From the IMG/VR virus record IMGVR_UViG_3300028909_000017, positions 61,415-125,414 of that record: a stretch of DNA of 64,000 bases. The stretch is one strand, 5' to 3'. Below the pieces are notes generated by a model. It was given only the letters and a program-made list of their open reading frames with translations, ran no database searches and was not told where the DNA came from. This document shows positions 1 through 64,000 of the stretch, one piece after another (position 1 is the first letter of the stretch; every line of letters begins with the position of its first letter). The position numbers were made by a program, and so were the translations under genes. Source of the stretch: a virus.

Positions 1-174
1 AACCGCCAGTTCAACCAAATAATGTTCTTTATCAACGAGGATTAGATTAAACGGAGGGTAATTGCTTTCCGGCAAATGAAGGTCGGAAAATTCATCAGCG
101 AATTTATCAAGTCCAATGAATAGTTTACGGAAGGTTGAATCAGAAAACGCAGGTGGAAGTAATAGTGTAGTCAT
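1..174 (-). CDS. Small heat-shock protein Hsp20/IbpA family, 5' part (runs off window)
   Basis: Manual translation MTTLLLPPAFSDSTFRKLFIGLDKFADEF...SNYPPFNLILVDKEHYLVELAV matches the IbpA-type N-terminus; AGGAG RBS upstream. Confidence 0.85.
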   Translation of the reverse strand, partial: MTTLLLPPAFSDSTFRKLFIGLDKFADEFSDLHLPESNYPPFNLILVDKEHYLVELAV

Positions 175-182
175 TTGTTTTT

Positions 183-245
183 CTCCTATGTACAGCGAGT
201 TTTAATTTTTGCTAGCCCTATCGGCACTAACAAACTTATTTATAC
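183..245 (-). promoter_or_regulatory. Late-type promoter (TATAAATA) plus ROSE-like RNA thermometer in hsp20 5' UTR
   Basis: Minus strand reads TATAAATA, a hairpin, then CTCGCT-GTACA-TAGGAG, where UCGCU pairs with the SD as in ROSE elements. Confidence 0.55.
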
Positions 246-272
246 TAATTATAATTTGTTTTTAAGTGTAAG

Positions 273-1493
273 TCAAGATTTTTTTGCAGCAGAATATAAT
301 TCTATCGATGGAATTTCACCGGATAATGTATTGGAATCAAAAATCATTTTGGAAATATTACGTGATTTATATTCAGATAGCAAATATAAATGTTCCATCA
401 TAACAGATTCACATAATGTTCTTAAACCACGCACACCGGTTTTTTCTTTTTTGGATTTTTCAGCAACGGATTGTATAAATTCCGAGGTGAATTCTAAATC
501 GATATTATCTATTTTAAAATAGAACTTGGTTTCATTCAATATACTATTATCTAATGTTGTTAGAATTTTTATTAATTCATCTACCGTTAACTCATTGGTA
601 TGCGTTTTAATAGGAAATCGACCAATAAATTCGGGAATTATCCCATATTCAATAAAATCATCGGACGAATATTCATTCACAACTTTTAATTTGGGTTGAT
701 TATTAAATCCAATACTCTTTTTTTGTTTTTCTTTAAGAGTAATAACATCTTTCATTCCAGAAAATGCTCCACCGGCAATGAAAAGTATATTTGTTGTGTC
801 GATTTCAACTGTCTGGGGAATTAATGATCTTTTAGATTCAGAACTTACAGGAATTCTTATTTTTGATCCTTCTACCATTTTTAATAATGCAGATTGAATG
901 CCGGCCACTTTGTTTTCGCCTGAACTGACTCTTCCGTGACCAATAGAAATTTTATCAATTTCATCTAAAAATACAATTCCATGTTCGACCGCATCAATAT
1001 CACCATTCGCTTCTAAAACTAATCTGGAAATAATACTATCGACATTTTCACCAATGTATCCAGCTTCAGTTAATGTGGTTGCATCAACGGTGATAAAAGG
1101 AACATTTAAAAATTTTGCAACCGTTCCGACTAATAAACTTTTTCCACTTCCACTCGGTCCAGTAATAATTAGATTACTTTTTTCGATTTTTGCATCTGAA
1201 TCATACAACATTCTTTTATAATGATTTGCAATAACAACACTAAGAGTTATTTTTGCTTCATTTTGTCCGACAATATATTTGTCCAAAAATTCACGAATTA
1301 GGATGGGATTTAAATGATCATTATTTATTTTTTCGGGTTTGTTTGTATCAGATTGATGTGTTGCTTTTGTTAATAGTTCGCTAAATTTTGAAATACATTT
1401 GTCACAAATTAAATTTTCACCAATGCCGATTAATTTCGCACTTTCTGATCTAGTTTTATGGCAAAAATTACACTTGACATTATTAGTAGCCAA
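273..1493 (-). CDS. clpX: ATP-dependent Clp protease ATP-binding subunit ClpX
   Basis: N-terminal CxxC...CxxC zinc finger, GPSGSGKS Walker A, DATTLTEAGYIGENV, FLDEIDK, GIIPEFIGRFP, GVRGLR. Confidence 0.95.
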   Translation of the reverse strand: MATNNVKCNFCHKTRSESAKLIGIGENLICDKCISKFSELLTKATHQSDTNKPEKINNDHLNPILIREFLDKYIVGQNEAKITLSVVIANHYKRMLYDSDAKIEKSNLIITGPSGSGKSLLVGTVAKFLNVPFITVDATTLTEAGYIGENVDSIISRLVLEANGDIDAVEHGIVFLDEIDKISIGHGRVSSGENKVAGIQSALLKMVEGSKIRIPVSSESKRSLIPQTVEIDTTNILFIAGGAFSGMKDVITLKEKQKKSIGFNNQPKLKVVNEYSSDDFIEYGIIPEFIGRFPIKTHTNELTVDELIKILTTLDNSILNETKFYFKIDNIDLEFTSEFIQSVAEKSKKEKTGVRGLRTLCESVMMEHLYLLSEYKSRNISKMIFDSNTLSGEIPSIELYSAAKKS

Positions 1494-1780
1494 TTAATTC
1501 TCCGGTTATAATTATATTTTAGAATACAAAAAAATATTTTTTAAATGGGAATCCGTTCCGTTTGTGGGCAATATACAACCATATCGATGCAACTACAATC
1601 AATAAGCACAATAATAAAATATAATGGTCTGTTATTTCACACAGGAAGGTTAATGATAAAAATAGTATTAACGGTAGTTGTTTAAGTAATGAAAAAATCA
1701 TGGTTGAAGATCTCGATAAGGGTATTATTTAACTCATATGTTTCATATACATATTTATCCCTTATGTTAAAAATTCAGAA

Positions 1781-2248
1781 TTAAGAAATTGGCCGAAAAT
1801 ATTCTTCCCAGGTATAGTTACATAATTTTTTGAATTGATCGATTTTCATAAATTCACTATATAAACCAGAATCACAACATATTAAAATACCAATACATTT
1901 TGCTTTGGGAGAGAATTTTTTAATAGAGGTAATTATTTCACATACAGTTTTACCTGAATCAATAAAATCATCCACAATAATATATTTTTTAGATTTTGAA
2001 AATCCTTCAACATCTTTGAGGCTATGAGAACCTGCGTTCTTTTTTCGTACCATAATCATGTTTTTATTTAATCGTAGGGCCATACTTGGTCCCAAAATAG
2101 TCCCACTCATTCCGCGGAAAGCAACACTATCATACGATAAATTAACAACACATTTTTTTGCTCGAATTAAAACCTTTCGAAGTGAACCAGGATCTAATAA
2201 TGCATCTAAATAAGAAGATTCAATATTGTCATTATCTAATCTTTTCAT
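1781..2248 (-). CDS. Type I phosphoribosyltransferase-fold protein
   Basis: PRPP-binding motif IIVDDFIDSGKT. Confidence 0.75.
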   Translation of the reverse strand: MKRLDNDNIESSYLDALLDPGSLRKVLIRAKKCVVNLSYDSVAFRGMSGTILGPSMALRLNKNMIMVRKKNAGSHSLKDVEGFSKSKKYIIVDDFIDSGKTVCEIITSIKKFSPKAKCIGILICCDSGLYSEFMKIDQFKKLCNYTWEEYFRPIS

Positions 2249-2249
2249 T

Positions 2250-3011
2250 CTACATCCTAACTAGAATGGCAGTTGCGTTATCATCTTTGGGAGTATTTTG
2301 AATAATTATATCGGCGGTTGTATCAGGATTATCAATTAGTTCAATCATATTATGAATTAATAAATCAGAATCGATATGTCCTGCATCAAAAATTCCATCT
2401 GAGCCACACAAAATCCAACTATTTTCATTAATTGGGATTTGAAAAACTTCAGGATTACGATTTAAAATTGAATTAAAATCGGCATCACCCAATGCTCGAC
2501 TCATTTGCAATCCGCCATACCACGGTTTACGAGAATCACCAAGATATCCTTGCATAATAAATCCAGGATATTTTGTTACTGCTTTTTTTGCTTCAGCGGG
2601 ATTTGACCGAACATTATGCTCGGGCGCAATCCAAATATTATTATTTGCATCTCGAATAATAACCGGGCTATCACCTAAAATTGCTACATGTGCAATAGTA
2701 TGAGACGAATTAATAAAGACTAATGAAGCAGTCGATCCACTAACCCTGGCCGGAAAACTTGTCAGCGTATTGAGTTTGCGAATGATTCTTTTTAGTATTG
2801 TTGATTCGGGCTCTTTTTTGAGTTTATCAAAAATTTGCGGCGAATAGAGGGCGCAAAATTCAGAAACATCCTCCCCGCCGTGCCCATCAAAAACACCCAG
2901 TAAAATGGTTGAGTTTACTTCATGAACGAAAAAATTATCTTCTTGATATGGGCGATTATTTTTTTCTGTTGCGGTTGTAATATTCATTTTTGTCCTAAGT
3001 AGAAAGCCCAA
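2250..3011 (-). CDS. PP2C-family Ser/Thr protein phosphatase
   Basis: RPYQED, VFDGHGG, GDS, MSRALGD, SDGIFD and DDNAT motifs. Confidence 0.9.
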   Translation of the reverse strand: MGFLLRTKMNITTATEKNNRPYQEDNFFVHEVNSTILLGVFDGHGGEDVSEFCALYSPQIFDKLKKEPESTILKRIIRKLNTLTSFPARVSGSTASLVFINSSHTIAHVAILGDSPVIIRDANNNIWIAPEHNVRSNPAEAKKAVTKYPGFIMQGYLGDSRKPWYGGLQMSRALGDADFNSILNRNPEVFQIPINENSWILCGSDGIFDAGHIDSDLLIHNMIELIDNPDTTADIIIQNTPKDDNATAILVRM

Positions 3012-3273
3012 TGATCATTAGTAAGTCTGGTGGATTGGGAATTTCAAAATATCCTTTTTTCTTCTTTTGATTTAATAAATCGTCGAAAATATTTTCGGCA
3101 TTATAAATTGAAGTCGGGGTGCCGGTTTTTGTTCCAAACTTTAAAGTTTTACCACGACGACCATATTGAAATTGGACCACATATTTATTATTTTCAACGC
3201 CAATAATCTGCAGGTGGTAAACCTTATCAGAAGTCCCTTTCGTGTTATGCAGGGAAATTGCTTTGTGAATCAT
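2995..3273 (-). CDS. WGR domain protein
   Basis: SDKVYHL...QYGRRG...QKKKKGY pattern. Confidence 0.8.
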   Translation of the reverse strand: MIHKAISLHNTKGTSDKVYHLQIIGVENNKYVVQFQYGRRGKTLKFGTKTGTPTSIYNAENIFDDLLNQKKKKGYFEIPNPPDLLMIIGLST

Positions 3274-4620
3274 TGTTATCCTTTGCTTTCTTCAAGATGA
3301 TGTTAATCCATAGCTGAATTATGCCCCATATTACAAAAATTACCAAGAAAAACCAATAAGATATATGCGCATTCAAAAATAGATTGGCAAAAAGAATTAA
3401 CGAGCAATTGACAATTATTAGATATGCGGTAATAAGAATACTTTTCATTTACGCTCGAAAAAATAACTCTTTCCATTGGTCAACGTCGAAAAATCCGGAA
3501 ATATAATCATTGATATACGCTACGGCGGGTGAAATGTACCATTCATATAAAAATGCGATATTTACCCACGAAGGACCATCAAGATCAAAATATATCGGCT
3601 GGGGAATAATGCGAAAAAATTGTAAAATAAAAAGAGAAGCCGAAACTAAAATTGCAGCAGAAATAATATCCTTTGACTTAAATGAAAACATATTTACCCT
3701 TTCTTAAGGTTGCTAGAGTTAAAATCATTGATAAGCCATCGATATGCACCAACATATGATGAAAATTTTGGAGAAATTTGAATATCTTCCGAGTTAATAA
3801 ATTTTGAAATACACCATTTATTCAACAAAATTCCGCATCTAACAATATTGAATTCTCGTTTGCCATCATAATATGGATTACAAAGTTTCTTCTTATTAAT
3901 TGTAATTCTTATGCTCATGTTGACAGCTTCATAATCATTAATTCATTTTTATATGCATTAAACAATTCTTCTAAATTCCATAACATTTGAATTGTACAAT
4001 CATTGTGAAGATTAATTATATCACAAATATTGTAAATGGTAACCCATTCTTTTGTTGTGTAATTTGTGCCTTTTGGCAAAGTTTCTGGACGTCTAAATGA
4101 TCTTCTATGAGTTAAAGGTTGACTACCGGTTAATAGAAGAATTAGTTTGCTTGCCTTTAAGACTCGTTCCTGCGCTGTACTTGTCGCCATTTTTATCGTC
4201 CGAAAAACCAATAAGGCAGTGTATTATCTCGTGAGCAAAAGAATGCAGTTGTTCGTTCAATGAATGTTGGTTCGGTATGATAGAATTGCTGATAGCGTTC
4301 TAGATAATATCGATATGTATCATTTGCTTGAATAATCATTTAATTTTCCAATCTGAAAAGAAATGCATCTTCTGGTTTTAGAATTGCAATTGTATACCAT
4401 GAATTTTGCAACTGCTCTTGAATAATTGAAATTTTCTTTAGCCAAGCAATTCCATATTTTTCAAAAATCCATTTATCATTTACGAAAATTAATTTTTTGA
4501 GTTCAGTCGGAAAAATGGCAAATGAATTTTTAAATCGTAATTTATTCAGGGTTGACTTTTTCAAAAAGTTCAATTCAACCAAATTAAAAACAGATGTCAT
4601 GTCTGGCATTATTTTTCCGA

Positions 4621-5241
4621 TCAGTTATTGTTTGGAAAACCGGATATAACCCGTATTAGATCAATTTGCGTGAGCAATACTTGTCGAATATTTTGATACG
4701 CGGATTCTTGCTCAGGAAAATTTTTACGTGCTTCTTTAAGCATGGGCAAAATATATTCCTCGGTTTCAGAAATATATGCCGATTGTTTTTCACGAGTAAA
4801 TACGCCTTGCATACGCTGATGATTATGAATTCGATCGATACCTTTGTTTAAACTTGCAATTGGATCAAACTGCATTTCGTGATAATAGCTTGCAGTCGGC
4901 TTTTTAATTCCGGATATCTGATTGGTCATCAATTCAACCGAATGACCAACTCGTCTTCCAAACAAATTAACGATTTCCTGGTTACTAACACCGTAATCTT
5001 CGCATACATCATGCAACCAGATCGTTGTCATCGTTTCTTCCGGATATTTAAAATCCTTTATTAAAGTTCGAGCATAATTTGCTTGGGATACCTGATGTTG
5101 AAATTCGGGTGTTACATTATCCTTACGAAAACCAATGTGCTTTTTACTGGCAAAATTCATTGCTCTCAATGCGTTATGAAAGCCACGGCCGACTTGCCAA
5201 TATTGAATAGCAATACGCAGTTTTTCGTAATTTTGAATCAT
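4621..5241 (-). CDS. HD-domain hydrolase, RelA/SpoT (Mesh1/SAH)-like
   Basis: FASKKHIGFRKD..TPEFQH, LHDVCED, KGIDRIHN; start moved to MIQNYE, downstream of the promoter. Confidence 0.75.
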   Translation of the reverse strand: MIQNYEKLRIAIQYWQVGRGFHNALRAMNFASKKHIGFRKDNVTPEFQHQVSQANYARTLIKDFKYPEETMTTIWLHDVCEDYGVSNQEIVNLFGRRVGHSVELMTNQISGIKKPTASYYHEMQFDPIASLNKGIDRIHNHQRMQGVFTREKQSAYISETEEYILPMLKEARKNFPEQESAYQNIRQVLLTQIDLIRVISGFPNNN

Positions 5242-5267
5242 TATGCTCTCTTTCCAGCAACAAATTA

Positions 5268-5296
5268 AGTATATCAAACGTGAATCGGGAAGTCAA
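5268..5296 (-). promoter_or_regulatory. sigma70-type promoter
   Basis: TTGACT-17-TATACT. Confidence 0.7.
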
Positions 5297-5602
5297 CCGT
5301 TATTTAAGATTCAGTGCTTCAAGAGAAATTATTGCGGCAAATATTTCTTCATCGCCAATACCTTTCGACCGTAAATCATTAAGAATATCGAGCGCTTCTT
5401 TTGCCGAATTATTGAGGCAAATATAATGAAGTGCAAGGTCTCTGGTGTCAAATTTGGCGATAAATTGATTCTTGTCGTCAAATACTGTGTGTCCGATGTT
5501 GTACAATTTTTGCCCTTCTTTCAAGTTCAAATATAGTATAGCAAACCTAGAACCGTTTGTCAAGAGAAATTTTAAGTTGTTGAAATGATGGAATTTATCA
5601 TT

Positions 5603-6385
5603 TTAAATTGTTCGTAGTGAATCTGCTAACTTGGAATTGTCCTTAACCAAGTAGCTTTTACCATCTGTCCAACATTCACGGTTGGTTGGTATTTTAACTA
5701 TATTTTTGATGGTTGTCAAATGAAAATTATTTCGAGTCGGTGACAACATTAAATTGAAAAATTTTAAAAAATCATCTGATGTTTTACACAATTGCAAACG
5801 ATCTATCATTTCTAGAGATAATTTCCAGGCACCCAAAGTAGCTATCAATTGGGCTTTATGCTGAACGCACGATGATATTAATGCGTTAAAACTATTAGAT
5901 GAAAGTCCACTTTGTTGTAGGGCCTCATTAAAGTCGGATGGACCGTCATCATTTAAATCAATTAGAGATTGCGACCACATATCATTATGAGAGCAGATAC
6001 CAATTTTTGAACCATTAACGGGAAATATAATATATAAACCACCAAACATACCGGAATAATTTCCAGCAACCATACTATTTGTTGTGCAAATTAAACTTGA
6101 ATCCCTTCGAGGAAATCTACGCCAACTCGGCAAATTACTGAATAATAATGTATAGTAATTTGATGTATTTGCGCTTTTTCTTTTGGACAATTTTGGATCA
6201 GTAATCCATATATCAGGAAATTTACCATTAAATCCTTTGTATAATGCTCTTTTATCCTGAACAAACGATTGAAATGCATCCGAACATTCTGTCTTAATTA
6301 TATTAAGTAATTCTTTCGGGTTACGTTTAGAAGTATCGATAATTCGTTTATCTGGTTCTTTAATTAATATTTCGTTAATTTTCAT
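5603..6385 (-). CDS. Hypothetical protein with MKINEI N-terminus, possibly ADP-ribosyltransferase fold
   Basis: Shared N-terminal motif; LYKG / SxICT / ECW spacing resembles R-S-E ARTs (weak). Confidence 0.4.
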   Translation of the reverse strand: MKINEILIKEPDKRIIDTSKRNPKELLNIIKTECSDAFQSFVQDKRALYKGFNGKFPDIWITDPKLSKRKSANTSNYYTLLFSNLPSWRRFPRRDSSLICTTNSMVAGNYSGMFGGLYIIFPVNGSKIGICSHNDMWSQSLIDLNDDGPSDFNEALQQSGLSSNSFNALISSCVQHKAQLIATLGAWKLSLEMIDRLQLCKTSDDFLKFFNLMLSPTRNNFHLTTIKNIVKIPTNRECWTDGKSYLVKDNSKLADSLRTI

Positions 6386-6406
6386 TGAGTAATCGCCACC
6401 AATAAG

Positions 6407-7090
6407 TTAAGTTCTTATTGTATTTATTTCCTTAAGCAAATTTTTCTTAGCTTGATTTTCCCATAGTAATTGTGAAATAGGTGATCTAAACAATGGTGTT
6501 TTCTGAAAAAATTTATTCAAAAATTCTTTGCGATTTTTATTAAATTCGACGTCTGAAACAAAAGAAAATTCTTTTCGAATATTTGTGGTATTTGTTGAAA
6601 ATTGTTCCCATTCGGCGCCCAAACCACATAAATCTAAATCAATAAATAAGTTAAAATCTGTCAAAAATCCATCATAGTAATCTAATTTTGGTTTAGCGTT
6701 AAGATGATCAGCCGTGCCTATAATCATATTTTCAACGACGGATACTTCCCAATTTGTTTCAAATTTATTATTTTGTAAAAATAATTGACAACTTTCGAAG
6801 ACATTAATAGAATCTTTTTGACAGTTTCCATCGGGCAATTGAGTTTTATAGATAGAATCATGCCAGAAAATAGCAGTTGCAATTAAATCGAATTGAACAG
6901 TCTGATTTTTTAATACATCTAATTTTCTTAACATATTTTCAATATGTTCCCAGGTATGATATGCTCGATGAGATTCAGAATAATTACGATTAAGAATATC
7001 CCATGATTCGGATTTATTTGAGACAGATAATTCATCCCATTTATTTTCGATATATTTAAGGTCAAACATTTCTATTCCTTTTTCTTTCAT
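6407..7090 (-). CDS. Predicted HD-superfamily metal-dependent hydrolase
   Basis: YSESHRAYHTWEHI, FWHDSIY, DLDL..LG, IRKEF motifs. Confidence 0.8.
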   Translation of the reverse strand: MKEKGIEMFDLKYIENKWDELSVSNKSESWDILNRNYSESHRAYHTWEHIENMLRKLDVLKNQTVQFDLIATAIFWHDSIYKTQLPDGNCQKDSINVFESCQLFLQNNKFETNWEVSVVENMIIGTADHLNAKPKLDYYDGFLTDFNLFIDLDLCGLGAEWEQFSTNTTNIRKEFSFVSDVEFNKNRKEFLNKFFQKTPLFRSPISQLLWENQAKKNLLKEINTIRT

Positions 7091-7537
7091 CTTTGCAAGA
7101 TTCGCACATATTTTCGTAAATAAAATTTTGGGCTTTTAATTCGGAAGAAAATCCTTTAATTGATTGGGTATTGATCATATAAGCAACAGGCCACGAACAT
7201 TTTAACAATACCTCCACCAGGTTTTACATTTTGAACATGTATATCCATTACCTTTAAAAATAGGGTGTACGGTAGTTCCGACATTATTCTTAATACAACC
7301 CCAATGAAAAATTAGGCAAATTAATCGTTTCATTTTTACCGTTCCACATGCTCTCTTGTATTTAAAATATTCTTTACGTTTTCATAGTATTCGTTAAAGA
7401 TGCGGTCCTCATTATCTAGCGGGGTATCACTTCTACCATAAAATGAAATTCTTCCAATAATCGGATTCAATGCTCGTTTGAGATTTAAAAGTCGGGCAGT
7501 TGTTAATTTTTGAAGTTGTTCAACTGTTAGTAAATTT

Positions 7538-8011
7538 TCACTTCTCATATTTTCCTTTCCTTTCATGCCATTCACGTTCATCAGCACATATATAAACATC
7601 ATCGTCTGTAATAGGAATATACGGTGGCCAATGAATATCTAATAAAACGTCTGCACACCGTGGACAAATTCGATGTTGGGGCAATGGCCAATATGGATGG
7701 CTAGCAACATCTACCGTGAATCGTTTACAACGATTGCATTTTTCTCCTTGAGCCGGTTGAATTTCAACATTTAATTCTTCGGATGATTCTTTAAGTTCAA
7801 CCTGTGAAACTTGATACATTTCTGGTAATCCGGGTAGAAGATCAAATAACTTTTCAATATCATTTACCGATCCCGAAATGATAATTCTTGCATCACTTGA
7901 TTTACCGATTAATTTTGCTTCTCGAGCAAGTTCAAGATTCTTAAGAACAATTGGTCGAACCGTGTTAATGGCCCAATCTAAATTTGGAAACATATCAGAT
8001 AATGATTTCAT
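7538..8011 (-). CDS. Stand-alone isoleucyl-tRNA synthetase C-terminal/zinc-finger domain
   Basis: LELAREAKLIGKSSDA...VSQV...AQGEKCNRC...ICPRCADVL matches the IleRS type-1 C-terminus. Confidence 0.75.
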   Translation of the reverse strand: MKSLSDMFPNLDWAINTVRPIVLKNLELAREAKLIGKSSDARIIISGSVNDIEKLFDLLPGLPEMYQVSQVELKESSEELNVEIQPAQGEKCNRCKRFTVDVASHPYWPLPQHRICPRCADVLLDIHWPPYIPITDDDVYICADEREWHERKGKYEK

Positions 8012-9083
8012 ATTTTTAACTTTCTTTTTCCATTGGATTTTTTGGTAAAGAATTTTTTCGACGCATGGAATGCATAGTCGTGATATCGGTTAAAATAAAC
8101 CAAATTAACCACCAATAAGATCCATGAATATATCCGAGAATATTTGCAAAGAAAAATAATGGAGAAAAAATCGGAAAAGCAAATAAAAATTTATCTTTGA
8201 TGTGCTTTTGAATAATTCCAAAAGAAAAATGATCACAGATAAAAAATAGCAGGAGCCACCAGAATGATATATGAATAATTCCGGTAAATGTTGCAAGCAA
8301 AAATACTTCACTGAAATATGGAAATGCAAAAGTAATATTTTTCATTGTGAACCCTTTCTAGTAATGTTGAATAACTATTTCGTCATTTAAAGTCAAAATT
8401 TTCATTCTATAATTTTCCTTAACAAATTCAGAAAATTCCGGGCACCAATCAGATTGATTATATTCAGCCCATTCACTATTGGTGATTGTTAATTCTACAA
8501 TTTCACCAATGGGATGGTTGCCATATCGATCTTTATACTCTTTATTTCTGCGCCTTACATATAAAGAAACAGTTTCTTGGGGCTCATATGCAGGAGCGGT
8601 ACCTTTAAAATTATCTCGAGTTGATAATTGAATAACGGCCTTATCACCATTTTTTACAATGTTGCAAAAGTTTTTAGCTAGAATAGACATTTTATCCTCT
8701 GAGAACCATTTTTGTTCCATCTTCTTTAACGAAAACGGAGATATGTGTATTGTATACAGTTCGAAGCCCTCTTAATTCGGCCAAATAATTTCTCAGTTCT
8801 AAATTTTCGTGGGAATATTTAGCGATTAATTCATCAAGGTGTTCATCAATTTTCATATGGATTCACCGTTCGTCATCATATGCGCCCCTCTCATAATGTT
8901 CTTCATTATATCCATCTCGGTCAAAACCATGTTCATCATACCCGTAAGAATCGAAGCCATCACGGTCATAAAGATCATCTTCATGCTCACAATTGCTGTG
9001 AAACCAATTTTGATCTTGTTCATATAAATCAAACACAGTTGGAGAATATTTTGCAATCGACATATGAATACCTCACTATTTAA

Positions 9084-9128
9084 AGTATAGCAAAATGAGC
9101 AAGGTTTTGTCAACCTTGCTCATTTTAA
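9084..9128 (-). terminator. Intrinsic terminator ending the Ser/Cys tRNA array, overlapping a sigma70 promoter
   Basis: AAAATGAGCAAGGTT-loop-AACCTTGCTCATTTT hairpin; TTGACA-18-TATACT at 9084-9113. Confidence 0.7.
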
Positions 9129-9134
9129 AGTAGT

Positions 9135-9226
9135 TGGAGTCACTGGAGAGATTCGAACTCGCAAAATTACTTTCGTAATTCTAACGGTTTTGCAGACCGC
9201 GGGCTTGCCATTTTGCCTTCAGTGAC
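9135..9226 (-). tRNA. tRNA-Cys(GCA) with long variable arm
   Basis: GTCACTG/CAGTGAC acceptor, U73, CCA, CT-GCA-AA loop, 8-bp variable stem with GAAA loop. Confidence 0.85.
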
Positions 9227-9237
9227 CCAAAAATCAG

Positions 9238-9329
9238 CGGAAGTGGTAGGATTTGAACCTACGAAACCTGCTCTTCACAAGTTTATTGATTTTCAAGATT
9301 AACGCCTTCAACCACTCGGCCACACTTCC
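9238..9329 (-). tRNA. tRNA-Ser(TGA)
   Basis: Cloverleaf, CT-TGA-AA, long variable arm, G73. Confidence 0.9.
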
Positions 9330-9335
9330 AAATTT

Positions 9336-9425
9336 CGGATGGGGTGGGATTCGAACCCACGAAACCCATTAAATAGGTTTGATAGTTTTCGAGACTATTG
9401 TCGTAAACCACTTGACTACCCATCC
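9336..9425 (-). tRNA. tRNA-Ser(CGA)
   Basis: Cloverleaf, CT-CGA-AA, long variable arm, G73. Confidence 0.9.
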
Positions 9426-9455
9426 ATGAAACATATTTCCTAATACTAATCTTTT

Positions 9456-9547
9456 CGGAGAGTACTCGACTTGAACGAGTACATGTCGATGTTATCAACA
9501 TGAGCCGGTTTTCCAAACCGGGGCGATACCATTCCGCTCAACTCTCC
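9456..9547 (-). tRNA. tRNA-Ser(GGA)
   Basis: Cloverleaf, TT-GGA-AA, long variable arm, G73. Confidence 0.9.
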
Positions 9548-9659
9548 ATTTTGATTCCCTTTGCAACATTCTTGATTATGCTGAAATAGCCGGGGGAAGT
9601 AATGGCATTCGCATTCGCAAATTTTTTGATCTGTCATTCTTTTTCTCCTTTTTTAAGAT

Positions 9660-9746
9660 CGGATAGTGCAAGATTCGAACTTGCGAAACCTTTCGGTTTA
9701 ACACCTTAGCAGGGTGTCGATATAAGCCAGACTCATCCAACTATCC
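9660..9746 (-). tRNA. tRNA-Ser(GCT)
   Basis: Cloverleaf, CT-GCT-AA, long variable arm, G73. Confidence 0.9.
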
Positions 9747-10061
9747 ATAAGTTTACTTTCTGATTTTATTTCTTTCTCGGTCAAAAATTTCTGTACTATC
9801 AGGTGAGATTTCACCACTTTGAATTAATGTACGGGCCCCACCCAAATCGTGACACTTTCTCCTTGCCAATTCATTATCAATATTTTTCTTTTGGGACTGT
9901 AATGAATTTCTTTCAGTGATTAATTCTTTTAATTGATTTTCCAAAGAATTAATTGATTCATTGAGTCTATTAATTTCATTTGAAAACCGAACACCTTCTT
10001 GACATAACGTGCCGAGTGTGATATTTTCGTGCATTATTGTTACCTTTCTTTAATTGTTGGG

Positions 10062-10133
10062 CAGGAGAGCCGATGGTCGAAATCGGAAGTTCGGTTTTGG
10101 AGACCGACAGTTTGCCACTTAGCTTACTCTCCT
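10062..10133 (-). tRNA. tRNA-Trp(CCA)
   Basis: AGGAGAG/CTCTCCT acceptor, CT-CCA-AA, G73. Confidence 0.9.
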
Positions 10134-10142
10134 ACGAATTGT

Positions 10143-10227
10143 TGGTAGCCCCACTCAGATTTGAACTGAGACGCCTTAAAGACATTAGTTCCTAAGACTA
10201 ACGTGTCTTCCGTTCCACCATGGGGCC
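10143..10227 (-). tRNA. tRNA-Leu(TAG)
   Basis: Cloverleaf, CT-TAG-GA, variable arm, A73-CCA. Confidence 0.9.
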
Positions 10228-10255
10228 ACGTTTAAAAATATACTTCGAATAATTT

Positions 10256-10351
10256 TGGTGCAAGCAACTGGTGTCGAACCAGCAATATTAACTCACTATG
10301 GAGGACAGATTTACAGTCTGCTGCGACTAACCAACTATTCGCCTTACTTGC
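10256..10351 (-). tRNA. tRNA-Tyr(GTA)
   Basis: Cloverleaf, CT-GTA-AA, long variable region, A73-CCA. Confidence 0.85.
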
Positions 10352-10369
10352 ATTTACAACTAAACTTTT

Positions 10370-10447
10370 TGGTGCCCGGAGTGGAACTCGAATCCACACT
10401 GGAAGGATTTTGAGTCCTTTGCCTCCTGCCAATTGGGCTACCCGGGC
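10370..10447 (-). tRNA. tRNA-Leu(CAA), short variable loop
   Basis: Cloverleaf, CT-CAA-AA, 5-nt variable loop, A73-CCA. Confidence 0.9.
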
Positions 10448-10454
10448 ACAATAT

Positions 10455-10489
10455 AAAAACCCTGAATGATTATGTCATCCAGGGTTTTT
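10455..10489 (-). terminator. Attenuator terminator 1
   Basis: AAAAACCCTGGATGA-CATAA-TCATTCAGGGTTTTT ends 7 nt before tRNA-Leu(CAA). Confidence 0.85.
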
Positions 10490-10511
10490 GTTTTCCGATT
10501 TAACATCGATT

Positions 10512-10601
10512 TTAACAATTACCTGGACGCATCAAACTCCAATAGAGCAGAGAATAATCTAATGAACATAAACTTGCCGAATTGGATTTTGAAAAAGTCA
10601 T
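10512..10601 (-). CDS. Attenuator leader peptide 1 (MTFSKSNSASLCSLDYSLLYWSLMRPGNC)
   Basis: 29-aa ORF with AGGA RBS; contains CGTCCAGG, complementary to the terminator 5' arm. Confidence 0.75.
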   Translation of the reverse strand: MTFSKSNSASLCSLDYSLLYWSLMRPGNC

Positions 10602-10699
10602 TTTATTTCCTAAATTAAACGTGTGTTACTGTTCGCTTTTGATTATCATTAATTTACATTACTGATCGCTGTTTCACTTATTAATCAACTACATTATTT

Positions 10700-10728
10700 A
10701 TATTACATTGTTATTTAGTCTTTGTCAA
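10700..10728 (-). promoter_or_regulatory. sigma70 promoter with embedded late-type motif for tRNA array 1
   Basis: TTGACA-17-TAATAT; spacer contains GACTAAATAAC, also found at 47430-47440. Confidence 0.65.
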
Positions 10729-10746
10729 GAGAAAAATGAAGAATTT

Positions 10747-11253
10747 TCATAAAATATCGACATTTTTATAATATCGATAAGCCGGCTTTACAAATCCTTT
10801 ATTTTTCCATTGTTTACGGTTATTATTAACCCATTCAAAATTAATCGAATTATTTTCAATAATGATTTGTGTTATTTCACCCGAATTAATTTTAGATTCT
10901 ACGGTATTTTTAATAATGTCAATTCCATTTTGATCGGTTATTTTAAAACCGTATCCACCTGATTGTAATAATCTTTCGATCCAAATTACTGATCTATGGG
11001 AAATTATAGAATTATTTATAATTAATTTTCTATTGGCTTCCAATAAACATATTGCCAATATAGTTAGTAGACCTGCAATTGTGCTCTGGGTATTAATTTG
11101 AAAAATTTGTCTTGATTCATTACCGATATTGCAATCAATCGTAATATTTGCCAAACTATTTTCATTTTTATCTTCAATGAAATAATTTTCATACGAATCT
11201 TCTTTTTCAATCCAAATTATGTTACCTTCAAAAGTTGTAAATTGATTTTTCAT
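10747..11253 (-). CDS. GNAT-like paralog family B (lacks the N-terminal motif)
   Basis: AGLLTIL / WIERLL / PAYRYYKN similar to 11256, 39639 and 47467. Confidence 0.5.
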   Translation of the reverse strand: MKNQFTTFEGNIIWIEKEDSYENYFIEDKNENSLANITIDCNIGNESRQIFQINTQSTIAGLLTILAICLLEANRKLIINNSIISHRSVIWIERLLQSGGYGFKITDQNGIDIIKNTVESKINSGEITQIIIENNSINFEWVNNNRKQWKNKGFVKPAYRYYKNVDIL

Positions 11254-11255
11254 AA

Positions 11256-11786
11256 TTATTTAAGAAATATAGTTGTTGGGCCGGCTTCTGATTCGTTTGT
11301 GCGCAATTTATTTCGAGCTTTGAGCCATTCTGCATATAAATCATTTGAATCGGGAAATTCATCATATTGATTAGATATTTTAATTCCGCGGCCTCCGGAT
11401 TTAACTAATTTGATTAGCCAGACAATTCCGCTTTCGGTTAATCCCTCTTTATTATCAATTTTAAAATATTTTCCTTTTTCTAATAACGATTTGATAATAA
11501 TTGTTATTAATCCTTTAATTCTATTTTTTGGATCCTTGTTTTTCAATGTTAAATTTTCGACGCGTATCAATGTATAGCATTTATTCACCATCGGTAGTAA
11601 AACTCCGATATACGCCATCAAATGTTTGTTATGATCTACAATTACAAACATATCTTTAATTTGAAAAATTTTATGACCATTTGCAATTGCAACTGGCTTT
11701 TTACCATCTATATATGTTGGGTTCCATAAGATTTCTGGTATTTCATCTGCGACATCTAGCTCTTTTAAAATTTCTTTTATTTTCAT
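11256..11786 (-). CDS. GNAT-like paralog family B, MKIKEI N-terminus
   Basis: LIRVENL...GLITIII...LTESGIVWLIKL. Confidence 0.55.
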   Translation of the reverse strand: MKIKEILKELDVADEIPEILWNPTYIDGKKPVAIANGHKIFQIKDMFVIVDHNKHLMAYIGVLLPMVNKCYTLIRVENLTLKNKDPKNRIKGLITIIIKSLLEKGKYFKIDNKEGLTESGIVWLIKLVKSGGRGIKISNQYDEFPDSNDLYAEWLKARNKLRTNESEAGPTTIFLK

Positions 11787-12171
11787 ATTAATTTTTATAG
11801 GCCAAGTTCTTTTTTAAGGGTTTCAAGTTGATTTAATTTTTCTTGACGCTGGTTTAATTTTTTAACTTGGGTTGTCTCTTCCAAATATTGTTGCGCAGCT
11901 CTCACCGAATCTTTTGCGGTAAAAATATTAATCGGTAAGGTAATATGATTTGTCCAATCACTACCACGACAATATCCGCCATATTCAATCAAAACAAATT
12001 TACCTTCGGATTCAACCGAAAGTATCGAGCAATGATCGATGCCGAAAATTTTTAAAATCGGCATGATTTGTTTATCCCGAGCTTCTTTTGCATCGGATAA
12101 TTTTGTGTTGGCAATCCAAATTTTTTCGTTCAATTTATTGATATTGATCATATTTGTCTTTCAATATTTAA

Positions 12172-12201
12172 ATTATAGCATATGCGTAGGCAAAAAGTCA
12201 A
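12172..12201 (-). promoter_or_regulatory. sigma70-type promoter
   Basis: TTGACT-18-TATAAT. Confidence 0.7.
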
Positions 12202-12204
12202 GAA

Positions 12205-12237
12205 AAATGGGGTCGGATATTAAATCCGACCCCATTT
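12205..12237. terminator. Intrinsic terminator after fibre gene
   Basis: AAATGGGGTCGGAT-loop-ATCCGACCCCATTT. Confidence 0.75.
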
Positions 12238-12391
12238 GTTAAAATTTCGGTTTATTTAACTCGAAGTGCTGAAATTTGTTACCACCCATCACCGGCTAAT
12301 GAAGCGCATGACTCATGGCCTAATAGTGCCTCATCCCTTCCGTCTCAGCAACAGCAGACTGCCTAAGTAGCGAACTCTCCGCTCTGTCAGT

Positions 12392-15300
12392 CTAGTTAAT
12401 CGGAATAGCGGCTGTGAACGAAATCCTTTCGTTATTGCCTATTGTGAATCCAAAAATGGTGTCACTCCACAAACTCGCATTATGCGTTATGTACGCAGAG
12501 GATGTATTTGAATACCCCCCTACAAAGATACCGACTTGTGTGCTTGTGAGTGGCTCTACGCTAGCTGAGATGGCGTCAAATGTTCCGGCTGAAAGTTGCG
12601 CACTTCCGACGTTTGTACCATCGATTCCCGCATACTGAGCACCACTAACAGTGGTAGGCAGTGGTGCGAGTGTGGTGTTTACCGTGTAACTTCCTGGGAG
12701 AGAAATCAGATATGCGCCGCTTCCAGATGCTGCACCCGCCGTCGATGCGGCATAGTAGGTAAAGTTCAAATAAAGAGTTTTTCCTAGAACAGCGTATAAG
12801 GCTGTCGTCGTTCGCGTGGCAGCGCGCGACGGCGTTGTCCCGGTCGCTACGATGCTTGGGGAGTATGCCTGCCACACCATAGCGTTGCACACCGTAACAG
12901 CCGGATTCTGTAACTCCCAATAAGTGCCGTCATAGGTGAACGTCTGTATCTTGAGTAACCCCAGATCACCAACCGCTGCTGCCTGCTGCCCACACACTGT
13001 TACCGTCTTCGCAGCCAGTCCGCTCACAGCAATAGTAGGCGTGATCGTTGTGCTGGCTGTCAGCGGAACAAACTTGATAATGGTGCCAGTGGAAAGAGCA
13101 GTGATGGTCGAAGCGCCATTCATCGCTACGGTGTATGCCAAGCCCGATCCGGTCCCTGCATCCGTTCCGGTTATCGACGTGCCGAGAGCATTTCCGCTGA
13201 TTGTGGTCTGAGCGACATACACATTGTTCGCGGGAAGTTCTTCGACATAAATGTATTGTGTAGAACCGTTGGTTGGAATGAGCGTGCCGGGATTTACTCC
13301 AGCTACATATCTAAAAGCCACATTGGTTGCTATGGCAGCCTGGACGATCCCTGAGCACGGGCCATTTGAAGGGGTAAGGTTAATTGCCCCAGCACTGTTT
13401 AGATAAAGGCATCCCGACGACGGGACCGATGCCGCCGACGTGATGTTATAGATGTCAAAATACGAAGAAGACCCGCTAGTCGATCCAAAGTTCACATAAC
13501 CTGGACTTGCCTGTATGGAATACGTATGACCCGCCGCTAGTGTTACAACACCCGTCGATGTGTTGATGCTTATGTCAGATCCTGCGCTTGTCTGGAGCGT
13601 GTTGAGAACAATATATCCGCCAGCAGACGGTTCCCCTTGGCTAACTGAACTATATGCCCGCAAGTAATTGGCAACCTGCGAAACGCTGCTCACTGCGAGG
13701 CTGCTCGATACAGTTTCGGCCCAAACATTCACGTATGGATTACTGCCGATGCTCGTCAGCAGTCCAACCGACCCAGTTTCCAGATGGACGTAAGTATCTG
13801 CGGTTGGCGTATAATACGCCTCGGCGTAAGGGGTATTTGGAGCGGAGTTCGATGTGGCCATGTCAGAATCAGTCTGTCCAACATTTCCGAGCGTCGTACC
13901 GCTACCACCAGTCGCACCAGTACGCCACAGGAATGTTACAAAACCATTATTTCCTGAGAAGTTAGCATAGCCGATAGACGCACGCAAATGATAAGTGTAT
14001 CCAGCCTTGAGAAAAAGTGTATTTCCACTTTGTGTTACAAGGGTTCCGCTCGACATGTCAGTGGTACCGAGCGCGATAACGACACCAGTTGCAGACACTG
14101 ATTGACCACTACTGGCGGCTGCATGTAAATAGCTCGCCGTAGCTGATGATCCTCCCCCACTTTGAGTCTGCCACGTAAGATACTTATTGGTAATATCCGT
14201 GACCACCGGAACTTGATTCGCTAGAGTTGGCGAGTTAGTAAAACCGTATCCTTGAAGACCATCGACAATTGGTACCGTGGCCGTTCCACCAAGGTCACCA
14301 GTCAGTGATACCGCGCCAAGAGTGCTGGTAGTTGCGGCGGGCAAGTCGCTAGCTGTAAGGATTCCGTATTGTTGTGCTGATGTGCTAGAACTCATAAGAA
14401 TCTGTCTAGCAGCAGTCGGAGCACTAACAGGTGCCGTTACACCATTAAGATTAACGACCGTAGCTACTCCACCGCTAGTCATCGATACGTCCCCACTAAT
14501 TGTTCTAGGTGTGTAGACACCCGCACTCGATGCGACTGGCATCTGTCCGACCGTTGCGGCAGTGCTACTTCCCGTCCCGCCTTCAGTTTGAGGAAGTGAT
14601 GTCGTGAGTCCGGTTAACGAAGTAATATTTGAGTTAGTTCCACTGGAGGCGGCACCAACTAATGACGAATATGGAATAGTTGTTGAGGCCGTATCTGCAC
14701 CACCTCCATTTGCGTATCGATATCCAGTTAATACACCAGCACCAGTTCCGCCTTGCGATGTACTTAATGGGGTTGTAAGACCAGTGAGCGAAGTAATGTC
14801 GCTATTAACACCACTTTTTGCTGCTACTAGATTTGTTCTAGAGGTGGTTGCATTGGAAACGTCGGAAAGATTGTTGGTTGCAAGTAATGAACCAGATGCA
14901 CTGGATGCTTGAACCCAAGTACCTGAGGTAGAATTATAAACGAATATTTTGCCACCATTTGCCGTTCCTTCAGTTACATACGCCGCGTCACCATTAGCCG
15001 GAACGCCTGTTCCGGCTTGGCCATCGGTTGTCAATGTCAAGGTTATTGACGTGCCCACTCCAGCGACGGAATAAACTTTGTTTAAATATGTTCCTGCACT
15101 AGCATTTGTGAATAATATTCGGTCATTATTAATCAATGCAAATCCGTCAGATGTGTATGCACTTGATCCGACGATTGTGGTTCCCGGTGCGGTAACAGTT
15201 GAATCTAAATGTTGTACTGCAGGACGCCAAGCAAGACCATTTACTTTGTTCCCAACATAAGTTACAACGGCTTTTTGACTAGGAATAATTGTGTTACTAT

Positions 15301-16748
15301 TTGCCGTTAATGCCCCATCCACACTAATTGCAGTTCCACTAACTCCAGAGGTTCCTGCATTTAAAATTAATGAACTTGCTCCTGTACTGTTACCTATGGT
15401 TACCGTCTTTGCATTTGCTCCCGTACCCACGCCGACTGGTCCACCAGTACCACTATCGAAAGTTGCTGCCCCAGTCGTTCCTGACGTAACTGATAATGCG
15501 GTTCCTGCCGCCGTATTCATACCGCCGGCTGGTATTGTAAGTGGTTCGGTTAATGTTACGGCTGTGGGTGAAAAAGTAGCAATTGTTTGGGTAGTAGTTG
15601 TTCCGCCAGCATTAATCGTAACTGATTTACCTGCACCTGCCGCTGCGAGATTTAGATTACCCGTTGTGTAACAATAACCATCATCTGCTCCACCGGTATT
15701 GAATCCAGAAACACTATATGCTGAAGAATTAATACCACAATCAATAAAGTTTGTTGTATTTGTACCATTGTCGGCAGTTGCTACAAAATCACTGGATGCT
15801 GAGGCATCACTCGATGTGTTTTGTACATTTATTTGAGTTGTTGTACCAACATTGCTCTGAGTAGCATTTATTACGGCTCCTGAAAGCGGAGTTCCACTAC
15901 CGACAGCCACAGATGTCGTAAAATTGCCAATTGGTCCAGTAAATGTTCCGGTAAATGTTGGACTTGCACTTGATAGCCCACCAATACTTGCTAACGCTGT
16001 TGCTGGGCTGTAAACATCCAATGTCCAACTCGCTGCCGGTATTGCATGTGGTCCGATAGTTACTGCATTGCCAGTTAATGTTCCACCGATATTTACCGAT
16101 GGGCCACTTAATGTTCCGGTATATGTTGGACTTGCACTAGTTAATCCGCCCAAATTTGTTAATGCGGTTGAAGCGGTATTTGAACCTGTGCCGCCTTCCG
16201 TAATAGGTAATGGAGTTGTTAGACTAGTCAACGAAGTAATATCAGAATTAATACCACTTTTGGCTGCCGAAAGATTTGCTCTGGCGGTAGTTGCATTTGT
16301 TAAATCGGATAAATTATTTGAGGAAAGCAGATAATTTAAACCAGATCCACCATAGGTAAATTCTGTTCGTGTATCAGTAATTGTTGAAATACTAGAACCA
16401 CCAGTAATTACAATTGCAATTGGCACGTCTGAGGAAGTAAAAATTGTCGTTTTAACAGCGGGAACACAATTTGATGCAGTGTTTAAATAAACATAATTTG
16501 TAGTGGATGCAGACATCGTTAATGTTCCACCACTATAATTAGCTATAGAACCATTGCAAAATGCGGTGCCAGAAGCAAGATTTAATATTAACCCAGCATT
16601 AATAGTCGGCCAATAACCAGGACCAGCACCTTGTACATATTTTGCGTTTACAGCATATATGGGTGCGGTTGATGTCTGCGCTTGCTGTGAATTGCCAACA
16701 CCGGCCATTATAATTAAAAATAAAAATAAAAATAATAATTTTTTTCAT
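12392..16748 (-). CDS. Large Gly/Ser/Thr-rich tail-fibre-like virion protein
   Basis: NNLSD...ARANL / NSDITSLTGLTTPL...GGTG fibre repeats; probable true start MKKLLFLFLFLII at 16748 if one A is removed from an A7 run. Confidence 0.75.
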
Positions 16749-16758
16749 TGTCGTTCCT

Positions 16759-16983
16759 CTATGACGCGGGGCTAAAGATTAAAACGTTAGCAGTTAAAGA
16801 AGTATCGGATGCTGTTAAATAAATGTTTGTTGAATCATACGGGTTGGCAAATTGCAGCCACATTTGACCGGACGTTTCCATCTGTACAGATACCGCTGTG
16901 GGAATTGTACTTAATCCGTGAGCAACTGTCAGGTTTCCCGGAGCCGAACTTGTAACTAAAATATTTGTTAATTGCTGTAGCAT
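16759..16983 (-). CDS. Small virion-associated beta protein
   Basis: TVAHGL..P...D.TN.YLTASDT.LTA domain, also at the C-terminus of the upstream ORF. Confidence 0.55.
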   Translation of the reverse strand: MLQQLTNILVTSSAPGNLTVAHGLSTIPTAVSVQMETSGQMWLQFANPYDSTNIYLTASDTSLTANVLIFSPAS

Positions 16984-16993
16984 TTATATTCCC

Positions 16994-17716
16994 CTATCTT
17001 GTTATAATATCTGTTATCAGATAGATAATAGCTGTTAAATTTGTATCAGATGCTGTTAGATATAAATTAGTTGAATCATTTCCTGTCATCCATATTTCCC
17101 CCGCGCTTGTCATTTGAATAATAACGGCTGAAGGAGTTTTTCCCAATCCATGTGCAACCGTTGTATTTCCCGAAGTTGAAAGGGAAATATTTAACGGCGT
17201 AATTGTTGAATTTAAAATTGGTTCAATATCGCCTGACATTGCCCAAGGATGCCCTTGTGTTGGTGACACCGTGCCAATATAAACATTTAAAATTCGGTAT
17301 GATGGTGTTCCAATTTTTTGTCGCTCTGGCTGTGCAATATGAATTAATTTAAATAATCTTCGTTGTGATTTGGGCAACGAATTAAGAATTGCATTCCAAT
17401 TAGTTCCAATACTAAAAACACTGCTCGATGAAAATGTTGGATTTGGAATAGTTCCGGATATTATTGTAATATTTGAATTAACACCATATTTACCCGTTTT
17501 AATTCCGGCAGTTGCTAACGGTTTATTAATATTATCTGTTTCTGTTAAATAAAATGGACCAGGAGCATTATATATAATATTGATATTTCCCGACGTTATA
17601 TTAGCTGTTACACCATATATATTTGCAGAATTAATCGAATTTACAAATGCTGTTTTAGTTGTGCCATTAATAGTAATAGCAGATCCTGAAACAGCATTTT
17701 TAAAGGTATTATTCAT
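16994..17716 (-). CDS. Putative structural protein
   Basis: TATAAATA just upstream; conserved PTQGHPW motif; TVAHGLG C-terminal domain. Confidence 0.6.
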   Translation of the reverse strand: MNNTFKNAVSGSAITINGTTKTAFVNSINSANIYGVTANITSGNINIIYNAPGPFYLTETDNINKPLATAGIKTGKYGVNSNITIISGTIPNPTFSSSSVFSIGTNWNAILNSLPKSQRRLFKLIHIAQPERQKIGTPSYRILNVYIGTVSPTQGHPWAMSGDIEPILNSTITPLNISLSTSGNTTVAHGLGKTPSAVIIQMTSAGEIWMTGNDSTNLYLTASDTNLTAIIYLITDIITR

Positions 17717-17740
17717 GTTAGTATTTATACCAGGTATGAA

Positions 17741-19306
17741 TTATGGGAGACATGGGTAATTGGCACATAATTTAATGTTTCGAAACCAAATATCATCCCC
17801 AGAAGCCTGTGTTCCATAGTTATTATAACTACCCATGAAGAGGCTCTGATACGTTGTACTGGGAACTTGGTCTGGTATTGTTCCATTTCCAACCAAGGTA
17901 CATGCTCCAGGACACCCTGAATAAAATGACATTGAGTCTGTCCCGCCCGGATTATAACTACCCGTAACCCAATAGGTGGTATTTGTGCCCATATTACCCA
18001 GTGTTACATTACTATTGCTAGTGGAAATTATTTGTGCAGAAATAGCAGTTCCGCTAGGAATCAATTCCAATGAAAATAATGAAGTATTTGTAGTGGAATA
18101 TATTCCAAATGGAATATATGAATGAGTGTTGGAATCATTCTGTGGAATATTAAATTGAATATATCCACCAAAATTTATCGAACTCTGATTAGGCTGTACT
18201 CCATAGCAAAGCATATCTCCCGCAGTTCCCGTCGTGAATTGCAAATTATATGCACCATTTCCTGTGTAAAGTATTTGTTGTGTCGGAAGATATAAAGGAG
18301 TTCCAAACAAGGAAGTTGGACCTGATATACTTCCTGAGATGTCTAAATTTGTATTTTGTAGTGCCCATCGAATTGCATCTGCACTACATTGTCCTCCTAA
18401 ATATGCATATGTGTCTACCTCACCACCCACCCATCCATTTACACCTCCACTTGCAGACAAGCTGAGTGTTGTAAGAGTTGGTGCGGTAGTTCCTATTCCA
18501 TTAAAGTTTATAACCAACCATTGATATGGGGCTACTCCTGGGGTGGATGTTGATGGTTTTAGAATTATGCATGATAGGCCGTAAGCATCCGGAGGAGTAA
18601 TTGATGTCCAAGGGCAGGTTGTCGTTGTTGCTGTTGATTGGGTCCAATACTCCATTCCCAGATATGCATTTGTTGAACTAATTGCTGTAAAATTTGCTCC
18701 CGGAACTAAAACATCATTTGGTGTGTTGCCATCATTTAATAAACTAACGACCATTTCCCCATTACCAGATGGGGTAATAGGAGATGAAAGGGCAGCGGAT
18801 GATTGCGCGGTAGTATCACCTGAATCACCGGCTACATCAAGAAAATTTGTCGTGCGTGTATTTTTAACAGCCATGCAAACCATTTCCAATGGATTTCCAA
18901 TTGCAGTTGATTCACCCGTAATAATAATTGTTCCCGCAGCCGAATTGGACACGGCCCATTGTCCAACCCATGCATGATGTGCTGCCCACGCATGAGCATA
19001 ATTCATAGCACTCCAGGTTCCATTTAATGGGTCAGAAAATCTGTAATTTCCCGCCTCGTCCCCGCCATTAACACCACAAATTAGTGTATCTCCAACGGTT
19101 ACATTATTAAGAGTACATGTGGTAGATGCACCACTTGTAATTGTTGCAGAGCAAGGCGTAACGGCTGGATCGTATATAACTGTGGTGGGAGCCGTTACCG
19201 TTCCAAATACAGAACCACTCAAAATAATTGTTGGGCCAATTATTTGTATCTGACCAACACAAATACAAGAGGTTAAGAACACAGATAATAATATAAATAA
19301 TTTCAT
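17741..19306 (-). CDS. Beta-rich putative virion/surface protein with signal-peptide-like N-terminus
   Basis: MKLFILLSVFLTSCICVGQ N-terminus; Thr/Gly-rich; CATAAATA upstream. Confidence 0.5.
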   Translation of the reverse strand: MKLFILLSVFLTSCICVGQIQIIGPTIILSGSVFGTVTAPTTVIYDPAVTPCSATITSGASTTCTLNNVTVGDTLICGVNGGDEAGNYRFSDPLNGTWSAMNYAHAWAAHHAWVGQWAVSNSAAGTIIITGESTAIGNPLEMVCMAVKNTRTTNFLDVAGDSGDTTAQSSAALSSPITPSGNGEMVVSLLNDGNTPNDVLVPGANFTAISSTNAYLGMEYWTQSTATTTTCPWTSITPPDAYGLSCIILKPSTSTPGVAPYQWLVINFNGIGTTAPTLTTLSLSASGGVNGWVGGEVDTYAYLGGQCSADAIRWALQNTNLDISGSISGPTSLFGTPLYLPTQQILYTGNGAYNLQFTTGTAGDMLCYGVQPNQSSINFGGYIQFNIPQNDSNTHSYIPFGIYSTTNTSLFSLELIPSGTAISAQIISTSNSNVTLGNMGTNTTYWVTGSYNPGGTDSMSFYSGCPGACTLVGNGTIPDQVPSTTYQSLFMGSYNNYGTQASGDDIWFRNIKLCANYPCLP

Positions 19307-19351
19307 TAATTTACCTCAAAAATAAATATCAAACATATTTATGAACAAACA

Positions 19352-19385
19352 GAAACGGACGGCAATTTAACTTGCCGTCCGTTTC
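19352..19385. terminator. Intrinsic terminator
   Basis: GAAACGGACGGCAA-loop-TTGCCGTCCGTTTC. Confidence 0.75.
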
Positions 19386-19579
19386 AAAATTATTACATAT
19401 TTAAATTATCGAATTTCTTCGTTTAAATCTAAATTTTGCTGCTTTTTTCTTTCGAATTTTGTTCCATAATCTACGAGATTCCTTTTTAATCGTAAATCCA
19501 TTATCTTTTTTGAAAAACCCTGGTGAGTCAACATCATATAGTTCACCTTTTTGTTTAAGCATTCTAAGCCGTTTGTTTG

Positions 19580-20191
19580 CTATTTTATTGGTTCTGTCTC
19601 TTCGAGTTCCCCTGTCCATTGATTTTCTCCTGAATGATCAAAAAACAAAAATTTTCTCCAATTTGGATCGTCTGCGCCCATATTACGAAGCAAATATCTA
19701 CTGGTGTGAATATTAATTACGGATGGATGACTGTGCAATGTCATATCATCAATTTCACTTAATAATCTATCACCTTTTTTCCTGTTGCATTCTCCGCAGG
19801 CCGTAACCAGATTCGACCAAGATGATTTGCCGCCTTTAGATTTAGGATAAATGTGATCCAGAGTTAATTTTTTCGGTGAAAATACTTTCATACAATATTG
19901 ACAAGTATTACGATCACGATTAAGAATATTTTTGCGAGATAAAATTTGCATACGAATGGGAATATATTTATATGTTAATAATCGAATAACCGATGGCAAG
20001 TATAAATCAATGTTAATAAAATCGCCGGTTACTTCATCCCATAATTTACTGGTATGGACTTTAATATCATATGTTTTTTCTGATTTGGCCACATTTTTGC
20101 AAATTAAACCAAGCGCTCGTTTTGCAGAGCAAATAGATAATGGTTCATATGATTGATTTAACACTAGCACGGATTTTTTTGTTAGGTCCAT
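19580..20191 (-). CDS. HNH endonuclease (McrA-like)
   Basis: VLVLNQSYEPL, RDRNTCQYC, TLDHIYPKSKGG, WSNLVTACGECNRKKG. Confidence 0.9.
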   Translation of the reverse strand: MDLTKKSVLVLNQSYEPLSICSAKRALGLICKNVAKSEKTYDIKVHTSKLWDEVTGDFINIDLYLPSVIRLLTYKYIPIRMQILSRKNILNRDRNTCQYCMKVFSPKKLTLDHIYPKSKGGKSSWSNLVTACGECNRKKGDRLLSEIDDMTLHSHPSVINIHTSRYLLRNMGADDPNWRKFLFFDHSGENQWTGELEETEPIK

Positions 20192-20221
20192 GATAATTTC
20201 CTCTTTCAGTATTTACTCGGA

Positions 20222-23125
20222 TTATTCTTCCAGTCTTTCTATTAATTTTTGATCACACCATAATTTAGCATGATTCCACGCTATTTCTTCAGAAATGGTG
20301 GAGACACCTTTTACATTAGACCAAGCTATGTTGTTATCAAAATAAATTTCAAATTGAATTCCGAAAGGATCTATTCTACAAATAGATTTGGGATAAATTG
20401 ATTTTACATATTCTTTATCTGTCATTTTGTAAATTTATCTGCTGACGATTCTTTAATAACTTCCCAGGCATGGTGCCATGCTAAGTTTTCCGATGTTGAA
20501 TTCCATTTGGACATAAAAGTAAATGTACGGCTTAATTCATCAAAATTCGTAATAGTTTTACATTTCAATGAATTATCCCGTGGAATTCCAATTACATAAC
20601 TTACTTTAAAATTATATGCTATTTCTTCTAGCACTCTGGCAGTTGGATGCACGGAAAGAACTCTATTTTTATAGACATAATTTTTTCTCAGCAGCAATTC
20701 TAATGTCATTAGCGACTTCCCACCAGGCTTCTTTAATTGAAGGTAACCATGTTGATAGCATATATTTTTCATCTCTTTTATACCGCCAATTATTGGAATT
20801 ACTAAATAATTCTAATGTAAAATCTTTTTGTATTTTTGAGGAATTTCGCCCACCTCTCATAATACAAAAATAATTAGATAAAATAGTATCCGTAATGTCA
20901 AAATCGTATCGATATTTGTCGCTAATTGCAATTGCGTCAGGATATACTGAACGAACCAATTTAATTATTTCTTCCTCATTCATTTTGATAACGCCAAATT
21001 AAATTTATTTTGCATTTGGGCCCACGCATTCAACCATGCTGCATCAATAGTTCGACACCAAACGCTCAATGGATTTATTTTAATTTTTGATCTTAAATGG
21101 GTAAAATCTAATGTAATTTCATCATTTTTAACCTGGTTGCGAAATTCATTTGGTAAATTATGAATAATTAAAAATGGTAATACTCCGCCTGGTTCGGTAC
21201 CATAATTGTGAGTATCACCTAATACAACTGCATCCGGATAGATCGAAAGAACATTTTCCTTATTTGTCATAAACCTTTTTTACTTCTAAAATAATTTTTG
21301 AAATATCGGCATGATAAAATCCTGAACTATTTATCGAATTGAATTCAACAATTTTAAATGATCCATCGCGTAACTCTGCTATATCCATTACAATTGTTGA
21401 ATTAGGAATCCAATCATCGGCGAGATTTTTGGCTTCCCTGTAAATTTTATCTTCAATTGGAGAATTAATAGCAAGACATCCATATTTTTTGTATTGCGAT
21501 CCAGTAATTATTTTATCATTAATTATCCAAAAACGCCATTCTCTTTCTATATTTTGTAATGGTGAACAACAAATTTTTAGATCATCTGGTAAATGAGAAT
21601 ATTCTTTTTCCCACCATTCCAAATCTTCTTTTTCAATTACATGACCGGTAAATGTTTTAATATCCATTGGTTTTATGAATGTCGGAATATTAACCCAATT
21701 ATTTTTTAATTCAAAAATTGTTTTAATTTCAATATTTTGATTGAGCATATTATTACAATTTTGAATCCAATAATTGGGATTAAACCAGTTGTCTTCCCAA
21801 AATACTCCGGGATAACAATTTAATGGCTTTGCAAACACCGGTAATAATGTTGAACCATAAAAAAATGTTGGTAAAGATAAATCAATATTTTCAATTCCGG
21901 TAATTAACTTTTCATCCGGAATTATTCCACACAAGGAATAATTGCAATTAAGTTTTTTTAATTCAGCAATTAACGGTTCGCAATTATTTTTTAATGCCGT
22001 CCAGGTCATTGCGTCTTGTATAATCCAATTCATTTGTTTTCCTACTTATATTGTTAATTTTATAAGTAATTCGGTTTCTTCATCTGGGGTAAATCCAATA
22101 TTGTATGTTTGTGTGGAGTAAATAAGATTATCTAGAAATGTTCGAATTATATAATTTCCGTAGCAAGAAACCTTCCACTTTTTCTTTACAACAAATCTTA
22201 ATTCTGGTACTGTGAAATTACAAATCCAGTGCGTATCTGGTTCGGAATCTCTATCCCACTGTTCTACCTTTGGTAAAATATTTTCAATGAAAAATTTGTC
22301 AATCATAATGCCAATCTCATTTGTAATTCAATTTCACGGGGAGGGTTAAAAATAATTTCAATTTGACTAACTTCATCGTTTTCCCTTGTATATTTGGCCC
22401 AGCTTAAAATATTTCTTGTGCTGTTTGATAATGTCCAATCGGGTTGTTTCGCAATCCATAACAATTCATGCAACGTAACATCGGCATACCATTTTAGATC
22501 ATGTTCATAAACTAATTCACATGGCTTACTTTTTTCGAGTATTGAATCTAAAATTGTCATATAATTAAATTATCTTTCGTTTTATTTTTAATCCATTCCC
22601 AAGCACTTTTCCATGCTGACAATTCTGTCTTAGAAAGGCAAGATAAAATTTTTACTTTGTTTTTAAAAATCATTTCACTTTCTTTTGTCCATTTAAACCA
22701 ATCAATGCAAGATAATTTATTTGTTTCTAATGGAAATATGCCTTCACCGCGTACAATAATAAATGGATAATCTTGATAATATGGGCTCGTATCTTTAATT
22801 GCTTTTGCATCAGGATAAACTGCCAATACTTTTTGTTTATTTGTCATTGTGCTAGCCGAGAAATAATTTCTTCGTTATATCGTTTCCAGGCATTTTTCCA
22901 TGCATCTTTCTCTGTATCTGACCATTTACCTAAGCGGAGCCAATTTCCAGTGGCATATTTATATCCAACACTATTTTTCTGCAATAGTTTCGGTTTATCG
23001 ATGAAATGCTTATAATCTTTTTCTCCAGATACAATTACAAATTGGGGTTTTTTAAAATCGGATACAAATGCTGAAATTGCGTCAGGATAAATTTTCCGTA
23101 TTTTATTTTTAAATGAAGCGGCCAT
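20222..23125 (-). other. Cluster of small paralogous ORFs (MTxKExVLSIYPDA...AWxxAW)
   Basis: Motif shared by ORFs at 20222, 20422, 20669, 20980, 22557 and 22844. Confidence 0.7.
21260..22033 (-). CDS. ATP-grasp domain protein (R2K/DUF4343-like)
   Basis: FIKP..IKTFTG, EWRFWI, VMDIA, KIVEFNSINSSGFY. Confidence 0.8.
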   Translation of the reverse strand: MNWIIQDAMTWTALKNNCEPLIAELKKLNCNYSLCGIIPDEKLITGIENIDLSLPTFFYGSTLLPVFAKPLNCYPGVFWEDNWFNPNYWIQNCNNMLNQNIEIKTIFELKNNWVNIPTFIKPMDIKTFTGHVIEKEDLEWWEKEYSHLPDDLKICCSPLQNIEREWRFWIINDKIITGSQYKKYGCLAINSPIEDKIYREAKNLADDWIPNSTIVMDIAELRDGSFKIVEFNSINSSGFYHADISKIILEVKKVYDK

Positions 23126-23131
23126 GCTTTA

Positions 23132-23160
23132 ATGATAGCATGGCCGTGTAAAAATGTCAA
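23132..23160 (-). promoter_or_regulatory. sigma70-type promoter
   Basis: TTGACA-17-TATCAT. Confidence 0.7.
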
Positions 23161-23183
23161 ATATATTTCGATTATTTTAAAAA

Positions 23184-23269
23184 TGGGTGTCGGACGGAAA
23201 TCGAATCCGCGTTGCCTTAAGGCCCAGAGTCACAGTCTGGCGTAACAAACCAACAGTTACCTCCGACAC
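23184..23269 (-). tRNA. tRNA-His(GTG) with long variable arm
   Basis: GTGTCGG/CCGACAC-CCA, CT-GTG-AC loop, GCC-TTAA-GGC variable hairpin. Confidence 0.8.
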
Positions 23270-24021
23270 ACTTGCCGAACCGGTATAAACACGGTTCATA
23301 ATTTCACTTAATCCAATTCCATCGCCCTTGTTTTGGTGTAGTAGAATGTCCGGTTAATGATTCGGTCTCACTAATACTCGTAACCCAGAATGTATCATTG
23401 CCGTCTAAAAATACTTGCCCATTTACGCCTGATTTTCCCTCACCAAATTCATTTGGCCATACTCGTACAACAAGTAACGGCAATGTATCTCCAGCGGATG
23501 AGGTATTTCCAATATGAGCCTGAGCACCAATCGGCCAATGCTGAGGAACAACCGCACTACCAGTTAAAAATTCCCCCATTATGTTTAATACGATGAGCAA
23601 TGCTTTCCTTGGTTGTTCTACGTCGATTAATTTGGCTAGCATCTTCTTCCGTTAAAGTGTATTGAACGATGTCACCTACGGTTGGTTGAAAATTTTCCAT
23701 TAATTTATCCTTTTATATATTGTCCCGGCCCTACGCCCAATTGGGGTTTGAAATTTTTATCATTAATAGAATTACCGATACTTGCAATCAATTCATCGAT
23801 CGTATAATCAAAATCAGCTTCGTCCAAAAAGACGCAAACAAATTTCCCATCAATATTCAATTGTAATGCTAATTCATCGGTCCATCCATCGAGATCTGAA
23901 CCATATTTTGCATAGGTTATCGAGTGATGACATTTATTTGGGGGAGGAATTACGTGTTCTAACCTTTTTAAAAATTTAATTAGAAATGTTCTTTGATTCA
24001 TTATTGTCCTTTTTGAAAATG

Positions 24022-24103
24022 CTCCGGGAGAGGGATTCGAACCCCCACGCGATTTCTCTGCCTGATTCAGAGTCAGGTGCCCTGCCAATTAGGCTATCCC
24101 GGA
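24022..24103 (-). tRNA. tRNA-Gln(CTG) with long variable region
   Basis: U1-A72, G73, CT-CTG-AA, 14-nt variable region with GAAA loop. Confidence 0.85.
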
Positions 24104-24109
24104 ATAAAC

Positions 24110-24295
24110 TTATTTACCTTTCTTATAGTCCGTTTCGTACCAGCCTGTTCCTTTGAAATTAAAAGTTGGTGCATTTAAAATTCTTATAGAAATATGTTCA
24201 CAATTTGGACATTTTTGAATTTCTAGAGAATTCATTTTTTGTATCTTTTCAAATATTTTCCCACATTTTAAACATTTGTATTCATATAATGGCAT
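24110..24295 (-). CDS. FmdB-family zinc ribbon protein
   Basis: MPLYEYKCLKCG...CPNC...FKGTGWYETDY. Confidence 0.85.
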   Translation of the reverse strand: MPLYEYKCLKCGKIFEKIQKMNSLEIQKCPNCEHISIRILNAPTFNFKGTGWYETDYKKGK

Positions 24296-24483
24296 TACAA
24301 AATACCTGCTTTTAATCCTAATTTATAAATTTCTAAATCATAATCAATATCTTGTTGAGTCGGGTAATATTTTTCTGAACATTCTTTACATAAAAGGTTT
24401 TCTGAACCCGGAAAATAAGTTAACGGCTTTTCATAGCTTTTGCAAGAAAAACATGGATATGTATTGTTCATCGATTCTCCTTT

Positions 24484-24735
24484 GTGAACTACCACGACCA
24501 AAAAAGTGATTTCCGAAGCCAATTGGCCTCATCTTTTATTCCTGCTTCCAATAATACATATCTAGAAATTAATTTCCTCGATAGAGGTATCTCCACAGAC
24601 GTGTGAGGAATTGCAAGCAATCCCGTCAATTTCCGAAGGAACTTCGGAATTTTAAATTACAATTGAATTTCTTGGTTATCGAAATCCATTTATAAAGTTG
24701 GCGATTTTACGCTCGTAAGTTGGAAATAAATTCGA
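24484..24735 (-). mobile_element. Non-autonomous IS200/IS605-derived omega-RNA-like element, copy 1
   Basis: CCGAAG..CTTCGGAAATTGA...ACGTCTGTGGAG...GAAGCAGGAA...GTAGTTCAC; homologous to 38592-38880. Confidence 0.65.
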
Positions 24736-25346
24736 CATAAAATTTTTCAGTTTTTGGTGATCCATTTAATTCGAAAGTTGCATCAATAGATTTGTAATGT
24801 GTATCATCAATTTTGACCTTTATACTCTCACAATAGACGACCGCGGTATTCCATATAATTTTACCGTGCATTTCTTGGCAGATGTAATAGTAATCTTCAT
24901 CATCACTTGCAATACCCAATAATCGATATAATCTGTCAGAACAAATAACTATATCATTGTGAAATGGATACATTTCTTTTATAAATCGATTATTTGTTAA
25001 AAATGTTTGTTCCAATGGCTCTGACATCTTACTTTAGCCCATCCCTCATTATTTAATGTGCCTGCTTCCCCACATATTTCACAGGTGTGATATGCTTTCT
25101 TTTCTGCTTCCCGAATCAAATTATAAATGTCGTTATTAGTCATATTGGTTGTATAACATCTTAATCCACCGAATTTTTCTTTTACCTGCAAGATTTGGAA
25201 TGACAAATCTACAACTAATGGTTCTATTTTTTCAAATAATTCGTAAAGAATATTGAACCAACCATCCCCAATTTCAAGGCCCCATTTTCTCTGGAACCAA
25301 GATTTCGGAAACCGATCATAAATTTTATTTTCTAATTCTTTTGTCA

Positions 25347-26393
25347 TTATTGATTTCCTAATTTTTCGTATATCGTATTGTGAGTATGATTAACTCGAAC
25401 AAATGTTGTTTTTTCATTCATTTCTGAAATTTCATGGGCCCCAATATAGGTCATTGTACTTCGTAAACCACCAAGAATATCTAAAATAGTGCGTTCAACC
25501 GGTCCTTTTGCTGGCAACATTACATGTCGTCCTTCACTAGTTCGATATTTCGACATACCATTATTAAATTCTTGCATAGCTTTTTCACTGCTCATTCCAT
25601 AAAATTCTACAAATGTTTTTCCAGATGAATCGGTAACTTTTTTTGAATCAACTTCATCGTGTCCAGCTAACATTGATCCGAGCATTACAAAATCTGATCC
25701 CGCGCCAAATGCTTTTCCAATATCTCCCGGAGTTTTGCATCCACCATCTGAACAAATATATGCATTCATATCGTATGCAACTTCCGTGCATTCAATTAAC
25801 GCGCTAATCATTGGATAACCAACGCCTGTTTTTAATCGAGTCAGACATCCAGCCCCGCCCCCAATCCCACATTTAATTATCGAAGCGCCTGCATTAATTA
25901 ATGCAATAGTTTGATCTGGTGTTACAACATTACCCGCCATAATTATTGCGTCGGGATTTTCATTACGTAATTGTGAAACTGTATCAAGAAAAGTATTTCG
26001 ATATCCATTTGCAACATCGATACATATTTTGTCTATATTTTTATTATAATTAACTTTTTTAAATTTGTCAAGATCTTCTTTCTTTGATCCCACCGTGTAC
26101 CAACATAAATCTTTTGCTGGACTATTTTCAAAAAATTTCTGTAAATCATATTCAGAATAATATTTGTGTAACGCCGACATCATATTGTGTTTGGCCAATT
26201 CTTCCGCCATTTTAAAACTTGACACGGTTGTCATATTAGCAGAAATAATTGGGACACAAGACAATGTTTTTGTTGTATTAAGAAAGGTAAATTCTCTGAT
26301 TAAATTTACATCTGACCGTGAATTTAAATTATTAGGTTGGGGCACGATTAATACATCATCAAAATCTAATTTAATGTCGTTTAATATTTTCAT
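25347..26393 (-). CDS. guaC: GMP reductase
   Basis: KLDFDDVLI, IDVANGY, GIGGGAGCLTR, SDGGC, FYGMSS, YRTSEG. Confidence 0.9.
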   Translation of the reverse strand: MKILNDIKLDFDDVLIVPQPNNLNSRSDVNLIREFTFLNTTKTLSCVPIISANMTTVSSFKMAEELAKHNMMSALHKYYSEYDLQKFFENSPAKDLCWYTVGSKKEDLDKFKKVNYNKNIDKICIDVANGYRNTFLDTVSQLRNENPDAIIMAGNVVTPDQTIALINAGASIIKCGIGGGAGCLTRLKTGVGYPMISALIECTEVAYDMNAYICSDGGCKTPGDIGKAFGAGSDFVMLGSMLAGHDEVDSKKVTDSSGKTFVEFYGMSSEKAMQEFNNGMSKYRTSEGRHVMLPAKGPVERTILDILGGLRSTMTYIGAHEISEMNEKTTFVRVNHTHNTIYEKLGNQ

Positions 26394-26395
26394 TT

Positions 26396-27849
26396 TTATC
26401 CTGGGTATGATTTTACCGAATTAAGGTAAAGGTATTTTTTCTTATTGCTATCTTTCTTTCGTATTGCTTGAATTTCACGAAAATATTGGATCATTGCCGC
26501 CTGGCTTAATTGTCCGGAAATATATGCAGAAACATATTGGGCATATTCTTTTTCTTCCGGAGAAATTGTATATTGAGATAGTAAAATATATAATTTTTTA
26601 AGATATTGATGTTTCATTTTTTCTGGATTACATGCTGCATCTAAAGCAACAATAAATCGAGCAATTGTTGATTCTAGTTTTGCAGTATCGGTATTAAGCC
26701 AATCCCACCGGGACTTCGAAATTCAATATAGCCATCTTTTATATTTACGCTTGTATATTTTTCGGTCTTATTGAAAATGCCACTTATAATTCTTATTGCC
26801 CACCCATTTAATTTATGTTTCATATTATTAAGATATTGGTTTAATATTTCCGAATCAGTTCCTAATTTAGCTCCTATTGTTCCTAAAGCAGGCTTACAAA
26901 ATGAATTTGCACCTCTTCCAAATTCATCCAATATATAATTATCTCCCAACATTAACACAAGTTTTACATAATCGAGTTTTGAAACATTATAATTTGGAAG
27001 GCTAACATTAATATGTAAACCGGTCGAGTCATTTGTGTAACATCCCTGCGTATTTGCCCATGTTTTTACGCGGTGAAGGTCAGAAATCATGTCTTGAAAA
27101 GATAAAGGCGGTGAAATAAATTCAAGCCCGGCATCACTTTCGCTGTCGACAGTTATACTTGCATCTGTTTCTACACTATAGCCTGATGTACTTCGTTTTG
27201 CACCATGATATTCGGATGACGAAAAACTAACGGGGCGAACTGCTTCCGAAAATGAATCGGTAATATATTCTAAATCTAATTCATCTTCTCCGCTAATTTC
27301 ATTATAATACGGCCAATCAATGTCGTATTGTTGTTCAACATCACTCATCCATAGTAACCCTTCATAGTTTAGCCAATCGGCTTCATTACTATATTGATCA
27401 TCCGCTCTATCATCTAGCCATTCTTGCTTTATCTCATCATAACTAGAACCTTTCTCATTATATAAATCTTCTTCTATTTGATCTTTATCATCTGAATCGA
27501 TTATTGATAAGAATTCATTAATTGCATTTCTTTTACCATAATTATTCCAATCATCATCACAAGTTTCCGACCACCATATATCAAAACTGTTTGTTAATTT
27601 TGTTTTAAATCTATCTAATATGTATGTTGAATTATAATTAACATAATCAAAAAATTCTACTATTTGGTCGATACTTTCACATCGAATATCTGCATCGTCA
27701 TCTCTTTCCTCAGTAGTATCTGACTTACTTATAATATCTTGGACACACATTTCAAATTCAATACCCACTTTCGCGGGAATTTTTGAGGCAATTGAAATTA
27801 AGACGTTTGGGCTTGCTTTATATTCGGTAATTATTTCTTTGATTCTCAT
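26396..27849 (-). CDS. Putative amidoligase (COOH-NH2 ligase type 2), frameshifted near 26700
   Basis: GIEFE, ETDASI, GLEFISPP, TGLHIN, IEFRSPGG; continues in another frame as ...ARFIVALDAACNPEKMKHQY; starts MRIKEII after TATAAATA. Confidence 0.75.
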
Positions 27850-27867
27850 ATATGTATTTATAGTTTT

Positions 27868-27941
27868 TGGAGCGTCCAATCGGATTTGAACCGATACCCA
27901 CTGGGTGGAAACCAGTGATACTACCATTATACTATGGACGC
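27868..27941 (-). tRNA. tRNA-Gly(TCC)
   Basis: Cloverleaf, TT-TCC-AC, U73-CCA. Confidence 0.9.
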
Positions 27942-27949
27942 GTGAAAGT

Positions 27950-28024
27950 TGGAGCCCCGAGCCGGAATTGAACCGGCGACATTTCGCTTACAAGGCGAAT
28001 GCTCTACAACTGAGCTACCGGGGC
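27950..28024 (-). tRNA. tRNA-Thr(TGT)
   Basis: Cloverleaf, CT-TGT-AA, CCA. Confidence 0.9.
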
Positions 28025-28048
28025 ATACTAATATTTATCTTTAATCTT

Positions 28049-28123
28049 TGGTGCTCCTAGGCAAAATCGAATTGCCATTTTCAACTTAGGGGGTTGTTTT
28101 CTTATCCGTTAGAAGATAGGAGC
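28049..28123 (-). tRNA. tRNA-Arg(CCT), C33
   Basis: Cloverleaf, CC-CCT-AA loop, CCA. Confidence 0.8.
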
Positions 28124-28128
28124 AAATT

Positions 28129-28707
28129 TCACTTTAGAACATCGACTACGAAATCGTGAAAATTATTAACCTCAATAACATCAATATCTGGTTGAACTCG
28201 ATACGAAAAAATTCGATAATATAATTGTGTTTCTGGTGAATATTTATCAATCGAAACTAAATTAGTATAATTATCGTCAATGAATGCATCTAAGTCTAAT
28301 GCGGCAACAACCGGACCTTTTTCATTAGTTACAATCACTGTCGGACATTGAATTTGAAAAATATTTTTGATCCATCTATTTGTTTGTTTTTCAACCGGAT
28401 CACCTAAAGTCGATGTTCTTGTGGTAATGAAATATAATTTTGCCATGTCATCTAAAAGTTCAAGATGAATATTTTTAACATCGTTTTGTTTTTCTAGTGT
28501 TTCCCAAAAATTATGGTACTGAGATAATTTACTCCAAGATTGCTTTAACTGATCCGGGGATAAATTCCAATTCTTAAAATCCCAATCTGTTGGATCATCG
28601 ACAATCGATGTACCATGCAATTCATTATTCAAATTACGAAAAGTTTTGACAAAATTTGATAAAACCCCGTCAATGTCTATTCCAATCTTTTTTCGATTAT
28701 CTTTCAT
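28129..28707 (-). CDS. HAD-family 5'(3')-deoxyribonucleotidase-like protein
   Basis: IGIDIDGVL, FITTR, FIDD. Confidence 0.8.
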   Translation of the reverse strand: MKDNRKKIGIDIDGVLSNFVKTFRNLNNELHGTSIVDDPTDWDFKNWNLSPDQLKQSWSKLSQYHNFWETLEKQNDVKNIHLELLDDMAKLYFITTRTSTLGDPVEKQTNRWIKNIFQIQCPTVIVTNEKGPVVAALDLDAFIDDNYTNLVSIDKYSPETQLYYRIFSYRVQPDIDVIEVNNFHDFVVDVLK

Positions 28708-28709
28708 TA

Positions 28710-29384
28710 TTACTCCAAAGGTAGATTATTTTCTTCACGCGCCTTACGAATTTTAAATGAAGGCCAAATATCAATTTGGGCATTTTTGGATTCTGATAAA
28801 ACATATCGATAATTTTGATAATTACGATCAAGCCCAAAAAAAGATTTCAATTCATCTTCATTCTCACATCGTATAAAAGTTTCACCTGGTTTTGTTCTAT
28901 CATATACCGAAACAACATGCCCATCCGCAAATAATTTTTTCCAAATTTTGAAACCAGATGTACTCAATGTTTTATCACTGATTAATAAATTTTTAGGTGA
29001 ACCATCTAAATTTTTTAAATCGTTAAGAATTGCAAGATAAAGATCACTTGCATATGGACTTCCTGTTGCCTCAGGATTTTTGCCTGTTATTAACACAGCG
29101 ACATTTCTTGGTTTCTTTTCCAAAGAAGTTCCGACCCAAAATATACCATTTTTTTCAAACCAATAGTAAACATCATCCGTTAGTTCAATACGAAATAAAT
29201 TATTATTTAATTTTTCAATTGAATTTGGCTTTGCTTTTCTAATATCATCAATATCATTTTTAATTGTCGGCCATGCAGCAAATTCCATTACTTCAGGTTC
29301 TTCATATAACCACGATTCGTTAAAAGCGGTTCTTCCAAATTTGTTTTTCCAATTATTTGTTGATATAATTTCTTTAATTTTCAT
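28710..29384 (-). CDS. GNAT-like paralog family A
   Basis: MKIKEII; PYASDLYL; ISDKTLSTSGFKIWKKL; YQNYRYVLSES. Confidence 0.6.
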   Translation of the reverse strand: MKIKEIISTNNWKNKFGRTAFNESWLYEEPEVMEFAAWPTIKNDIDDIRKAKPNSIEKLNNNLFRIELTDDVYYWFEKNGIFWVGTSLEKKPRNVAVLITGKNPEATGSPYASDLYLAILNDLKNLDGSPKNLLISDKTLSTSGFKIWKKLFADGHVVSVYDRTKPGETFIRCENEDELKSFFGLDRNYQNYRYVLSESKNAQIDIWPSFKIRKAREENNLPLE

Positions 29385-29386
29385 TT

Positions 29387-30036
29387 TTAATCTTCTAATG
29401 GTAAATTATTTTCTTCCCTTAATTTTCTTAAACCAAAATATGAATATATTTCAGCAAATTTTTTCGATGATTCAGATAAAATATATTGATAATTTTGATA
29501 ACTTTTTCCAACCCCAAAATATTTTTGCATTTCTTCAAAGGACTTAAAATGTTCAAATGATTCTCCGGGTTTACTTCTGTTGTATAAAGAAATTTTATGA
29601 CCATCGTTAAATAATTTTTTCCGAATTTTAAATCCATCGTCACTAAGAGTTTTATCGCTGCTAAGACAAACATTATTTCCGCAATCCTTTAAAATCGATA
29701 AATATAAATCGATCGCATATGGTTGTTTTCCAGTATATTTTGGATCTTTTCCGACCATTCTAACAATGTAGGCATATTTTTGCTTTTCTAAAGTTACGCC
29801 CAAAACAATTTTAGAATTAATTTCAACCCAATAATAAATATTTTCTGTTAACTCCATTTTTTAATACCATTATTCAAGGTAATAATGTTATCCGGATAAA
29901 TCTGTATTATTTCTAAAATAACATTTTTAATACCCGGCCAAGAATTAAACGTCATTTTTTCGGGTGATTCCGACAAAAATGATCTATTAAAATATGTTCT
30001 ATCCGAGCAACTATTAATTATTTCTTTAATTTTCAT
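29387..30036 (-). CDS. GNAT-like paralog family A (frameshift near 29857)
   Basis: Two ORF halves join at an A-run; same motifs as 28710. Confidence 0.6.
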
Positions 30037-30054
30037 TTATATTCCTTTATTTTA

Positions 30055-30132
30055 TGGTGCCCGTGGAGAGATTCGAACTCCCGACCCTTTGCTTAGAAGG
30101 CAAATGCTCTAATCCAACTGAGCTACACGGGC
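30055..30132 (-). tRNA. tRNA-Arg(TCT)
   Basis: Canonical cloverleaf, CCA. Confidence 0.95.
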
Positions 30133-30139
30133 AAAACTT

Positions 30140-30214
30140 TGGAGCCGTTCCCGAGATTTGCGCTCGGCTCTTATCGTTACGAAGGATAAAAATCGCTATC
30201 TATTATTGAACGGC
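30140..30214 (-). tRNA. tRNA-Thr(CGT), divergent
   Basis: GCCGTTC/GAACGGC acceptor, TT-CGT-AA loop, weak D arm, CCA. Confidence 0.6.
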
Positions 30215-30462
30215 ATAAAATACATTACTTATCTTTTCTATAATGTGTATTATTGTATGACCATTTTTTAAGTTTATTTACCACTTTTACAATTTCCGGA
30301 GTTGTAAAATCCGGATTCATACCGCATAAAAGTTGTCCAATTGGTCGAAAGCTTTTTCTAAGTTGATTTATATATTCCCTTTTAATCTTTAAAGGAAGTC
30401 GGTGATATTGTGCGAGAATAAATATTGCCGTTGCTTCAATTTCATTAAATCTAATTGGCATA

Positions 30463-31133
30463 TTAATCATCTGTTCCCAATGGTGTATTCTCTCGAATTT
30501 TTCGTATTCCGAAATTACTCATCACCGATCCTAACATATAATTTGATTCGCATAATACATATTGGTAATTCTGATATTTTTTATCAGTGTTAAAATAATT
30601 TTGCATATCATCTAATGTTAAAAATTTAACAAACGTTGCCCCTGGCTTATTTTTATCATATAAACCAACTCGATGTCCATTATTATACAACTTTTCCCAA
30701 ATTTTAAAACCATCTTCACTTAATTTATCATCACTCATCAATCGAATATTTTTTCCAATATCTTTTAAAATGTTTAAATACAAATCACTCGCGTAAGGTG
30801 CTTTTCCTGTAAAAATAGGATTTTTTCCCAGTAATTCACCAACAGCCGCCTGTGGTCGTAATGATAAAGAAACTCCGATGGCAAAAACATTATCAATTTC
30901 AATCCAATAAAATACATGCTCCAGGAAAACAATTTTTTAAGTCCATTAGTTAAGTCAATTATACCATTAGCGTATGGTATAAATTCATCTATTATATTTT
31001 TAATTCCTGGCCATGTTGGAAATTTCCCAATATTTATTGGTGATTCATACAACCAGGTTTCATTAAAATCAGTTCTACTTGTTTGCCCGTTGCCCCATTT
31101 TTTATTTTTTAATATAATTTCATTAATTTTCAT
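30463..31133 (-). CDS. GNAT-like paralog family A (frameshifted)
   Basis: MKINEII; split ORFs 30774-31133 and 30463-30783 carry family motifs. Confidence 0.6.
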
Positions 31134-31151
31134 CTATATTCCTATAATTAT

Positions 31152-31316
31152 TTTTCATTGGTGGGTTACTTATTAACCGCTAGATTAATATATTACCACT
31201 ATTCAGCTAGCCCATCGGACCTCCCATATATTGCCGTGATCGCATATATATTTCGACTGATTTAGGACTGCATCACCTGCGCCTTCCCTTATGTCCACTC
31301 CACAATGCAATGAAAA
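31152..31316. ncRNA. Candidate structured ncRNA
   Basis: ORF-free and GC-enriched; ends pair (TTTTCATTG..GTGG / CCAC-CAATGAAAA). Confidence 0.35.
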
Positions 31317-31330
31317 TTTAATCTTTTATA

Positions 31331-31405
31331 TAGCCGCTCTCGGATTTGAACCGAGGACCTCTTCTTTGTAAGAGAAGCGTTCTAAACCATCTGGACTAAG
31401 CGGCT
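31331..31405 (-). tRNA. tRNA-Val(TAC)
   Basis: Cloverleaf, CT-TAC-AA. Confidence 0.9.
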
Positions 31406-31420
31406 TCGTTATAACTTTTT

Positions 31421-31575
31421 AATATCTTGGACTTACGGCGGAGAATGATAGAAGCATCATCTATCAAGAAGGAGAGCAGCATCCTAGTTCTTATGCGCAT
31501 TATCATCTAGGCCCTCGCTCTTAGTGCGACCTCTTCCGACTGAGCTGTCGTTCTCTCCCGTAAATCCACGATATT
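31421..31575. ncRNA. Candidate structured ncRNA with ~31-bp closing stem
   Basis: Imperfect terminal inverted repeats AATATCTTGGACTTACGG... / ...CCGTAAATCCACGATATT. Confidence 0.5.
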
Positions 31576-32246
31576 TTAATCATCTGTTCCCAATGGCGTT
31601 TCTTCTCGAATTTTTCTAATACCAAAAATTCCAGTTAGATTACCCAATTCATTTTTTGATTCACACAAAACAAAATTATAATTTCGATAATTTTTATCTT
31701 TTTTGAAATATGATTCTATGTCTGCCAATGTAAGAAATTTTACAAATGTTTTGCCGGGTTTATTTTTATCATATATGGCAACCGTATGACCCAATGCATA
31801 TAATTTTTTCCAAATGTTAAATCCGTCTTTACTTAATTTATCATCACTTTGCAATCGAATATTTTTGCCGCAATCTGCGAGAATATTTAAGTAAAAATCA
31901 CTTCCATACGGCGGTTTTCCTTTCAATTCAGGATTTTTTTCCAGTATTTCTAATTACATTACTATATGGACGTTTTTCTAAAACAGATCCAATTGTTACT
32001 TTTCCATCTTTTTCCACCCCAATAAAATAATTGTTCTGACGTTTCGATTTTATATATTTCTACTGGCAATAAAATTGGTTTGAAAAAATTTTTCATATCC
32101 GAAATTATATCTACCAAACCATCATATGTAGGAAATTCCCCGGTATCTTCGGGTGATTCAATTAAAAAAGATTCGTTAAACGAGGTTCTATCTGTACTGC
32201 CAATTCCCCATTTTTTACTGCTCGAAAATAATTCTTTTATTTTCAT
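31576..32246 (-). CDS. GNAT-like paralog family A (frameshift near 32000)
   Basis: MKIKEL; halves join if one G is removed from a G-run. Confidence 0.6.
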
Positions 32247-32259
32247 GTATTCTCTAAAG

Positions 32260-32335
32260 TGGTGATCCCGGGAGAAGTTGCATCTCCATATCAGGTTTCG
32301 TAGACCTGTACCTTATCTAGTTAGATGACGGGACC
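32260..32335 (-). tRNA. tRNA-Arg(ACG)
   Basis: Cloverleaf, CT-ACG-AA, CCA. Confidence 0.85.
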
Positions 32336-32344
32336 AAAAATATT

Positions 32345-32417
32345 TGATCCCCGTAGAATTCGAATCTACATTTACGGTTTCGAAGACCGTTACTCTATCC
32401 AATTGAGTTAGAGGACC
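32345..32417 (-). tRNA. tRNA-Arg(TCG)
   Basis: Cloverleaf, CT-TCG-AA. Confidence 0.9.
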
Positions 32418-32465
32418 GTATAATTTTATTAATTTCGAGCTAACCTTCCTATTTTGAAAAATAAA

Positions 32466-33410
32466 TTACAAATCTTTAACCCAAAAGGTGCCTTCAAAAG
32501 TAGGTTCCATTACCATTTCTTTGGAAAACCCAAAACTTTTTGCCAAATTATCATAAAACATTTTAATTTTATTAATTTCTGTACCTACCAAGGGGTCCCG
32601 CTTACTTATGCTTTCTGCGGTATGTAAAGCAATATGTTTTATATTGCTTTTTCTTGCTATTGAAATTAAACTCGATAGGCCTTCTTCCATCCAATCACGA
32701 AATAAAAATACTAATCTATTTTTAATTTCTTCGAGTTTTTCAACTGTATAACCATAACGAGGAATCATTTCTTTTGCCTGATAAAATTGTTCATGACTTA
32801 TCTTGGCACGAAGCATTTCTTTCCCTTTTTCACCTAATGTCGATTCAAAATCTTCGTATGTATCCGATAATAAAATAGCGGTTGCTTGCTTAATTGAGTT
32901 TATGAGATCAGATTGCACTTCATCAATTAAAATCCAATCTTTATTAATATCATCAATTCTCATCCATCCCACTGTTGTTTTCGAAACAGGGTGACCGGAT
33001 TGTTGACTGCTCTGATTAACCATATCTAAATATTGAAATAATAAACGATCTTTTTTAATTTCGTTAGATATATTTGCATTACGATTAATTTGCATTACCG
33101 TTTGCTTAACTGGTCGAAAAGAAGTTTCTGGATCATTATATGATGCATAAGAAATATTATATTTTTTGGGCGAAATATAATTATCTAAATATGATTTAAC
33201 ATCTTCTATTTTAATATTTGGCTGATTATGTCGAATCTTTTCAATTACATAATTAAATTTTTGCCCAATTTGTTGAAATTTTTTTTGAAAATCGCGCCAA
33301 GAAATTGAAGAAATATTATTATTTTTCATCCATTGATATACTGTCGATATAGCTTCATATTCTGGCGATAACGTATGTTTAAGGTCGGTTGTTATTTCAT
33401 AAAGTCTCAT
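32466..33410 (-). CDS. Hypothetical protein with DEVQSD motif (polyvalent-protein-like domain)
   Basis: GWMRI...ILIDEVQSDL; MRLYEI N-terminus; CATAAATA upstream. Confidence 0.5.
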   Translation of the reverse strand: MRLYEITTDLKHTLSPEYEAISTVYQWMKNNNISSISWRDFQKKFQQIGQKFNYVIEKIRHNQPNIKIEDVKSYLDNYISPKKYNISYASYNDPETSFRPVKQTVMQINRNANISNEIKKDRLLFQYLDMVNQSSQQSGHPVSKTTVGWMRIDDINKDWILIDEVQSDLINSIKQATAILLSDTYEDFESTLGEKGKEMLRAKISHEQFYQAKEMIPRYGYTVEKLEEIKNRLVFLFRDWMEEGLSSLISIARKSNIKHIALHTAESISKRDPLVGTEINKIKMFYDNLAKSFGFSKEMVMEPTFEGTFWVKDL

Positions 33411-33509
33411 ATTGTTATTTATGACAATGAACTACCGTGAGCCCAACAATAAATTTTTAATTAATTTTCGCTTCCGATAATTCTTTAATTAATGAATCCA
33501 CATAATTAT

Positions 33510-34430
33510 TTACTCTAACAATTTAATTTCTTCCGGAAGGATTCCAAATGTTTCCCACCAAAATTCCGGACCACGATCTTTAAATTTTTTCCAAACTTTA
33601 TGACCGTCACTTAATTTTTTATTCATAAGAATTACTTCTGCTTCCATCAATTCTTTAAATGAAAACATTTTAAAATCTTTTTCGTCTTTAATAAACCTTC
33701 GAATTAATTTCCTACAAATATATTGTTTACCTTTTCCACCAGGAAAAATATTTTGAGATATTAAAAGTCTGATTGTTCTTAAATGATCTCGGCTTATGGG
33801 AGATAAATTTTGGTCAAATAAAGAGCTTTCATCTACCCTACTACAACCTCCAATTAATTGAATCAATCTTTCAAAACCAAATCCAACATCAATAGAATGC
33901 TTATTAGGATTTACCAAATTACCTATTTCTAATTTATTGCTGAACATTTCACAACAATAATCACCATTGTCGGTTTCACATGATTTCCATATACATTCCG
34001 AATCGAATTTTGTTTTAAATCCCAATTTAACCCAAATATTTTGATGATTGGACATCGGATTACACGTTACATAATCAATATTAATTCCCAAATTATTAAT
34101 AATATTTGACCACATTTCGCAATGTTGTTCGTAATTATTGGTACCGAATCCAAAACTACCAACCATAGTAAAACTAGTTAGATGAGATCCATCTCCGACT
34201 AAATCGATATCATTTGTTCGAATACATTTTTGAAAAGTGCCCAACTGTGTTTTATTGGGATTATTGAATAAATGCTTTAATGGCTGCATTCCAGAACATA
34301 TAAATAATGTACTTTTGTCAATATCATTTGGAATAATGTTATTATTGGTTGACCAGATAATATTATTTTTTCTAAATTCATCGGTAATCACATTGATTAC
34401 TGATTTCGAATTGTGTCCTGCTGTGTACAC
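33510..34430 (-). CDS. Truncated alanyl-tRNA synthetase (catalytic domain only)
   Basis: LFICSGMQPLK, QKCIRTNDIDLVGDGSHLTSFTMVG, IDVGFGFERL, DHLRT; no editing or C-Ala domain. Confidence 0.85.
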   Translation of the reverse strand: MYTAGHNSKSVINVITDEFRKNNIIWSTNNNIIPNDIDKSTLFICSGMQPLKHLFNNPNKTQLGTFQKCIRTNDIDLVGDGSHLTSFTMVGSFGFGTNNYEQHCEMWSNIINNLGINIDYVTCNPMSNHQNIWVKLGFKTKFDSECIWKSCETDNGDYCCEMFSNKLEIGNLVNPNKHSIDVGFGFERLIQLIGGCSRVDESSLFDQNLSPISRDHLRTIRLLISQNIFPGGKGKQYICRKLIRRFIKDEKDFKMFSFKELMEAEVILMNKKLSDGHKVWKKFKDRGPEFWWETFGILPEEIKLLE

Positions 34431-34447
34431 AGCATCCTCCCAGAATG

Positions 34448-35365
34448 TTAATTTTGTTTTTGCAATTTTTCTGCTACAGCATTTCTTTCTTCTTCGTTTA
34501 ATTGATCGACATTAATTTTTGCTTCCAATAATTCTTTAATTAATGAATCCACATTTTTATTTAGTTTACGAGTTCTTTTATGTTTTATGACGGGAGATTC
34601 GGTAATTTCAGATGATTTATGTAAATCAAATGCAAGTAACATTGATAACGCCAAAGGATCAAAAACTATTACCAATAAAATAATCATCCATCGAACTGCT
34701 CGATCTAATAAATTTTGGTTGGGATTATCACCATATAACATTTCAGCAATATATTTAATTGGACCAACATCAACACTATTTTTTTGCAATTCTAATTTAA
34801 TTGGTGCTTCTTTTTGTTGTAATTGATTAATTTGATTTTGCTTGTCTTGTATATCAGAATTAATTTGTGAACGTTCTTTTTGTTGGCTATTACGAACGGT
34901 TAATGCTTTTGTTGCCCCATTTTCATTTGTACTACTCGAAATTATTTGGGTAATTGCATTATCTAATTGTTTAAGGGTATTTTCATCTGATTGCTTTTCT
35001 GATTGTAAAGTATTAATTTGCCTATCAAAAATTTCAATATTTGACTGAATAGAATCACCGGTTAAACTCTGTGCAATATGCGCTTTAGATAAGAAACCAA
35101 AAATTCCAATGGAAGTAATCGTCATTAAAATTATAATTGCTAATACTAAATAAATTCTTAATAAAATTTTAGTTCGATTCCAATTTTCATGCAGAAATAA
35201 AGTTAAAATTACTTTGGAAATTTCAAGGGAAATACCCATGATGACAACCGCAACAAATGCGCCAGAAAAAATACTTGTTAACCCATTAATAGAATATAAC
35301 GCCGCTGTACAACTTATCGATAATGCCGCAAATAAAAGAGCATAATCTAAAAATTTGTTTTTCAA
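34448..35365 (-). CDS. Membrane-anchored coiled-coil protein
   Basis: Three N-terminal TM segments, Q-rich coil, GPIKYIA...FDPLA. Confidence 0.7.
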   Translation of the reverse strand: MKNKFLDYALLFAALSISCTAALYSINGLTSIFSGAFVAVVIMGISLEISKVILTLFLHENWNRTKILLRIYLVLAIIILMTITSIGIFGFLSKAHIAQSLTGDSIQSNIEIFDRQINTLQSEKQSDENTLKQLDNAITQIISSSTNENGATKALTVRNSQQKERSQINSDIQDKQNQINQLQQKEAPIKLELQKNSVDVGPIKYIAEMLYGDNPNQNLLDRAVRWMIILLVIVFDPLALSMLLAFDLHKSSEITESPVIKHKRTRKLNKNVDSLIKELLEAKINVDQLNEEERNAVAEKLQKQN

Positions 35366-35381
35366 TTCATTGTCCTAAGAG

Positions 35382-36101
35382 TTAATCAGAATCGTAATCG
35401 TTTATATATTGATCATACACGAAAATTTTATTTTTTACAAGTTTTATATGATTCAATGTTTCCTGATCTTTTTTATTATTAATTAATGACTGTAAAATAT
35501 CGAATTGTGCCTCACGTTGCTGAGAAATCATTGCCTGCTCTTCTCGATTATGATTCCACATTCGATCACCTTTTTTACGGGCAGCAGCTAAAATTTTCCA
35601 TGCATCCGGTGAAGTCATTTTTCCATATTCTTCTTTACCTGAAACAGGAAATTTATTTCTCATTGACGATGATAAATGATCTTGAAGAATATGTGTTAAT
35701 TCATGCGCCACCAATTGATCGGCTGCACCTGATAAAAATGTTTTAATATATCTGGGATTCACATAAATTATTCGTTCGCCTTCAGCTACCTGGCACACTG
35801 CATTTGATTCGCCGCCATCCGGTATACCTGAAACAAATTCAATAGTTTTCGGATCTCCAATTCGTTTTTGTATTACCATTGGCAAATTTTTAATCATTGA
35901 TTGACCAACCGAAGTTAGTTCCGAATTAACTTTTGAATCTAAAGAATATGATTGATTCTTCGGAAAATTATGATATACCGAAATTCCACCTAATGTCGAT
36001 GCAGCAAGAGCGGCGACTGCGGCTCCCTTTTTTATTTTTGATGGGGTATCATCCAAAAAATTTTCGTTAATAGTTGGTTTATCAAATTCAATTATTTTCA
36101 T
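35382..36101 (-). CDS. Putative zincin metallopeptidase
   Basis: VAHELTHILQ and REEQA motifs; TATAAATA upstream. Confidence 0.6.
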   Translation of the reverse strand: MKIIEFDKPTINENFLDDTPSKIKKGAAVAALAASTLGGISVYHNFPKNQSYSLDSKVNSELTSVGQSMIKNLPMVIQKRIGDPKTIEFVSGIPDGGESNAVCQVAEGERIIYVNPRYIKTFLSGAADQLVAHELTHILQDHLSSSMRNKFPVSGKEEYGKMTSPDAWKILAAARKKGDRMWNHNREEQAMISQQREAQFDILQSLINNKKDQETLNHIKLVKNKIFVYDQYINDYDSD

Positions 36102-36351
36102 TACATAATTATTTATATGGATATACGGTAATTATAGTTCGAGCATATATTTCATCGCTTCCATAATTTCATTTGCCGCTTCTTTCCATGCTTCATCTAT
36201 TGATTCGGGCATTGAATTTGCCAAAAATTTAGATCGAAAATTACTATCGATTATATATCTCCTTGGTTTAGTGCCCGGTAATACCCCAGCTTATCGCGTT
36301 GGGATATTTTGACAAGACAATATTTTTTGCATCTGTTATATTCATAATTTT

Positions 36352-36428
36352 TGGTGGCCCAAGTGGAATTTGAATCCACAATCTTTTCCTTGAAAGGGAA
36401 ATGTCCAAACCAATTAGACGGTTGGGCC
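36352..36428 (-). tRNA. tRNA-Glu(TTC)
   Basis: Cloverleaf, CT-TTC-AA, CCA. Confidence 0.9.
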
Positions 36429-36667
36429 TTATTTTTCTAATAAATAAATTAGTTTTTCTTCATCGGATAATTTACGAGTAATTTCTGATTCTAAAATTAA
36501 TCCTACATTATCAATTTCGTAAGCATTATTTACACTATAAGTCACCCGGCTCGTTAATGTTGCAATTTTGGGGCATTCTTCGTTAATAACATATTCAACT
36601 ATATCTCCGATTTTGAATTTGTATGTGCTATTAGGTAATTCATTTATTGAAACCGGAAGAACTTTTT

Positions 36668-37339
36668 TCAATTAATTACTCCTAAATTATTATCTTCACG
36701 AATTTTTCGGGTTGCAAAATGTCCCATTACATTTCCAAAACCAAACTGCGACTCACATAAAACATAACTATAATTTCGATATGATTTATCTTTTTTGAAA
36801 TATTTTTCCATTTCCTCCAATGATGAAAATTTTTCTAAAGTTTGTGTAGGTTTATCCTTTGCATAAAGACAAACTTTATGACCGGAATTAAATAATTTTT
36901 TCCAAATTTTAAAACCATCTTCACTTAATGTTTCATCACTGTGCAAGCAAATATCTTTTTTTGAATCTTTAAGAATGTTCAAATAAACATCAGAAGCAAA
37001 TGGTGGTCGTTTTCTAAATGCGGGATCTTTGCCACTCATACGAACTACTAATGCGTACGGTCTTTTTTCTAATGAAATTCCCAATATTATTTTTTTCTCA
37101 TTTGTAATCCAATAATATATTTGGTCGGTTAATTCTAATTTATGAAAATTTGGTTTAATATTGACCACTTTACTTTCATAATATTCTAAATAATCTTCAA
37201 TTATATTTTTAATTCCCGGCCATGATTCAAATAGGTGATTTTCTGGTGACTCGACTAGATATGTTTCATTGAAGGAACTTCTACCGGTAATATCATTATT
37301 CCATTTGCCGCCAATTCCTAACATTTCATTAATTTTCAT
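36668..37339 (-). CDS. GNAT-like paralog family A
   Basis: MKINEM; PFASDVYL; SDETLSEDGFKIWKKL; TATAAATA upstream. Confidence 0.6.
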   Translation of the reverse strand: MKINEMLGIGGKWNNDITGRSSFNETYLVESPENHLFESWPGIKNIIEDYLEYYESKVVNIKPNFHKLELTDQIYYWITNEKKIILGISLEKRPYALVVRMSGKDPAFRKRPPFASDVYLNILKDSKKDICLHSDETLSEDGFKIWKKLFNSGHKVCLYAKDKPTQTLEKFSSLEEMEKYFKKDKSYRNYSYVLCESQFGFGNVMGHFATRKIREDNNLGVIN

Positions 37340-37370
37340 ATCGGACCTTTCGAAATCAATATTTATAATT

Positions 37371-37442
37371 GTGGTCCGGAGGCAATTGAAACCTCATATG
37401 GGATTCCACAGATCCCCGCCTAAACCTTTCGGCCACGGCCAC
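37371..37442 (-). tRNA. tRNA-His(GTG), degenerate second copy
   Basis: GGGAT-CTGTGGA-ATCCC anticodon arm; bulged acceptor and irregular T arm. Confidence 0.5.
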
Positions 37443-37477
37443 ACTTGTTAGAACCGGTTAAATCACAGTTCAAAAAT

Positions 37478-37553
37478 TGGTCTCCGAGGCCGGATTTGAA
37501 CCGGCGCCATATCGCCCCGAACGATAGATGCTACCAGGCTACACTACTCAGAG
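37478..37553 (-). tRNA. tRNA-Pro(CGG)
   Basis: C1-G72, TT-CGG-GG, A73-CCA. Confidence 0.9.
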
Positions 37554-38055
37554 ATATAGCAAACTACCCATACGTTGAATTTGGTTGGTTTTCCTTCCTT
37601 CAACAGTTTGCCGGTTAAACTTTATTAGATATTTCTAAACTTTTCGTATTACCTTCTTCATTAATCATAATTGATTCATCGCATAATGGGCATTTATATC
37701 CCGCAAATCCCACTATAGAGAATCCATCCCATTCAAATTCCTAGGATATTTTTGATCTTCATTAATTATTTTCGGGCAAGATGTATGATATATTTCCATT
37801 TTTAAAAGGCTTTCGACCAATGATGTCGTTGTGCGTTATTGAAATTACAGGCCAATGTTTGGTTTTGAGTTAAAACAATTTGAATGTCAGCGGCTGAATT
37901 TCCTACATGGCTAACAAGCGCCATTATCTTTTTGTGTGGTTCTTTGGAACATTGAAAACAATCGTTAATATTACCAGGTTTATTCGGCGTCAAAATGAAT
38001 TCTTCACCGCATGAACGACAAATTCGTTTATTCAATATAATTCCTTTCTTTAAAA

Positions 38056-38199
38056 TGGTGGCCCTGAATGGATTCGAACCATTATCTTTGCATCAATTCA
38101 TCCTGATTACAAATTGATAGCAACGGTTTACCGTTGACACTACTCCACTAGCAAGCACACGAACATACGTTTTCGATGTCTTACCAATATCTAAGGGCC
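38056..38199 (-). ncRNA. 144-nt tRNA-like RNA with expanded core
   Basis: GGCCCT/AGGGCC-A-CCA acceptor and AATGG-TTCGAAT-CCATT T arm enclose extra hairpins. Confidence 0.7.
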
Positions 38200-38591
38200 A
38201 AAATTATTTAAATACGATCTGGGTATTGTTTTCTATCTAATCCCGTAATTACTCGATCAGTAATAGATTCGGGATCACATAAATTTTTAAACTTTTTTAT
38301 TGCTTTATTTACCTCGTCGCGCCGCTGTGATATATATTCAGGCAAACGGTTCACCTTTTGATCGAAAACACAATATTTGAGTAATTGTGGTGGTAAATTG
38401 TCTTCTAACCACCACCCATCTTCGTCGGGGAACATTTTGAAAAATAAGTAGTATTCTTTACTCCCAGGAATACACTCCTTTGGCATTTCATATTTACGAA
38501 CATACCGTCGTTCTAGTAAGGCAAAATCCCAATACCAATCAATTCGGAGCATTTGGCCATTTGTTTTATCAAAGCCCGTTAATTTGTAATA

Positions 38592-38880
38592 CATGAACCC
38601 CCCTCCTTAAAGGGTTTGACTCTTAAGGCGATTTGCCCCAAGAATTTGTTCCTGCTTCAATAATACATAATTAGTAACTGGTATACCAGTTACCCCATTA
38701 GAGGTATTTCCACAGGCGTGTGAGGAATTACAAGTAATCCCATCAATTTCCGAAGTTCCTTCGGTATTTTGAAATTATAATTGAGTTTCTTGGTTATCGA
38801 AACTCAATTATATTTATTCAACTCGCTTATATTCCCAACCAAAGTTGGTGGTTTTGCTCGTAAGTCGGAAATAAATTCCT
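38592..38880 (-). mobile_element. Non-autonomous IS200/IS605-derived omega-RNA-like element, copy 2
   Basis: AATACCGAAGGAACTTCGGAAATTGA...ACGCCTGTGGA...GAAGCAGGAA; homologous to 24484-24735. Confidence 0.65.
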
Positions 38881-38962
38881 TTCAAAAATTTAATTATTAC
38901 GTCTGGGATCAAACCAGCACCTCCGGACTCCACGCCCGGTGTTCAGCACAGTATCGGTTTCG

Positions 38963-38994
38963 TAATTCATAAATGTCGCGACATTTATGAATTA
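38963..38994. repeat. Perfect 32-bp palindrome
   Basis: TAATTCATAAATGTCG|CGACATTTATGAATTA. Confidence 0.95.
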
Positions 38995-39071
38995 ATTCCT
39001 ACCGTTTAGCCCCGGGATGCACAAGTGCCCCCGCTATTCCCCCGATCTTTTGAACTTCGCAATAAACTTGT

Positions 39072-39623
39072 TTAGAATGCAGTATCACCGTAATCTTCAG
39101 TAAGACTTTCATGATTTTCGACAAAATTCTTGAGAGTATTATTAATTAATTCATTCAGAGTAATATCTTGCTCATGAGCTAATTTCATTAATGAAAATAA
39201 TTGATCATGCCTAAAATCTAAGGAAACAGTTACTCGGTCATCATACGATTCACCATTGGAAATAGCATGGAACTTTTCGATAAAATCTTCGTCAACATCG
39301 AGATCAATAAAAGGAACATTCTCCCAGGCTTCATCAATATTAATGGAGCCGGTTGGATCACGCTTTGCAACTTCCTCGGAATGTTCGTTGATATAATCCG
39401 GATTAATAATACGATATGCTCGATTATTTTTGTAATCACAAACTTCGATTTCAAATACCTTTTCGGAATTTGCTTCAAAAATAATACTGGTTTCATATCC
39501 ATTTTGATCGTCATTCCAATAATTCATAATTCGGGCTTTGTTACCATAACAATCCCATTCGAATTTTACACTATCGGTAATAAGATAGTTAGTAAGTTTC
39601 ATCCATTCATTTAGAGTAATCAT
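39072..39623 (-). CDS. Hypothetical phage protein
   Basis: Clean 183-aa ORF with GAAAGGA RBS; C-terminal AHEQDITLNELIN resembles an RHH element. Confidence 0.6.
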   Translation of the reverse strand: MITLNEWMKLTNYLITDSVKFEWDCYGNKARIMNYWNDDQNGYETSIIFEANSEKVFEIEVCDYKNNRAYRIINPDYINEHSEEVAKRDPTGSINIDEAWENVPFIDLDVDEDFIEKFHAISNGESYDDRVTVSLDFRHDQLFSLMKLAHEQDITLNELINNTLKNFVENHESLTEDYGDTAF

Positions 39624-39638
39624 TTTTGTTCCTTTCGG

Positions 39639-40265
39639 TTATAGTAATTCATCATTTTTGAAATAATGATAATACGGCTTTAATAGACGATTATCATTCC
39701 ATTGGTTATTATCTTCGTTTAATTTCGGTACATCAATTGATTTATTTTCGATAAAAATTGAAGTTGGGCCAGTTGTATCCAAAGAATTATCTGAATTAAA
39801 GTCGTCAAAAGATTTATTCCATTCAGCCTGAATTAATTTTACTGTTGGAATTTCTCCAGTTTGTGTTTTTAAATTTAAACCTGCACCATTCTTTTTGATT
39901 ATTTTAATTAACCATCTTAGTCCGGAATATGTTAATTTTTCGGTATCTTTAATTACAAATTTTAATCCCGATGCAATTAATGAAACAACTATCATTGTTG
40001 CTAATCCACCAATACCCGAAATATTTTCAAGTCGAACCAATGGTAATAATTTTTCATTAGTTTTTTCTGTAGCAATATACGCTTGCAATTCATTTTGGGC
40101 ATCAACGATGATAAAAAAATTATTAGCTTTATCGGTCAATTTTAAAATTTCATGCCCTTCAATATTTGAAAAATGTTCGGTATATTGAATAAGTGACGGG
40201 TTCCAATTTAACTTTGGGCAAATTGAAGTCATTCCAATTTCATTTAATATTTCTTTAATTTTCAT
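39639..40265 (-). CDS. GNAT-like paralog family B
   Basis: True start MKIKEILNE; LVRLENI...GLATMIV...LTYSGLRWLIKI. Confidence 0.55.
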   Translation of the reverse strand: MKIKEILNEIGMTSICPKLNWNPSLIQYTEHFSNIEGHEILKLTDKANNFFIIVDAQNELQAYIATEKTNEKLLPLVRLENISGIGGLATMIVVSLIASGLKFVIKDTEKLTYSGLRWLIKIIKKNGAGLNLKTQTGEIPTVKLIQAEWNKSFDDFNSDNSLDTTGPTSIFIENKSIDVPKLNEDNNQWNDNRLLKPYYHYFKNDELL

Positions 40266-40274
40266 TTTAACCTT

Positions 40275-40352
40275 TGGTAGGCGTGGTTGGAATTGCGCCA
40301 ACGACCTCGAAATTATCAGTTTCGCGCTCTAAACTAACTGAGCTACGCGCCT
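40275..40352 (-). tRNA. tRNA-Ile(GAT)
   Basis: Cloverleaf, CT-GAT-AA, CCA. Confidence 0.9.
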
Positions 40353-40408
40353 ATATTTCAATCACTTAAGAATATAGATTTAATGTTTTTGTACTTCACT
40401 ACTTTTTA

Positions 40409-40437
40409 AGTATATCAAATTTATAATCGATTGTCAA
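40409..40437 (-). promoter_or_regulatory. sigma70-type promoter
   Basis: TTGACA-17-TATACT. Confidence 0.7.
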
Positions 40438-40465
40438 GAATAATTTATTTACCATTTTAAATTAG

Positions 40466-40539
40466 TAGCGAGATCGGAACTCGAATCCGAAACTGTATTT
40501 TATGAGAATACCGAAATTATCCACTTTTTCTACCTCGCC
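40466..40539 (-). tRNA. tRNA-Met(CAT), elongator-like (Ile2 not excluded)
   Basis: Cloverleaf, CT-CAT-AA. Confidence 0.8.
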
Positions 40540-40550
40540 GTAATTTATAT

Positions 40551-40625
40551 TGGTTGCGGGTACCGGATTTGCACCGGATCTTTAGATTATGAGTCTAATG
40601 TATGACGCTACGCTACCAACCCGCT
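40551..40625 (-). tRNA. tRNA-Met(CAT) with initiator-like acceptor
   Basis: A1xA72 mismatch, GCGGG/CCCGC, CAT anticodon, lacks the three G-C anticodon-stem pairs. Confidence 0.7.
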
Positions 40626-40657
40626 TCAAAATTTGTATATTAATTCGTCATTTAAAA

Positions 40658-41275
40658 TTAAGGATTTATATAATCTTTACTACTACTCAACGAACCGTAA
40701 AATAGGCTGTCATAATCTCTTCCATTTTTCTTTTTCCGTGTATTATTACGATCCCAATTTTCTAGTAATTCTGGAGAAAAAATATTTTTTCTAATAAGTA
40801 ATACGGTTGAATCTTGTTCGTTCCAAATTTCATTTTCAGGAACTAATGATGCCAAAATTATATTTTTTGTTTCCATATTTAATACGTAGATACTTATTTT
40901 TTCACTTGGATGTTTAATTAAACTTTTCCATGCATTTTTCGACTCATCTGTTTGGTGAGTGTCGGATAAAATTTCACTATGTCGATTAACCGAAGTATTA
41001 ATTAAATATCTGAAACATCCTTGACCTTGATAATTTATATCTGTTTCCGTATACGAAATTTGAAATCTATTACCCGGCGTTCTAATTTCAAGGTGTAAAA
41101 AAGCTATCAAATTATCATTGTTAAATAACCCCAAATAATGGTCCTCTAATTCGATTAGTTCAGCAAATTTTAAATTTCCAAATGCAGATATCTTTTTTAG
41201 ATCATCAAATATCCATTGATATTTTTCCATTGGATCAGATCGACTAACCAAACTTACAATTTCTGTTATTTTCAT
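40658..41275 (-). CDS. GNAT-family acetyltransferase-like protein
   Basis: YQGQGCF acetyl-CoA motif; SDTHQTDESKNAWKSL; MKITEI N-terminus. Confidence 0.7.
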   Translation of the reverse strand: MKITEIVSLVSRSDPMEKYQWIFDDLKKISAFGNLKFAELIELEDHYLGLFNNDNLIAFLHLEIRTPGNRFQISYTETDINYQGQGCFRYLINTSVNRHSEILSDTHQTDESKNAWKSLIKHPSEKISIYVLNMETKNIILASLVPENEIWNEQDSTVLLIRKNIFSPELLENWDRNNTRKKKNGRDYDSLFYGSLSSSKDYINP

Positions 41276-41483
41276 TACTGCCTTATATTTAAAGAGTCAA
41301 TATGATCATGACCACATTTTGGATATCCACAACAAGGGCAATTTTTCTTTTCTGCTAGCTTTCCACATGGTGTCAGGCACGATGAACAGCGAATAATTGC
41401 AGTTAATTCAATGTCATCAAAATTCACTATTTCCAATGGAGCATTACAACCGTATTTGCATTTCATAATTATCCTCGTTAACG

Positions 41484-41593
41484 ATTAATATCGGGTGTTC
41501 CTAATATCTCCTTCGATATTTTGTAGGACTTGGACTTTAAGACCCCTATGCTGGCTTTACATCTTTTCGTATGTAAAGGCACCCGATATTAAT
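41484..41593. ncRNA. Candidate multibranch ncRNA
   Basis: 14-bp perfect closing stem ATTAATATCGGGTG/CACCCGATATTAAT with two internal hairpins. Confidence 0.5.
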
Positions 41594-42546
41594 TTTCTAA
41601 AATATAAATTAATGATTCATTTTCCGATGCTTTAATTAATTCGTTGGCATCCCAAAAATAATTTTCGTTATTTACATTTAACGATATAAACGACTCACCG
41701 GGTTTTAAAGTTTCAATTATTCGGTTAATTTGACCCAATATTAAAGTTGAGTTATTATGCAATGCAGGAATAACCGGTAACCATACAACATCTCCGATTT
41801 TTAATGAAATACCATTTCCATCGATCATTATTTTTCAATTTTAATTATCTGATGATCGTTAGTATTGCACTCGCCATTCATATGCATCAATTTAAGTTGC
41901 TTTCGATTTTTTGCCCACCATTGCCGCCAATTAATAGTTCTTTTATTGTTTCGTAATGGCAGCAAATGTTCACAATTTTTACACCAGAGTTGCATTAATC
42001 TTTCTCCTCTTTATTTTGCGTTTATACGGTGCGGACCCGTCTTTTCTTCTTTAACGATAACCTGCAGATTACCAACAAAGTGTCCTAAATCCGTTAGACG
42101 ATCGCGCAAAAATTATTTTTCCAATAAGTAAATCATTGCTTCATCGGTTGATAATTCACGAATAATTTCACTTTCCAGAATCGTAAATGAACCATCAATT
42201 ATATATGCCTGAGTTATGCCCGTCAAATTTCTACATTCTATAATTTTTCCTATATGAGAATTTCGGGGTGGTCTTTCGGAATAATAACTATATTCGACAT
42301 ATGACCCTATCGCATATTTATAATTCATTGAAGTTGTTACCTTTCCAATAGATATATTAACGATTCTTCCCTGGTTAATTCACGAATAATTTCATTCTGA
42401 AGAACATTCTAGCTATCAATATTATATAATTGGTTTACCGTTCCCGTTGAATAACGCGAAATAATTTTACCTATTTTGTTATAGATACTAGATAGTATCT
42501 ATAACAAATAAACCAATTTCATATTTGTATGTCATTTTAATCTTTT

Positions 42547-42621
42547 TGGTAGGCGAGGAGAATTTCGAAATCTCGATCTTCCTCTTATAAGGGGGACGCT
42601 TTACCTCTAAGCTACTCGCCT
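42547..42621 (-). tRNA. tRNA-Ile(TAT)
   Basis: AGGCGAG/CTCGCCT acceptor, CT-TAT-AA, A73-CCA. Confidence 0.85.
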
Positions 42622-42641
42622 ACATTTTAAATCTAATCTTT

Positions 42642-42719
42642 TGGTGGGACTAGTGGGCATCGAACCCACGACCTCCGCCTTAAAGGGGCGTTGCTGCTGC
42701 CAAACTGAGCTATAGTCCC
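42642..42719 (-). tRNA. tRNA-Lys(TTT), C33
   Basis: CGCC-CCTTTAA-GGCG anticodon arm, A73-CCA. Confidence 0.8.
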
Positions 42720-42732
42720 GTTTTAAAACTTT

Positions 42733-42825
42733 TGGTGCGACCGGTGAGATTTGAACTCACGGTGGGAGAATTACTCTCCATCAGATTAAGAGTCTGGTCT
42801 CTGCTAGCCTCTCGAGTACGATCGC
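42733..42825 (-). tRNA. tRNA-Lys(CTT) with long variable arm
   Basis: CT-CTT-AA; GGAGA-GTAAT-TCTCC variable hairpin; A73-CCA. Confidence 0.85.
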
Positions 42826-42898
42826 ATTTTAAAATCGTTACCAATTTTTAACCCTTGAATTTTTCCTGTATGTTTCGTTCGCGTGTGCTATAAACTAT

Positions 42899-42973
42899 TG
42901 TCAGAGTGAGTCTCGACCTCACATTTCCCAGGCTTACAGCCGTAAGGGCGTCTTACCATTAAACTATCTGACT
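42899..42973 (-). ncRNA. tRNA-like RNA with aberrant anticodon arm
   Basis: GTCAGA/TCTGAC acceptor, D and T arms present, extended CCCTTACGGCTGTAAGCCTGGG arm. Confidence 0.55.
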
Positions 42974-43315
42974 AGCTCGAGACTTCTACTCGAGATCGCT
43001 TCACAATGTCAAAAAGCGTTTGAATCGATTAAAATTTGTTTAAAGACCGAATAAAGTCAAGAGGTAAACTATCATCCCACCCTTTATTGCTACTCCACTT
43101 TTCTATAGTGTCAATATACATTGCAACAAATATACATAGAATCATTGGGCTAATAGTCAATAAAACAACCAAATAAAAAATCTTAAATATTAATCTTACA
43201 ACAAATTTCATATTATCCTTTCTTAAATTATTTGCTGATACTTATCACGTATCAATCTCAACATTCAATATTATCGAACTGTCGACTGTCGTCATGCTCG
43301 ACCCACAAATAAAGT

Positions 43316-43450
43316 TGGCTGAAGGGGTGGGATTCGGACCCACAATGACTTTCATCGCTCGGTTACTTTTGGTCTTACTGGAATCAAACCAGCATAATGC
43401 AAACCTGCGAGACCCACAGCCGAGTGCCTTACCATTCGGCACACCCTTCA
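43316..43450 (-). tRNA. tRNA-Asn(GTT) interrupted by 50-nt insertion in the anticodon; long variable region
   Basis: TGAAGGG/CCCTTCA-G-CCA; CTCGG-CT-GT[50 nt]T-AA-CCGAG. Confidence 0.75.
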
Positions 43451-43635
43451 AAAATTCATTTTTTAAGTTTCATCATATATCTTTTTCTGACAGTATAAAC
43501 ATATATGCCGCATATTTATTTCCCTGTAAATTTCTTCATCAAATGGATCAGCAACGTATTCTACATCTGGTTTAACTTCACCACATTCATCGCAAGTTGA
43601 TTCATGATCCATAATGTTCTCCAATCACTATTTAA

Positions 43636-43665
43636 ATAGTATCATATCTGCCATTAAATTGTCAA
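43636..43665 (-). promoter_or_regulatory. sigma70-type promoter
   Basis: TTGACA-18-TACTAT. Confidence 0.6.
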
Positions 43666-43674
43666 TCTGAAATT

Positions 43675-43748
43675 CGGTTCTGACAAAATTCGAATTTGCA
43701 TCTTTCTCCGTGACAAGGAGACGCTCTATCCAGTTAAGCTACAGAACC
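43675..43748 (-). tRNA. tRNA-Asp(GTC)
   Basis: Cloverleaf, TT-GTC-AC, G73. Confidence 0.9.
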
Positions 43749-43753
43749 ATTAT

Positions 43754-43834
43754 TGCGGTTGATAGGATTTGATACCTATACTAAAGTGGAAGAAATCATC
43801 TACCCACTGCCTCTGTTGTTTGGGCTACAACCGC
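43754..43834 (-). ncRNA. tRNA-like RNA (Leu-like body, elongated anticodon arm)
   Basis: GCGGTTG/CAACCGC-A acceptor, T arm, AGTGGGTAGA-TGAT-TTCTTCCACT arm without a canonical loop. Confidence 0.55.
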
Positions 43835-43846
43835 AAATTTTAAAAT

Positions 43847-43932
43847 TGGTCAGAGCGGAGAGATTCGAACTCTCGATACCCGAAGGTGCCGCGCCCCAAA
43901 CGCGGAGGCAAACCAGACCTGCCGCCGCTCTG
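43847..43932 (-). tRNA. tRNA-Pro(TGG) with long variable arm
   Basis: C1-G72, TT-TGG-GG, ACC-TTCG-GGT variable hairpin, A73-CCA. Confidence 0.85.
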
Positions 43933-43954
43933 ACATTTAAATTTCTGAAAGTAT

Positions 43955-44041
43955 TGGAGCGGGTGAGGAGATTTGAACTCCCAGTGATTTTTCAATCTCC
44001 GGTTTGGAAGACCGGTTCCATACCAAATAGGATTCACCCGC
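43955..44041 (-). tRNA. tRNA-Gly(TCC) with long variable arm
   Basis: GCGGGTG/CACCCGC-T-CCA, CT-TCC-AA, GATT-GAAA-AATC variable hairpin. Confidence 0.85.
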
Positions 44042-44049
44042 ATGTTAAA

Positions 44050-44586
44050 TTAATTTCGTTTAAAACTCTTATGTGTTTTCCAAAAATCTGATCGACATTC
44101 CGGTGGAATTACATCCAATCCTAATTTTTCAAAAACATCGTTTTCTGTTTTGCTTGCAACACTAATGCCGTTTTTAAACAGACCATATTGATTCAATTTC
44201 TCAAAACCTTTATTCTTGCAATATGTCCTTAAACTGATATTGAACTGGGCATTTCCCGTTGCATGAATGCAAGCTGAACCAAAACTATCTAACGGAACGG
44301 TAATAAATTCAACTCTTACGGTCTTGTTTTCAAATACAATATCCAAACTCAAAAGTGCATCACCGCTTCGTACAATTGTATAAGGATAAACATTTTTGAT
44401 GATAAAGAGTAAATCATTAATTGAACAATCCGTTACAACAATATCCAAATCACCGATTTCTTCTTTATGTCGTCTCCATGAACCACAAACCTTATGATTG
44501 ATATTATTTTTATCTAAAATCGTTTGATATTTTTGAATAATTTCAGACGCTTGAATTCTCGAAATTTTGTTTTCAGTTTGCGACAT
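44050..44586 (-). CDS. Minimal DNA polymerase X (palm plus C-terminal domain only)
   Basis: CGSWRR...GDLDIVV, HATGNAQFN..LR, LNQYGLF, IPPECR. Confidence 0.85.
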   Translation of the reverse strand: MSQTENKISRIQASEIIQKYQTILDKNNINHKVCGSWRRHKEEIGDLDIVVTDCSINDLLFIIKNVYPYTIVRSGDALLSLDIVFENKTVRVEFITVPLDSFGSACIHATGNAQFNISLRTYCKNKGFEKLNQYGLFKNGISVASKTENDVFEKLGLDVIPPECRSDFWKTHKSFKRN

Positions 44587-44833
44587 TTCAACCTTTCTTT
44601 AGTCGTGCCTCAATGATTGCTTTTACCAATTCCGGATCTGCTGATTTTAATCCACCAAGAATTAAAGATTTTTTAATTTCATGTAATGGGTCATCTTCCG
44701 GTATTAAACAATCGTTTTCTCTAGGATAATCTAAATTATGTGTCGTTATTTTTATCTGCGTCATATGTTGCCCAATTCCCTACTTGAAAATTCACGGTTT
44801 TTACTGCCATATTTGTATGGTTCTTATTAAAAT

Positions 44834-44917
44834 TGGTAGCCCACCTCGGATTTGAACCGAGACGCTCGAAAGCGGACGCTCTTAAGGCGTATGTGTCTGC
44901 CGTTCCACCAGTGGGCC
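44834..44917 (-). tRNA. tRNA-Leu(TAA)
   Basis: Cloverleaf, CT-TAA-GA, variable arm, CCA. Confidence 0.9.
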
Positions 44918-44933
44918 AAAACTTAATTCTCAA

Positions 44934-45342
44934 TGGAGGGGCCTTATATGCAGGTTCGAATCCCACAACTTCGGCGCCCCCAATGATAGGGATAAATTAC
45001 GAGGAACAGCTTCGAATACTGTACACTCTACTTTATCCCGACTTCAAATTTAATGGCGATTGACCGTATGAGCAAGAGGTCGACTTTGCTGCTTCGGTGT
45101 CGCCTAGTGAGATAAAATCGTATGTATGCATATTCGAATATGCATGGCTTCAATTTTATCCCTTTAAATTTTTTGTGAGGGGTTTCACCTCACACCATCA
45201 TGAATTATTCTTTACATGACTAACGTTCAATCTTTATTACGTCGCATTTTTAGGCAAAATGCGGAAACAAACCGGGGAGCAATGAATTTCACGAAACGTT
45301 CCGCTATCGATGATCAATCGAATTATGCGTCTATCTGCCCCT
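44934..45342 (-). ncRNA. ~410-nt highly structured RNA ending in CCA
   Basis: 5' GGGGC pairs with 3' GCCCC-T-CCA; at least six internal hairpins; no convincing ORF. Confidence 0.6.
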
Positions 45343-45352
45343 GGTATGCTGT

Positions 45353-45422
45353 TAGTTACAATGGGATTCGAACCCATAACCACGGCTCAACCGCCGTTGC
45401 TCTACCATTGAGCTATGTAATT
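45353..45422 (-). tRNA. Pseudo-tRNA with 6-nt anticodon loop
   Basis: Canonical D and T arms; ACGGC-GGTTGA-GCCGT anticodon arm. Confidence 0.55.
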
Positions 45423-45658
45423 ATTAAGCATACCAATTTCAAAAATTTATTGCTATGGAACTCTTATCCTGGATAAACAAGACGGTTTAATTGTATCAAT
45501 CCTATTCAGCCATTCTATCTAAACTGTATTGCTCTGGAATTGAAACGACGGATAACTCACGCAGGGATTTATTGAGCAGACGCTTATTCATCCATTCCAG
45601 TTAAATCTAAACTTTGCCAGTATTTCAGGCCACTAGCCAGACCTAAATAACATCATTT

Positions 45659-45738
45659 ATTTCAATTGTCAAATATCCAAAATTCATTTTGGCCTAAGCC
45701 AACTTTTCAAGTTTAACACTTTAAAAATCTGTTGTCAA
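45659..45738 (-). promoter_or_regulatory. sigma70 promoter followed by boxA-like element
   Basis: TTGACA-17-TAAACT at 45710-45738; ATATTTGACAATTGAAAT at 45659-45676. Confidence 0.6.
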
Positions 45739-45957
45739 CTTCTTTTTAACTCATCCAACCACGAAATTTCATCTTTACCGGAGCATTTTCGGGATCCATC
45801 TTTCCAGCTCGTCGCATTCCCTTTGATGCTCTTCGCTTCAAAAATCTACGATAGCCAATTGAGGAAGCGTCAATCTTTTCAACCTTGCAAAATTTCATAT
45901 TCTGCCTTTCTTGCTACAACTTTGAATTCTTCCATTTGAACTTCCTACCACTCTCTT

Positions 45958-45986
45958 AGTGTATCAAATTGGCGTTAAAATGTCAA
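45958..45986 (-). promoter_or_regulatory. sigma70-type promoter
   Basis: TTGACA-17-TACACT. Confidence 0.65.
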
Positions 45987-46163
45987 CCGTTAATTTCTTC
46001 TCTCAAACGAATTACAACATCATCTTGATCAGCAAATCGATTTCCTTTAATTACCTCACCGTCAACGGTTTCGTAATTTCCCGTCGGAGCAATAGTTCGA
46101 TACAATTCAATCAGCCTTTGTTCCTCCACTCTAAAAATTGCTCGTGATTGTAAATCCGCCATG

Positions 46164-46238
46164 TCTGATCTCCTCACTGAAATAATTATAGCAAATGTTG
46201 CCACCGAATGCAAGAAAATAATTTCTATTGAAAACAAA
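46164..46238 (-). repeat. 75-bp early promoter/RBS cassette, copy 1
   Basis: Identical to 47031-47105; TTGCAT-17-TATAAT followed by GAGGAG. Confidence 0.9.
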
Positions 46239-46359
46239 GGACTTAAAAATCTATTTCAGGATACAAATTTTAGGGTAATATCAATGCTTGCACTACTACC
46301 TAGTAGAGCGTTATGGGGCAATTTTACTTAAATCTGCCCTTTAACATCAACAATTTAAT

Positions 46360-46435
46360 TGGTGGCTACTGCGGGTTTCGAGCCCGCGACACCGACGTCT
46401 TCAACGTCGTGCTCTACCATCTGAGCTAAGTAGCC
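46360..46435 (-). tRNA. tRNA-Phe(GAA)
   Basis: Canonical cloverleaf, CCA. Confidence 0.95.
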
Positions 46436-46438
46436 AAT

Positions 46439-46600
46439 TGGTGATTCCGACCTTTCATCGAACGGGACGAACCCTTTCAATCTTATCGTCTCTGGAGTTT
46501 GATTTTTGGTGGATTGTGTGGGACTTGGCACCCACTTGTTCGGCGCTAGCACTATGCCAACCCATCTGAAATTCCATAAGCCGAATTCCGGACGTGTTCA
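46439..46600 (-). ncRNA. Two small tRNA-like RNAs ending in ACCA
   Basis: 3' ends GGAATC-ACCA (46439) and GTGGG-TGCCAAGT-CCCAC...CC-ACCA (46507); located between tRNA genes. Confidence 0.4.
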
Positions 46601-46611
46601 AAAATTTTTTG

Positions 46612-46683
46612 TGGACCTGGAGAATTTTGAAATCTCGACCTTCGCATTGCAAATGCGACGCGCTGCCTCTGCGCCACAGGCCC
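46612..46683 (-). tRNA. tRNA-Ala(TGC)
   Basis: G3-U70, TT-TGC-AA. Confidence 0.9.
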
Positions 46684-46793
46684 ATATTACTAGATTCAGT
46701 TTTTTCGAATAACCATTATTTTGTGTTCCCATCTGAACATGAATCCTATGCTGTTACTACAATTATACAACATAAGATTCATGTTTGTCTACA

Positions 46794-46897
46794 ATTTCAA
46801 TTGTCAAATATTGCCAATTCTGACCATCTGTACGATCAGCGCGCTCTAAAACGCCTTCAAACTTTTTAATTATACAACATTTACTTCTGGTTGTACA
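46794..46897 (-). promoter_or_regulatory. Extended -10 promoter followed by boxA-like element
   Basis: TGTACA-17-TATAAT; ATATTTGACAATTGAAAT at 46794-46811. Confidence 0.55.
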
Positions 46898-47030
46898 TCA
46901 ATCCACGTATTCTTCCCAATCATAAAAATCGTCGTTCCAATAATCATCTTCACATTGAAAATAAAAATCGTCATCATTGTCGTCAAACTCGTCATCGTAG
47001 ATTTCATCAAACTCGTCAAAACATGACATA

Positions 47031-47105
47031 TCTGATCTCCTCACTGAAATAATTATAGCAAATGTTGCCACCGAATGCAAGAAAATAATTTCTATTGAAA
47101 ACAAA
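47031..47105 (-). repeat. 75-bp early promoter/RBS cassette, copy 2
   Basis: Identical to 46164-46238. Confidence 0.9.
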
Positions 47106-47122
47106 AGAGTTATAGATTAATT

Positions 47123-47194
47123 TGGATCTCATCGGATTCGAACCGATTTCTACGACTTGCGGAGCCATTATTCTACCAATTAAACTAGAGACCC
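47123..47194 (-). tRNA. tRNA-Ala(CGC), C33
   Basis: G3-U70, TC-CGC-AA loop. Confidence 0.8.
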
Positions 47195-47215
47195 ATTTAA
47201 AACTTTACTGCAATG

Positions 47216-47244
47216 AAAAACCCTGACCATTATAGTCAGGGTTT
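47216..47244 (-). terminator. Attenuator terminator 2
   Basis: AAACCCTGAC-TATAATG-GTCAGGGTTTTT about 22 nt before tRNA-Ala(CGC). Confidence 0.85.
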
Positions 47245-47267
47245 GGAAATACTTCCTATTCCTGACG

Positions 47268-47426
47268 TTACTCAATAGCCTTTGGTGCAAATTTGGGTTC
47301 ATTTATCATGTGTTTATTATTCGATTCGACGTCATCGATAAATAAATCATCTTCGGTTAACACATCGAACTTGCGTTCAGTTAATATCGGCTTTTCATTT
47401 ATTCGATTTGTTAATGTCTGCTTCAT
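47268..47426 (-). CDS. Attenuator leader peptide 2 (MKQTLTNRINEKPILTERKFDVLTEDDLFIDDVESNNKHMINEPKFAPKAIE)
   Basis: 52-aa ORF just after GACTAAATAAC; stop is followed by CGTCAGG, complementary to the terminator 5' arm. Confidence 0.7.
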   Translation of the reverse strand: MKQTLTNRINEKPILTERKFDVLTEDDLFIDDVESNNKHMINEPKFAPKAIE

Positions 47427-47466
47427 ATAGTTATTTAGTCTTCCTTAAGGAAAAGTTCACATTATT

Positions 47467-48021
47467 TTAGAATAATTCTTTATCGCCAACCCATTTAATC
47501 ATGGGCATAAGTAGATCAATATTTTTCTTTCTTTGCTTGGAAAATGCTTCTGCCAAACTATTTTTGGGGTTAATAATTATTCCTATTTTACCCTCATCAT
47601 TAAACCAATCTTTATCTAATTCTTCAGAAGATACTGGATTATTATTATAATCGGTAATAGAAAAATATTTTTGAAGCCGAGCAACTTTTAATAACCATTT
47701 AAATCCATCAAAAGTTAAATCTTCCGATGGCTTAATTTTTATTTGCCGTTCTTTTTCCAATATTGCCAAAATAATTATCGTTATTAATCCTTTCTTTTTG
47801 GAAATATTTCCGAGTCGAATAAGTTCATTATTTAATGTTGTTATTACCAATGAAGTTAAACAATTATTTTCATCTATAGTAAAATATGCAATCGAAGAAG
47901 TTCCAATACTTTTGTAGATTTTTTCTAAATCTACAATTTTATATAATTTAGAATTCAATGGCCTCTTTTTACCTGATGCACTTACTAATTCTGATGACCG
48001 TGTAATTTCATTAATTTTCAT
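47467..48021 (-). CDS. GNAT-like paralog family B
   Basis: MKINEI; LIRLGNI..KGLITIII...LTFDGFKWLLKV. Confidence 0.55.
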   Translation of the reverse strand: MKINEITRSSELVSASGKKRPLNSKLYKIVDLEKIYKSIGTSSIAYFTIDENNCLTSLVITTLNNELIRLGNISKKKGLITIIILAILEKERQIKIKPSEDLTFDGFKWLLKVARLQKYFSITDYNNNPVSSEELDKDWFNDEGKIGIIINPKNSLAEAFSKQRKKNIDLLMPMIKWVGDKELF

Positions 48022-48705
48022 CTATTTTTCCAAATTATAAATTAATATTTCATCTGTTGTTAAATGTCGCATCCAGGAAGTATATCGAATTATATTTTTA
48101 TGCTCTAACGTAATCACCGCGGCACCTGAATTTTTTAACCATGTGCTGCTCACTACTCCTATTGAAATTCCATCTTCTGGTGGATAAAATTCCATATAAT
48201 CGCCAATCGTCACCGGAATATTATCTGTATCTTTCGGATCACCCATTTTTAGAACCATCCTTCCCTGGGTAACCACGGAATATTGGGCTGATTTTTTCGA
48301 TCAAATTCGGTTGCTAAAATTTCCTCTTGAACCAATTTCAAATCAGCAGGGTTATTTCTATCAGCTTTATGAATTGAACCAATGCAATGTTCCCAACGTT
48401 CTTTATTTTCCTTGGCTTCACACGCATCTATTTCAAGTCCATAAAATACAAATTTTCCATATGTTGGAATTGTAATTATCCAATAATCCATATTATTCTT
48501 TTCCCCAAAAAATTAGTTTTCCGGCCACCACGGATCTTGCGGTAAAATGCATAAGGTTTCTTTAACTGAGTTATCCGAACATTTTCCATCATTCCAATGT
48601 GGACAATCATCTGTAAGACATCCTAAATTAGAGCGGAAAACAATTGTTCCGTCTTTGGTTCTTCGAAAAAATGGTAAAAATAACGAATCATTATCCATTC
48701 TTTAA

Positions 48706-49149
48706 TTACTTCCTTTCGGGTGTAACTCTTGACCATGTTCGAGTTGCTGGATCGTATTGAACATCATCACCCCATCCATTATCTCTTTTTACAGAATCAA
48801 CAGCAGATTTAATTGCTTTAACAATATCTTCAGATATTGGTCGATATTTGGTTTGAATCGGTTCAATTTCTTTTTGAAAAGAATCATCTAAACTCTTAAG
48901 TTTATCCAATTGAATAGAAACCAAAATATCCCCGGATACTGTTTGATCGCCAATCTTAGCAGACTTCGGAACTAAAATTTGTTTTCCAGGAGTCACCTCC
49001 CCTGCTACTATATTTGAAGTATTGGGTGAATCACTGGTTGCTTTAGATGGAACTGCTACCTTTGTTGAATCATTTTGTTTTGCTTGCCCAGGCAAATACA
49101 TTAAACTACCTCCCAGTAAAAATAATACTGCAATACTAATGTTTTTCAA
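48706..49149 (-). CDS. Secreted/periplasmic hypothetical protein; start abuts the TnpB element end
   Basis: (M/L)KNISIAVLFLLGGSLMYLPGQA signal-peptide-like N-terminus. Confidence 0.55.
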   Translation of the reverse strand: MKNISIAVLFLLGGSLMYLPGQAKQNDSTKVAVPSKATSDSPNTSNIVAGEVTPGKQILVPKSAKIGDQTVSGDILVSIQLDKLKSLDDSFQKEIEPIQTKYRPISEDIVKAIKSAVDSVKRDNGWGDDVQYDPATRTWSRVTPERK

Positions 49150-49190
49150 GTAATTTCTCCAATAAAATAAGTATAACACATATTAAACAA

Positions 49191-50480
49191 TTAAACAATT
49201 ATATGTTCAAATATTCCTGATTTTATTGAATTAAATCTAAAGACACACGAATTAATATCTTCGAGTGGAACCCGGTACTTTATTCCGGACTTCTTTATTG
49301 CATTATGTATTTCTACCCATTTTGAAGCAATTGGCGAAGTATTATCTTCTCTTAATATTTTCGCAAGTAAAAGTCCCACGGCTTCCTCTTCCTTCCATTG
49401 GTTTAGAACGCGAACTTTACTTAAATTGGTATTTGGATACATACACAAACTTTTTACATATTTGTTTGGTCCACGTCTTGCTATTTCTTTTGCTGCGGCA
49501 CACGGGTCTGGTAAATTCCTGAAAAGAACATTACCGATTGTACTCGAATAAGCACAGTTTACTAATTTACATTCGATATTATATCGGTCACTTAGTTTTC
49601 TGATTTGCCACTGAAACAAGTTTCGGTTCCATTCATTGTTTACTAACCGATTGAAACCACGTCCTTTCTTCGTATTTCGAGAGCCCATTGTTAGTTCTTC
49701 TAAAACAACCATTGATACATGAAAATGTACAGCAAGTTTTATAATTCGACATGCAATTTCTTTTGTTTCGTGATTTCGTTTGTTTTTATTTTTACGAGTT
49801 TTATCAGTAAATTTAAATACTTCGTGAAAAACATCACTGCCATTATCGGTAATTGAAATGCCAATATTATTTGGATTCATATCAATACCAAGTATTCGAT
49901 TTGTTATTTTATCGATATTTTCGATTTTTTCTTGCTCGTAAGTAAGGCAAATTTGATTCTTTTTAAGTAAAACCTGAATCGGCATTTTACTAATATTATT
50001 CAGCAAATAAATTATTTCTTTTCTCTGATTTTTACTTATTTTGAATGGTATTTCTATTTTATTATTCTTGTTTGGCTTATAAATTAAAATATCCTGATCT
50101 AATTTTGAAAAATCAAATAACCGATTTGATTTCTGATTGGTTTCGCCCTGAATTTTAACCGGTCTATTTCTTAATTCATGCCATTGATCAGCGGATATTT
50201 TATTTGACCTTCTCTTTTCAAAGGTTTTTCTTCCACCCCAAATAATTTTATAATCTTTTTTCTTTGATTTATAAATGTTAAATTCTTGAACTGCATCTAA
50301 AACGGCCATTCGTTGAAGATAACATCCTAAATTACTAAACATGGATTTTAGTAAAATACTAATATCTTTTTGAATACTTCCCTCAATAATTCTTTTAAAT
50401 GCAAATCTAAATGCCGATGAATATTCCCGTTGAAATGGAATTATTGGTAAATCGGCATTTAATTTTAGTGTCTTCTGCAT
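49191..50480 (-). CDS. tnpB: IS607-type TnpB RNA-guided nuclease (no zinc finger)
   Basis: RuvC-I GIDMN, RuvC-II VLEEL, VNCAYSSTIG, RuvC-III DPCAAAKEIARR. Confidence 0.85.
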   Translation of the reverse strand: MQKTLKLNADLPIIPFQREYSSAFRFAFKRIIEGSIQKDISILLKSMFSNLGCYLQRMAVLDAVQEFNIYKSKKKDYKIIWGGRKTFEKRRSNKISADQWHELRNRPVKIQGETNQKSNRLFDFSKLDQDILIYKPNKNNKIEIPFKISKNQRKEIIYLLNNISKMPIQVLLKKNQICLTYEQEKIENIDKITNRILGIDMNPNNIGISITDNGSDVFHEVFKFTDKTRKNKNKRNHETKEIACRIIKLAVHFHVSMVVLEELTMGSRNTKKGRGFNRLVNNEWNRNLFQWQIRKLSDRYNIECKLVNCAYSSTIGNVLFRNLPDPCAAAKEIARRGPNKYVKSLCMYPNTNLSKVRVLNQWKEEEAVGLLLAKILREDNTSPIASKWVEIHNAIKKSGIKYRVPLEDINSCVFRFNSIKSGIFEHIIV

Positions 50481-50606
50481 AATTTTATATATTTATATCT
50501 TTAGAAAGCAATTCTTAAGAGATTGATTTTGCGCCAATAATACAATTTTTGTGGGGAAATACCAAGAAATTTAATTACTTCTCTTGCACTGATATATTTT
50601 GCCATG
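50481..50606 (-). pseudogene. Internally deleted IS607 tnpA remnant
   Basis: MAKYISAREVIKFLGISPQKLYYWRK nearly identical to the N-terminus of 55025-55630, then jumps to its 3' end. Confidence 0.8.
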
Positions 50607-51711
50607 ATAAATACTCCCCTTTTTATTCTTCCAATTTCCAAAGTAAAACATCTTTTTTGGTTCCTATTTTAATTAAAGTCCAGGGACGTGTTGGCAATAC
50701 TCGTTGATGTGTTGTTAAAAACCATACGTGACCGCAATACGAATAAAAACAAAAAATATTTCTTAACCAAAAAATTTTATGAGTCCCAGGACAAATCCTG
50801 GGCAAGAAAGCAAATTCTTTTTTATTCATATGACTTCTGAAATTTTCAGAAGTATAAGGTATATTCGGGACTTTTAAAGGACGACCCATTATTCACTCAA
50901 CTTATTCACAATTCGACCACTAAATTTAATAATTTTATATAATTTATAGGGAAAATGACCATCATAAATAGAGTTGTCTTTCCCTTCAAGTCTATCATAT
51001 TCAGTAGAATAGAAATTAACATACGTCATGTAAATTTTTTCTAACCAGAAAACATCTTTTGTTTGTGGATCCTGAATTGGAAATAAAGAAAAACCGGATT
51101 CATATTGAAATAAAGGCGCTTTTAAATAACCACCATTATTGAGCGCTGCATCTACCCAACTATATGGTTTTTTCCTCGACATTTTATGTTTAAAAACCAT
51201 GAATTCCTTTCTAAAAATCTACAAATTTGTCTCTTATCTCTGGAGTAATTCGAGTTAAACAATCAGAACATCGTTCATACCATTCTGTACCTTCTCCATC
51301 GTGTGGACCAAAAGAAGTACCACAATGATTGCATTCATCAGGATGTAATCTTAAATATTTACCTCGACGTCGTAAAAAATCAACATACGATTCCCCCATT
51401 AACCAAGAAGGCATTTCATCTGGTGATCTTGGGTCAAAAGGAAATACCAGTTGCTCTCCTTTCATTTTGCTTCTTTATTAAGCGGTTTTATTTCGAGTAT
51501 ACACCATATTCGAAACATTCCAGGAGTATAATCGGGATCGGTATCAATTTCATACTTTTCTGTAATTATTACAGATTCTAGCCAATATGTAATATTTGTT
51601 AACGGTCAAGTTAATGGAAATAATGTAAATATTTTCCTATGTCGTATATCACCCATTTCAAATTTATTTTTCCAATGCATAATTACTCCTTAAGAAGTCA
51701 AGGTAAAGTAT

Positions 51712-53133
51712 CTAAACTTCAGCAAGTGAACGAATTTCATCAAGAGTCTGGTGGCGAATAACTTTCCCATTACGAAAGACCAATTCTAATTGATCTCCAT
51801 ATACACCATTTCCAGATTCATCCTGCACTGTGCTAAACAAACCGGTACTTTCAGAATAAATTAATACTGGCCGACCTTTGAATGATGCCTTTGTTGGATC
51901 TCCCTTTGGCTGCTTAAATACCGGAGTATCTACATCATTGAGTCGAATATTACAGAATTTCATTGCCGATTTCATTGAATCTCTGTTTACTTTTTGCAGA
52001 AGTCCACCGCCCATACCCACGATAACATTTTCCACACTCCAACCAGATAACCTCAGTGTTTCATATAATTTGCGAATGCTAAAAATATCCATACCATCGC
52101 CCCAAAGTAATCCAACACAAGGGCTAAGAACTTTAAAACCTTTACTATTGACGGTATAGCCAAATTTTTCAGCCAAGATGTCGAGTAAAATTGGAACCTT
52201 GATTGATGGATCTCCTGAATCTGGACGGGCAACAACTTTTGTTTTACCATGAAGAATTTGATCACGGAAAGTTCCACCCATAATTTCTCGAACGAAATAT
52301 TCATCATCGTAACTATCAATAACCATACTTACAACCGGCGCATCTTTATAAACTCCCAAAATTCGACTAACAACATTTCGTTCGCCGTTAGGACCTTCCA
52401 TCGTCATTACAAAATGCTCACTAGCAGGAACACTATAAGCTGATACGCGAGGAGCATCATAATATTGATGCAGCAAACTCATTGCAATTCCGGTATCTGT
52501 TCCCTTAAAATTAATAAGATGCGCAGCTCCGCCAATAGCTGCCTGTGTTCCACAAGATACCGCTCGCCCACCAAAATCATGCAACATGAACGGTAAGCCA
52601 TCATAAGATTCGGATGTAATAGTAAGATATTCCTTGGCTAACTTTTTAACTTCCCGACTCTGCGTAGCAACGATACTCCCGTACCAATTACGCATGAATC
52701 GAGTTTCACACCATCCGGGCAGCCATGCACAATTTTCATCGGTACTTTCAACCGTGAAAACAACATTATTAACGCCGTTATTGGAAATATTAAATGGGCG
52801 TCCTTCCTTGATTGCACGAATTTCAATCGGAAGTCTCCCATCATATTTGTCAAGAATATATTGCCATTGTGCCTTAGGGTATGGGAATCCATCATAAAAA
52901 TGGACCTGACTGTCAGCATATGCTTCGTCAAGATTTTCCTGAGTGAAGAATTTGCCTTCAAATTCGGCCATTAATTGATATTGCAATCCAAAAAATACGG
53001 CTTCGCTATAAATACCTCCTCGATTGCAATAATAATTCATTGCTTGTGAAAGAGTATGTGGGAGCATCGCGGGGTGGGTTTTTTTGTAGGAATCGTCATC
53101 AAGAAGCGGATTAATTACGAGTGGTTGTGGCAT
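51712..53133 (-). CDS. nadV: Nicotinamide phosphoribosyltransferase
   Basis: DSYKKTH, LHDFGGR, GTDT, VPASEH, RPDSGDP, GDG, GMGGGLLQ. Confidence 0.95.
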   Translation of the reverse strand: MPQPLVINPLLDDDSYKKTHPAMLPHTLSQAMNYYCNRGGIYSEAVFFGLQYQLMAEFEGKFFTQENLDEAYADSQVHFYDGFPYPKAQWQYILDKYDGRLPIEIRAIKEGRPFNISNNGVNNVVFTVESTDENCAWLPGWCETRFMRNWYGSIVATQSREVKKLAKEYLTITSESYDGLPFMLHDFGGRAVSCGTQAAIGGAAHLINFKGTDTGIAMSLLHQYYDAPRVSAYSVPASEHFVMTMEGPNGERNVVSRILGVYKDAPVVSMVIDSYDDEYFVREIMGGTFRDQILHGKTKVVARPDSGDPSIKVPILLDILAEKFGYTVNSKGFKVLSPCVGLLWGDGMDIFSIRKLYETLRLSGWSVENVIVGMGGGLLQKVNRDSMKSAMKFCNIRLNDVDTPVFKQPKGDPTKASFKGRPVLIYSESTGLFSTVQDESGNGVYGDQLELVFRNGKVIRHQTLDEIRSLAEV

Positions 53134-53732
53134 TATATTCCTTTCAATTATATTACGATTATATACTATTTCCGTTATTAAAGCAAGAATTAATTTCGGT
53201 CAAAACCGACCGAAGTTCCGATACCGTCTTGTGTACGCGGCTTGTTTTTCATGCTTCGAAGCCTATTTAAAACAATATTATACGGTTGTTCGAGGCACAA
53301 AACAGCAGCAGATAATTCTCTTAGATGTGCAATGCTTAATTGATCGGTATCAACTACCCATTGTTTAAGTTCTTTCTTTGACAATTCAGGAGCAACCGTT
53401 TGCAAATACATTTCACGGGCGGCGGCGGTTGGCATTCCGACCAAAATACGTTCATCAAATCGTGAAGGTCGATTAATAATTCGAGCACCCAAACGGTCTG
53501 GATAATTTGTCGTGGCAACCATAACGATATTCTCTACTTGATTTTCACCGTCTAATAATGCTAATAATTCGTGTTCACCATAACGAGAAATAATTTCATC
53601 AATATCCTCGAGAATACAAATAATTCTTCGATCGGGTTCAATCCTGCGTAACGCTGACAATCCATCAGATGTCATGGAAGGATTATTACACATGATAAAG
53701 TAACTTTCCCAATAAAAACAGTACAACGAATA

Positions 53733-55020
53733 TTAAACAATTATATGTTCAAATATTCCTGATTTTATTGAATTAAATCTAAAGACATTAGACCTGATTG
53801 AATCTAATGGAACCCGGTACTTTATTCCGGACTTCTTTATTGCATTATGTATTTCTACCCATTTTGAAGCAATTGAAGAACAAGAGTCCTCCAATATTTT
53901 CACAAGTAAAAGTCCCGCGGCTTCCGCTTCCTTCCATTGGTTTAGAACGCGAACTTTACTTAAATTGGTATTTGGATACATACACAAACTTTTAACGTAT
54001 TTGTTGGGGCCTCTACGGGCTATTTCTTTTGCCGCGGCACATGGATCTGGTAAATTTCTGAATAAAATATTTCCAATAGTTGAACTATATGCGCAATTAA
54101 CTAATTTACATTCGATGCCGAATTTATCTGATAATTTTCTTATTTGCCATTGAAACAAATTTCGGTTCCACTCGTTGTTTACTAGCCGATTGAAACTACG
54201 GCCTTTCTTTGCATCTTTTGCGCCCATTTTAAGTTCTTCAAGAACAACCATTGACACGTGAAAATGTATGGCAAGTTTAATAATTCGACATGCAATTTCT
54301 TTGGTTTCGTGATTTCGTTTGTTTTTATTTTTACGAGTCCGATCAGTAAATTTAAACACTTCATGAAATACGTCTTTACCCGAATCGGTAATTGAAATGC
54401 CAATATTATTTGGATTCATATCAATTCCAAGTATTCGATTTGCTATCGGTTGTTCTATGAATACTTTTTCTTGTTCATAAGTTAGACAAATTTGATTCTT
54501 TTTAAGTAAAACTTGAATCGGAATCTGACCGATTTTATCTAATAAATAAGTTATTTCTTTTCTCTGATTTTTACTTATTTTGAATGGTATTTCTTGATGA
54601 ATATTTTTACTGGGTTTAAAAATTAAAATATTATCTGATAATTTTGAAAAATCAAACATTCGATTTGATTTTTGATTGGATTCACCCTGTATTTTAACCG
54701 GCCTATTTCTTAATTCCTTCCATTGATCAGACGATATTTTATTTGCACTTCGTTTTTCAAAGTTCTTTCTTCCACCCCCAAACAATTTTATAATCTCGTT
54801 TCTTGGATTTATAAATGTTAAATTCTTGTACGGCATCTAAAACAGCCATATGTTGCAGATATGAACCCAAATTAGGGAATTTGTCTTTTAGAAATGATCG
54901 AACTTCTTTTTGGGTATAATTATCTGTAATTCTTTTGAATGCAAATCTAAATGCCGATGAATATTCCCTGTGAAATGGAATTATTGGTAACTCGGCATTT
55001 AATTTTAGTGTCTTCTGCAT
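53733..55020 (-). CDS. tnpB: IS607-type TnpB (frameshift in G-run near 54775)
   Basis: Closely similar to 49191-50480; one extra G relative to that paralog. Confidence 0.8.
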
Positions 55021-55024
55021 ATTT

Positions 55025-55630
55025 TTATTTATATATATCCGCAGAAAGCAGCTCTTTAGTGATTGTTTTTAGTTGTTTCCTTCTATTGCTATACATTTTC
55101 ATACTGAAATAATGAATAATAGAAATTAAATCTTGGGTAAGTTCTGATTGAAAATCTTCTTCCGCAGTTGCATTAATAACAACAATTTTAACATTCATTT
55201 TATTGAATAATTGCTGAAATGATTCAAATCCAAATCGAACTAATCTATCTTTATATGTCACATATATAGTGTCTACTTCATTATTTGCTACTAGATCTAG
55301 TAGCTGGATAAATCCAGCGCGATTTTCATTCATTCCCGAACCAATATCTTCAATTGATTTATCTGGAATAATTCCGTTTGCTGCGGCATATGTGTGTAAT
55401 AATTGGGTTTGTCGTTTAAGATCATCCACTTGTTTGGTATTTGAAACCCGAGCATATAAAATATGAATCTTTTTAGTTGTTTCGCCTTTAAACTTAGTCA
55501 GATCATACAAATAAATTTTATTTGCAACTTTTATGAAGTCAATTTGATTGGTTTTTCGCCAATAATACAATTTTTGTGGGGAAATACCCAAAAATTTAAT
55601 TACTTCCCTTGCACTGCTATATTTTGCCAT
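55025..55630 (-). CDS. tnpA: IS607 TnpA serine recombinase
   Basis: N-terminal HTH, YARVS, DIGSG, YKDRLVRFG, EL.QDLISII..FS.KMYS.R. Confidence 0.9.
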   Translation of the reverse strand: MAKYSSAREVIKFLGISPQKLYYWRKTNQIDFIKVANKIYLYDLTKFKGETTKKIHILYARVSNTKQVDDLKRQTQLLHTYAAANGIIPDKSIEDIGSGMNENRAGFIQLLDLVANNEVDTIYVTYKDRLVRFGFESFQQLFNKMNVKIVVINATAEEDFQSELTQDLISIIHYFSMKMYSNRRKQLKTITKELLSADIYK

Positions 55631-56718
55631 GATAAATACCTCCTTCTATTATTTGTATTTATCATTAATGGTTGTATAAACTGCTAGTTAACAATACCAT
55701 TATTTTCGATCAATGTTTTACTTAGTAAGGTTAATGTTGCTGTTTTGCCGCTTCCAGGAGGGCCCCAAAGCAAAATACCTCTCTTGTAAAGTAATCCATG
55801 ATTACGATATCGGTCTTCCATTTTCCAAAAAGTTCTCATACCAGATAATACCTGCTCACTTGAATTATCCGGAAGCATAATTAATGAATCAGTAATAATT
55901 TTAATTCTATTTAGATAAAGTCCATAATCATCACGCTCAAAAGAATATGTGCCTGGTGGCAATTTTTCTCGAGTTAATCCGGCAGGTCGGAAGGTATCAT
56001 TTTTTCCAATTTGCCATTGTCGGAATTCTATATTTGTTGAATCTCGATCGGTTGTTTGACGTTTACCTGGTGATGGGTCACAGTCATTTCGACTATTACT
56101 GCTTAATCGTTTATTAGGATTATTTTCCAATATTTCATTCAATTGATCTTCATCATTCATTCTACTCTTCCTTGTCCTTAAATTTGATCGAAGAATTAAA
56201 CCATTCATTAATTTTTGAAAGTATGAAATTATTTTGGTGGCTGTTATACTTTTTGCAAAGCCAATTTTTAATACGAATACCCAAAAGCATAAATGGAACA
56301 GCAATTAATGTAACAAGAATCATAACTCCCATATACAAATAGATAATAGGAGAAAAAATTAATTGCAGCCAAAAAGAAAATGGGGTAATATAATCAATAT
56401 GTTGAATACCCCACATACTCACAATTTTATATACTAACGAATTTTTATCGATTAACATCTTATTGCTCCAATTTCTTCACAAGTTTTTCTGAAAAATATT
56501 CTTTCCAAGTTCCGATATTCCATTCGCACGGTTGAATATTATTATAAATATGACCCATTATAAATTCTGGCTTAATAGAATCAATTACTTCAGCCATACC
56601 GATACGCATAATTACATTTTCCCAATTCTTTACAATAATTTCATCATTATTTTCGGAAAAGTCCCAGCTATATTCATATACTATATCGCCGTTTGATTTT
56701 TCTCTATATTTCATTATT

Positions 56719-57387
56719 CTATTCTTCCAATGGTAAATTATTAATTTCTCGATGCAAACGTATTCTAAAGGATGCCCATGTTTCCGCCTGAGTTTTTAAT
56801 GATTCAGATAATACAAATCTCCACTTTTGAAATTCTTTACCTTTATGATAGAAATTTTTAAGTTCATCTTCTGAATTAATACGAGAAAACGATTTACCCG
56901 GCTCATCGGTATTATAAACTAGCAATTTACATCCCTGTTTAAATAATCTATGCCATGTATTAAATCCTGTTTGACTTAGGGTTTTATCACTGATAATTAC
57001 ATCATTTTTAAGATCTTTAAGAATTAATAAATATAAATCACTTGCGAACGGAGGTTTACTTTTATAATTTTTTGATTTACCCGACATTATAATTGCATAT
57101 CCCCGTGGTTTTCTTTCCAAGGAAACCCCGAGTATAATTTCATGATTATCATTTTCCACCCAAAAATAAATTAAATTAGTTAATTTTAATTTATAAATAT
57201 TATTTTCTAATGGTTTAATTTTGTCATGCGCAATTTGTTTTATTTCTTCTATATCGTGCTTTAATATTTCCCAAGTCGGAAATTCTAAGACATCAGGTGA
57301 CTCAAATAAAAAGGTATAATTAAATGCATCTCGCCCATATTTTCCAGACCAGGTCCTTTTTGCATGTATAATTTCATTAATATTCAT
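56719..57387 (-). CDS. GNAT-like paralog family A
   Basis: MNINEII; PFASDLYL; ISDKTLSQTGFNTWHRL. Confidence 0.6.
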   Translation of the reverse strand: MNINEIIHAKRTWSGKYGRDAFNYTFLFESPDVLEFPTWEILKHDIEEIKQIAHDKIKPLENNIYKLKLTNLIYFWVENDNHEIILGVSLERKPRGYAIIMSGKSKNYKSKPPFASDLYLLILKDLKNDVIISDKTLSQTGFNTWHRLFKQGCKLLVYNTDEPGKSFSRINSEDELKNFYHKGKEFQKWRFVLSESLKTQAETWASFRIRLHREINNLPLEE

Positions 57388-57399
57388 TACAATTTTATC

Positions 57400-58503
57400 T
57401 TACCTTCTTGGATAACGTAATTCGGAACTATAGTCTGTTAATTCCGCTGCGCGATCGTTCATTTCCATAATAATAGAACCTTCATCCGGATATGAATCGA
57501 TAATTGATTTATTGTTAATATTCCGATTACTATATAAATAATTTTTTAACATTTTATATAAGATCTTATGTTCGGGTTCAAACATATCTAATGTTACCTC
57601 TTCTAATGGGAAAAATTTTGTATAAGAAATATCATCTCCACCGGTTGTTTCCAACGTGGGAACTTCACCCAAAAAGAAAATAGTCTTTATTGTTTCAGAA
57701 GTATCCTTATATCTCCAATCGGCAATTTGTGTACTTCCGATATATTTAAATGATTGCGGAGCAGTAGATGTTTCCTCGTAACTTTCCATTTTGGCGTCAT
57801 CTTCATAACCAACATTTTCCGGCTTCATCTTACCCATTGCATGACCACCCGGGAATCTCCACCCATTTTCGTCAGATCGTTTCGCTAGCAGTAATTCAAT
57901 ACCAGATGAAAGATATGTATCTGTATTGGGATCATGTGTAGACAGTCCTCGATGAATAATAGCAATATCAACAGTGGGGATTACGCGGTCGAATGTATTT
58001 CTTGTCGCGTAAATAATACCTGCTCGAAAGGAAGGACTATCTATCACAACATTTGTTGCCGCATTTCGTAAGTCTGCTGCGGAAATATTTGGAGATACCG
58101 GCAATGTTAATTCAACAACTTTTCGATGCCCATGATAACTTTTAAGAAAGGAATCTCGACTGCCATATAATGTCGCTTTTCCATATGGAACTCGTTCGGT
58201 AATTAACCGGTCAAGATCAGCACTCCACAATTCATCTGTCTTCCGATTATGGATGGGATAAACTTCATAATTTGGATACGCATTCTGAATCATTTTACGG
58301 CGGGTTTCGAAATCCAATGGATCATTTTTTGTCGGAGCCGTGCCACCTGGCAAGCAACCAACAAAAATAATAACCCGAGGATGAAGATTTCCAACCGCAT
58401 CTAGTAGAGCAATATGACCTTCATGCAACTCTGGAATTTGAAACCGACCAATCAAAACTCCGTAATTCGGTGCCGTAATATTTGACATTATTTTCCCTTT
58501 CAA
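57400..58503 (-). CDS. Bifunctional NMN adenylyltransferase/Nudix hydrolase (NadM-Nudix)
   Basis: IGRFQ..HEGH, NDPLDFETR, SRDSF; Nudix-like FPGG...MESYEET. Confidence 0.9.
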   Translation of the reverse strand: MKGKIMSNITAPNYGVLIGRFQIPELHEGHIALLDAVGNLHPRVIIFVGCLPGGTAPTKNDPLDFETRRKMIQNAYPNYEVYPIHNRKTDELWSADLDRLITERVPYGKATLYGSRDSFLKSYHGHRKVVELTLPVSPNISAADLRNAATNVVIDSPSFRAGIIYATRNTFDRVIPTVDIAIIHRGLSTHDPNTDTYLSSGIELLLAKRSDENGWRFPGGHAMGKMKPENVGYEDDAKMESYEETSTAPQSFKYIGSTQIADWRYKDTSETIKTIFFLGEVPTLETTGGDDISYTKFFPLEEVTLDMFEPEHKILYKMLKNYLYSNRNINNKSIIDSYPDEGSIIMEMNDRAAELTDYSSELRYPRR

Positions 58504-58538
58504 TACACTATCTAATTAAATTATAGCATGAAAAATGA

Positions 58539-58973
58539 TTATTGTCCAGATAAACCTTCCCGAATTAACATTAAAATTTGTCCAAGATTATTTTCACCGA
58601 TACCGTCGCAAACTCCCCAAAAACAATCCCCCCAAGTATTACCTTCTATTAAAGTTGCATTTCCGGTTGATAATAGTTTTGACCGAAACGGTTCTTTCGA
58701 AAATTTTTGACATAATAGATCGGTAATTAAATCGATTTTAATATTGTCCCAGTCGGGTCTTATTACAACATTTTTTCCAAGTCGTTTTGCCATACCTGCT
58801 GACTTTGCATTACATATTTCGACTCGTTGAGTCATATTCAAAGTTTTTGCTGCCTGATAGGCATGTTCCACCGATGGATATATTGAACTATCAAATGGTA
58901 GAACGATACCTCTCCGAACATATGCAAAATTACTCAAAAAAGCATATTCTTCTGAAAATGAATCAATAATCAT
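58539..58973 (-). CDS. NADAR (YbiA-like) protein
   Basis: FLSNF, SVEHAYQAAK, LIEGNTWGDCFWG, GENNLGQILM. Confidence 0.9.
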   Translation of the reverse strand: MIIDSFSEEYAFLSNFAYVRRGIVLPFDSSIYPSVEHAYQAAKTLNMTQRVEICNAKSAGMAKRLGKNVVIRPDWDNIKIDLITDLLCQKFSKEPFRSKLLSTGNATLIEGNTWGDCFWGVCDGIGENNLGQILMLIREGLSGQ

Positions 58974-59218
58974 TTTACCCTCTAAAAATTATTTTTTAGC
59001 ATTTCAAACATCATTTTGGGCCAGGTAAGAAAAACAATAAGACATGCGAAAAATGTAATAACCTTTCGATAAGATTCATTCGTTGAAATAGTATCAAGCA
59101 TTTTATCGAAATGATCTCGACTTAATGGGTTAGTCGCCAAAGTATTTAAAAATAATGCTGCAAAAAATAATCCTGAATAAATGTAAAACATCCAAAACAT
59201 AATTATCCTTTCTTAAAA

Positions 59219-60223
59219 TTACTTTAGGTTGTAATATTTTCTAAGCCAAGGCAACATCCATACATCCAAATCCTTCTTTAATTCCGTACTCAATTTGGGT
59301 AAGGCAGATGAATCAGCCAATGATTGCAATTTATCGACACCAGAAACAATTTCGTCCCGAATTTTTTCAATATCATGCTCTCCACGAATAATCGATCTAA
59401 GATAATTAGCATAATCTTTATCCAATGGAAATCTTAATTTTTTAGTTGTCAATAAAGTAATTCCTTCATTGATAATTCGAACAGCATGTGCCGTTGCTTT
59501 CCAATCAGAACTAGATATAGAAGCTGCAATCGCTCTAGATCCAAAATCTGAAATAATTGAATCAATCGTAATTAAACTAGTCGAAAATGTATTAGTAAAC
59601 GGTAAAATTTTTGTTAATAATTTAGTGCAGGGTCTCAATGTTTGACCAGTTGAATCAACCGCATATTCTGAAATACCAAAATATTCCGGATAATCATTTT
59701 CAATTTCTTCAGCCAGTTTCTTAAATTCTGCTGCATGATCCATTATTCTATGAGATAACGAAAATTTCTGATATAATCTTTTAACTGCCCTGGCGGCATT
59801 TAATCGATCACCTTTATCAGAATAAATTTTTGCCTGATTAACTGCATATCCTGCCATTGCATTAATATTAGAAGTTAAAAAATGTTCTCGTAATTCCGAG
59901 CAAAATTTCGAAAAACTCCCTTCATAAATGGCCTGCTCGGCATCAACCCCTTCAACAGCAAAACATAATTCTATGGCATATGTTTGCCCTTCTAGGAAAT
60001 CTCGTGCAAAAATGTATAAAGGAATATCTTCGCTATCAATATCCCCGACACCATTTTTTTCACCTAATTTTTTATTTTTATGTTTTACTGAATTTTTCGG
60101 TGCTTTTCCAAGCAGCATTAAATCTAAATCAGGCAATACAACTCTTTTATAATCACGATCAGATGTTGGCATCGTGGTTCCATAAAGTGATGATCCAAAT
60201 AATGTTTCAAACAATACTCTCAT
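59219..60223 (-). CDS. Pol-beta superfamily nucleotidyltransferase
   Basis: FGSSLYGT..PTSDRD motif; DWKATAHAVR. Confidence 0.8.
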   Translation of the reverse strand: MRVLFETLFGSSLYGTTMPTSDRDYKRVVLPDLDLMLLGKAPKNSVKHKNKKLGEKNGVGDIDSEDIPLYIFARDFLEGQTYAIELCFAVEGVDAEQAIYEGSFSKFCSELREHFLTSNINAMAGYAVNQAKIYSDKGDRLNAARAVKRLYQKFSLSHRIMDHAAEFKKLAEEIENDYPEYFGISEYAVDSTGQTLRPCTKLLTKILPFTNTFSTSLITIDSIISDFGSRAIAASISSSDWKATAHAVRIINEGITLLTTKKLRFPLDKDYANYLRSIIRGEHDIEKIRDEIVSGVDKLQSLADSSALPKLSTELKKDLDVWMLPWLRKYYNLK

Positions 60224-60234
60224 TTTAACTCCAA

Positions 60235-63201
60235 TTAATTTTCAAGGTACCATTGGAAAATATCTTTTTCCAATATTTTCGTTACTTTCAACCACCAGTT
60301 TTCTTTCCGATTTTTTACGGTAACAATAAGAAAATTATTAGTTGTATCGATGCTGTATATATGACCCAATTCGGTTCCAAATATTGTTGTGTGTATTACC
60401 CAATCTCCAACTTTTAATTCTGTCCCATTTTTATCGAGCATTTTCATTGCTCCAATTTTTTAACCATAAGATAAGAAATAGCTTTTTCCTCGGATACAAT
60501 TACAACTTTACTGGTCTTCTGAATTCCGCCCCAACGAATATCATTTTCGGTGATCAATAAAATTTTTGTTTTTAAAATGGCATCGACTTTTAATAATATC
60601 AAATCCTGACCCTTATAACCAGGAGTTAATACCCAATCTCCAACTTTTAATTCTATTCCGAAAAAATCTTTCATCATTTCTCCAGTAAATAAATCAATAC
60701 TTCATTCTTATTTAATTTCTCAACTTTTGTCGAAATAATTGATCTATTGAAGTAACCATCTTGTAAATATAGATCTAGAAAATTAAAACCAATAATTCGA
60801 TAAATTTCCGATTTAAATCTAACATAATCAAAAATTTCCAATTCATTCCCATTTTTATCGATCATTGCGATAATCTCCAAATCATTATTTCATCCTGGGT
60901 AATTTTAATAACTCTTCCGGATTCGATTAATGTTCCCAATAAATCAGAGGTAATATGAACGCTTTTATCATAAAATGCATCAATACAGCATGGCACCGGG
61001 AAATATGGTATATAAACCCAATCGCCAATGTTTAATTTTGCTCCGTTTTTATCGACCATTTAATGTTCCAATCTCCAAATCAGATAATTTTTTAATAGAA
61101 GATAATTTCCATCTTTCTGCAAATTTTGTTTCCGAATTAATAAATAGATTAATTATGCAACATTCATTACGAATCGATTTAATTTTACCAACGGCACCAC
61201 GGCGCATATCTTTACACCATAAAACATAATCACCGATTAATAATTCGTTTCCATTCTTATCTGTCATATTTTCACTGTGTTAGTTTAAAAATTAAAGCAT
61301 CTTCGGGATTCATTTTGTACAATGCGCTGAAATATTTTAACGATTGTGTTTGCCCTTTTTCATTTTTTAGTTCAACCATTTTCTTCGTAAATCGTACTAC
61401 GTAACCGATATCCAATGAATTTGCCCAATTAGAGAAAACAACCCAATCACCAATAAACAGAGGGCGATTAATTCGATCAACAAAAATATGTTCATTATTC
61501 ATAAATTTCCTTAGTAAGACAACAAATATGCAATTAATTCATCTTCAGACGACAGTTCCATTTCAGATGCCTTTAAATGTATATTCTTGAAAAAATCTAA
61601 TGGTATAAAATCTGATCGACATTCAAAAAATTTGGATTTAATATCTTCGTCCGTAATTCTTCCAAAATACAATTCACGATCGAATTGTATTTTTACAATG
61701 TCGCCTATATGCAATTGATTATTATTTTTGTCAACCATTATTCACTCAATTTCCAAACTATCAATTCTTCTTCTGTCGCGTATTCAACTTTTGTTCGAAT
61801 TAAATAGCACCGTTCATTCTTAGATAAATGTTTTATATTAATATATTGACGATAATAAGGTTTTTGAATACCTACCCCGATATTATATTCAAGATGATAA
61901 GGTTCTGGAATATGACTACCCCGACTCTACGAACACCATAAGGATCCAAATAAAAAACTTTATCACCCCTTTAATTCCCTCCCGTTCTTATCGATAACAG
62001 TTGTCAAAATTTTCCCTCGTTGCGATTAATGGATATGTTTCTTTATAAATTTCAAATCGTTTTTCATAACTGTATAATTTCCATTGAAATTTCAATGGAA
62101 AAATTATATCATAAGATATTAATTCCGAAATTAACGAAATGGGACCCATAATAGACAACCATAAACATATTTTAAAATTATTCATATACGGAAATCTACG
62201 AGCCCATCCGTTAACGGAAAGTCCCCACGTAATAATCGAACATACAACCCAAAAAATAATGAAACCAATAATAATCATTGTTACTCCTTTTCTAGCATAT
62301 ATATTAATGCTTCAGATTTTGAAAGTTTTTGAATAGCAGCGGTCTTATAATAAATTTTTTGATTCAATTTAAAATTTGCCGAATCAAAATTTTTAATTTC
62401 AAAAATTCCGTGTGAAATATCAATAATTTTTCCGAGTCTACCATAAATTATAATATAATTCCCTTTATGCAATTTTCTACCAAACAAATCAACCATCATA
62501 ATATTCTCCCAAAATTATTCTGCCAGTCTATATGCAACCATTTCTTCTTCAGTAAGTTTTACAATTTGAGAACCTTTAACTGGAAAAATTGAGCCGGCCT
62601 TCCTATAAGAATAATCTTCAAATACCACTATCCAAATATTGTCGCACCACCATTCACCTATCTTCTTAATTTTTCCCGGGATCGGATTTAAATCCAAAAA
62701 TATTATATAATCATTAACCTCAACGTGATTATTATTTTTGTCGACCATTATTCATTCACCCAATCGATAAACAACCATTTCTTCTTCACTCAATAATTGC
62801 AAATCTTTTTCATTAACACAAAATCCACGGCCAGCTTTAAAAGCTGAAAAATTTTCAAACAAAATAATTAAAGGATAGCCATCATTGTGATTTTTAAAAA
62901 TACGACCCGGTATATCGTGGTATAAAATATAATCGTCTTTGTAAAAAGTTTTCACAATTATTCCTCCAAGCGTGAAATTAATACGTAATTTTCCGAAATA
63001 AATTCAATTTCAACACTACTACGCCAATAATCAGTGTGATTATATTCCAATATTGCAACATCATATGAATTAATAGTATCACCGAAAATTCGGGAAGTAT
63101 CTGTTATTTTTGAATACGATTATATCGGTAAAAATTTTCCCATCTCTGAGTCAATTTAACCCAATCCCCGACTTTTAATTCAATGCCGTTTTTGTCTGTC
63201 A
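60235..63201 (-). other. Tandem array of ~12 small paralogous ORFs (MxDKNGxELxxGDxV...Y/WxLE)
   Basis: Shared start and end motifs; dispersed relatives at 36429, 41589, 42113 and 48022. Confidence 0.75.
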
Positions 63202-63208
63202 TGAAATC

Positions 63209-63622
63209 TCACAGTTTAATCTCCGCCGGATTGCCATCTTCATCATAAAATCGAACTCGCTTAATTCCACTAATCTTAATCAATCCCATGCACAGCTTAC
63301 ACGGACGAGAACATCCGGGCTTATCCTTTGTTTGACGAGAATTGGTCGTAGTACGAGAAACGTATAGCGTTAGATTTCGATTATGATCAAAATGTCGACG
63401 GCGCAGAATTGCAACCATTTCAGCATGTGTGTTTCCCTGCCAATTTCCCACTTTCGAAAGCGGATTGCTCTTATACCAATTATTACAACCAACCGAAAGT
63501 AAATTTGAACCAGCATACAATGCAGCGCCCAACATATAGCCACGCTGAGGACCATTGCTCAACCTACTCGATGCTTCAGCTACCGCAAAGCCACGTTTCC
63601 ACGAACCAGATATCTCCGACAT
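63209..63622 (-). CDS. Cytidine/dCMP deaminase-superfamily protein
   Basis: HAE and PCxxC zinc-binding motifs. Confidence 0.8.
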   Translation of the reverse strand: MSEISGSWKRGFAVAEASSRLSNGPQRGYMLGAALYAGSNLLSVGCNNWYKSNPLSKVGNWQGNTHAEMVAILRRRHFDHNRNLTLYVSRTTTNSRQTKDKPGCSRPCKLCMGLIKISGIKRVRFYDEDGNPAEIKL

Positions 63623-63875
63623 TAATTTACTCTTTCCTAAATCGTCTGCGCTTCGAAATGAATGCGGCCTTTTAAAATCTTAATCCTATGAATATTCTTT
63701 CGAAATTGATTAATAATCTGCACAAAATTAGTAGAAATTCGAGACCAATCATTACTCGATAATTCTTCGTTATCGAGTATATTTTTGAAATATTGTTTAT
63801 CATATTCCAGTTGTCGATTATCAGACGCCAACTTCACAATTTCCTCATACGCATCGTTGACCTTTTTAATATCCA

Positions 63876-63925
63876 TCTGATCTCCTCACTGAAATAATTA
63901 TAGCAAAATTCGGTATTAATGTCAA
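63876..63925 (-). promoter_or_regulatory. Early promoter/RBS cassette, partial third copy
   Basis: TTGACA-17-TATAAT; 32 bp identical to the 46164/47031 repeat. Confidence 0.8.
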
Positions 63926-64000
63926 CCGAAATTAGTAAATTAATTTCGCATACATTTGTACATTGATTGTTGGGTTTTTAATATATTCAAGTGCCTCGAC

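Follow-up and report, generated by a model that had tools for sequence, protein, structure and literature searches.

Long variable regions on tRNA isotypes outside Leu, Ser and Tyr in an uncultured peat phage

Introduction

In the textbook account, the long extra arm is reserved for Leu, Ser and Tyr tRNAs, on which EF-Tu and the ribosome accept it, and a 3-bp D stem is typical of class II tRNAs. Nematode nev-tRNAs reportedly keep leucine identity and hence mistranslate. As described in the available portion of Hamashima et al. 2012 (PMC3333845), these are class II tRNAs with non-Leu/Ser anticodons, like the phage genes considered here, but, unlike them, they are eukaryotic. Allo-tRNAs and (8/4) tRNA-Ser and tRNA-His are bacterial or phage-borne and, in the portion of Mukai et al. 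2017 (PMC5389517) available to us, combine a long arm with non-Leu/Ser/Tyr anticodons, as here, and likewise come from soil/peat data and phage tRNA clusters. The same text (PMC5389517) describes SelC* tRNA-Cys, in which a long arm is joined to U73 and a GCA anticodon, as it is in the phage tRNA-Cys described below. The inversion of this pattern is also known; the Streptomyces coelicolor type I tRNA-Leu(CAA) has a short variable loop and, according to the excerpted text of Fan et al. 2019 (PMC6614811), is charged by the single LeuRS.

Here we describe a 64,000-nucleotide stretch of DNA (the window) from an uncultured large peat phage, whose IMG/VR virus record comprises 125,414 b at a CheckV completeness of 59%; if this estimate holds, the full genome is ∼210 kb. 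Variable (V) regions of 13–20 nt, as given by ARAGORN and Rfam, are found in 7 of the window's 27 non-Leu/Ser/Tyr tRNA or tRNA-like genes (21 called by ARAGORN, five by Rfam only, and the Asn gene), bearing out a first-pass annotation that had claimed V regions of ∼13–21 nt on seven short-arm isotypes: Cys, His, Gln, Lys, Asn, Pro and Gly. Among 116 unselected phage tRNA loci, the corresponding count is 40 of 756 non-Leu/Ser/Tyr tRNAs (5.3%). Against this baseline, seven or more among 27 has a binomial P of 4e-4, and the window is an extreme case of long-arm tRNA design.

Seven genes and their architecture

All the tRNA genes discussed lie on the minus strand. Five of the long-arm genes are called by ARAGORN with default settings, Gly through Rfam RF00005, and Asn through the ARAGORN intron mode; five of the seven have Rfam scores of 40.9–60.1 bits, the gathering score being 29. 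In the ARAGORN and Rfam fits, the cloverleaves are of the 7/5 type, the D loops are ordinary (G18G19) and the anticodon stems have 5 bp. The longest stem belongs to tRNA-Cys(GCA) (9135..9226; 92 nt including CCA; Rfam 40.9 bits), which ARAGORN draws with a 20-nt V region made of a 7-bp stem and a GAAA loop; the gene has A8 and a D stem of 3 bp, and its acceptor end has U73 with the pairs G1-C72 and U2-A71. Four tRNA-Ser genes (TGA, CGA, GGA and GCT; 9237..9747, ARAGORN) sit directly upstream. In tRNA-His(GTG) (23184..23269; 23185-23269 in ARAGORN), which has A8 and C73, the 13-nt V region forms a 3-bp stem with a TTAA loop. The 7/5 register leaves this gene with U as base -1 and no encoded G-1, and an alternative register gives an 8-bp acceptor helix followed directly by CCA. 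tRNA-Gln(CTG) (24021..24103; ARAGORN, Rfam 60.1 bits) has a 14-nt V region, U1-A72, C2-G71, G73 and U8. tRNA-Lys(CTT) (42733..42825; 93 nt) is called by ARAGORN and by Rfam (45.9 bits, with an insertion at the variable position); its 19-nt V region has a 5-bp stem and a 5-nt loop, its D stem of 3 bp is weak, and its acceptor end has G1-C72 and A73-CCA.

The anticodon loop of tRNA-Asn(GTT) (43316..43450) is interrupted by a 50-nt insertion (an intron), so a putative splicing step is needed; the gene is called by ARAGORN in intron mode only, and neither default ARAGORN nor Rfam at E ≤ 1 calls it. Its variable hairpin is of 14 nt, and its acceptor end has U1-A72, G2-C71 and G73-CCA. tRNA-Pro(TGG) (43847..43932, ARAGORN; 86 nt) has G8, C1-G72, A73-CCA and a 14-nt V region with a 3-bp stem and a TTCG loop. 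The long-arm tRNA-Gly(TCC) (43955..44041; 87 nt; RF00005, 54.4 bits), which ARAGORN misses, has according to Rfam 13 nt inserted at the variable position, forming a 4-bp stem with a GAAA loop; A8, G1-C72, C2-G71, G3-C70 and U73-CCA complete its core and acceptor end. The same anticodon is found a second time in the window, on a canonical short-arm tRNA-Gly(TCC) (27868..27941; 74 nt; ARAGORN, Rfam 63.9 bits), and the long-arm gene is therefore not required merely to supply it. By ARAGORN and Rfam, the long-arm Cys, His, Gln(CTG), Lys(CTT) and Pro(TGG) genes are each the phage's sole copy for their anticodon. tRNA-Leu(CAA) (10370..10447; 78 nt, ending in A73-CCA; ARAGORN, Rfam 52.1 bits) is armless, with a V region of 5 nt in ARAGORN, as the first-pass annotation had stated.

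Do these V regions fold? When each was folded alone and compared with 1000 shuffles, the fraction of shuffles with an energy as low was 0.000 for Cys, 0.003 for His, 0.006 for Lys, 0.007 for Gly, 0.056 for Asn and 0.119 for Pro; the Gln(CTG) V region, treated in the same way, formed no hairpin and is an enlarged loop rather than an arm. The description of the V regions as mostly hairpins thus stands for the six of seven that can form one and fails for Gln. The claim that A or G replaces U8 in several genes is confirmed: Cys, His and the long-arm Gly have A8, and Pro has G8. A8 is found in the window's tRNA-Tyr as well, and U8 is present in all of its ARAGORN-called short-V non-Leu/Ser/Tyr tRNAs. 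In His, the long-arm Gly, Pro and Tyr, base 8 could pair with base 65, making an 8/4 helix possible. The D stem differs as well: stems of 3 bp or fewer are found in 13 of 19 long-arm versus 161 of 560 other genes of the control set (P = 5e-4), in 65/79 versus 66/277 of the Cys set, and in 9/14 versus 13/49 within the phage's own clade (P = 0.013). Short-arm Leu/Ser/Tyr genes of the control set have such a stem in 24 of 26 cases, and the association may reflect ancestry instead of co-adaptation.

In keeping with the many tRNA genes that lack an encoded CCA, the phage has a gene for a CCA-adding enzyme. Contigs of four peat RNA libraries match the tRNA region at 99–100% identity, and one of them covers 43851-44008, running through the Pro arm without a joint; these contigs may instead come from carried-over DNA.

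Arm turnover and recurrence

Orthologs of the long-arm Gly, Pro, His and Cys genes are present in a metagenome contig of 293 kb and in two IMG/VR phages related to this one, and their arm stems differ in sequence with pairing kept. For example, long-arm Gly(TCC) relatives (G001, G002, L230, L231 and L232) bring the set of Gly stems to gatt/aatc, gat/atc, tgtc/gaca, ggc/gcc and tgc/gca, with loops of the GNRA type (GAAA, GTAA or GCAA). The Pro arm reads acc-TTCG-ggt in the window and gttc-GTAA-gaac in G002, between D and anticodon arms that are nearly identical, and the His stem, gcc/ggc in the window, is gttc/gaac (4 bp) in the L229 ortholog. These arms are thus kept through compensatory change and, from comparison of the sequences, are under selection. 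The presence of an arm is itself variable. Lys(CUU) is long in the window, and its G002 ortholog, identical in the T arm, is short (77 nt); Cys is long in the window and in G002, where the arm sequence differs, and short in G001; Trp is short in the window and long in both relatives. The 50-nt insertion recurs, altered by compensatory changes, in the G002 ortholog of Asn, whose V region is of 4 nt; the Gln(CTG) V regions of the relatives are of 4–5 nt, and both Leu(CAA) and Leu(TAG) are short-armed in G002. The proposal of repeated independent arm gain is upheld insofar as arm presence varies between orthologs (Lys, Cys, Trp, Asn), but gain is only one reading of this variation. The long arms accompany the class II-type 3-bp D stem, and an origin from Leu/Ser/Tyr-type bodies through an identity switch is an equally good fit.

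Beyond this clade, nearly all isotypes are affected by long arms in phages, and short-arm Leu is frequent there too (25 of 73 in the control set). A single strict pattern for long-arm Cys retrieved 82 IMG/VR stretches with 47 unique sequences, 45 of which have U73; the same pattern was found 20 times among 185,579 species genomes of cells, where 11 of the 20 lie in dense tRNA arrays, compared with 1 of 40 short-arm loci. Long arms are thus widely recurrent in phages and rare in cellular genomes. Over 86 distinct rows of the Cys-family arm helix, all four pairs are changed on both sides and 78.9% of the cells are paired; in Cys-only rows, 137 of 172 cells pair, compared with 39–60% in slid registers. 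Across phages, the helix covaries over 49 distinct long-arm Cys sequences. The first-pass annotation had allowed that such arms might prove common and neutral across phage tRNAs; common they are, but the covariation of their stems shows that they are not neutral.

Charging identity and possible roles

The acceptor ends and anticodons retain the elements expected of each isotype: U73 with GCA in Cys, A73 in Lys, C73 in His, U1-A72 and G73 in Gln and Asn, G1-C72, C2-G71, U73 and C35C36 in Gly, and C1-G72, A73 and G35G36G37 in Pro. These agree with the determinants listed in the available portion of PMC9976931, and the claim that discriminators and first pairs remain cognate is correct, apart from His, with no encoded G-1 in the 7/5 register. 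According to the same partial text, the 15-48 Levitt pair is a further element used by E. coli CysRS and ProRS (PMC9976931); because a long arm must alter this pair, cognate charging cannot be taken for granted in all hosts. We infer that the long-arm tRNAs are expressed, cognately charged and used by ribosomes, and consider it probable that they are working elongator tRNAs on a class-II-like body with a 3-bp D stem and often a base other than U at position 8. In such a scheme, this body would replace the usual class I body, and host cognate synthetases would charge it through the retained acceptor-end and anticodon elements, since a long arm should be no obstacle to synthetases that recognize the anticodon and position 73. 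Selection would act on arm pairing and a stable loop (GNRA, UUCG), leaving the arm sequence free. The arm would accompany the 3-bp D stem and, in this phage lineage, the loss of U8, and this coupling suggests an element of a remodelled core rather than a random insertion.

Why would such a body be kept? Core stabilization, or historical entrenchment after descent from a Leu/Ser/Tyr type, would seem the likeliest reason, followed by evasion of host enzymes that recognize the body of the tRNA. A fuller version of the latter, in which the tRNA body is reshaped by its arm and altered core (non-U8, 3-bp D stem) so as to evade host tRNA nucleases or toxins yet remains acceptable to synthetases, EF-Tu and the ribosome, concerns why the arm persists and is compatible with cognate decoding; we regard it as possible but doubtful. 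The enrichment of long-arm Cys in phages over species genomes, its placement in dense arrays within cells and the retention of both Gly(TCC) genes speak for it, as does the presence in the phage of two RNA-ligase-family proteins, the kind of enzyme that T4 uses for repairing cut tRNAs. We know of no nuclease that reads the variable region, however, and the breadth of long-armed isotypes in phages forms no set matching known nuclease targets. Phage tRNAs do escape anticodon nucleases by sequence change, as the available portions of four reports describe (PMC10264068, PMC13056530, PMC11555353, PMC11464382), but the published escapes are located in the anticodon stem-loop (PMC10264068), and the word "variable" occurs 0 times in the part of that article's text at hand. 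Less probable still is that the arm is an unselected relic of Leu/Ser/Tyr-type genes with a switched anticodon and discriminator, or a chance hairpin. The gain or loss of arms between orthologs (Lys, Cys, Trp, Asn), the decay of the Gln arm into an unpaired loop and the class-II-type D arm of a Cys gene adjoining four Ser genes would all suit such an origin. So would the 3-bp D stem retained by short-arm Leu genes, by which D-stem type follows ancestry, and the best matches of the Cys family to cultured phages, which are tRNA-Ser genes (partial and weak, ∼72% identical across 77% of the query, E = 3). Unselected arms should decay, though, whereas the Gly, Pro, His and Cys stems have been rebuilt in new sequence under GNRA/UUCG caps, and the Cys helix covaries.

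Two further roles depart from ordinary decoding. The tRNAs might serve as decoys for tRNA-binding host factors or as aminoacyl donors to a non-ribosomal enzyme, with the second Gly(TCC) as a donor beside the amidoligase-like and ATP-grasp genes that, together with an AlaRS-core fragment, lie in the tRNA island. We find this quite unlikely, even though the long-arm Gly is redundant with the canonical copy and some irregular soil tRNAs are charged yet unused in translation (PMC5389517, in the portion available): five of the long-arm genes are sole copies, T stems look ordinary (e.g. G50-C64 and G51-C63 in the long-arm Gly), and no enzyme partner was found. Least credible is deliberate mischarging or recoding on the model of nematode nev-tRNAs and bacterial allo-tRNAs, in which SerRS, LeuRS or TyrRS would charge these tRNAs, with the result that codons for Cys, Gly, Pro, Lys and others would be read partly as Ser or Leu. 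Serine identity does come mainly from arm size with the anticodon ignored (PMC9976931, in part), and in E. coli non-Ser codons are read as Ser by allo-tRNAs with G73 or U73 (PMC5389517, in part); the Cys (7 bp) and Lys (5 bp) arms reach tRNA-Ser length, and A73, the E. coli leucine determinant, is present in Lys and Pro. The His, Pro and Gly arms, however, are just 3–4 bp, all seven genes retain the discriminator that matches the anticodon's amino acid, and the U73 of 45 of the 47 phage Cys sequences points to selection for CysRS. Mischarging by SerRS, which the first-pass annotation had entertained, is unlikely for another reason: the set G1-C72, G2-C71 and G73 is present in 4/4 tRNA-Ser genes of the window and 0/7 long-arm genes, the two pairs being conserved in most bacterial tRNA-Ser (PMC9976931, in the portion available). 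The window's ORFs, moreover, are long and open under table 11.

Relation to known systems

These genes depart from each of the described long-arm systems in a particular way. In the available portion of PMC5389517, the acceptor/T helices of allo-tRNAs are 8/4 or 9/3, the D stem is long and closed by a tetraloop, the anticodon stem is longer, and Ser identity (G73/U73) is presumed, whereas the window genes are fitted as 7/5 by ARAGORN and Rfam, with ordinary D loops and anticodon stems, and have identity elements that follow the anticodon. From nev-tRNAs they differ in that the discriminator is that of the anticodon's own amino acid. SelC*, described in the same portion (PMC5389517) as a tRNA-Sec mimic of anaerobic bacteria with an 8/4 fold, a bulge and long stems, is a precedent for CysRS-type identity on a long-arm body, but the phage Cys family is unlike it in having a tRNA-Ser-like D arm, a 7/5 fold and a place in phage tRNA arrays. 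The S. coelicolor tRNA-Leu(CAA) is cellular, with a LeuRS adapted via its leucine-specific domain (PMC6614811, as excerpted), whereas the Leu(CAA) of the window is a phage gene.

Genes of this design also occur in cultured phages. Both phiKZ (AF399011.1) and E. coli phage 4MG (KF550303.1) have a long-arm tRNA-Asn that resembles the window genes in being a class I isotype with a GNRA-capped arm of 3–4 bp, in its D stem of 3 or 4 bp and in ending with G73-CCA. Two short-arm Leu genes are also present in 4MG. Their records annotate the gene plainly as tRNA-Asn, with the arm unremarked. These phages have one or two long-arm genes among 1 and 25 tRNAs, respectively, compared with seven in the window. 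The window is thus not unique: the long arm outside Leu, Ser and Tyr, beyond its textbook limit, is shared by many phages, well-known cultured ones included.

Seven long-arm tRNAs and their setting

Seven of the 27 tRNA genes in the window that are neither Leu, Ser nor Tyr carry a long variable region (V, between the anticodon and T arms), and they lie where the first-pass annotation had placed them: Cys at 9135, His at 23184, Gln at 24022, Lys at 42733, Asn at 43316, Pro at 43847 and Gly at 43955, with a V of 13-20 nt as read by ARAGORN, Rfam and the intron mode of ARAGORN. The total of 35 tRNA or tRNA-like genes combines 29 ARAGORN calls, five genes that ARAGORN missed among the 27 found by Rfam at its gathering score, and Asn, which the intron mode added; two of the seven long-arm genes were missed by default tRNA finders. 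Their anticodons, GCA, GTG, CTG, CTT, GTT, TGG and TCC, fall outside the bacterial class II isotypes, an architecture described as confined to Leu, Ser, Tyr or Sec (PMC9976931). Taking class II to mean a V of more than 10 nt that forms a stem-loop, all seven are long enough and six can form a hairpin, Gln being the one that cannot, which bears out the earlier description of these regions as mostly hairpins. Folding each V on its own and comparing it with 1000 shuffles gave significant arms for Cys, His, Lys and Gly (0.000-0.007), marginal ones for Asn (0.056) and for Pro, whose 3-bp stem is closed by TTCG (0.119), and no fold for Gln. The loops are GAAA, TTCG, TTAA and similar; none repeats the anticodon loop of its own tRNA, and a role of these arms as decoy anticodons was rejected for the window. 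The further claims that Leu(CAA) has no arm and that several of the long-arm tRNAs lack U8 also hold: ARAGORN gives Leu(CAA) a 5-nt V, A8 is found in Cys, His and the long Gly as well as in Tyr, G8 is found in Pro, and every short-arm gene outside Leu, Ser and Tyr that ARAGORN called in the window has U8.

Gly(TCC) is present twice on the minus strand, as a canonical gene of 74 nt (27868-27941) and as a gene of 87 nt with long arm and A8 (43955-44041); an ORF for a PolX-like nucleotidyltransferase (44050-44586) lies directly upstream of the latter. Three tRNA-like genes, all on the minus strand, are odd in other ways: one at 42898-42973 (Rfam, 34.4 bits) has an anticodon arm of 16 nt where the model has 11; one at 43760-43847, read by eye and with RNAfold only, has acceptor and T arms and a 12-14-nt 'anticodon' loop; and one at 45351-45423 (53.4 bits) has a 6-nt anticodon loop and the ARAGORN label '???'.

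The window spans bases 61415-125414 of a linear virus record in IMG/VR (125,414 b; CheckV completeness 59%). It has a G+C content of 34%, its minus strand holds every ORF of at least 150 aa and all tRNA genes, and no tRNA of the record lies outside it. Pfam matches to ClpX, GMP reductase/IMPDH, NAMPT, NMNAT-Nudix, an HNH endonuclease, an ATP-grasp protein, an amidoligase, a PolX-like nucleotidyltransferase and an AlaRS-core fragment point to a large phage with auxiliary metabolism. Sampled words of the window region are contained in peat metagenomes. Among 50,697 cultured-phage records no close relative was found (blastn of the Cys-Leu array gave short tRNA matches covering at most 8% of the query), and neither the long-arm Cys nor the long-arm Gly gene had a match there at E <= 1e-5; at E <= 5 the best matches to the Cys gene were weak and partial (E = 3), to tRNA-Ser genes. 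E. coli phage EJP2, examined owing to such tRNA-Ser matches, has ordinary tRNAs only (6 genes in 40 kb).

Outside the window, at G000:C1:38257-38616, 53434-53814 and 55268-55786, the record that contains it encodes one protein of the CCA-adding-enzyme family (PolyA_pol, 1.8e-36; 453-aa frame) and two of the RNA-ligase family (5e-18 and 2e-7). By their family assignments these genes look like a tRNA maturation and repair kit; many of the tRNA genes lack an encoded CCA, which fits the CCA-adding-family gene, and the interrupted tRNA genes described below perhaps fit the kit as well. Together, these three genes point to a phage that is invested in tRNA maintenance. Inside the tRNA island, a minus-strand ORF of 306 aa (33510-34430) matches Pfam tRNA-synt_2c, the class II alanyl-tRNA synthetase catalytic core (3.2e-22), over about 100 residues and encodes a cut-down AlaRS-like protein; G3-U70 is kept in both Ala tRNAs of the window. 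We considered a phage synthetase that co-evolves with the odd tRNAs and set it aside, as this AlaRS-core fragment was the only candidate and no tRNA-synt_2b or tRNA-synt_2 match was found, an absence that is unproven in a record 59% complete.

Identity elements and charging

The discriminator, and mostly also the first pair, fits the amino acid of the anticodon in all seven long-arm genes: U73 in Cys; G1-C72, C2-G71 and U73 in Gly; C1-G72, A73 and G37 in Pro; A73 in Lys; U1-A72 and G73 in Gln and Asn; and C73 in His. The first-pass annotation had called discriminators and first pairs cognate, and this stands for the discriminators and for most first pairs; its weak point is His, in which, in a register of 7 acceptor and 5 T-stem bp (7/5), a U precedes G1, so that G-1 is not encoded, the alternative being an 8-bp helix followed directly by CCA. 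The His ortholog on L229, a related metagenome contig, reads 7/5, C73 and CCA. The same annotation had raised mischarging of these tRNAs. Judged by the published determinants, which include those of tRNA-Ser (PMC9976931), the set G1-C72, G2-C71 and G73 is found in none of the seven genes vs all four tRNA-Ser genes of the window; charging by SerRS is unlikely, and we regard misacylation with Ser or Leu overall as highly improbable. We predict instead that the seven work as decoders, charged by their cognate synthetases, with a class-II-like body of which the arm would be a structure-selected part, a combined reading that we consider, on balance, probable. As to expression, contigs of four peat RNA libraries match parts of window positions 28001-48000 at 99-100% identity, a signal indistinguishable from DNA carry-over, and one such contig, which could likewise be DNA, spans the Pro arm.

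Conservation and turnover in related phages

Via a neighbouring protein and the Gly pattern, we reached three relatives, the IMG/VR phage records G001 (99,640 b) and G002 (127,373 b) and the contig L229 (292,778 b). G002 has long arms on Ala(TGC), Gly(TCC), Pro(TGG), Arg(ACG), Trp(CCA) and Cys(GCA), and its Leu(CAA) and Leu(TAG) are short; in G001, Gly(TCC) and Trp(CCA) are long and Cys is short; and L229 has a long-arm His(GTG) and a Gly(TCC) gene identical to that of G001. The Pro orthologs share their D and anticodon arms and differ in arm stem and loop (the strict D-arm pattern of the Pro gene matched G002 alone), and the stems of the His and Gly orthologs show compensatory changes. For nine long-arm Gly genes RNAalifold returned no consensus arm helix, because MAFFT had misaligned arms of unequal length; the Gly stems were read directly from four well-aligned rows. 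Other genes differ in the presence of the arm itself: Lys(CUU) is long in the window and short in G002, with an identical T arm, and an intron-bearing Asn is likewise long in the window and short in G002. That the arm is kept with replaced sequence in some orthologs and is present or absent in others argues that selection maintains it where present, with turnover between genes.

The minus-strand array Leu(CAA)-Tyr-Leu(TAG)-Trp-Ser x4-Cys (window 9135-10447) is syntenic with Leu, Leu, Trp, Tyr, Ser x3, Cys at L005:3667-5720 on G002. Which members are armed differs from phage to phage: the window has a short Trp and a long Leu(TAG), Trp is long in both G001 and G002, and G002 has a short Leu(TAG).

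In the Asn(GTT) gene (window 43316-43450, minus strand; ARAGORN intron mode) the anticodon loop is interrupted by 50 nt that form an outer stem and a T-arm-like hairpin. Its counterpart in G002 (L004:7796-7921) is interrupted at the identical site, again by 50 nt, with compensatory changes in both outer stem and inner hairpin. ARAGORN calls further interrupted genes in G002 (L004:1675-1790, 2115-2232 and 2908-3012), namely two Ile(TAT) with insertions of 41 and 27 nt and a doubtful Leu(CAA) of 42 nt, and in G001 a Lys(TTT) with a 61-nt insertion (L001:7-143). No spliced joint was seen in the RNA-library contigs of the four peat runs, in which uncovered regions are uninformative. Lak megaphages are reported to have 'enigmatic' tRNA introns (PMC6784885), and the interrupted genes described here resemble them: a short insert sits in the anticodon loop of a phage tRNA gene whose other parts are intact and, for Asn, it is shared by the window and G002.

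Long arms across phage tRNA clusters

A strict pattern for long-arm Cys(GCA), with 16-34 nt between anticodon stem and T loop, matched 82 IMG/VR stretches vs 20 in a collection of 185,579 prokaryote species with a single genome per species; the short-arm version matched at least 116 and at least 120 stretches, respectively. Arrays with 8-26 tRNAs in 8 kb hold 11 of the 20 'bacterial' long-arm stretches vs 1 of the first 40 short-arm loci. One of the 20 is on a contig of 362,763 b, and an equally long IMG/VR record is among the matches that make up the 82 stretches. The 47 unique long-arm Cys sequences in 80 of the 82-stretch loci share a D arm like that of tRNA-Ser; their variable arms are mostly of 3-5 bp with a GNRA loop, and 45 have U73. 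A covariance model built from these 47 sequences aligned 139 matches (86 distinct), and in the distinct rows the arm helix has both-side changes at 4/4 pairs with 78.9% of cells paired; in 49 distinct Cys rows, 137/172 cells pair vs 39-60% in slid registers, in an alignment whose fitting to the model favours structure.

As a control we used the 116 loci picked for short-arm Cys, in which ARAGORN found 916 tRNAs, taking them as unselected phage tRNA clusters although they were chosen via a single anticodon-stem sequence and many share the same source metagenome. A V of at least 10 nt is present in 40/756 tRNAs other than Leu, Ser and Tyr (5.3%), with at least one such gene in 27/107 loci; because of that shared metagenome and single anticodon-stem pick, the long-arm share is lower among unique sequences (19/579). 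Conversely, 25 of 73 Leu genes are short-armed. The bacterial baseline of 120 loci gave 0/160 long arms, yet 119 of these 160 genes are Cys by selection. Against the 40/756 baseline the 7/27 of the window has a binomial P of 4e-4, which places the window at the extreme end of a trait that recurs in phages. The trait is also found in cultured phages, with no remark in either record: tRNA-Asn of phiKZ (AF399011.1, 269557-269645; 87-89 nt) has a GAAA-capped arm, and E. coli phage 4MG (KF550303.1) has an 89-nt Asn together with Leu(UAA) and Leu(UAG) with a 5-nt V; GAP31 is another phage with long-arm Asn and short-arm Leu. In several phage tRNA-Ile(TAT) genes (control loci L126 and L173, and locus L013) GAT-like triplets occur in the loop of the long arm.

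The class-II-like body and why it is kept

In bacterial Leu, Ser and Tyr the class II D stem is of 3 bp, with 13-22 not Watson-Crick, and by this measure D stems of at most 3 bp are commoner with long than with short arms in the control (13/19 vs 161/560, P = 5e-4), in the Cys set (65/79 vs 66/277) and in the clade of this phage (9/14 vs 13/49, P = 0.013). In the window itself the D stem is of 3 bp in Cys, Lys and Gly and of 4 bp in His and Gln, and Pro is readable either way. Short-arm Leu, Ser and Tyr genes of the control mostly keep the short D stem (24/26), so D-stem type may mark class II descent as much as co-adaptation. Every non-U8 tRNA of this clade has an enlarged V. Pairing of N8 with N65 is possible in four tRNAs, His, the long Gly, Pro and Tyr, and not in Cys; it would give these four an 8/4 helix, a suggestive point, and ARAGORN and Rfam fit 7/5. 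Across the survey the non-U8 base pairs with N65 in 8/14 long-arm vs 26/57 short-arm genes, not separable from chance.

Why, then, would so many isotypes keep this body? The most economical explanation would be that it stabilises the tRNA, or that it became entrenched once Leu-, Ser- or Tyr-type genes had switched identity. Evasion of enzymes directed at the tRNA body would be an attractive alternative, which we think unlikely as the reason. A wider form of this idea, to which we also give little weight, is that in phages the link between isotype and body is broken (any isotype may become class II, and Leu may drop it) and used as counter-defence; the arm, the loss of U8 and the possible 8/4 helix would hide the tRNAs from host nucleases and toxins that recognise the body. 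On that view, a quarter of the tRNA set of this phage would be converted, with canonical and armoured Gly(UCC) kept side by side.

The rule that a bacterial-type long arm means Leu, Ser, Tyr or Sec underlies isotype prediction, models of SerRS/LeuRS substrate choice and orthogonal tRNA design, and it is broken by this lineage and by about 1/20 of the non-Leu/Ser/Tyr tRNAs in the sampled phage clusters, with cognate acceptor and anticodon elements kept. If these tRNAs are correctly charged, a class II body is tolerated by at least CysRS, GlyRS, ProRS, HisRS, LysRS and AsnRS, a tolerance that, if true, would be useful in tRNA engineering, with arms as handles or aptamer sites. Phage-host conflict over tRNAs now becomes a testable question through the cultured phages phiKZ and 4MG, which have the same design.

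Comparison with known long-arm tRNAs

Long arms on other isotypes have been described before, in the nev-tRNAs of nematodes (PMC3333845) and in the allo-tRNAs and SelC* tRNA-Cys of bacteria (PMC5389517), and the converse is represented by the short-arm Leu(CAA) of Streptomyces, which is charged by LeuRS (PMC6614811). An 8/4 helix is reported for phage tRNA-Ser and tRNA-His, and an 8/4 or 9/3 make-up of acceptor and T stems for allo-tRNAs (PMC5389517). In the literature searched we found no account of phage tRNAs for Cys, Gly, Pro, His, Lys, Gln or Asn that have long arms, and supplements (PMC5389517 Figures S2, S3 and S6; PMC6784885 Table 6) may show related ones. Two further traits of allo-tRNAs (Mukai 2017), a tRNA-Sec-like D arm with a long stem and tetraloop and a longer anticodon stem, are absent here: the seven have D loops of 8-12 nt with GG and anticodon stems of 5 bp, and Pro scores only 22 bits against the tRNA-Sec model, whose gathering score is 47. 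Judged from the gene sequences, what differs here is the combination of cognate identity elements with a 7/5 class-II-like body, on many isotypes and in phages.

Follow-up and report, generated by a model that had tools for sequence, protein, structure and literature searches.

A tRNA-shaped insert at anticodon position 35/36 of a jumbo-phage tRNA-Asn gene: a candidate protein-spliced intron

Introns and repair in phage tRNAs

To our knowledge, bacteria and phages are thought to splice tRNAs solely by way of self-splicing group I introns. These elements sit in the anticodon loops of bacterial, cyanobacterial and phage tRNAs, measure at least about 200 nt, fold around a P1-P9 core, and are often mobile and linked to homing endonucleases. 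Phages also mend tRNAs that have been cut. In phage T4, Pnkp and Rnl1 reseal tRNA-Lys after cleavage by PrrC, the sealing of an anticodon-loop nick being the natural reaction of Rnl1, and the T4 tRNA cluster contains a free-standing homing nuclease, SegB. A further arrangement, collaborative homing at cyanophage psbA, pairs a free-standing homing endonuclease with an intron that splits its target site.

Here, we describe a tRNA-Asn gene of a jumbo phage from peat that has a 50-nt insert inside its anticodon. Group I introns likewise interrupt the anticodon loop, but they are ribozymes of about 200 nt or longer, whereas this insert has no match in Rfam. The closest described systems are found in other large phages. 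Lak megaphage tRNAs carry ‘enigmatic’ introns, and a tRNA may itself be encoded in one of them (Devoto et al. 2019, PMC6784885); a 2026 survey of jumbo phages says of their tRNA introns that they ‘could encode another tRNA’ (PMC13037316). As far as the descriptions in these two papers go, those introns and our insert are alike in being short, in lying in the anticodon loop of a large-phage tRNA, in being present or absent between relatives, in being left unclassified by Rfam, and in a possible resemblance to a tRNA. Compared by description only, our insert differs from the Lak set in that it comes from a peat phage whose ORFs stay open under the standard code, has the predicted form of a tRNA top half without an anticodon arm, is not called by ARAGORN, and ends in the tail AAAG. 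We take it for a further case of a known, yet unexplained, class of large-phage tRNA introns, and inserts of such shape may already appear in Supplementary Table 6 of Devoto et al. or in Fig. S2C of PMC13037316. Our search of the main text of openly readable papers found no mechanism or experiment for the tRNA-like introns of large phages. The reading that we favor, with modest confidence, is that the locus works as a tRNA-Asn(GUU) gene in a jumbo phage of bacteria, and that its insert is a protein-spliced, tRNA-shaped, non-ribozyme intron of the ‘enigmatic’ Lak/jumbo-phage class.

The interrupted tRNA-Asn gene and its uninterrupted homologues

The window, the whole 64,000-nt stretch of DNA that we analyzed, is the second half of a 125,414-bp virus record (IMG/VR IMGVR_UViG_3300028909_000017; 34% G+C) that CheckV estimates to be about 59% complete. 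The standard genetic code leaves the phage ORFs open, and in the region around the tRNA-Asn gene every gene lies on the minus strand. Among the genes of the phage are those for a class II CCA-adding enzyme of bacterial type and for a ClpX-like protein, and related tRNA arrays carry tmRNAs, which together indicate a bacterial host. Default ARAGORN called 29 tRNA genes, and Rfam added five. The sequence-only reading had singled out this gene as the only one for Asn in a window that covers the other 19 amino acids, and this holds for the whole of the 59% complete record: Glu is supplied by a gene seen by Rfam only (36355–36428), and no standard tRNA-Asn occurs besides the one at 43316–43450. A caveat is a tRNA-like gene of the window, at 45351–45423, whose loop is 6 nt long (GGUUGA). 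Of the codons in the 60 ORFs of at least 200 aa, 7.5% are for Asn.

Neither default ARAGORN nor the Rfam tRNA model at its gathering score makes a call at 43316–43450, where the top Rfam match, at 18.1 bits and E 0.63, is to tRNA-Sec and leaves 55 nt of the anticodon loop as a gap. With introns allowed (ARAGORN -i), the same stretch is called as tRNA-Asn(gtt), c[43316,43450] i(36,50), with the insert at 43366–43415. These are exactly the coordinates at which the sequence-only reading had placed a split tRNA-Asn with an intact body. Twenty dinucleotide-preserving shuffles of the 125-kb record gave no tRNA calls at all, with or without an intron, so the tRNA-Asn call is not a by-product of permitting introns.

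Both exons carry a complete set of tRNA parts. The 5′ exon (43416–43450, minus strand) supplies the 5′ strand of the acceptor stem, the D arm, the 5′ strand of the anticodon stem and the loop bases C32, U33, G34 and U35, and it aligns with uninterrupted Asn genes as far as ...C(Y)GT. The 3′ exon (43316–43365, minus strand) continues with U36, A37 and A38, the 3′ strand of the anticodon stem, a long variable arm, the T arm, the 3′ strand of the acceptor stem, G73 and CCA. Read from 43450 to 43316, the acceptor stem is UGAAGGG/CCCUUCA, with U1-A72 followed by G73 and CCA; the D stem is UGCC/GGCA, the anticodon stem CUCGG/CCGAG, the variable arm GAUGA-AAG-UCAUU and the T arm GUGGG-UCCGAAU-CCCAC, and all four cloverleaf stems are fully paired. 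The anticodon loop reads C-U-G-U-[50 nt, 43415 to 43366]-U-A-A. Removing the insert restores the anticodon GUU together with G73, U1-A72 and the loop CUGUUAA, all of which are identity features of E. coli tRNA-Asn. The gene therefore has the features of a bacterial-type tRNA-Asn; its long variable arm is atypical, yet it is shared with the Asn gene of a related phage (L016). A terminator-like hairpin across the 5′ junction (one match, against 0.6 expected) was treated as chance.

A gene for a Pol-beta-like nucleotidyltransferase lies 600 nt from the tRNA-Asn gene, and its 61% protein identity leads to a related phage, represented by the loci L005 (also G001) and L013, the latter being part of a 292,778-bp contig. 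L013 and the window share the order Asn, odd tRNA, Lys-CTT, Lys-TTT, Ile-TAT. The Asn(GTT) gene of L013 (3302–3377) is the positional orthologue of our gene and has no insert; the two agree in the 5′ UGA, in an unusual stretch, GTGGGTCCGAATCCCA, and in the 3′ end TCAGCCA. A closer homologue, the Asn(GTT) gene of L016 (6493–6584), also has the long variable arm and no insert, with about 80% exon identity as read from the alignment. The stems of the window gene differ from those of the L016 and L013 homologues by paired changes. The insert is a presence/absence polymorphism among related phages. Both homologues have the loop C-C-G-U-U-A-A, and comparison with C-U-G-U-[50]-U-A-A in the window fixes the insert uniquely between bases 35 and 36. 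Because MAFFT misplaces the insert gap, the boundaries were drawn by eye, by comparing the loops.

The homologues also settle which amino acid the gene would serve. A splice at the canonical position 37/38 would instead produce tRNA-His(GUG), and the loop bases permit this, as either CUGUGGA or CUGUGAA. However, the acceptor has no G-1/C73 pair, and its G73 and U1-A72 match Asn by the usual identity rules. Because the uninterrupted homologues are Asn(GTT) genes and the window has its own tRNA-His (23185–23269, ARAGORN), a His product is effectively excluded, and the preference for Asn that had been based on acceptor identity is confirmed.

Shape of the insert and its possible removal

RNAfold returns the same fold for the insert that the sequence-only reading had described. 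All of its elements lie on the minus strand. A closing stem pairs GGUCU (insert bases 2–6, 43410–43414) with AGACC (bases 41–45, 43371–43375), with a mean pair probability of 0.55 in the whole precursor. Inside it lie a small hairpin, GCA-GGUU-UGC (43399–43408, pair probability 0.55), which is a possible mimic of a D loop by virtue of its GG, and a T-arm mimic (43376–43394), whose 6-bp stem (U22-A40 to G27-C35, pair probability 0.95) carries the 7-nt loop UUUGAUU and abuts the closing stem. A46 stands opposite G1 (43415) and is followed by a single-stranded 4-nt tail, A-A-A-G (with A46, 43366–43370). The tail occupies the place of a discriminator base and CCA but is not CCA, and it can also pair with loop bases 32–35 (C-G, U-A, a G/A mismatch, and U-A).

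The G1/A46 mismatch, the 5-bp stem and the 6-bp stem, with an unbroken 3′ strand, form 12 predicted stacked layers leading to a 7-nt T loop of the UUNRA type. The acceptor/T domain of a tRNA has 7 + 5 layers. In this predicted fold, the insert is shaped as the acceptor/T-arm, or top, half of a tRNA. Both an anticodon arm and CCA are lacking, and no tRNA finder calls the insert. Alone, it folds at −13.8 kcal/mol (z −1.89), an energy that 10 of 200 shuffles match, so its folding energy is by itself just mildly unusual. The T-type hairpin is rarer: 46 such hairpins (5-bp stem, loop TTNRANN) occur outside tRNA and tRNA-like genes on both strands of the 125 kb, from which we calculate that about 0.006 are expected per 50-nt insert. 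A precursor in which the cloverleaf contains the nested mini-tRNA has an energy of −43.9 kcal/mol, within 3 kcal/mol of the minimum (−46.9 kcal/mol), and the helices other than the T-mimic stem have pair probabilities of 0.46–0.93 in the precursor.

Could the insert remove itself? Group I introns do occur in the anticodon loops of bacterial and phage tRNAs, and the insert might be a self-cleaving or self-splicing RNA, whether a group I or group II intron or a small ribozyme. Yet 50 nt is far below the size of a group I or group II intron, and scanning 43150–43650 with 4,227 Rfam models, ribozymes included, gave no ribozyme or intron family at E ≤ 10, only the weak tRNA-Sec match and chance hits. 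We consider a catalytic insert very improbable, in agreement with the sequence-only reading, which had dismissed group I and II introns on length.

The small size and the anticodon-loop position are also those of archaeal-type introns, which are cut at a bulge-helix-bulge by a splicing endonuclease and joined by RtcB. We give this origin hardly any credence. Neither the splicing endonuclease (tRNA_int_endo, PF01974) nor RtcB (PF01139) was found in the record, at about 59% completeness, and the CCA-adding enzyme, the ClpX-like protein and the tmRNAs of related arrays speak for a bacterial host. The geometry also differs. The 3-nt unpaired stretches lie 3′ of each strand of the 4-layer helix between loop bases 32–35 and the tail, which, as we read the sequence, is the opposite hand to a bulge-helix-bulge and puts them on the wrong side of the helix.

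The favored reading, an intron spliced by proteins, calls for enzymes that cut and enzymes that seal. Of the sealing enzymes that the sequence-only reading had named (RtcB, Rnl and Pnk), RtcB is the one that is absent. Just upstream of the window, the same record encodes an Rnl1-type ligase, a second RNA ligase (RNA_ligase and PHA02142 domains) and a Pnkp (kinase and HAD_PNKP phosphatase), along with an HNH nuclease and the CCA-adding enzyme. The two ligases lie at about 53.0–54.1 kb and 55.2–56.3 kb in G000:C1. By analogy with T4, these ligases and Pnkp could seal an anticodon-loop nick. They are also the set that a T4-like phage keeps for tRNA repair, and because ordinary repair explains them equally well, they do not prove splicing. 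The likeness to T4 extends to the free-standing nuclease genes within the tRNA arrays of related phages. The source of the break is different: in T4 a host defense nuclease cuts the mature tRNA, whereas here the break would be the programmed processing of a gene-encoded insert.

Excision by RNase P and RNase Z-type enzymes, as had been suggested from the sequence, may fit one end of the insert and does not fit the other. RNase P recognizes a 12-bp coaxial stack of acceptor and T stems with a T loop, G at +1, U at −1 and a 3′ RCCA. The 5′ boundary could suit such a cut in having U35 at −1, insert base G1 at +1 and 12 layers to a T-type loop; the first layer is a G/A mismatch, and the tail A-AAG has no CCA. 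The 3′ boundary, in contrast, is separated from the helix by 4 nt. RNase Z usually cuts directly behind the discriminator base, 1 nt from the helix, whereas the boundary that yields a 7-nt loop comes 3 nt later, following A47-A48-A49-G50. The record was found to have no gene for a metallo-beta-lactamase of the RNase Z type (Lactamase_B_2). The staggered cuts of RNase III give a long duplex 3′ overhangs of 2 nt, while the 3′ overhang left by the insert boundaries is 4 nt.

On the favored reading, the precursor would fold as a cloverleaf with a nested mini-tRNA, and host RNase P would cut between U35 and G1, the first base of the mini-tRNA, leaving a 3′-OH on the 5′ exon. A second endonuclease would then cut between G50 and U36, after the 4-nt tail, leaving a 5′-phosphate on the 3′ exon. 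The Rnl1-type phage ligase, with Pnkp if the ends need healing, would reseal the loop to CUGUUAA in a tRNA of 85 nt. The 3′ cut is the weak point of this mechanism, since it would fall 3 nt past the place where RNase Z normally cuts, after a tail that is not CCA. In three peat metatranscriptomes, contigs cover 42881–43160, 43688–44008 and 44154–44459, small shares of a 2.1-kb stretch, and leave 43161–43687, with the gene, uncovered. Contigs from RNA libraries are no proof of transcription, and these show no joints and have no bearing on splicing.

A second insert at the same position

The related phage L005/L013 has an insert of its own, in a tRNA-Lys(UUU) gene that scores 52.7 bits against Rfam and that we take to be strongly E. 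coli-like. This insert is 61 nt long and also lies between bases 35 and 36. It shares no sequence with the 50-nt Asn insert. In both, G1 stands opposite an A (A57 in the Lys insert), a closing stem of 4–5 bp (4 bp in Lys) is followed by a T-type hairpin, a 4-nt tail ends in G (CGGG in Lys), and the 3′ exon begins with U36-A37-A38. The T arm of the Lys insert is perfect, GCCAG-UUCGAAU-CUGGC. The Lys insert is otherwise less tRNA-like, with 17 nt between the T hairpin and the closing stem and a fold no better than that of shuffles. Because the two inserts share their architecture and exact position and not their sequence, they suggest an old, maintained design.

We looked for further members of this group. 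Among the 150 of 219 Rfam hits that were listed for 12 nuclease-bearing tRNA arrays (12 of 16 tRNA-bearing loci, described below), there were no more tRNA-shaped inserts, and one case alone, in L026, exceeded 100 nt. Five whole records gave 129 Rfam hits, none with a tRNA-shaped insert and the longest tRNA hit being 97 nt. Besides the Lys insert, ARAGORN -i flagged three cases in 54 nuclease loci: the L026 case, a 32-nt insert at 34/35 that lacks a T hairpin and belongs to another kind; a doubtful 27-nt insert in L027; and a 2-nt insert in L018 that is an artefact. The exact Asn insert, the exact 3′ exon and a degenerate T-arm/3′-end pattern each had no match in viral contigs, and matches to a degenerate 5′-exon pattern were limited to the contigs of L016 and L017. 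Similarly, blastn with the 1.1-kb region, the tRNA-Asn gene and the Lys gene found no interrupted homologue in 50,697 cultured-phage records; the matches were to short T-arm/3′-end stretches of tRNA genes in Pseudomonas and Stenotrophomonas phages.

The recurrence of the 35/36 position also bears on whether the Asn insert is removed at all. If it never were, the 135-nt RNA could be a stable, non-decoding tRNA look-alike, perhaps one whose tRNA body, as a decoy or shield, occupies a synthetase, a modification enzyme or an anticodon nuclease of the host. There is precedent for phage tRNAs that act against anticodon nucleases. In this window, no fewer than three further genes have a tRNA shape and an abnormal anticodon loop, which measures 5 nt and tops an extended stem at 42898–42973, and which measures 14 nt at 43754–43834 and 6 nt at 45351–45423. 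The first of these is the odd tRNA conserved in L013 (4243–4315). Their unusable loops indicate that the phage does retain non-decoding look-alikes. Against a decoy, however, the sequences flanking the insert join into a perfect loop of 7 nt whose anticodon is the very one that the phage otherwise lacks, Asn codons are abundant, the homologues are ordinary decoding tRNAs, and the same position is used in a typical tRNA-Lys of a related phage. We regard an unspliced decoy as unlikely, but by no means negligible.

T5orf172 nucleases beside tRNA-Asn genes

A gene for a T5orf172/MUG113 nuclease starts 28 nt downstream of the interrupted tRNA-Lys in L005/L013, and a paralogue follows the uninterrupted Asn gene of the same phage. 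A search of IMG/VR with a profile of this nuclease found 54 loci, 16 of them with flanking tRNA genes (up to 32 in 12.5 kb) and 38 without. After we dropped the duplicates L017, L022 and L030, 13 non-duplicate tRNA arrays were left. The nuclease gene directly adjoins tRNA-Asn in seven of these, compared with 1.03 expected, for a P of about 1e-5 on the assumption, not valid for related phages, of independent loci. In the record of the window itself, tblastn found no T5orf172 gene, and the ORFs of 53 and 60 aa that flank the tRNA-Asn gene have no Pfam family and no likeness to the nuclease profile.

The anticodon loops of these Asn genes differ with their neighbors. The loop CTGTTAA is avoided in all seven nuclease-adjacent genes, as well as in L013, and is present in three of the four non-adjacent ones. 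Next to a nuclease gene, the loops are CCGUUAA (L016 and L029; also L013), CAGUUAA (L018), UUGUUAC (L019, L023 and L025) and UUGUUAA (L021); away from it, they are CUGUUAA (L020, L024 and L027) and, in an Asn gene 111 nt from the nuclease gene, CCGUUAA (L026). U33 is nearly universal in tRNAs, and the C33 or A33 in several divergent Asn genes suggests pressure on the sequence of the loop. Such pressure could come from T5orf172-type nucleases, at the level of DNA, or from anticodon nucleases, at the level of RNA. The window gene retains CUGU|UAA, yet has it split by the insert, and we infer that nuclease pressure and the splitting of this loop are linked. T5orf172-type nucleases settle beside tRNA-Asn and tRNA-Lys genes in phage arrays, and the insert divides CTGT|TAA. 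As a piece of DNA, this insert is probably an element, selfish or protective, that is associated with homing nucleases of this type. The arrangement recalls collaborative homing in that L013 combines an insert-bearing tRNA-Lys with a T5orf172 gene 28 nt away and the adjacent Asn genes avoid CTGTTAA. It differs in that the window's record has the insert without a T5orf172 nuclease.

Nucleases that cluster at tRNA-Asn genes could also have left a dead gene behind. A tRNA fragment or small mobile DNA may have landed in the anticodon loop, for example during the repair of a nuclease cut, with the phage now relying on the tRNA-Asn of its host; the T arm and 3′ acceptor-like strand of the insert are what a 3′ tRNA fragment would bring. 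However, the stems of the tRNA body are all intact, no donor tRNA with the T arm of the insert occurs in G000, G001 or L013 (the nearest have 2–3 mismatches in 17), and the Lys insert shares the architecture and exact position without the sequence. We hold a dead gene to be somewhat less probable than a decoy, and both keep some weight, particularly because the window holds other look-alikes with unusable loops.

Our favored reading, a tRNA-Asn gene with a protein-spliced intron, can be extended to a general proposal that we put forward only tentatively, as rather improbable in its full form. The tRNA-shaped inserts at 35/36 would represent a third way of splicing tRNAs, employed by phages that infect bacteria and independent of both ribozymes and the splicing endonuclease family. 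In it, the intron would pass itself off as a tRNA, RNase P would make the 5′ cut, a host endonuclease that trims tRNA 3′ ends would cut four bases past the helix, and an Rnl1-type ligase would reseal the loop. The insert would also guard its gene against T5orf172 homing nucleases directed at the anticodon-loop sequence of the genes for tRNA-Asn and tRNA-Lys in competing phages.

To the known class of large-phage tRNA introns, this locus adds a peat jumbo phage whose ORFs stay open under the standard code, together with close homologues, free of the insert, that define its boundaries to the nucleotide. It also adds a shared 35/36 position and end architecture in two unrelated inserts, and a statistical link between T5orf172 nucleases and tRNA-Asn genes whose loops are altered to C33 or A33, which offers a testable reason for the insert. 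A 50-nt, ribozyme-free insert in an intact and needed tRNA implies either an unrecognized way of splicing by proteins, in which a phage RNA ligase works together with ordinary tRNA-processing enzymes, or a class of deliberately non-decoding tRNA look-alikes.

RNA repair and auxiliary genes

The virus record carries an RNA repair cassette upstream of the window, at about 53.0-58.3 kb, which comprises an Rnl1-type ligase, a second ligase with RNA_ligase and PHA02142 domains, a Pnkp and an HNH nuclease. Apart from this cassette, and likewise upstream of the window (about 37.4-38.7 kb), the record encodes a CCA-adding enzyme that contains an HD domain. Auxiliary genes within the window encode a protein of 306 aa that contains a fragment of the class II alanyl-tRNA-synthetase core (33510-34430), a ClpX-like ATPase (273-1493), a GMP reductase/IMPDH-like protein (25347-26393), NAMPT (51712-53133) and a NUDIX and cytidylyltransferase-like protein (57400-58503).

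Unusual tRNA architectures and candidate small RNAs

Long hairpin variable arms are normally restricted to Leu, Ser and Tyr tRNAs. In the window, such arms are found in tRNA-Cys (9135-9226), tRNA-His (23185-23269), tRNA-Gln (24021-24103), tRNA-Lys(CTT) (42733-42825), tRNA-Pro(TGG) (43847-43932) and tRNA-Gly(TCC) (43958-44041), and a long variable arm is also present in both the split Asn gene and its uninterrupted homologue in locus L016. Three further genes are tRNA-shaped and have unusable anticodon loops: one whose extended stem carries a 5-nt loop (42898-42973), one with a 14-nt loop (43754-43834) and one that combines the 6-nt loop GGTTGA with an 8-bp acceptor stem (45351-45423). The first of these has an orthologue with a 6-nt loop at 4243-4315 of the related-phage locus L013, and the odd loop is therefore conserved.

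Just upstream of tRNA-Val lies a G+C-rich block (31463-31560, minus strand) that is closed by the pair GGAGAG...CUCUCC. Its counterpart (86650-86748) in the related phage G001, a phage with proteins only about 61% identical, has stretches in common with it that agree exactly over as many as about 30 nt. No Rfam model matched the block at E<=1, and it may represent an undescribed small RNA. An intergenic stretch at 38900-39045 (minus strand), for which neither ARAGORN nor Rfam made a call, begins GGGGAAUAGCGGGGG and ends in the T-type hairpin GCUGG-UUUGAUC-CCAG; it may be a further tRNA-related RNA.

Nuclease genes in phage tRNA arrays

Members of the T5orf172/MUG113 nuclease family reside inside dense phage tRNA arrays, with genes at 3348-3989 and 4702-5247 of L013 and around position 6000 in the IMG/VR loci L016-L029. 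The nuclease gene directly adjoins tRNA-Asn in 7 of the 13 non-duplicate arrays, and several of the adjoining Asn genes have C or A in place of the near-universal U33 (CCGTTAA, CAGTTAA). At least three nuclease-bearing arrays also contain permuted tmRNA genes (L026 7678-7947, L027 9641-9895 and L029 7981-8333). A tRNA gene in L026 (7542-7648) is itself interrupted, by a 32-nt insert at 34/35; because this insert has no T-type hairpin, it represents a different kind of interruption.

Directly 3' of the split Asn gene, the window carries the motif TTTGTGGGYCGAGCATGACGRCAGT (43276-43302, minus strand). The same motif recurs in L013 at about 4110-4140, where it lies 3' of the nuclease gene that is located after Asn. 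The L013 layout looks as if the nuclease gene had been inserted between the Asn gene and this motif.

What the first reader, a model, noticed from the sequence alone, without database searches (positions are those of the whole stretch)
47123..47440. Second attenuator with complementary codon content in front of the large tRNA region
Seen: the same GACTAAATAAC motif as locus 1, a 52-codon ORF, the stop immediately followed by CGTCAGG (pairs with CCTGAC), then a terminator with a similar AAACCCTG...CAGGGTTTTT stem 22 nt before tRNA-Ala. The leader has no Cys, Trp or Tyr and only one Ser. It ends N N K H M I N E P K F A P K A I E, matching downstream Ala, Phe, Pro, Asn, Lys, Ile, Met, His and Glu tRNAs. 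All four Leu codons are TTA (Leu-TAA lies downstream) and ATA occurs three times (Ile-TAT lies downstream). Inference: the two leaders split the code between two independently sensed tRNA blocks. Caveat: internal sigma70 promoters also feed this region, so attenuation may control only the late-promoter transcript.
Basis: partly seen in the sequence, partly recalled or inferred. Interest (0 to 1): 0.88.

Follow-up and report, generated by a model that had tools for sequence, protein, structure and literature searches.

The report
Possible attenuator before phage tRNA-Ala
A small conserved phage gene ends right at an RNA element that can fold either as a transcription stop or as an anti-stop just before a tRNA gene, so translation of the small gene may decide whether transcription runs on, but the idea that its codons are tuned to the downstream tRNAs is weakly supported.

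Summary
The motif is a 13-nt repeat containing CTAAATA, a T4-family late-promoter variant. It sits 5 nt before the ATG, which predicts a leaderless late mRNA.

The 52-codon ORF is a conserved small protein: three homologues, all 52 aa, with the core under purifying selection. In the one relative with DNA, the same promoter, ORF and terminator precede a protein gene, not a tRNA.

This pairing beats shuffles here (p=0.014), at locus 1 (0.002) and in the relative (0.008). It does so at none of 23 other terminator entries in the genome.

The ORF ranks first of 215 genes for codons read by the downstream tRNAs. This is purely amino-acid composition, is not shared by the relative, and GCG, the codon tRNA-Ala(CGC) reads, is absent.

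Verdict: probably a translation-coupled attenuator built on a real small gene (about 0.45). An ordinary gene plus terminator stays a strong rival (0.35). The "split genetic code" reading is weak.

Earlier unchecked AI notes of this scan report similar modules before tRNA arrays in other phages.

The parts
48034..48063 (-). sigma70-like promoter TTAACA-18-TATAAT in front of the 184-aa gene. An early transcript from here would also run through the small ORF to the terminator.
   Evidence: Consensus scan, 11 of 12 matches. Pattern match only.
47467..48021 (-). 184-aa gene of unknown function. It is a paralogue of the two genes (11786-11256 and 11253-10747) that precede locus 1.
   Evidence: ORF list. 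BLASTP E=7e-9 and 9e-5 to the two locus-1 neighbours. No Pfam or PHROG hit. Orthologues at 70% identity in L001 and 55% in L002.
47430..47442 (-). AAGACTAAATAAC, containing CTAAATA (47438-47432). This is a T4-family late-promoter-like motif 5 nt before the ATG and predicts a leaderless mRNA.
   Evidence: The 13-mer occurs only here and at 10722-10710. TAAATA sits exactly 5 nt before the ATG of 7 of 215 crude genes, and no other offset has more than 2. It also sits 7 nt before tRNA-Thr and tRNA-Gln. In Aeh1 the late-promoter consensus CTAAATA starts at -12 (PMC1524935 passages).
47268..47426 (-). 52-codon ORF (stop TAA at 47270-47268): a conserved small protein that may also act as a leader peptide.
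   Evidence: Three homologues, all 52 aa. For core codons 12-31, pN is 0.21 against pS 0.93. For the tail, codons 32-52, pN is 0.67.
47235..47266 (-). Antiterminator hairpin: GUCAGG (47266-47261) pairs with CCUGAC (47240-47235), enclosing an inner GGAA/UUCC stem (47256-47245).
   Evidence: This is the minimum-energy fold of the nascent RNA, -12.7 kcal/mol. Duplex -10.9 kcal/mol, p=0.014 against shuffles. An equivalent hairpin exists in L001 at -15.8 kcal/mol.
47216..47244 (-). Intrinsic terminator: 12-bp stem (47244-47233 with 47229-47218) and U-run 47220-47216.
   Evidence: -16.1 to -16.4 kcal/mol. z=-3.3 against shuffles. Against L001, 12 of 12 pairs are kept, 1 by a compensatory change and 2 by one-sided changes. 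It is one of only 4 strong - strand terminators in the 64-kb window.
47123..47194 (-). tRNA-Ala(CGC), 21 nt after the U-run.
   Evidence: ARAGORN. Rfam RF00005 at 55 bits.
47052..47080 (-). sigma70-like promoter TTGCAT-17-TGcTATAAT just after the tRNA. It restarts transcription for a 43-aa acidic ORF (47029-46898) and tRNA-Ala(TGC).
   Evidence: Read from the sequence. TGCTATAAT and the following TTCAGTGAGGAGAT leader are enriched upstream of genes in this genome.
10455..10722 (-). Sister module, locus 1: the same 13-mer inside TTGACA-17-TAATAT, a 29-codon ORF (10601-10512), an antiterminator/terminator (10489-10455), then the Leu/Tyr/Leu/Trp/Ser x4/Cys tRNA array.
   Evidence: 17 of 28 residues are S/L/C/Y/W (P=3e-5; 0 of 5824 proteome windows reach this). 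Antiterminator p=0.002. Energies -20.7 against -23.2 kcal/mol.

Best explanation
A ribosome-mediated (translation-coupled) transcription attenuator built on a real, conserved small gene.

Proposed mechanism:
1. The late-type promoter CTAAATA starts an mRNA at or beside the A of the ATG, so the mRNA is leaderless. Early transcripts from the promoter at 48063 also pass through.
2. A ribosome translates the 52 codons behind RNA polymerase.
3. GUCAGG begins 1 nt after the UAA stop. With an inner hairpin it pairs to CCUGAC in the 5' arm of the terminator.
4. If the ribosome is on the last codons or the stop when the 3' arm is made, GUCAGG is buried. The terminator then forms and the transcript ends at 47216.
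5. If the ribosome lags, stalls anywhere in about codons 2-47, or is absent, the antiterminator forms first. Polymerase then runs on into tRNA-Ala(CGC) and the tRNA-rich region beyond.

The element therefore reads general translation speed rather than a chosen codon set.

Shown: the sequence elements, the two competing folds and their energies, their conservation in one relative, and the coding conservation. Inferred: the promoter activity, the leaderless start, the ribosome coupling and the outcome.
For: Structure:
- Two mutually exclusive folds have similar energy. Antiterminator against terminator: locus 2 -12.7 against -16.4; L001 orthologue -15.8 against -15.6; locus 1 -20.7 against -23.2 kcal/mol. 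Refolding barriers are 8.2, 6.5 and 13.0 kcal/mol (folds).
- Complementarity of the upstream 60 nt to the terminator 5' arm beats 500 shuffles at locus 2 (p=0.014), locus 1 (0.002) and L001 (0.008). For the 23 other strong-terminator entries of the genome the lowest p is 0.07.
- In all three cases the antiterminator 5' strand lies at the stop codon or in the last codons.

Conservation and context:
- The terminator is conserved with one compensatory pair.
- The promoter-like motif is conserved 5-6 nt before the ATG in the window, L001 and L002.
- tRNA-Ala(CGC) starts 21 nt after the U-run and no 9-of-12 sigma70-type site lies between them.
- The sister module has a leader rich in exactly the amino acids of its tRNA array.
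- The ORF ranks 1 of 215 genes for codons read by the downstream tRNAs.
Against: - The ORF behaves as a protein. There are three homologues, all 52 aa, and core pN 0.21 against pS 0.93 matches the neighbouring gene's pN of 0.19. Classical leader peptides are shorter and not conserved in this way (recalled).
- In L001 the same module precedes a protein gene with its own Shine-Dalgarno sequence, not a tRNA.
- In L002 the duplex test fails (p=0.78). Its upstream hairpin overlaps the terminator arm by only 3 nt.
- The window antiterminator has only 6+4 bp and is weaker than the terminator. A barrier of 8 kcal/mol could be crossed quickly.
- I found no hairpin of the trp 1:2 type.
- There is no run of control codons and no GCG codon.
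- The codon match vanishes once the amino-acid sequence is fixed.
- Only two DNA orthologues exist, and locus 2 and L001 are not independent.
- Nothing here is experimental.
Confidence: 0.45

Rival explanations
1. An ordinary small late/early phage gene with its own intrinsic terminator. The terminator simply closes the two-gene unit (184 aa plus 52 aa). tRNA-Ala(CGC) is made by leaky read-through or from a weak promoter. The upstream complement is fortuitous or serves mRNA 3'-end stability.
For: - The protein is conserved at 52 aa in three phages, with the core under purifying selection.
- It carries the same TAAATA-N5-ATG start signal as six normal-sized genes of 212-500 aa.
- The module precedes a protein gene in L001.
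- Synonymous codons are unbiased.
- The L002 duplex test is negative.
Against: - The antiterminator complementarity is significant at three loci and at none of 23 control entries.
- The two folds are near-isoenergetic, and the alternative strand sits at the stop codon each time.
- AlphaFold2 gives no fold (pLDDT 58). This is weak evidence from only 3 sequences.
Confidence: 0.35
2. One reading: two leader peptides divide the genetic code. Leader 2 senses the supply of the tRNAs of the large downstream block through its codon content, and leader 1 senses Ser/Leu/Cys/Tyr/Trp.
For: - Leader 2: 45 of 51 codons are read by block-2 tRNAs against a 65.5% background (P=2e-4). 0 of 1472 proteome windows reach 45, and it ranks 1 of 215 genes. 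Only 1 of 51 codons is read by block-1 tRNAs (P=6e-4).
- Leader 1: 14 of 28 codons are block-1 (P=1e-4).
- TTA is used for 4 of 4 Leu (P=0.043) and ATA for 3 of 5 Ile (P=0.096).
Against: - The bias is an amino-acid composition effect. Given the peptide, the codon counts are 31 observed against 27.2 expected (P=0.12) and 46 against 44.5 (P=0.29).
- Block 2 covers nearly all amino acids outside S/C/W/Y, so 'matching' only means lacking those four.
- The homologues have 2-3 Tyr, 1-2 Ser and 1 Gly. The L001 ORF scores 38 of 51 (P=0.11).
- The tail matched to the tRNAs is the unconserved part.
- There is no GCG codon for the only tRNA that clearly depends on read-through.
- The block has sigma70-like promoters and TAAATA motifs of its own.
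- The statistic was computed on the same data that suggested the idea.
Confidence: 0.12
3. A promoter-selective terminator that acts as a temporal switch. On long early transcripts the ORF is poorly translated, because its Shine-Dalgarno-like AAGGA is 15 nt from the ATG. The antiterminator then forms and transcription continues into the tRNA region. On leaderless late transcripts the ORF is translated from the 5' AUG and the transcript terminates, giving a discrete late mRNA for the 52-aa protein.
For: - Both a sigma70-like promoter (48063-48034) and the late-type motif feed the ORF.
- The Shine-Dalgarno spacing is 11-15 nt in all three orthologues.
- This explains why the module is kept in front of a non-tRNA gene in L001.
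Against: There is no direct evidence. It relies on an unproven leaderless start and on the unknown translation efficiency of the internal AUG.
Confidence: 0.1
4. tRNA-Ala(CGC) has its own weak sigma70 promoter overlapping the terminator (a promoter-coupled terminator): TGGTCA(47229-47224)-16-TAAAGT(47207-47202), with the tRNA 5' G 7 nt downstream. On this reading, read-through control is not needed for its expression.
For: - The hexamers are read from the sequence.
- A 2026 preprint reports that terminator stem DNA can serve as a -35 element, with a -10 element just after the T-tract (abstract and section 9 read).
- The terminator loop also holds a perfect TATAAT.
Against: - Only 8 of 12 consensus positions match, below the scan's cut-off, and the site is not listed.
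- No comparable element can be placed at locus 1, where the -10-like TATATT lies 2 nt before the tRNA.
- This does not explain the antiterminator.
Confidence: 0.08

Closest known systems
Leader-peptide (ribosome-mediated) transcription attenuators of amino-acid operons and of pheST (trpL, hisL, thrL, ilvL, pheL, pheM). Textbook knowledge, recalled.
   Same: A short translated ORF sits upstream of an intrinsic terminator whose 5' arm can instead pair with an upstream strand. The position of the ribosome at the end of the ORF decides which structure forms.
   Different: - The ORF has 52 codons and encodes a conserved peptide, with no run of control codons.
- There is no 1:2 protector hairpin.
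- The mRNA is predicted to be leaderless and driven by a phage late promoter.
- The product behind it is a tRNA in this phage and a protein gene in the relative.
Polycysteine leaderless short-ORF attenuators of mycobacteria (bioRxiv 10.1101/834739; title and start of abstract seen).
   Same: A leaderless short ORF at the 5' end of a transcript is proposed to control downstream genes through its translation.
   Different: Those ORFs are short and Cys-rich, and they sense one amino acid. Here the composition is broad and the setting is a phage.
T4-family late promoters: TATAAATA at -13 to -6, and the Aeh1 variant CTAAATA from -12 (PMC1524935; passages read).
   Same: The shared motif contains CTAAATA. 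TAAATA has a fixed spacing to gene starts and to two tRNA 5' ends in this genome.
   Different: With 5 nt to the ATG, the mRNA would have no leader. The passages I read of PMC1524935 do not mention this arrangement for T4-like late genes.
The Anabaena trn tRNA operon, induced under translational stress and repressed by TrcR (PMC8421152 and PMC10272220; search listing with start of abstracts only).
   Same: An accessory tRNA gene set whose expression responds to impaired translation.
   Different: Control there is by a protein repressor in a cyanobacterium, not by a cis-acting leader ORF and terminator in a phage.

Membership tests
Leader-peptide transcription attenuator | Short ORF with start signals close behind a promoter | tested here: met
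   A CTAAATA late-type motif lies 5 nt before the ATG, and the spacing is conserved at 5-6 nt in L001 and L002. At 52 codons the ORF is longer than classical leaders.
Leader-peptide transcription attenuator | Intrinsic terminator between the ORF and the controlled gene | tested here: met
   A 12-bp stem plus U-run at -16.4 kcal/mol, lying 21 nt before tRNA-Ala(CGC).
Leader-peptide transcription attenuator | Antiterminator mutually exclusive with the terminator | tested here: met
   GUCAGG pairs with CCUGAC plus an inner stem, -12.7 kcal/mol, p=0.014. The same holds in L001 (p=0.008) and at locus 1 (p=0.002). The 23 controls all give p of 0.07 or more. L002 fails (p=0.78).
Leader-peptide transcription attenuator | A ribosome at the end of the ORF can mask the antiterminator strand | tested here: met
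   By geometry only. The strand starts 1 nt after UAA (window), at the stop codon (L001) and in the last codons (locus 1). The ribosome footprint of about 12 nt past the A site is recalled knowledge.
Leader-peptide transcription attenuator | Control codons cognate to the regulated product | tested here: inconclusive
   45 of 51 codons are read by the downstream tRNAs and the ORF ranks 1 of 215 genes. However, there is no run of such codons, no GCG, no synonymous bias, and the match is not shared by L001.
Leader-peptide transcription attenuator | Protector or pause hairpin (1:2) that gives termination without translation | tested here: not met
   The folds of the last 60-95 nt of the ORF show only weak helices upstream of the antiterminator.
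Leader-peptide transcription attenuator | Read-through responds to translation of the leader | not testable with these tools
   The phage is uncultured, from peat metagenomes. The RNA contigs do not cover the element.
T-box or other known riboswitch or leader RNA family | Match to an Rfam covariance model | tested here: not met
   Only tRNA hits, at gathering scores across the whole window and at E up to 1 in 47100-47500.
Ordinary small phage protein gene | Homologues conserved at the protein level under purifying selection | tested here: met
   Three 52-aa homologues. Core pN is 0.21 against pS 0.93. There is no Pfam or PHROG family and no confident fold.
T4-type late promoter | TATAAATA or CTAAATA motif at -13/-12 to -6, in front of late genes | tested here: inconclusive
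   The motif is present, and the fixed spacing is enriched at 7 of 215 gene starts and before two tRNAs. The consensus comes from PMC1524935. No transcription start site data exist, and I did not look for gp55 in this record.

The most novel reading that the evidence does not exclude
A giant phage measures how fast ribosomes work. It uses small translated ORFs wired to terminator/antiterminator switches and answers by letting transcription run into its tRNA genes. Two such gauges in one genome have complementary amino-acid content, so different parts of the tRNA set are topped up separately. The second gauge doubles as a conserved, leaderless late protein gene.
Probability: 0.12. Interest if true: 0.85.

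Novelty: new variant of a known kind. Interest (0 to 1): 0.55.

Why it matters
How phages control their own tRNA genes is largely unknown. My full-text searches (PMC Creative Commons papers plus bioRxiv only) found no report of leader-peptide attenuation in front of tRNA genes. If the switch works, it would give a direct feedback from translation speed to tRNA supply. It would also show that a conserved small protein gene can double as the sensor. The design is compact at about 230 nt and can be tested with a synthetic template. Locus 2 is the weaker of the two modules in this genome, so its main value is as a second, differently built example that separates the switch architecture from the codon-matching idea.

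Tried and rejected
Homologue and family searches that found nothing useful:
- No close phage record. blastn gave only 55-nt hits. tblastn of the 52-aa and 184-aa proteins gave no match.
- No PHROG or Pfam family.
- The search for homologous proteins found only the protein itself.
- The IMG/VR scans with the small-ORF alignment and with P0002 found nothing.
- A degenerate DNA pattern for LTERKFDV found L001 again (as L008) plus two unrelated long ORFs, L009 and L010. I dropped both after reading them.
- The third hit of the representative search, P0003 (2377 aa, 7 stretches), was not examined. I set it aside as a likely repetitive-sequence match.

Context that could not be obtained:
- L001's record holds no match to locus 1, but it is a fragment estimated 20% complete.
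- The gene downstream of the L001 module has no homologue in this genome.

RNA evidence:
- Contigs of four metatranscriptome runs were laid on 42000-51000. None covers 47117-47717. Pieces cover 46521-47060.
- These are contigs, DNA may be present in such libraries, and a gap proves nothing. This gives no evidence either way.

Other tests without a useful result:
- AlphaFold2 on 3 sequences gave pLDDT 58 and no secondary structure.
- The ESM Atlas gave no hit of 0.9 or more.
- Rfam found no leader or riboswitch family.
- The covariation test of the terminator has no power with two sequences (229 of 500 shuffles are as high).

Readings rejected:
- pyrBI-type attenuation (recalled mechanism). There the ORF would have to run through the terminator, whereas here it stops 23 nt before it.
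- T-box control, because there is no Rfam match.

Supplementary files of PMC1524935, which list late-promoter coordinates, were not seen.

Full report
CONTEXT

The window is bases 61415-125414 of a 125,414-bp virus record with 34% G+C. Near-identical DNA occurs in many peat metagenome runs.

PHROG hits point to a T4-like myovirus: baseplate wedge, an RnlA-type RNA ligase, a second RNA ligase, tRNA nucleotidyltransferase, nicotinamide phosphoribosyltransferase, and a cytidylyltransferase/NUDIX protein. The only related IMG/VR record is 61.5 kb and is estimated 20% complete. The phage is therefore probably a jumbo phage and this record a fragment.

All tRNA genes lie on the - strand. ARAGORN finds 29. 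Rfam finds 27 at gathering score, five of which ARAGORN missed. Relaxed ARAGORN names four of these Glu(TTC), Gly(TCC), Arg(ACG) and Met, leaves the fifth (42898-42973) unassigned, and reads an Asn gene with a 50-nt insert.

OBSERVATION

- the motif at 47440-47430;
- a 52-codon ORF at 47426-47268;
- TAA followed by CGTCAGG;
- a 12-bp terminator with U-run 47220-47216;
- tRNA-Ala(CGC) at 47194-47123, which is 21 nt after the U-run rather than 22.

The composition statements are correct.

THE MOTIF

The identity with locus 1 is 13 nt (AAGACTAAATAAC), and this 13-mer occurs only at these two places in the record. It contains CTAAATA.

In passages of PMC1524935, the T4 late promoter TATAAATA spans -13 to -6, and phage Aeh1 uses CTAAATA starting at -12. 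With 5 nt between the motif and the ATG, the A of the ATG would be +1.

Within this genome, TAAATA lies exactly 5 nt before the ATG of 7 of 215 crudely called genes. No other offset has more than 2, and I saw no Shine-Dalgarno sequence in the five bases between motif and ATG. TAAATA also lies 7 nt before the 5' ends of tRNA-Thr and tRNA-Gln. That argues it is a promoter rather than a ribosome-binding element.

The motif keeps this position in the two orthologous loci: TATAAATAC plus 6 nt in L001, and ATAAATAG plus 5 nt in L002. The leaderless start is my inference.

THE ORF

The ORF is not a throw-away leader.
- A profile search of 1.84 billion representatives found two homologues besides itself. 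With the L001 ORF this gives three proteins, all exactly 52 aa, sharing K-x2-LTERKFDV-x4-D-x2-ID.
- Between the window and L001, codons 12-31 have pN 0.21 with saturated pS 0.93. That is the same constraint as the neighbouring 184-aa gene (pN 0.19).
- Codons 32-52 have pN 0.67.
- No family, fold or look-alike was found.

In L001 the module (promoter motif, ORF, terminator) is followed by a protein gene with its own Shine-Dalgarno sequence. No tRNA is found in the 3,972 bases held. The contig ends 137 nt into that gene.

THE SWITCH

- The nascent RNA up to the terminator loop folds into a two-tier hairpin. GUCAGG, starting 1 nt after UAA, pairs with CCUGAC in the terminator's 5' arm.
- Antiterminator and terminator energies are -12.7 and -16.4 kcal/mol here, -15.8 and -15.6 in L001, and -20.7 and -23.2 at locus 1. 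Refolding barriers are 8.2, 6.5 and 13.0 kcal/mol.
- I tested the complementarity between the 60 nt upstream and the 5' arm against 500 shuffles, for all 25 strong-terminator entries of the genome plus L001 and L002. Locus 2 gave p=0.014, locus 1 gave 0.002 and L001 gave 0.008. The other 23 genome entries, some of which are the two strands or nested versions of one hairpin, were all 0.07 or higher. L002 gave 0.78.
- L002 has an upstream hairpin that contains its stop codon, but it overlaps the terminator arm by only 3 nt.
- The terminator keeps 12 of 12 pairs between the window and L001, with one compensatory and two one-sided changes. Two sequences give no statistical power.
- In each positive case the alternative strand sits at the stop codon or in the last codons, which is where a terminating ribosome would cover it.

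CODONS

Using the full tRNA set, 45 of 51 codons are read by tRNAs of the downstream block against a 65.5% background. That gives P=2e-4, 0 of 1472 proteome windows reach 45, and the ORF ranks first of 215 genes. Only 1 of 51 codons is read by the locus-1 array (P=6e-4).

These numbers look strong but have four weaknesses:
1. They were computed on the data that suggested the idea.
2. The downstream block decodes almost every amino acid except Ser, Cys, Trp and Tyr, so the match only restates that the peptide lacks those four.
3. Given the peptide, synonymous choice is not biased. Watson-Crick cognate codons number 31 against 27.2 expected (P=0.12), and codons read by any phage tRNA number 46 against 44.5 (P=0.29). 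TTA 4 of 4 and ATA 3 of 5 give P=0.043 and 0.096.
4. The homologues carry 2-3 Tyr, 1-2 Ser and 1 Gly, and the L001 ORF scores 38 of 51 (P=0.11).

In addition, GCG, the Watson-Crick codon of the CGC anticodon, is absent.

Locus 1 is different. There, 17 of 28 residues are S/L/C/Y/W (P=3e-5), and 0 of 5824 proteome windows reach this.

WHAT LIES DOWNSTREAM

Directly after tRNA-Ala(CGC) comes TTGCAT-17-TGcTATAAT (47080-47052), with the genome's recurrent early 5' leader. Further sigma70-like sites and TAAATA motifs precede other tRNAs.

Only tRNA-Ala(CGC) depends clearly on read-through. However, my hairpin scan finds no other strong - strand terminator between 47218 and 12237, so read-through transcripts could extend far.

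A weak promoter overlapping the terminator (TGGTCA-16-TAAAGT, 7 nt before the tRNA) cannot be excluded. Terminator-coupled promoters are described in a 2026 preprint.

VERDICT

The most likely reading (0.45) is a translation-coupled attenuator built on a genuine small gene that reports general translation speed.

An ordinary gene with a plain terminator remains a strong rival (0.35).

The kind is known: leader-peptide attenuation (recalled textbook knowledge), and leaderless short-ORF attenuators in mycobacteria (listing only). The setting would be new, namely a phage late promoter, a conserved 52-aa product and a tRNA behind the switch. Full-text searches found no published case.

Earlier AI notes of this scan describe similar modules before tRNA arrays in other phages, and the sister module here. 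They are unchecked and I did not count them as evidence.

Noticed in passing
genome-wide; in the window e.g. 17716, 33410 and 47426 (gene starts), and 28024 and 24103 (tRNA 5' ends): TAAATA lies exactly 5 nt before the ATG of 7 of 215 crude genes, with no Shine-Dalgarno sequence. It also lies 7 nt before tRNA-Thr and tRNA-Gln. This suggests T4-type late promoters that give leaderless mRNAs and near-mature tRNA 5' ends.
   Followed up: partly
window 47467-48021, 11256-11786, 10747-11253 (all - strand): The genes directly upstream of both candidate attenuators are paralogues (E=7e-9 and 9e-5) of a family with no Pfam or PHROG match. Both modules may descend from one duplicated segment.
   Followed up: partly
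window 36355-36428, 43958-44041, 32263-32335, 40555-40620, 42898-42973, 45351-45423, about 43316-43450: Rfam finds five tRNAs that default ARAGORN misses; four are named Glu TTC, Gly TCC, Arg ACG and Met. The fifth (42898-42973), together with the ARAGORN-called gene at 45351-45423, has an abnormal anticodon loop and is called '???'. The Asn gene, called only by relaxed ARAGORN, carries a 50-nt insert in the anticodon loop.
   Followed up: partly
window 46898-47080 (- strand): A sigma70-like promoter with an extended -10 element and the recurrent leader TTCAGTGAGGAGAT drives a 43-aa, extremely acidic ORF (about half Asp/Glu, with Phe/Tyr/Trp). The promoter and leader cassette is enriched upstream of at least 8 genes.
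   Followed up: no
window 47202-47234 (- strand): The terminator loop contains a perfect TATAAT. The stem plus downstream DNA can also be read as TGGTCA-16-TAAAGT, with the tRNA 5' end 7 nt later. This is a possible promoter-coupled terminator.
   Followed up: no
window, - strand: 47244-47218, 12237-12205, 10489-10455, 9126-9092: My hairpin scan finds only four strong intrinsic terminators on the coding strand in 64 kb. Two precede tRNAs and one closes the first tRNA array.
   Followed up: no
L002 3558-3870: In the more distant relative, an extra ORF that looks frameshifted lies between the 186-aa gene and a 27-codon ORF. That ORF has the same TAAATA-N5-ATG start and an N-terminus (MQTISN) resembling the 52-aa family, followed by a terminator.
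   Followed up: partly
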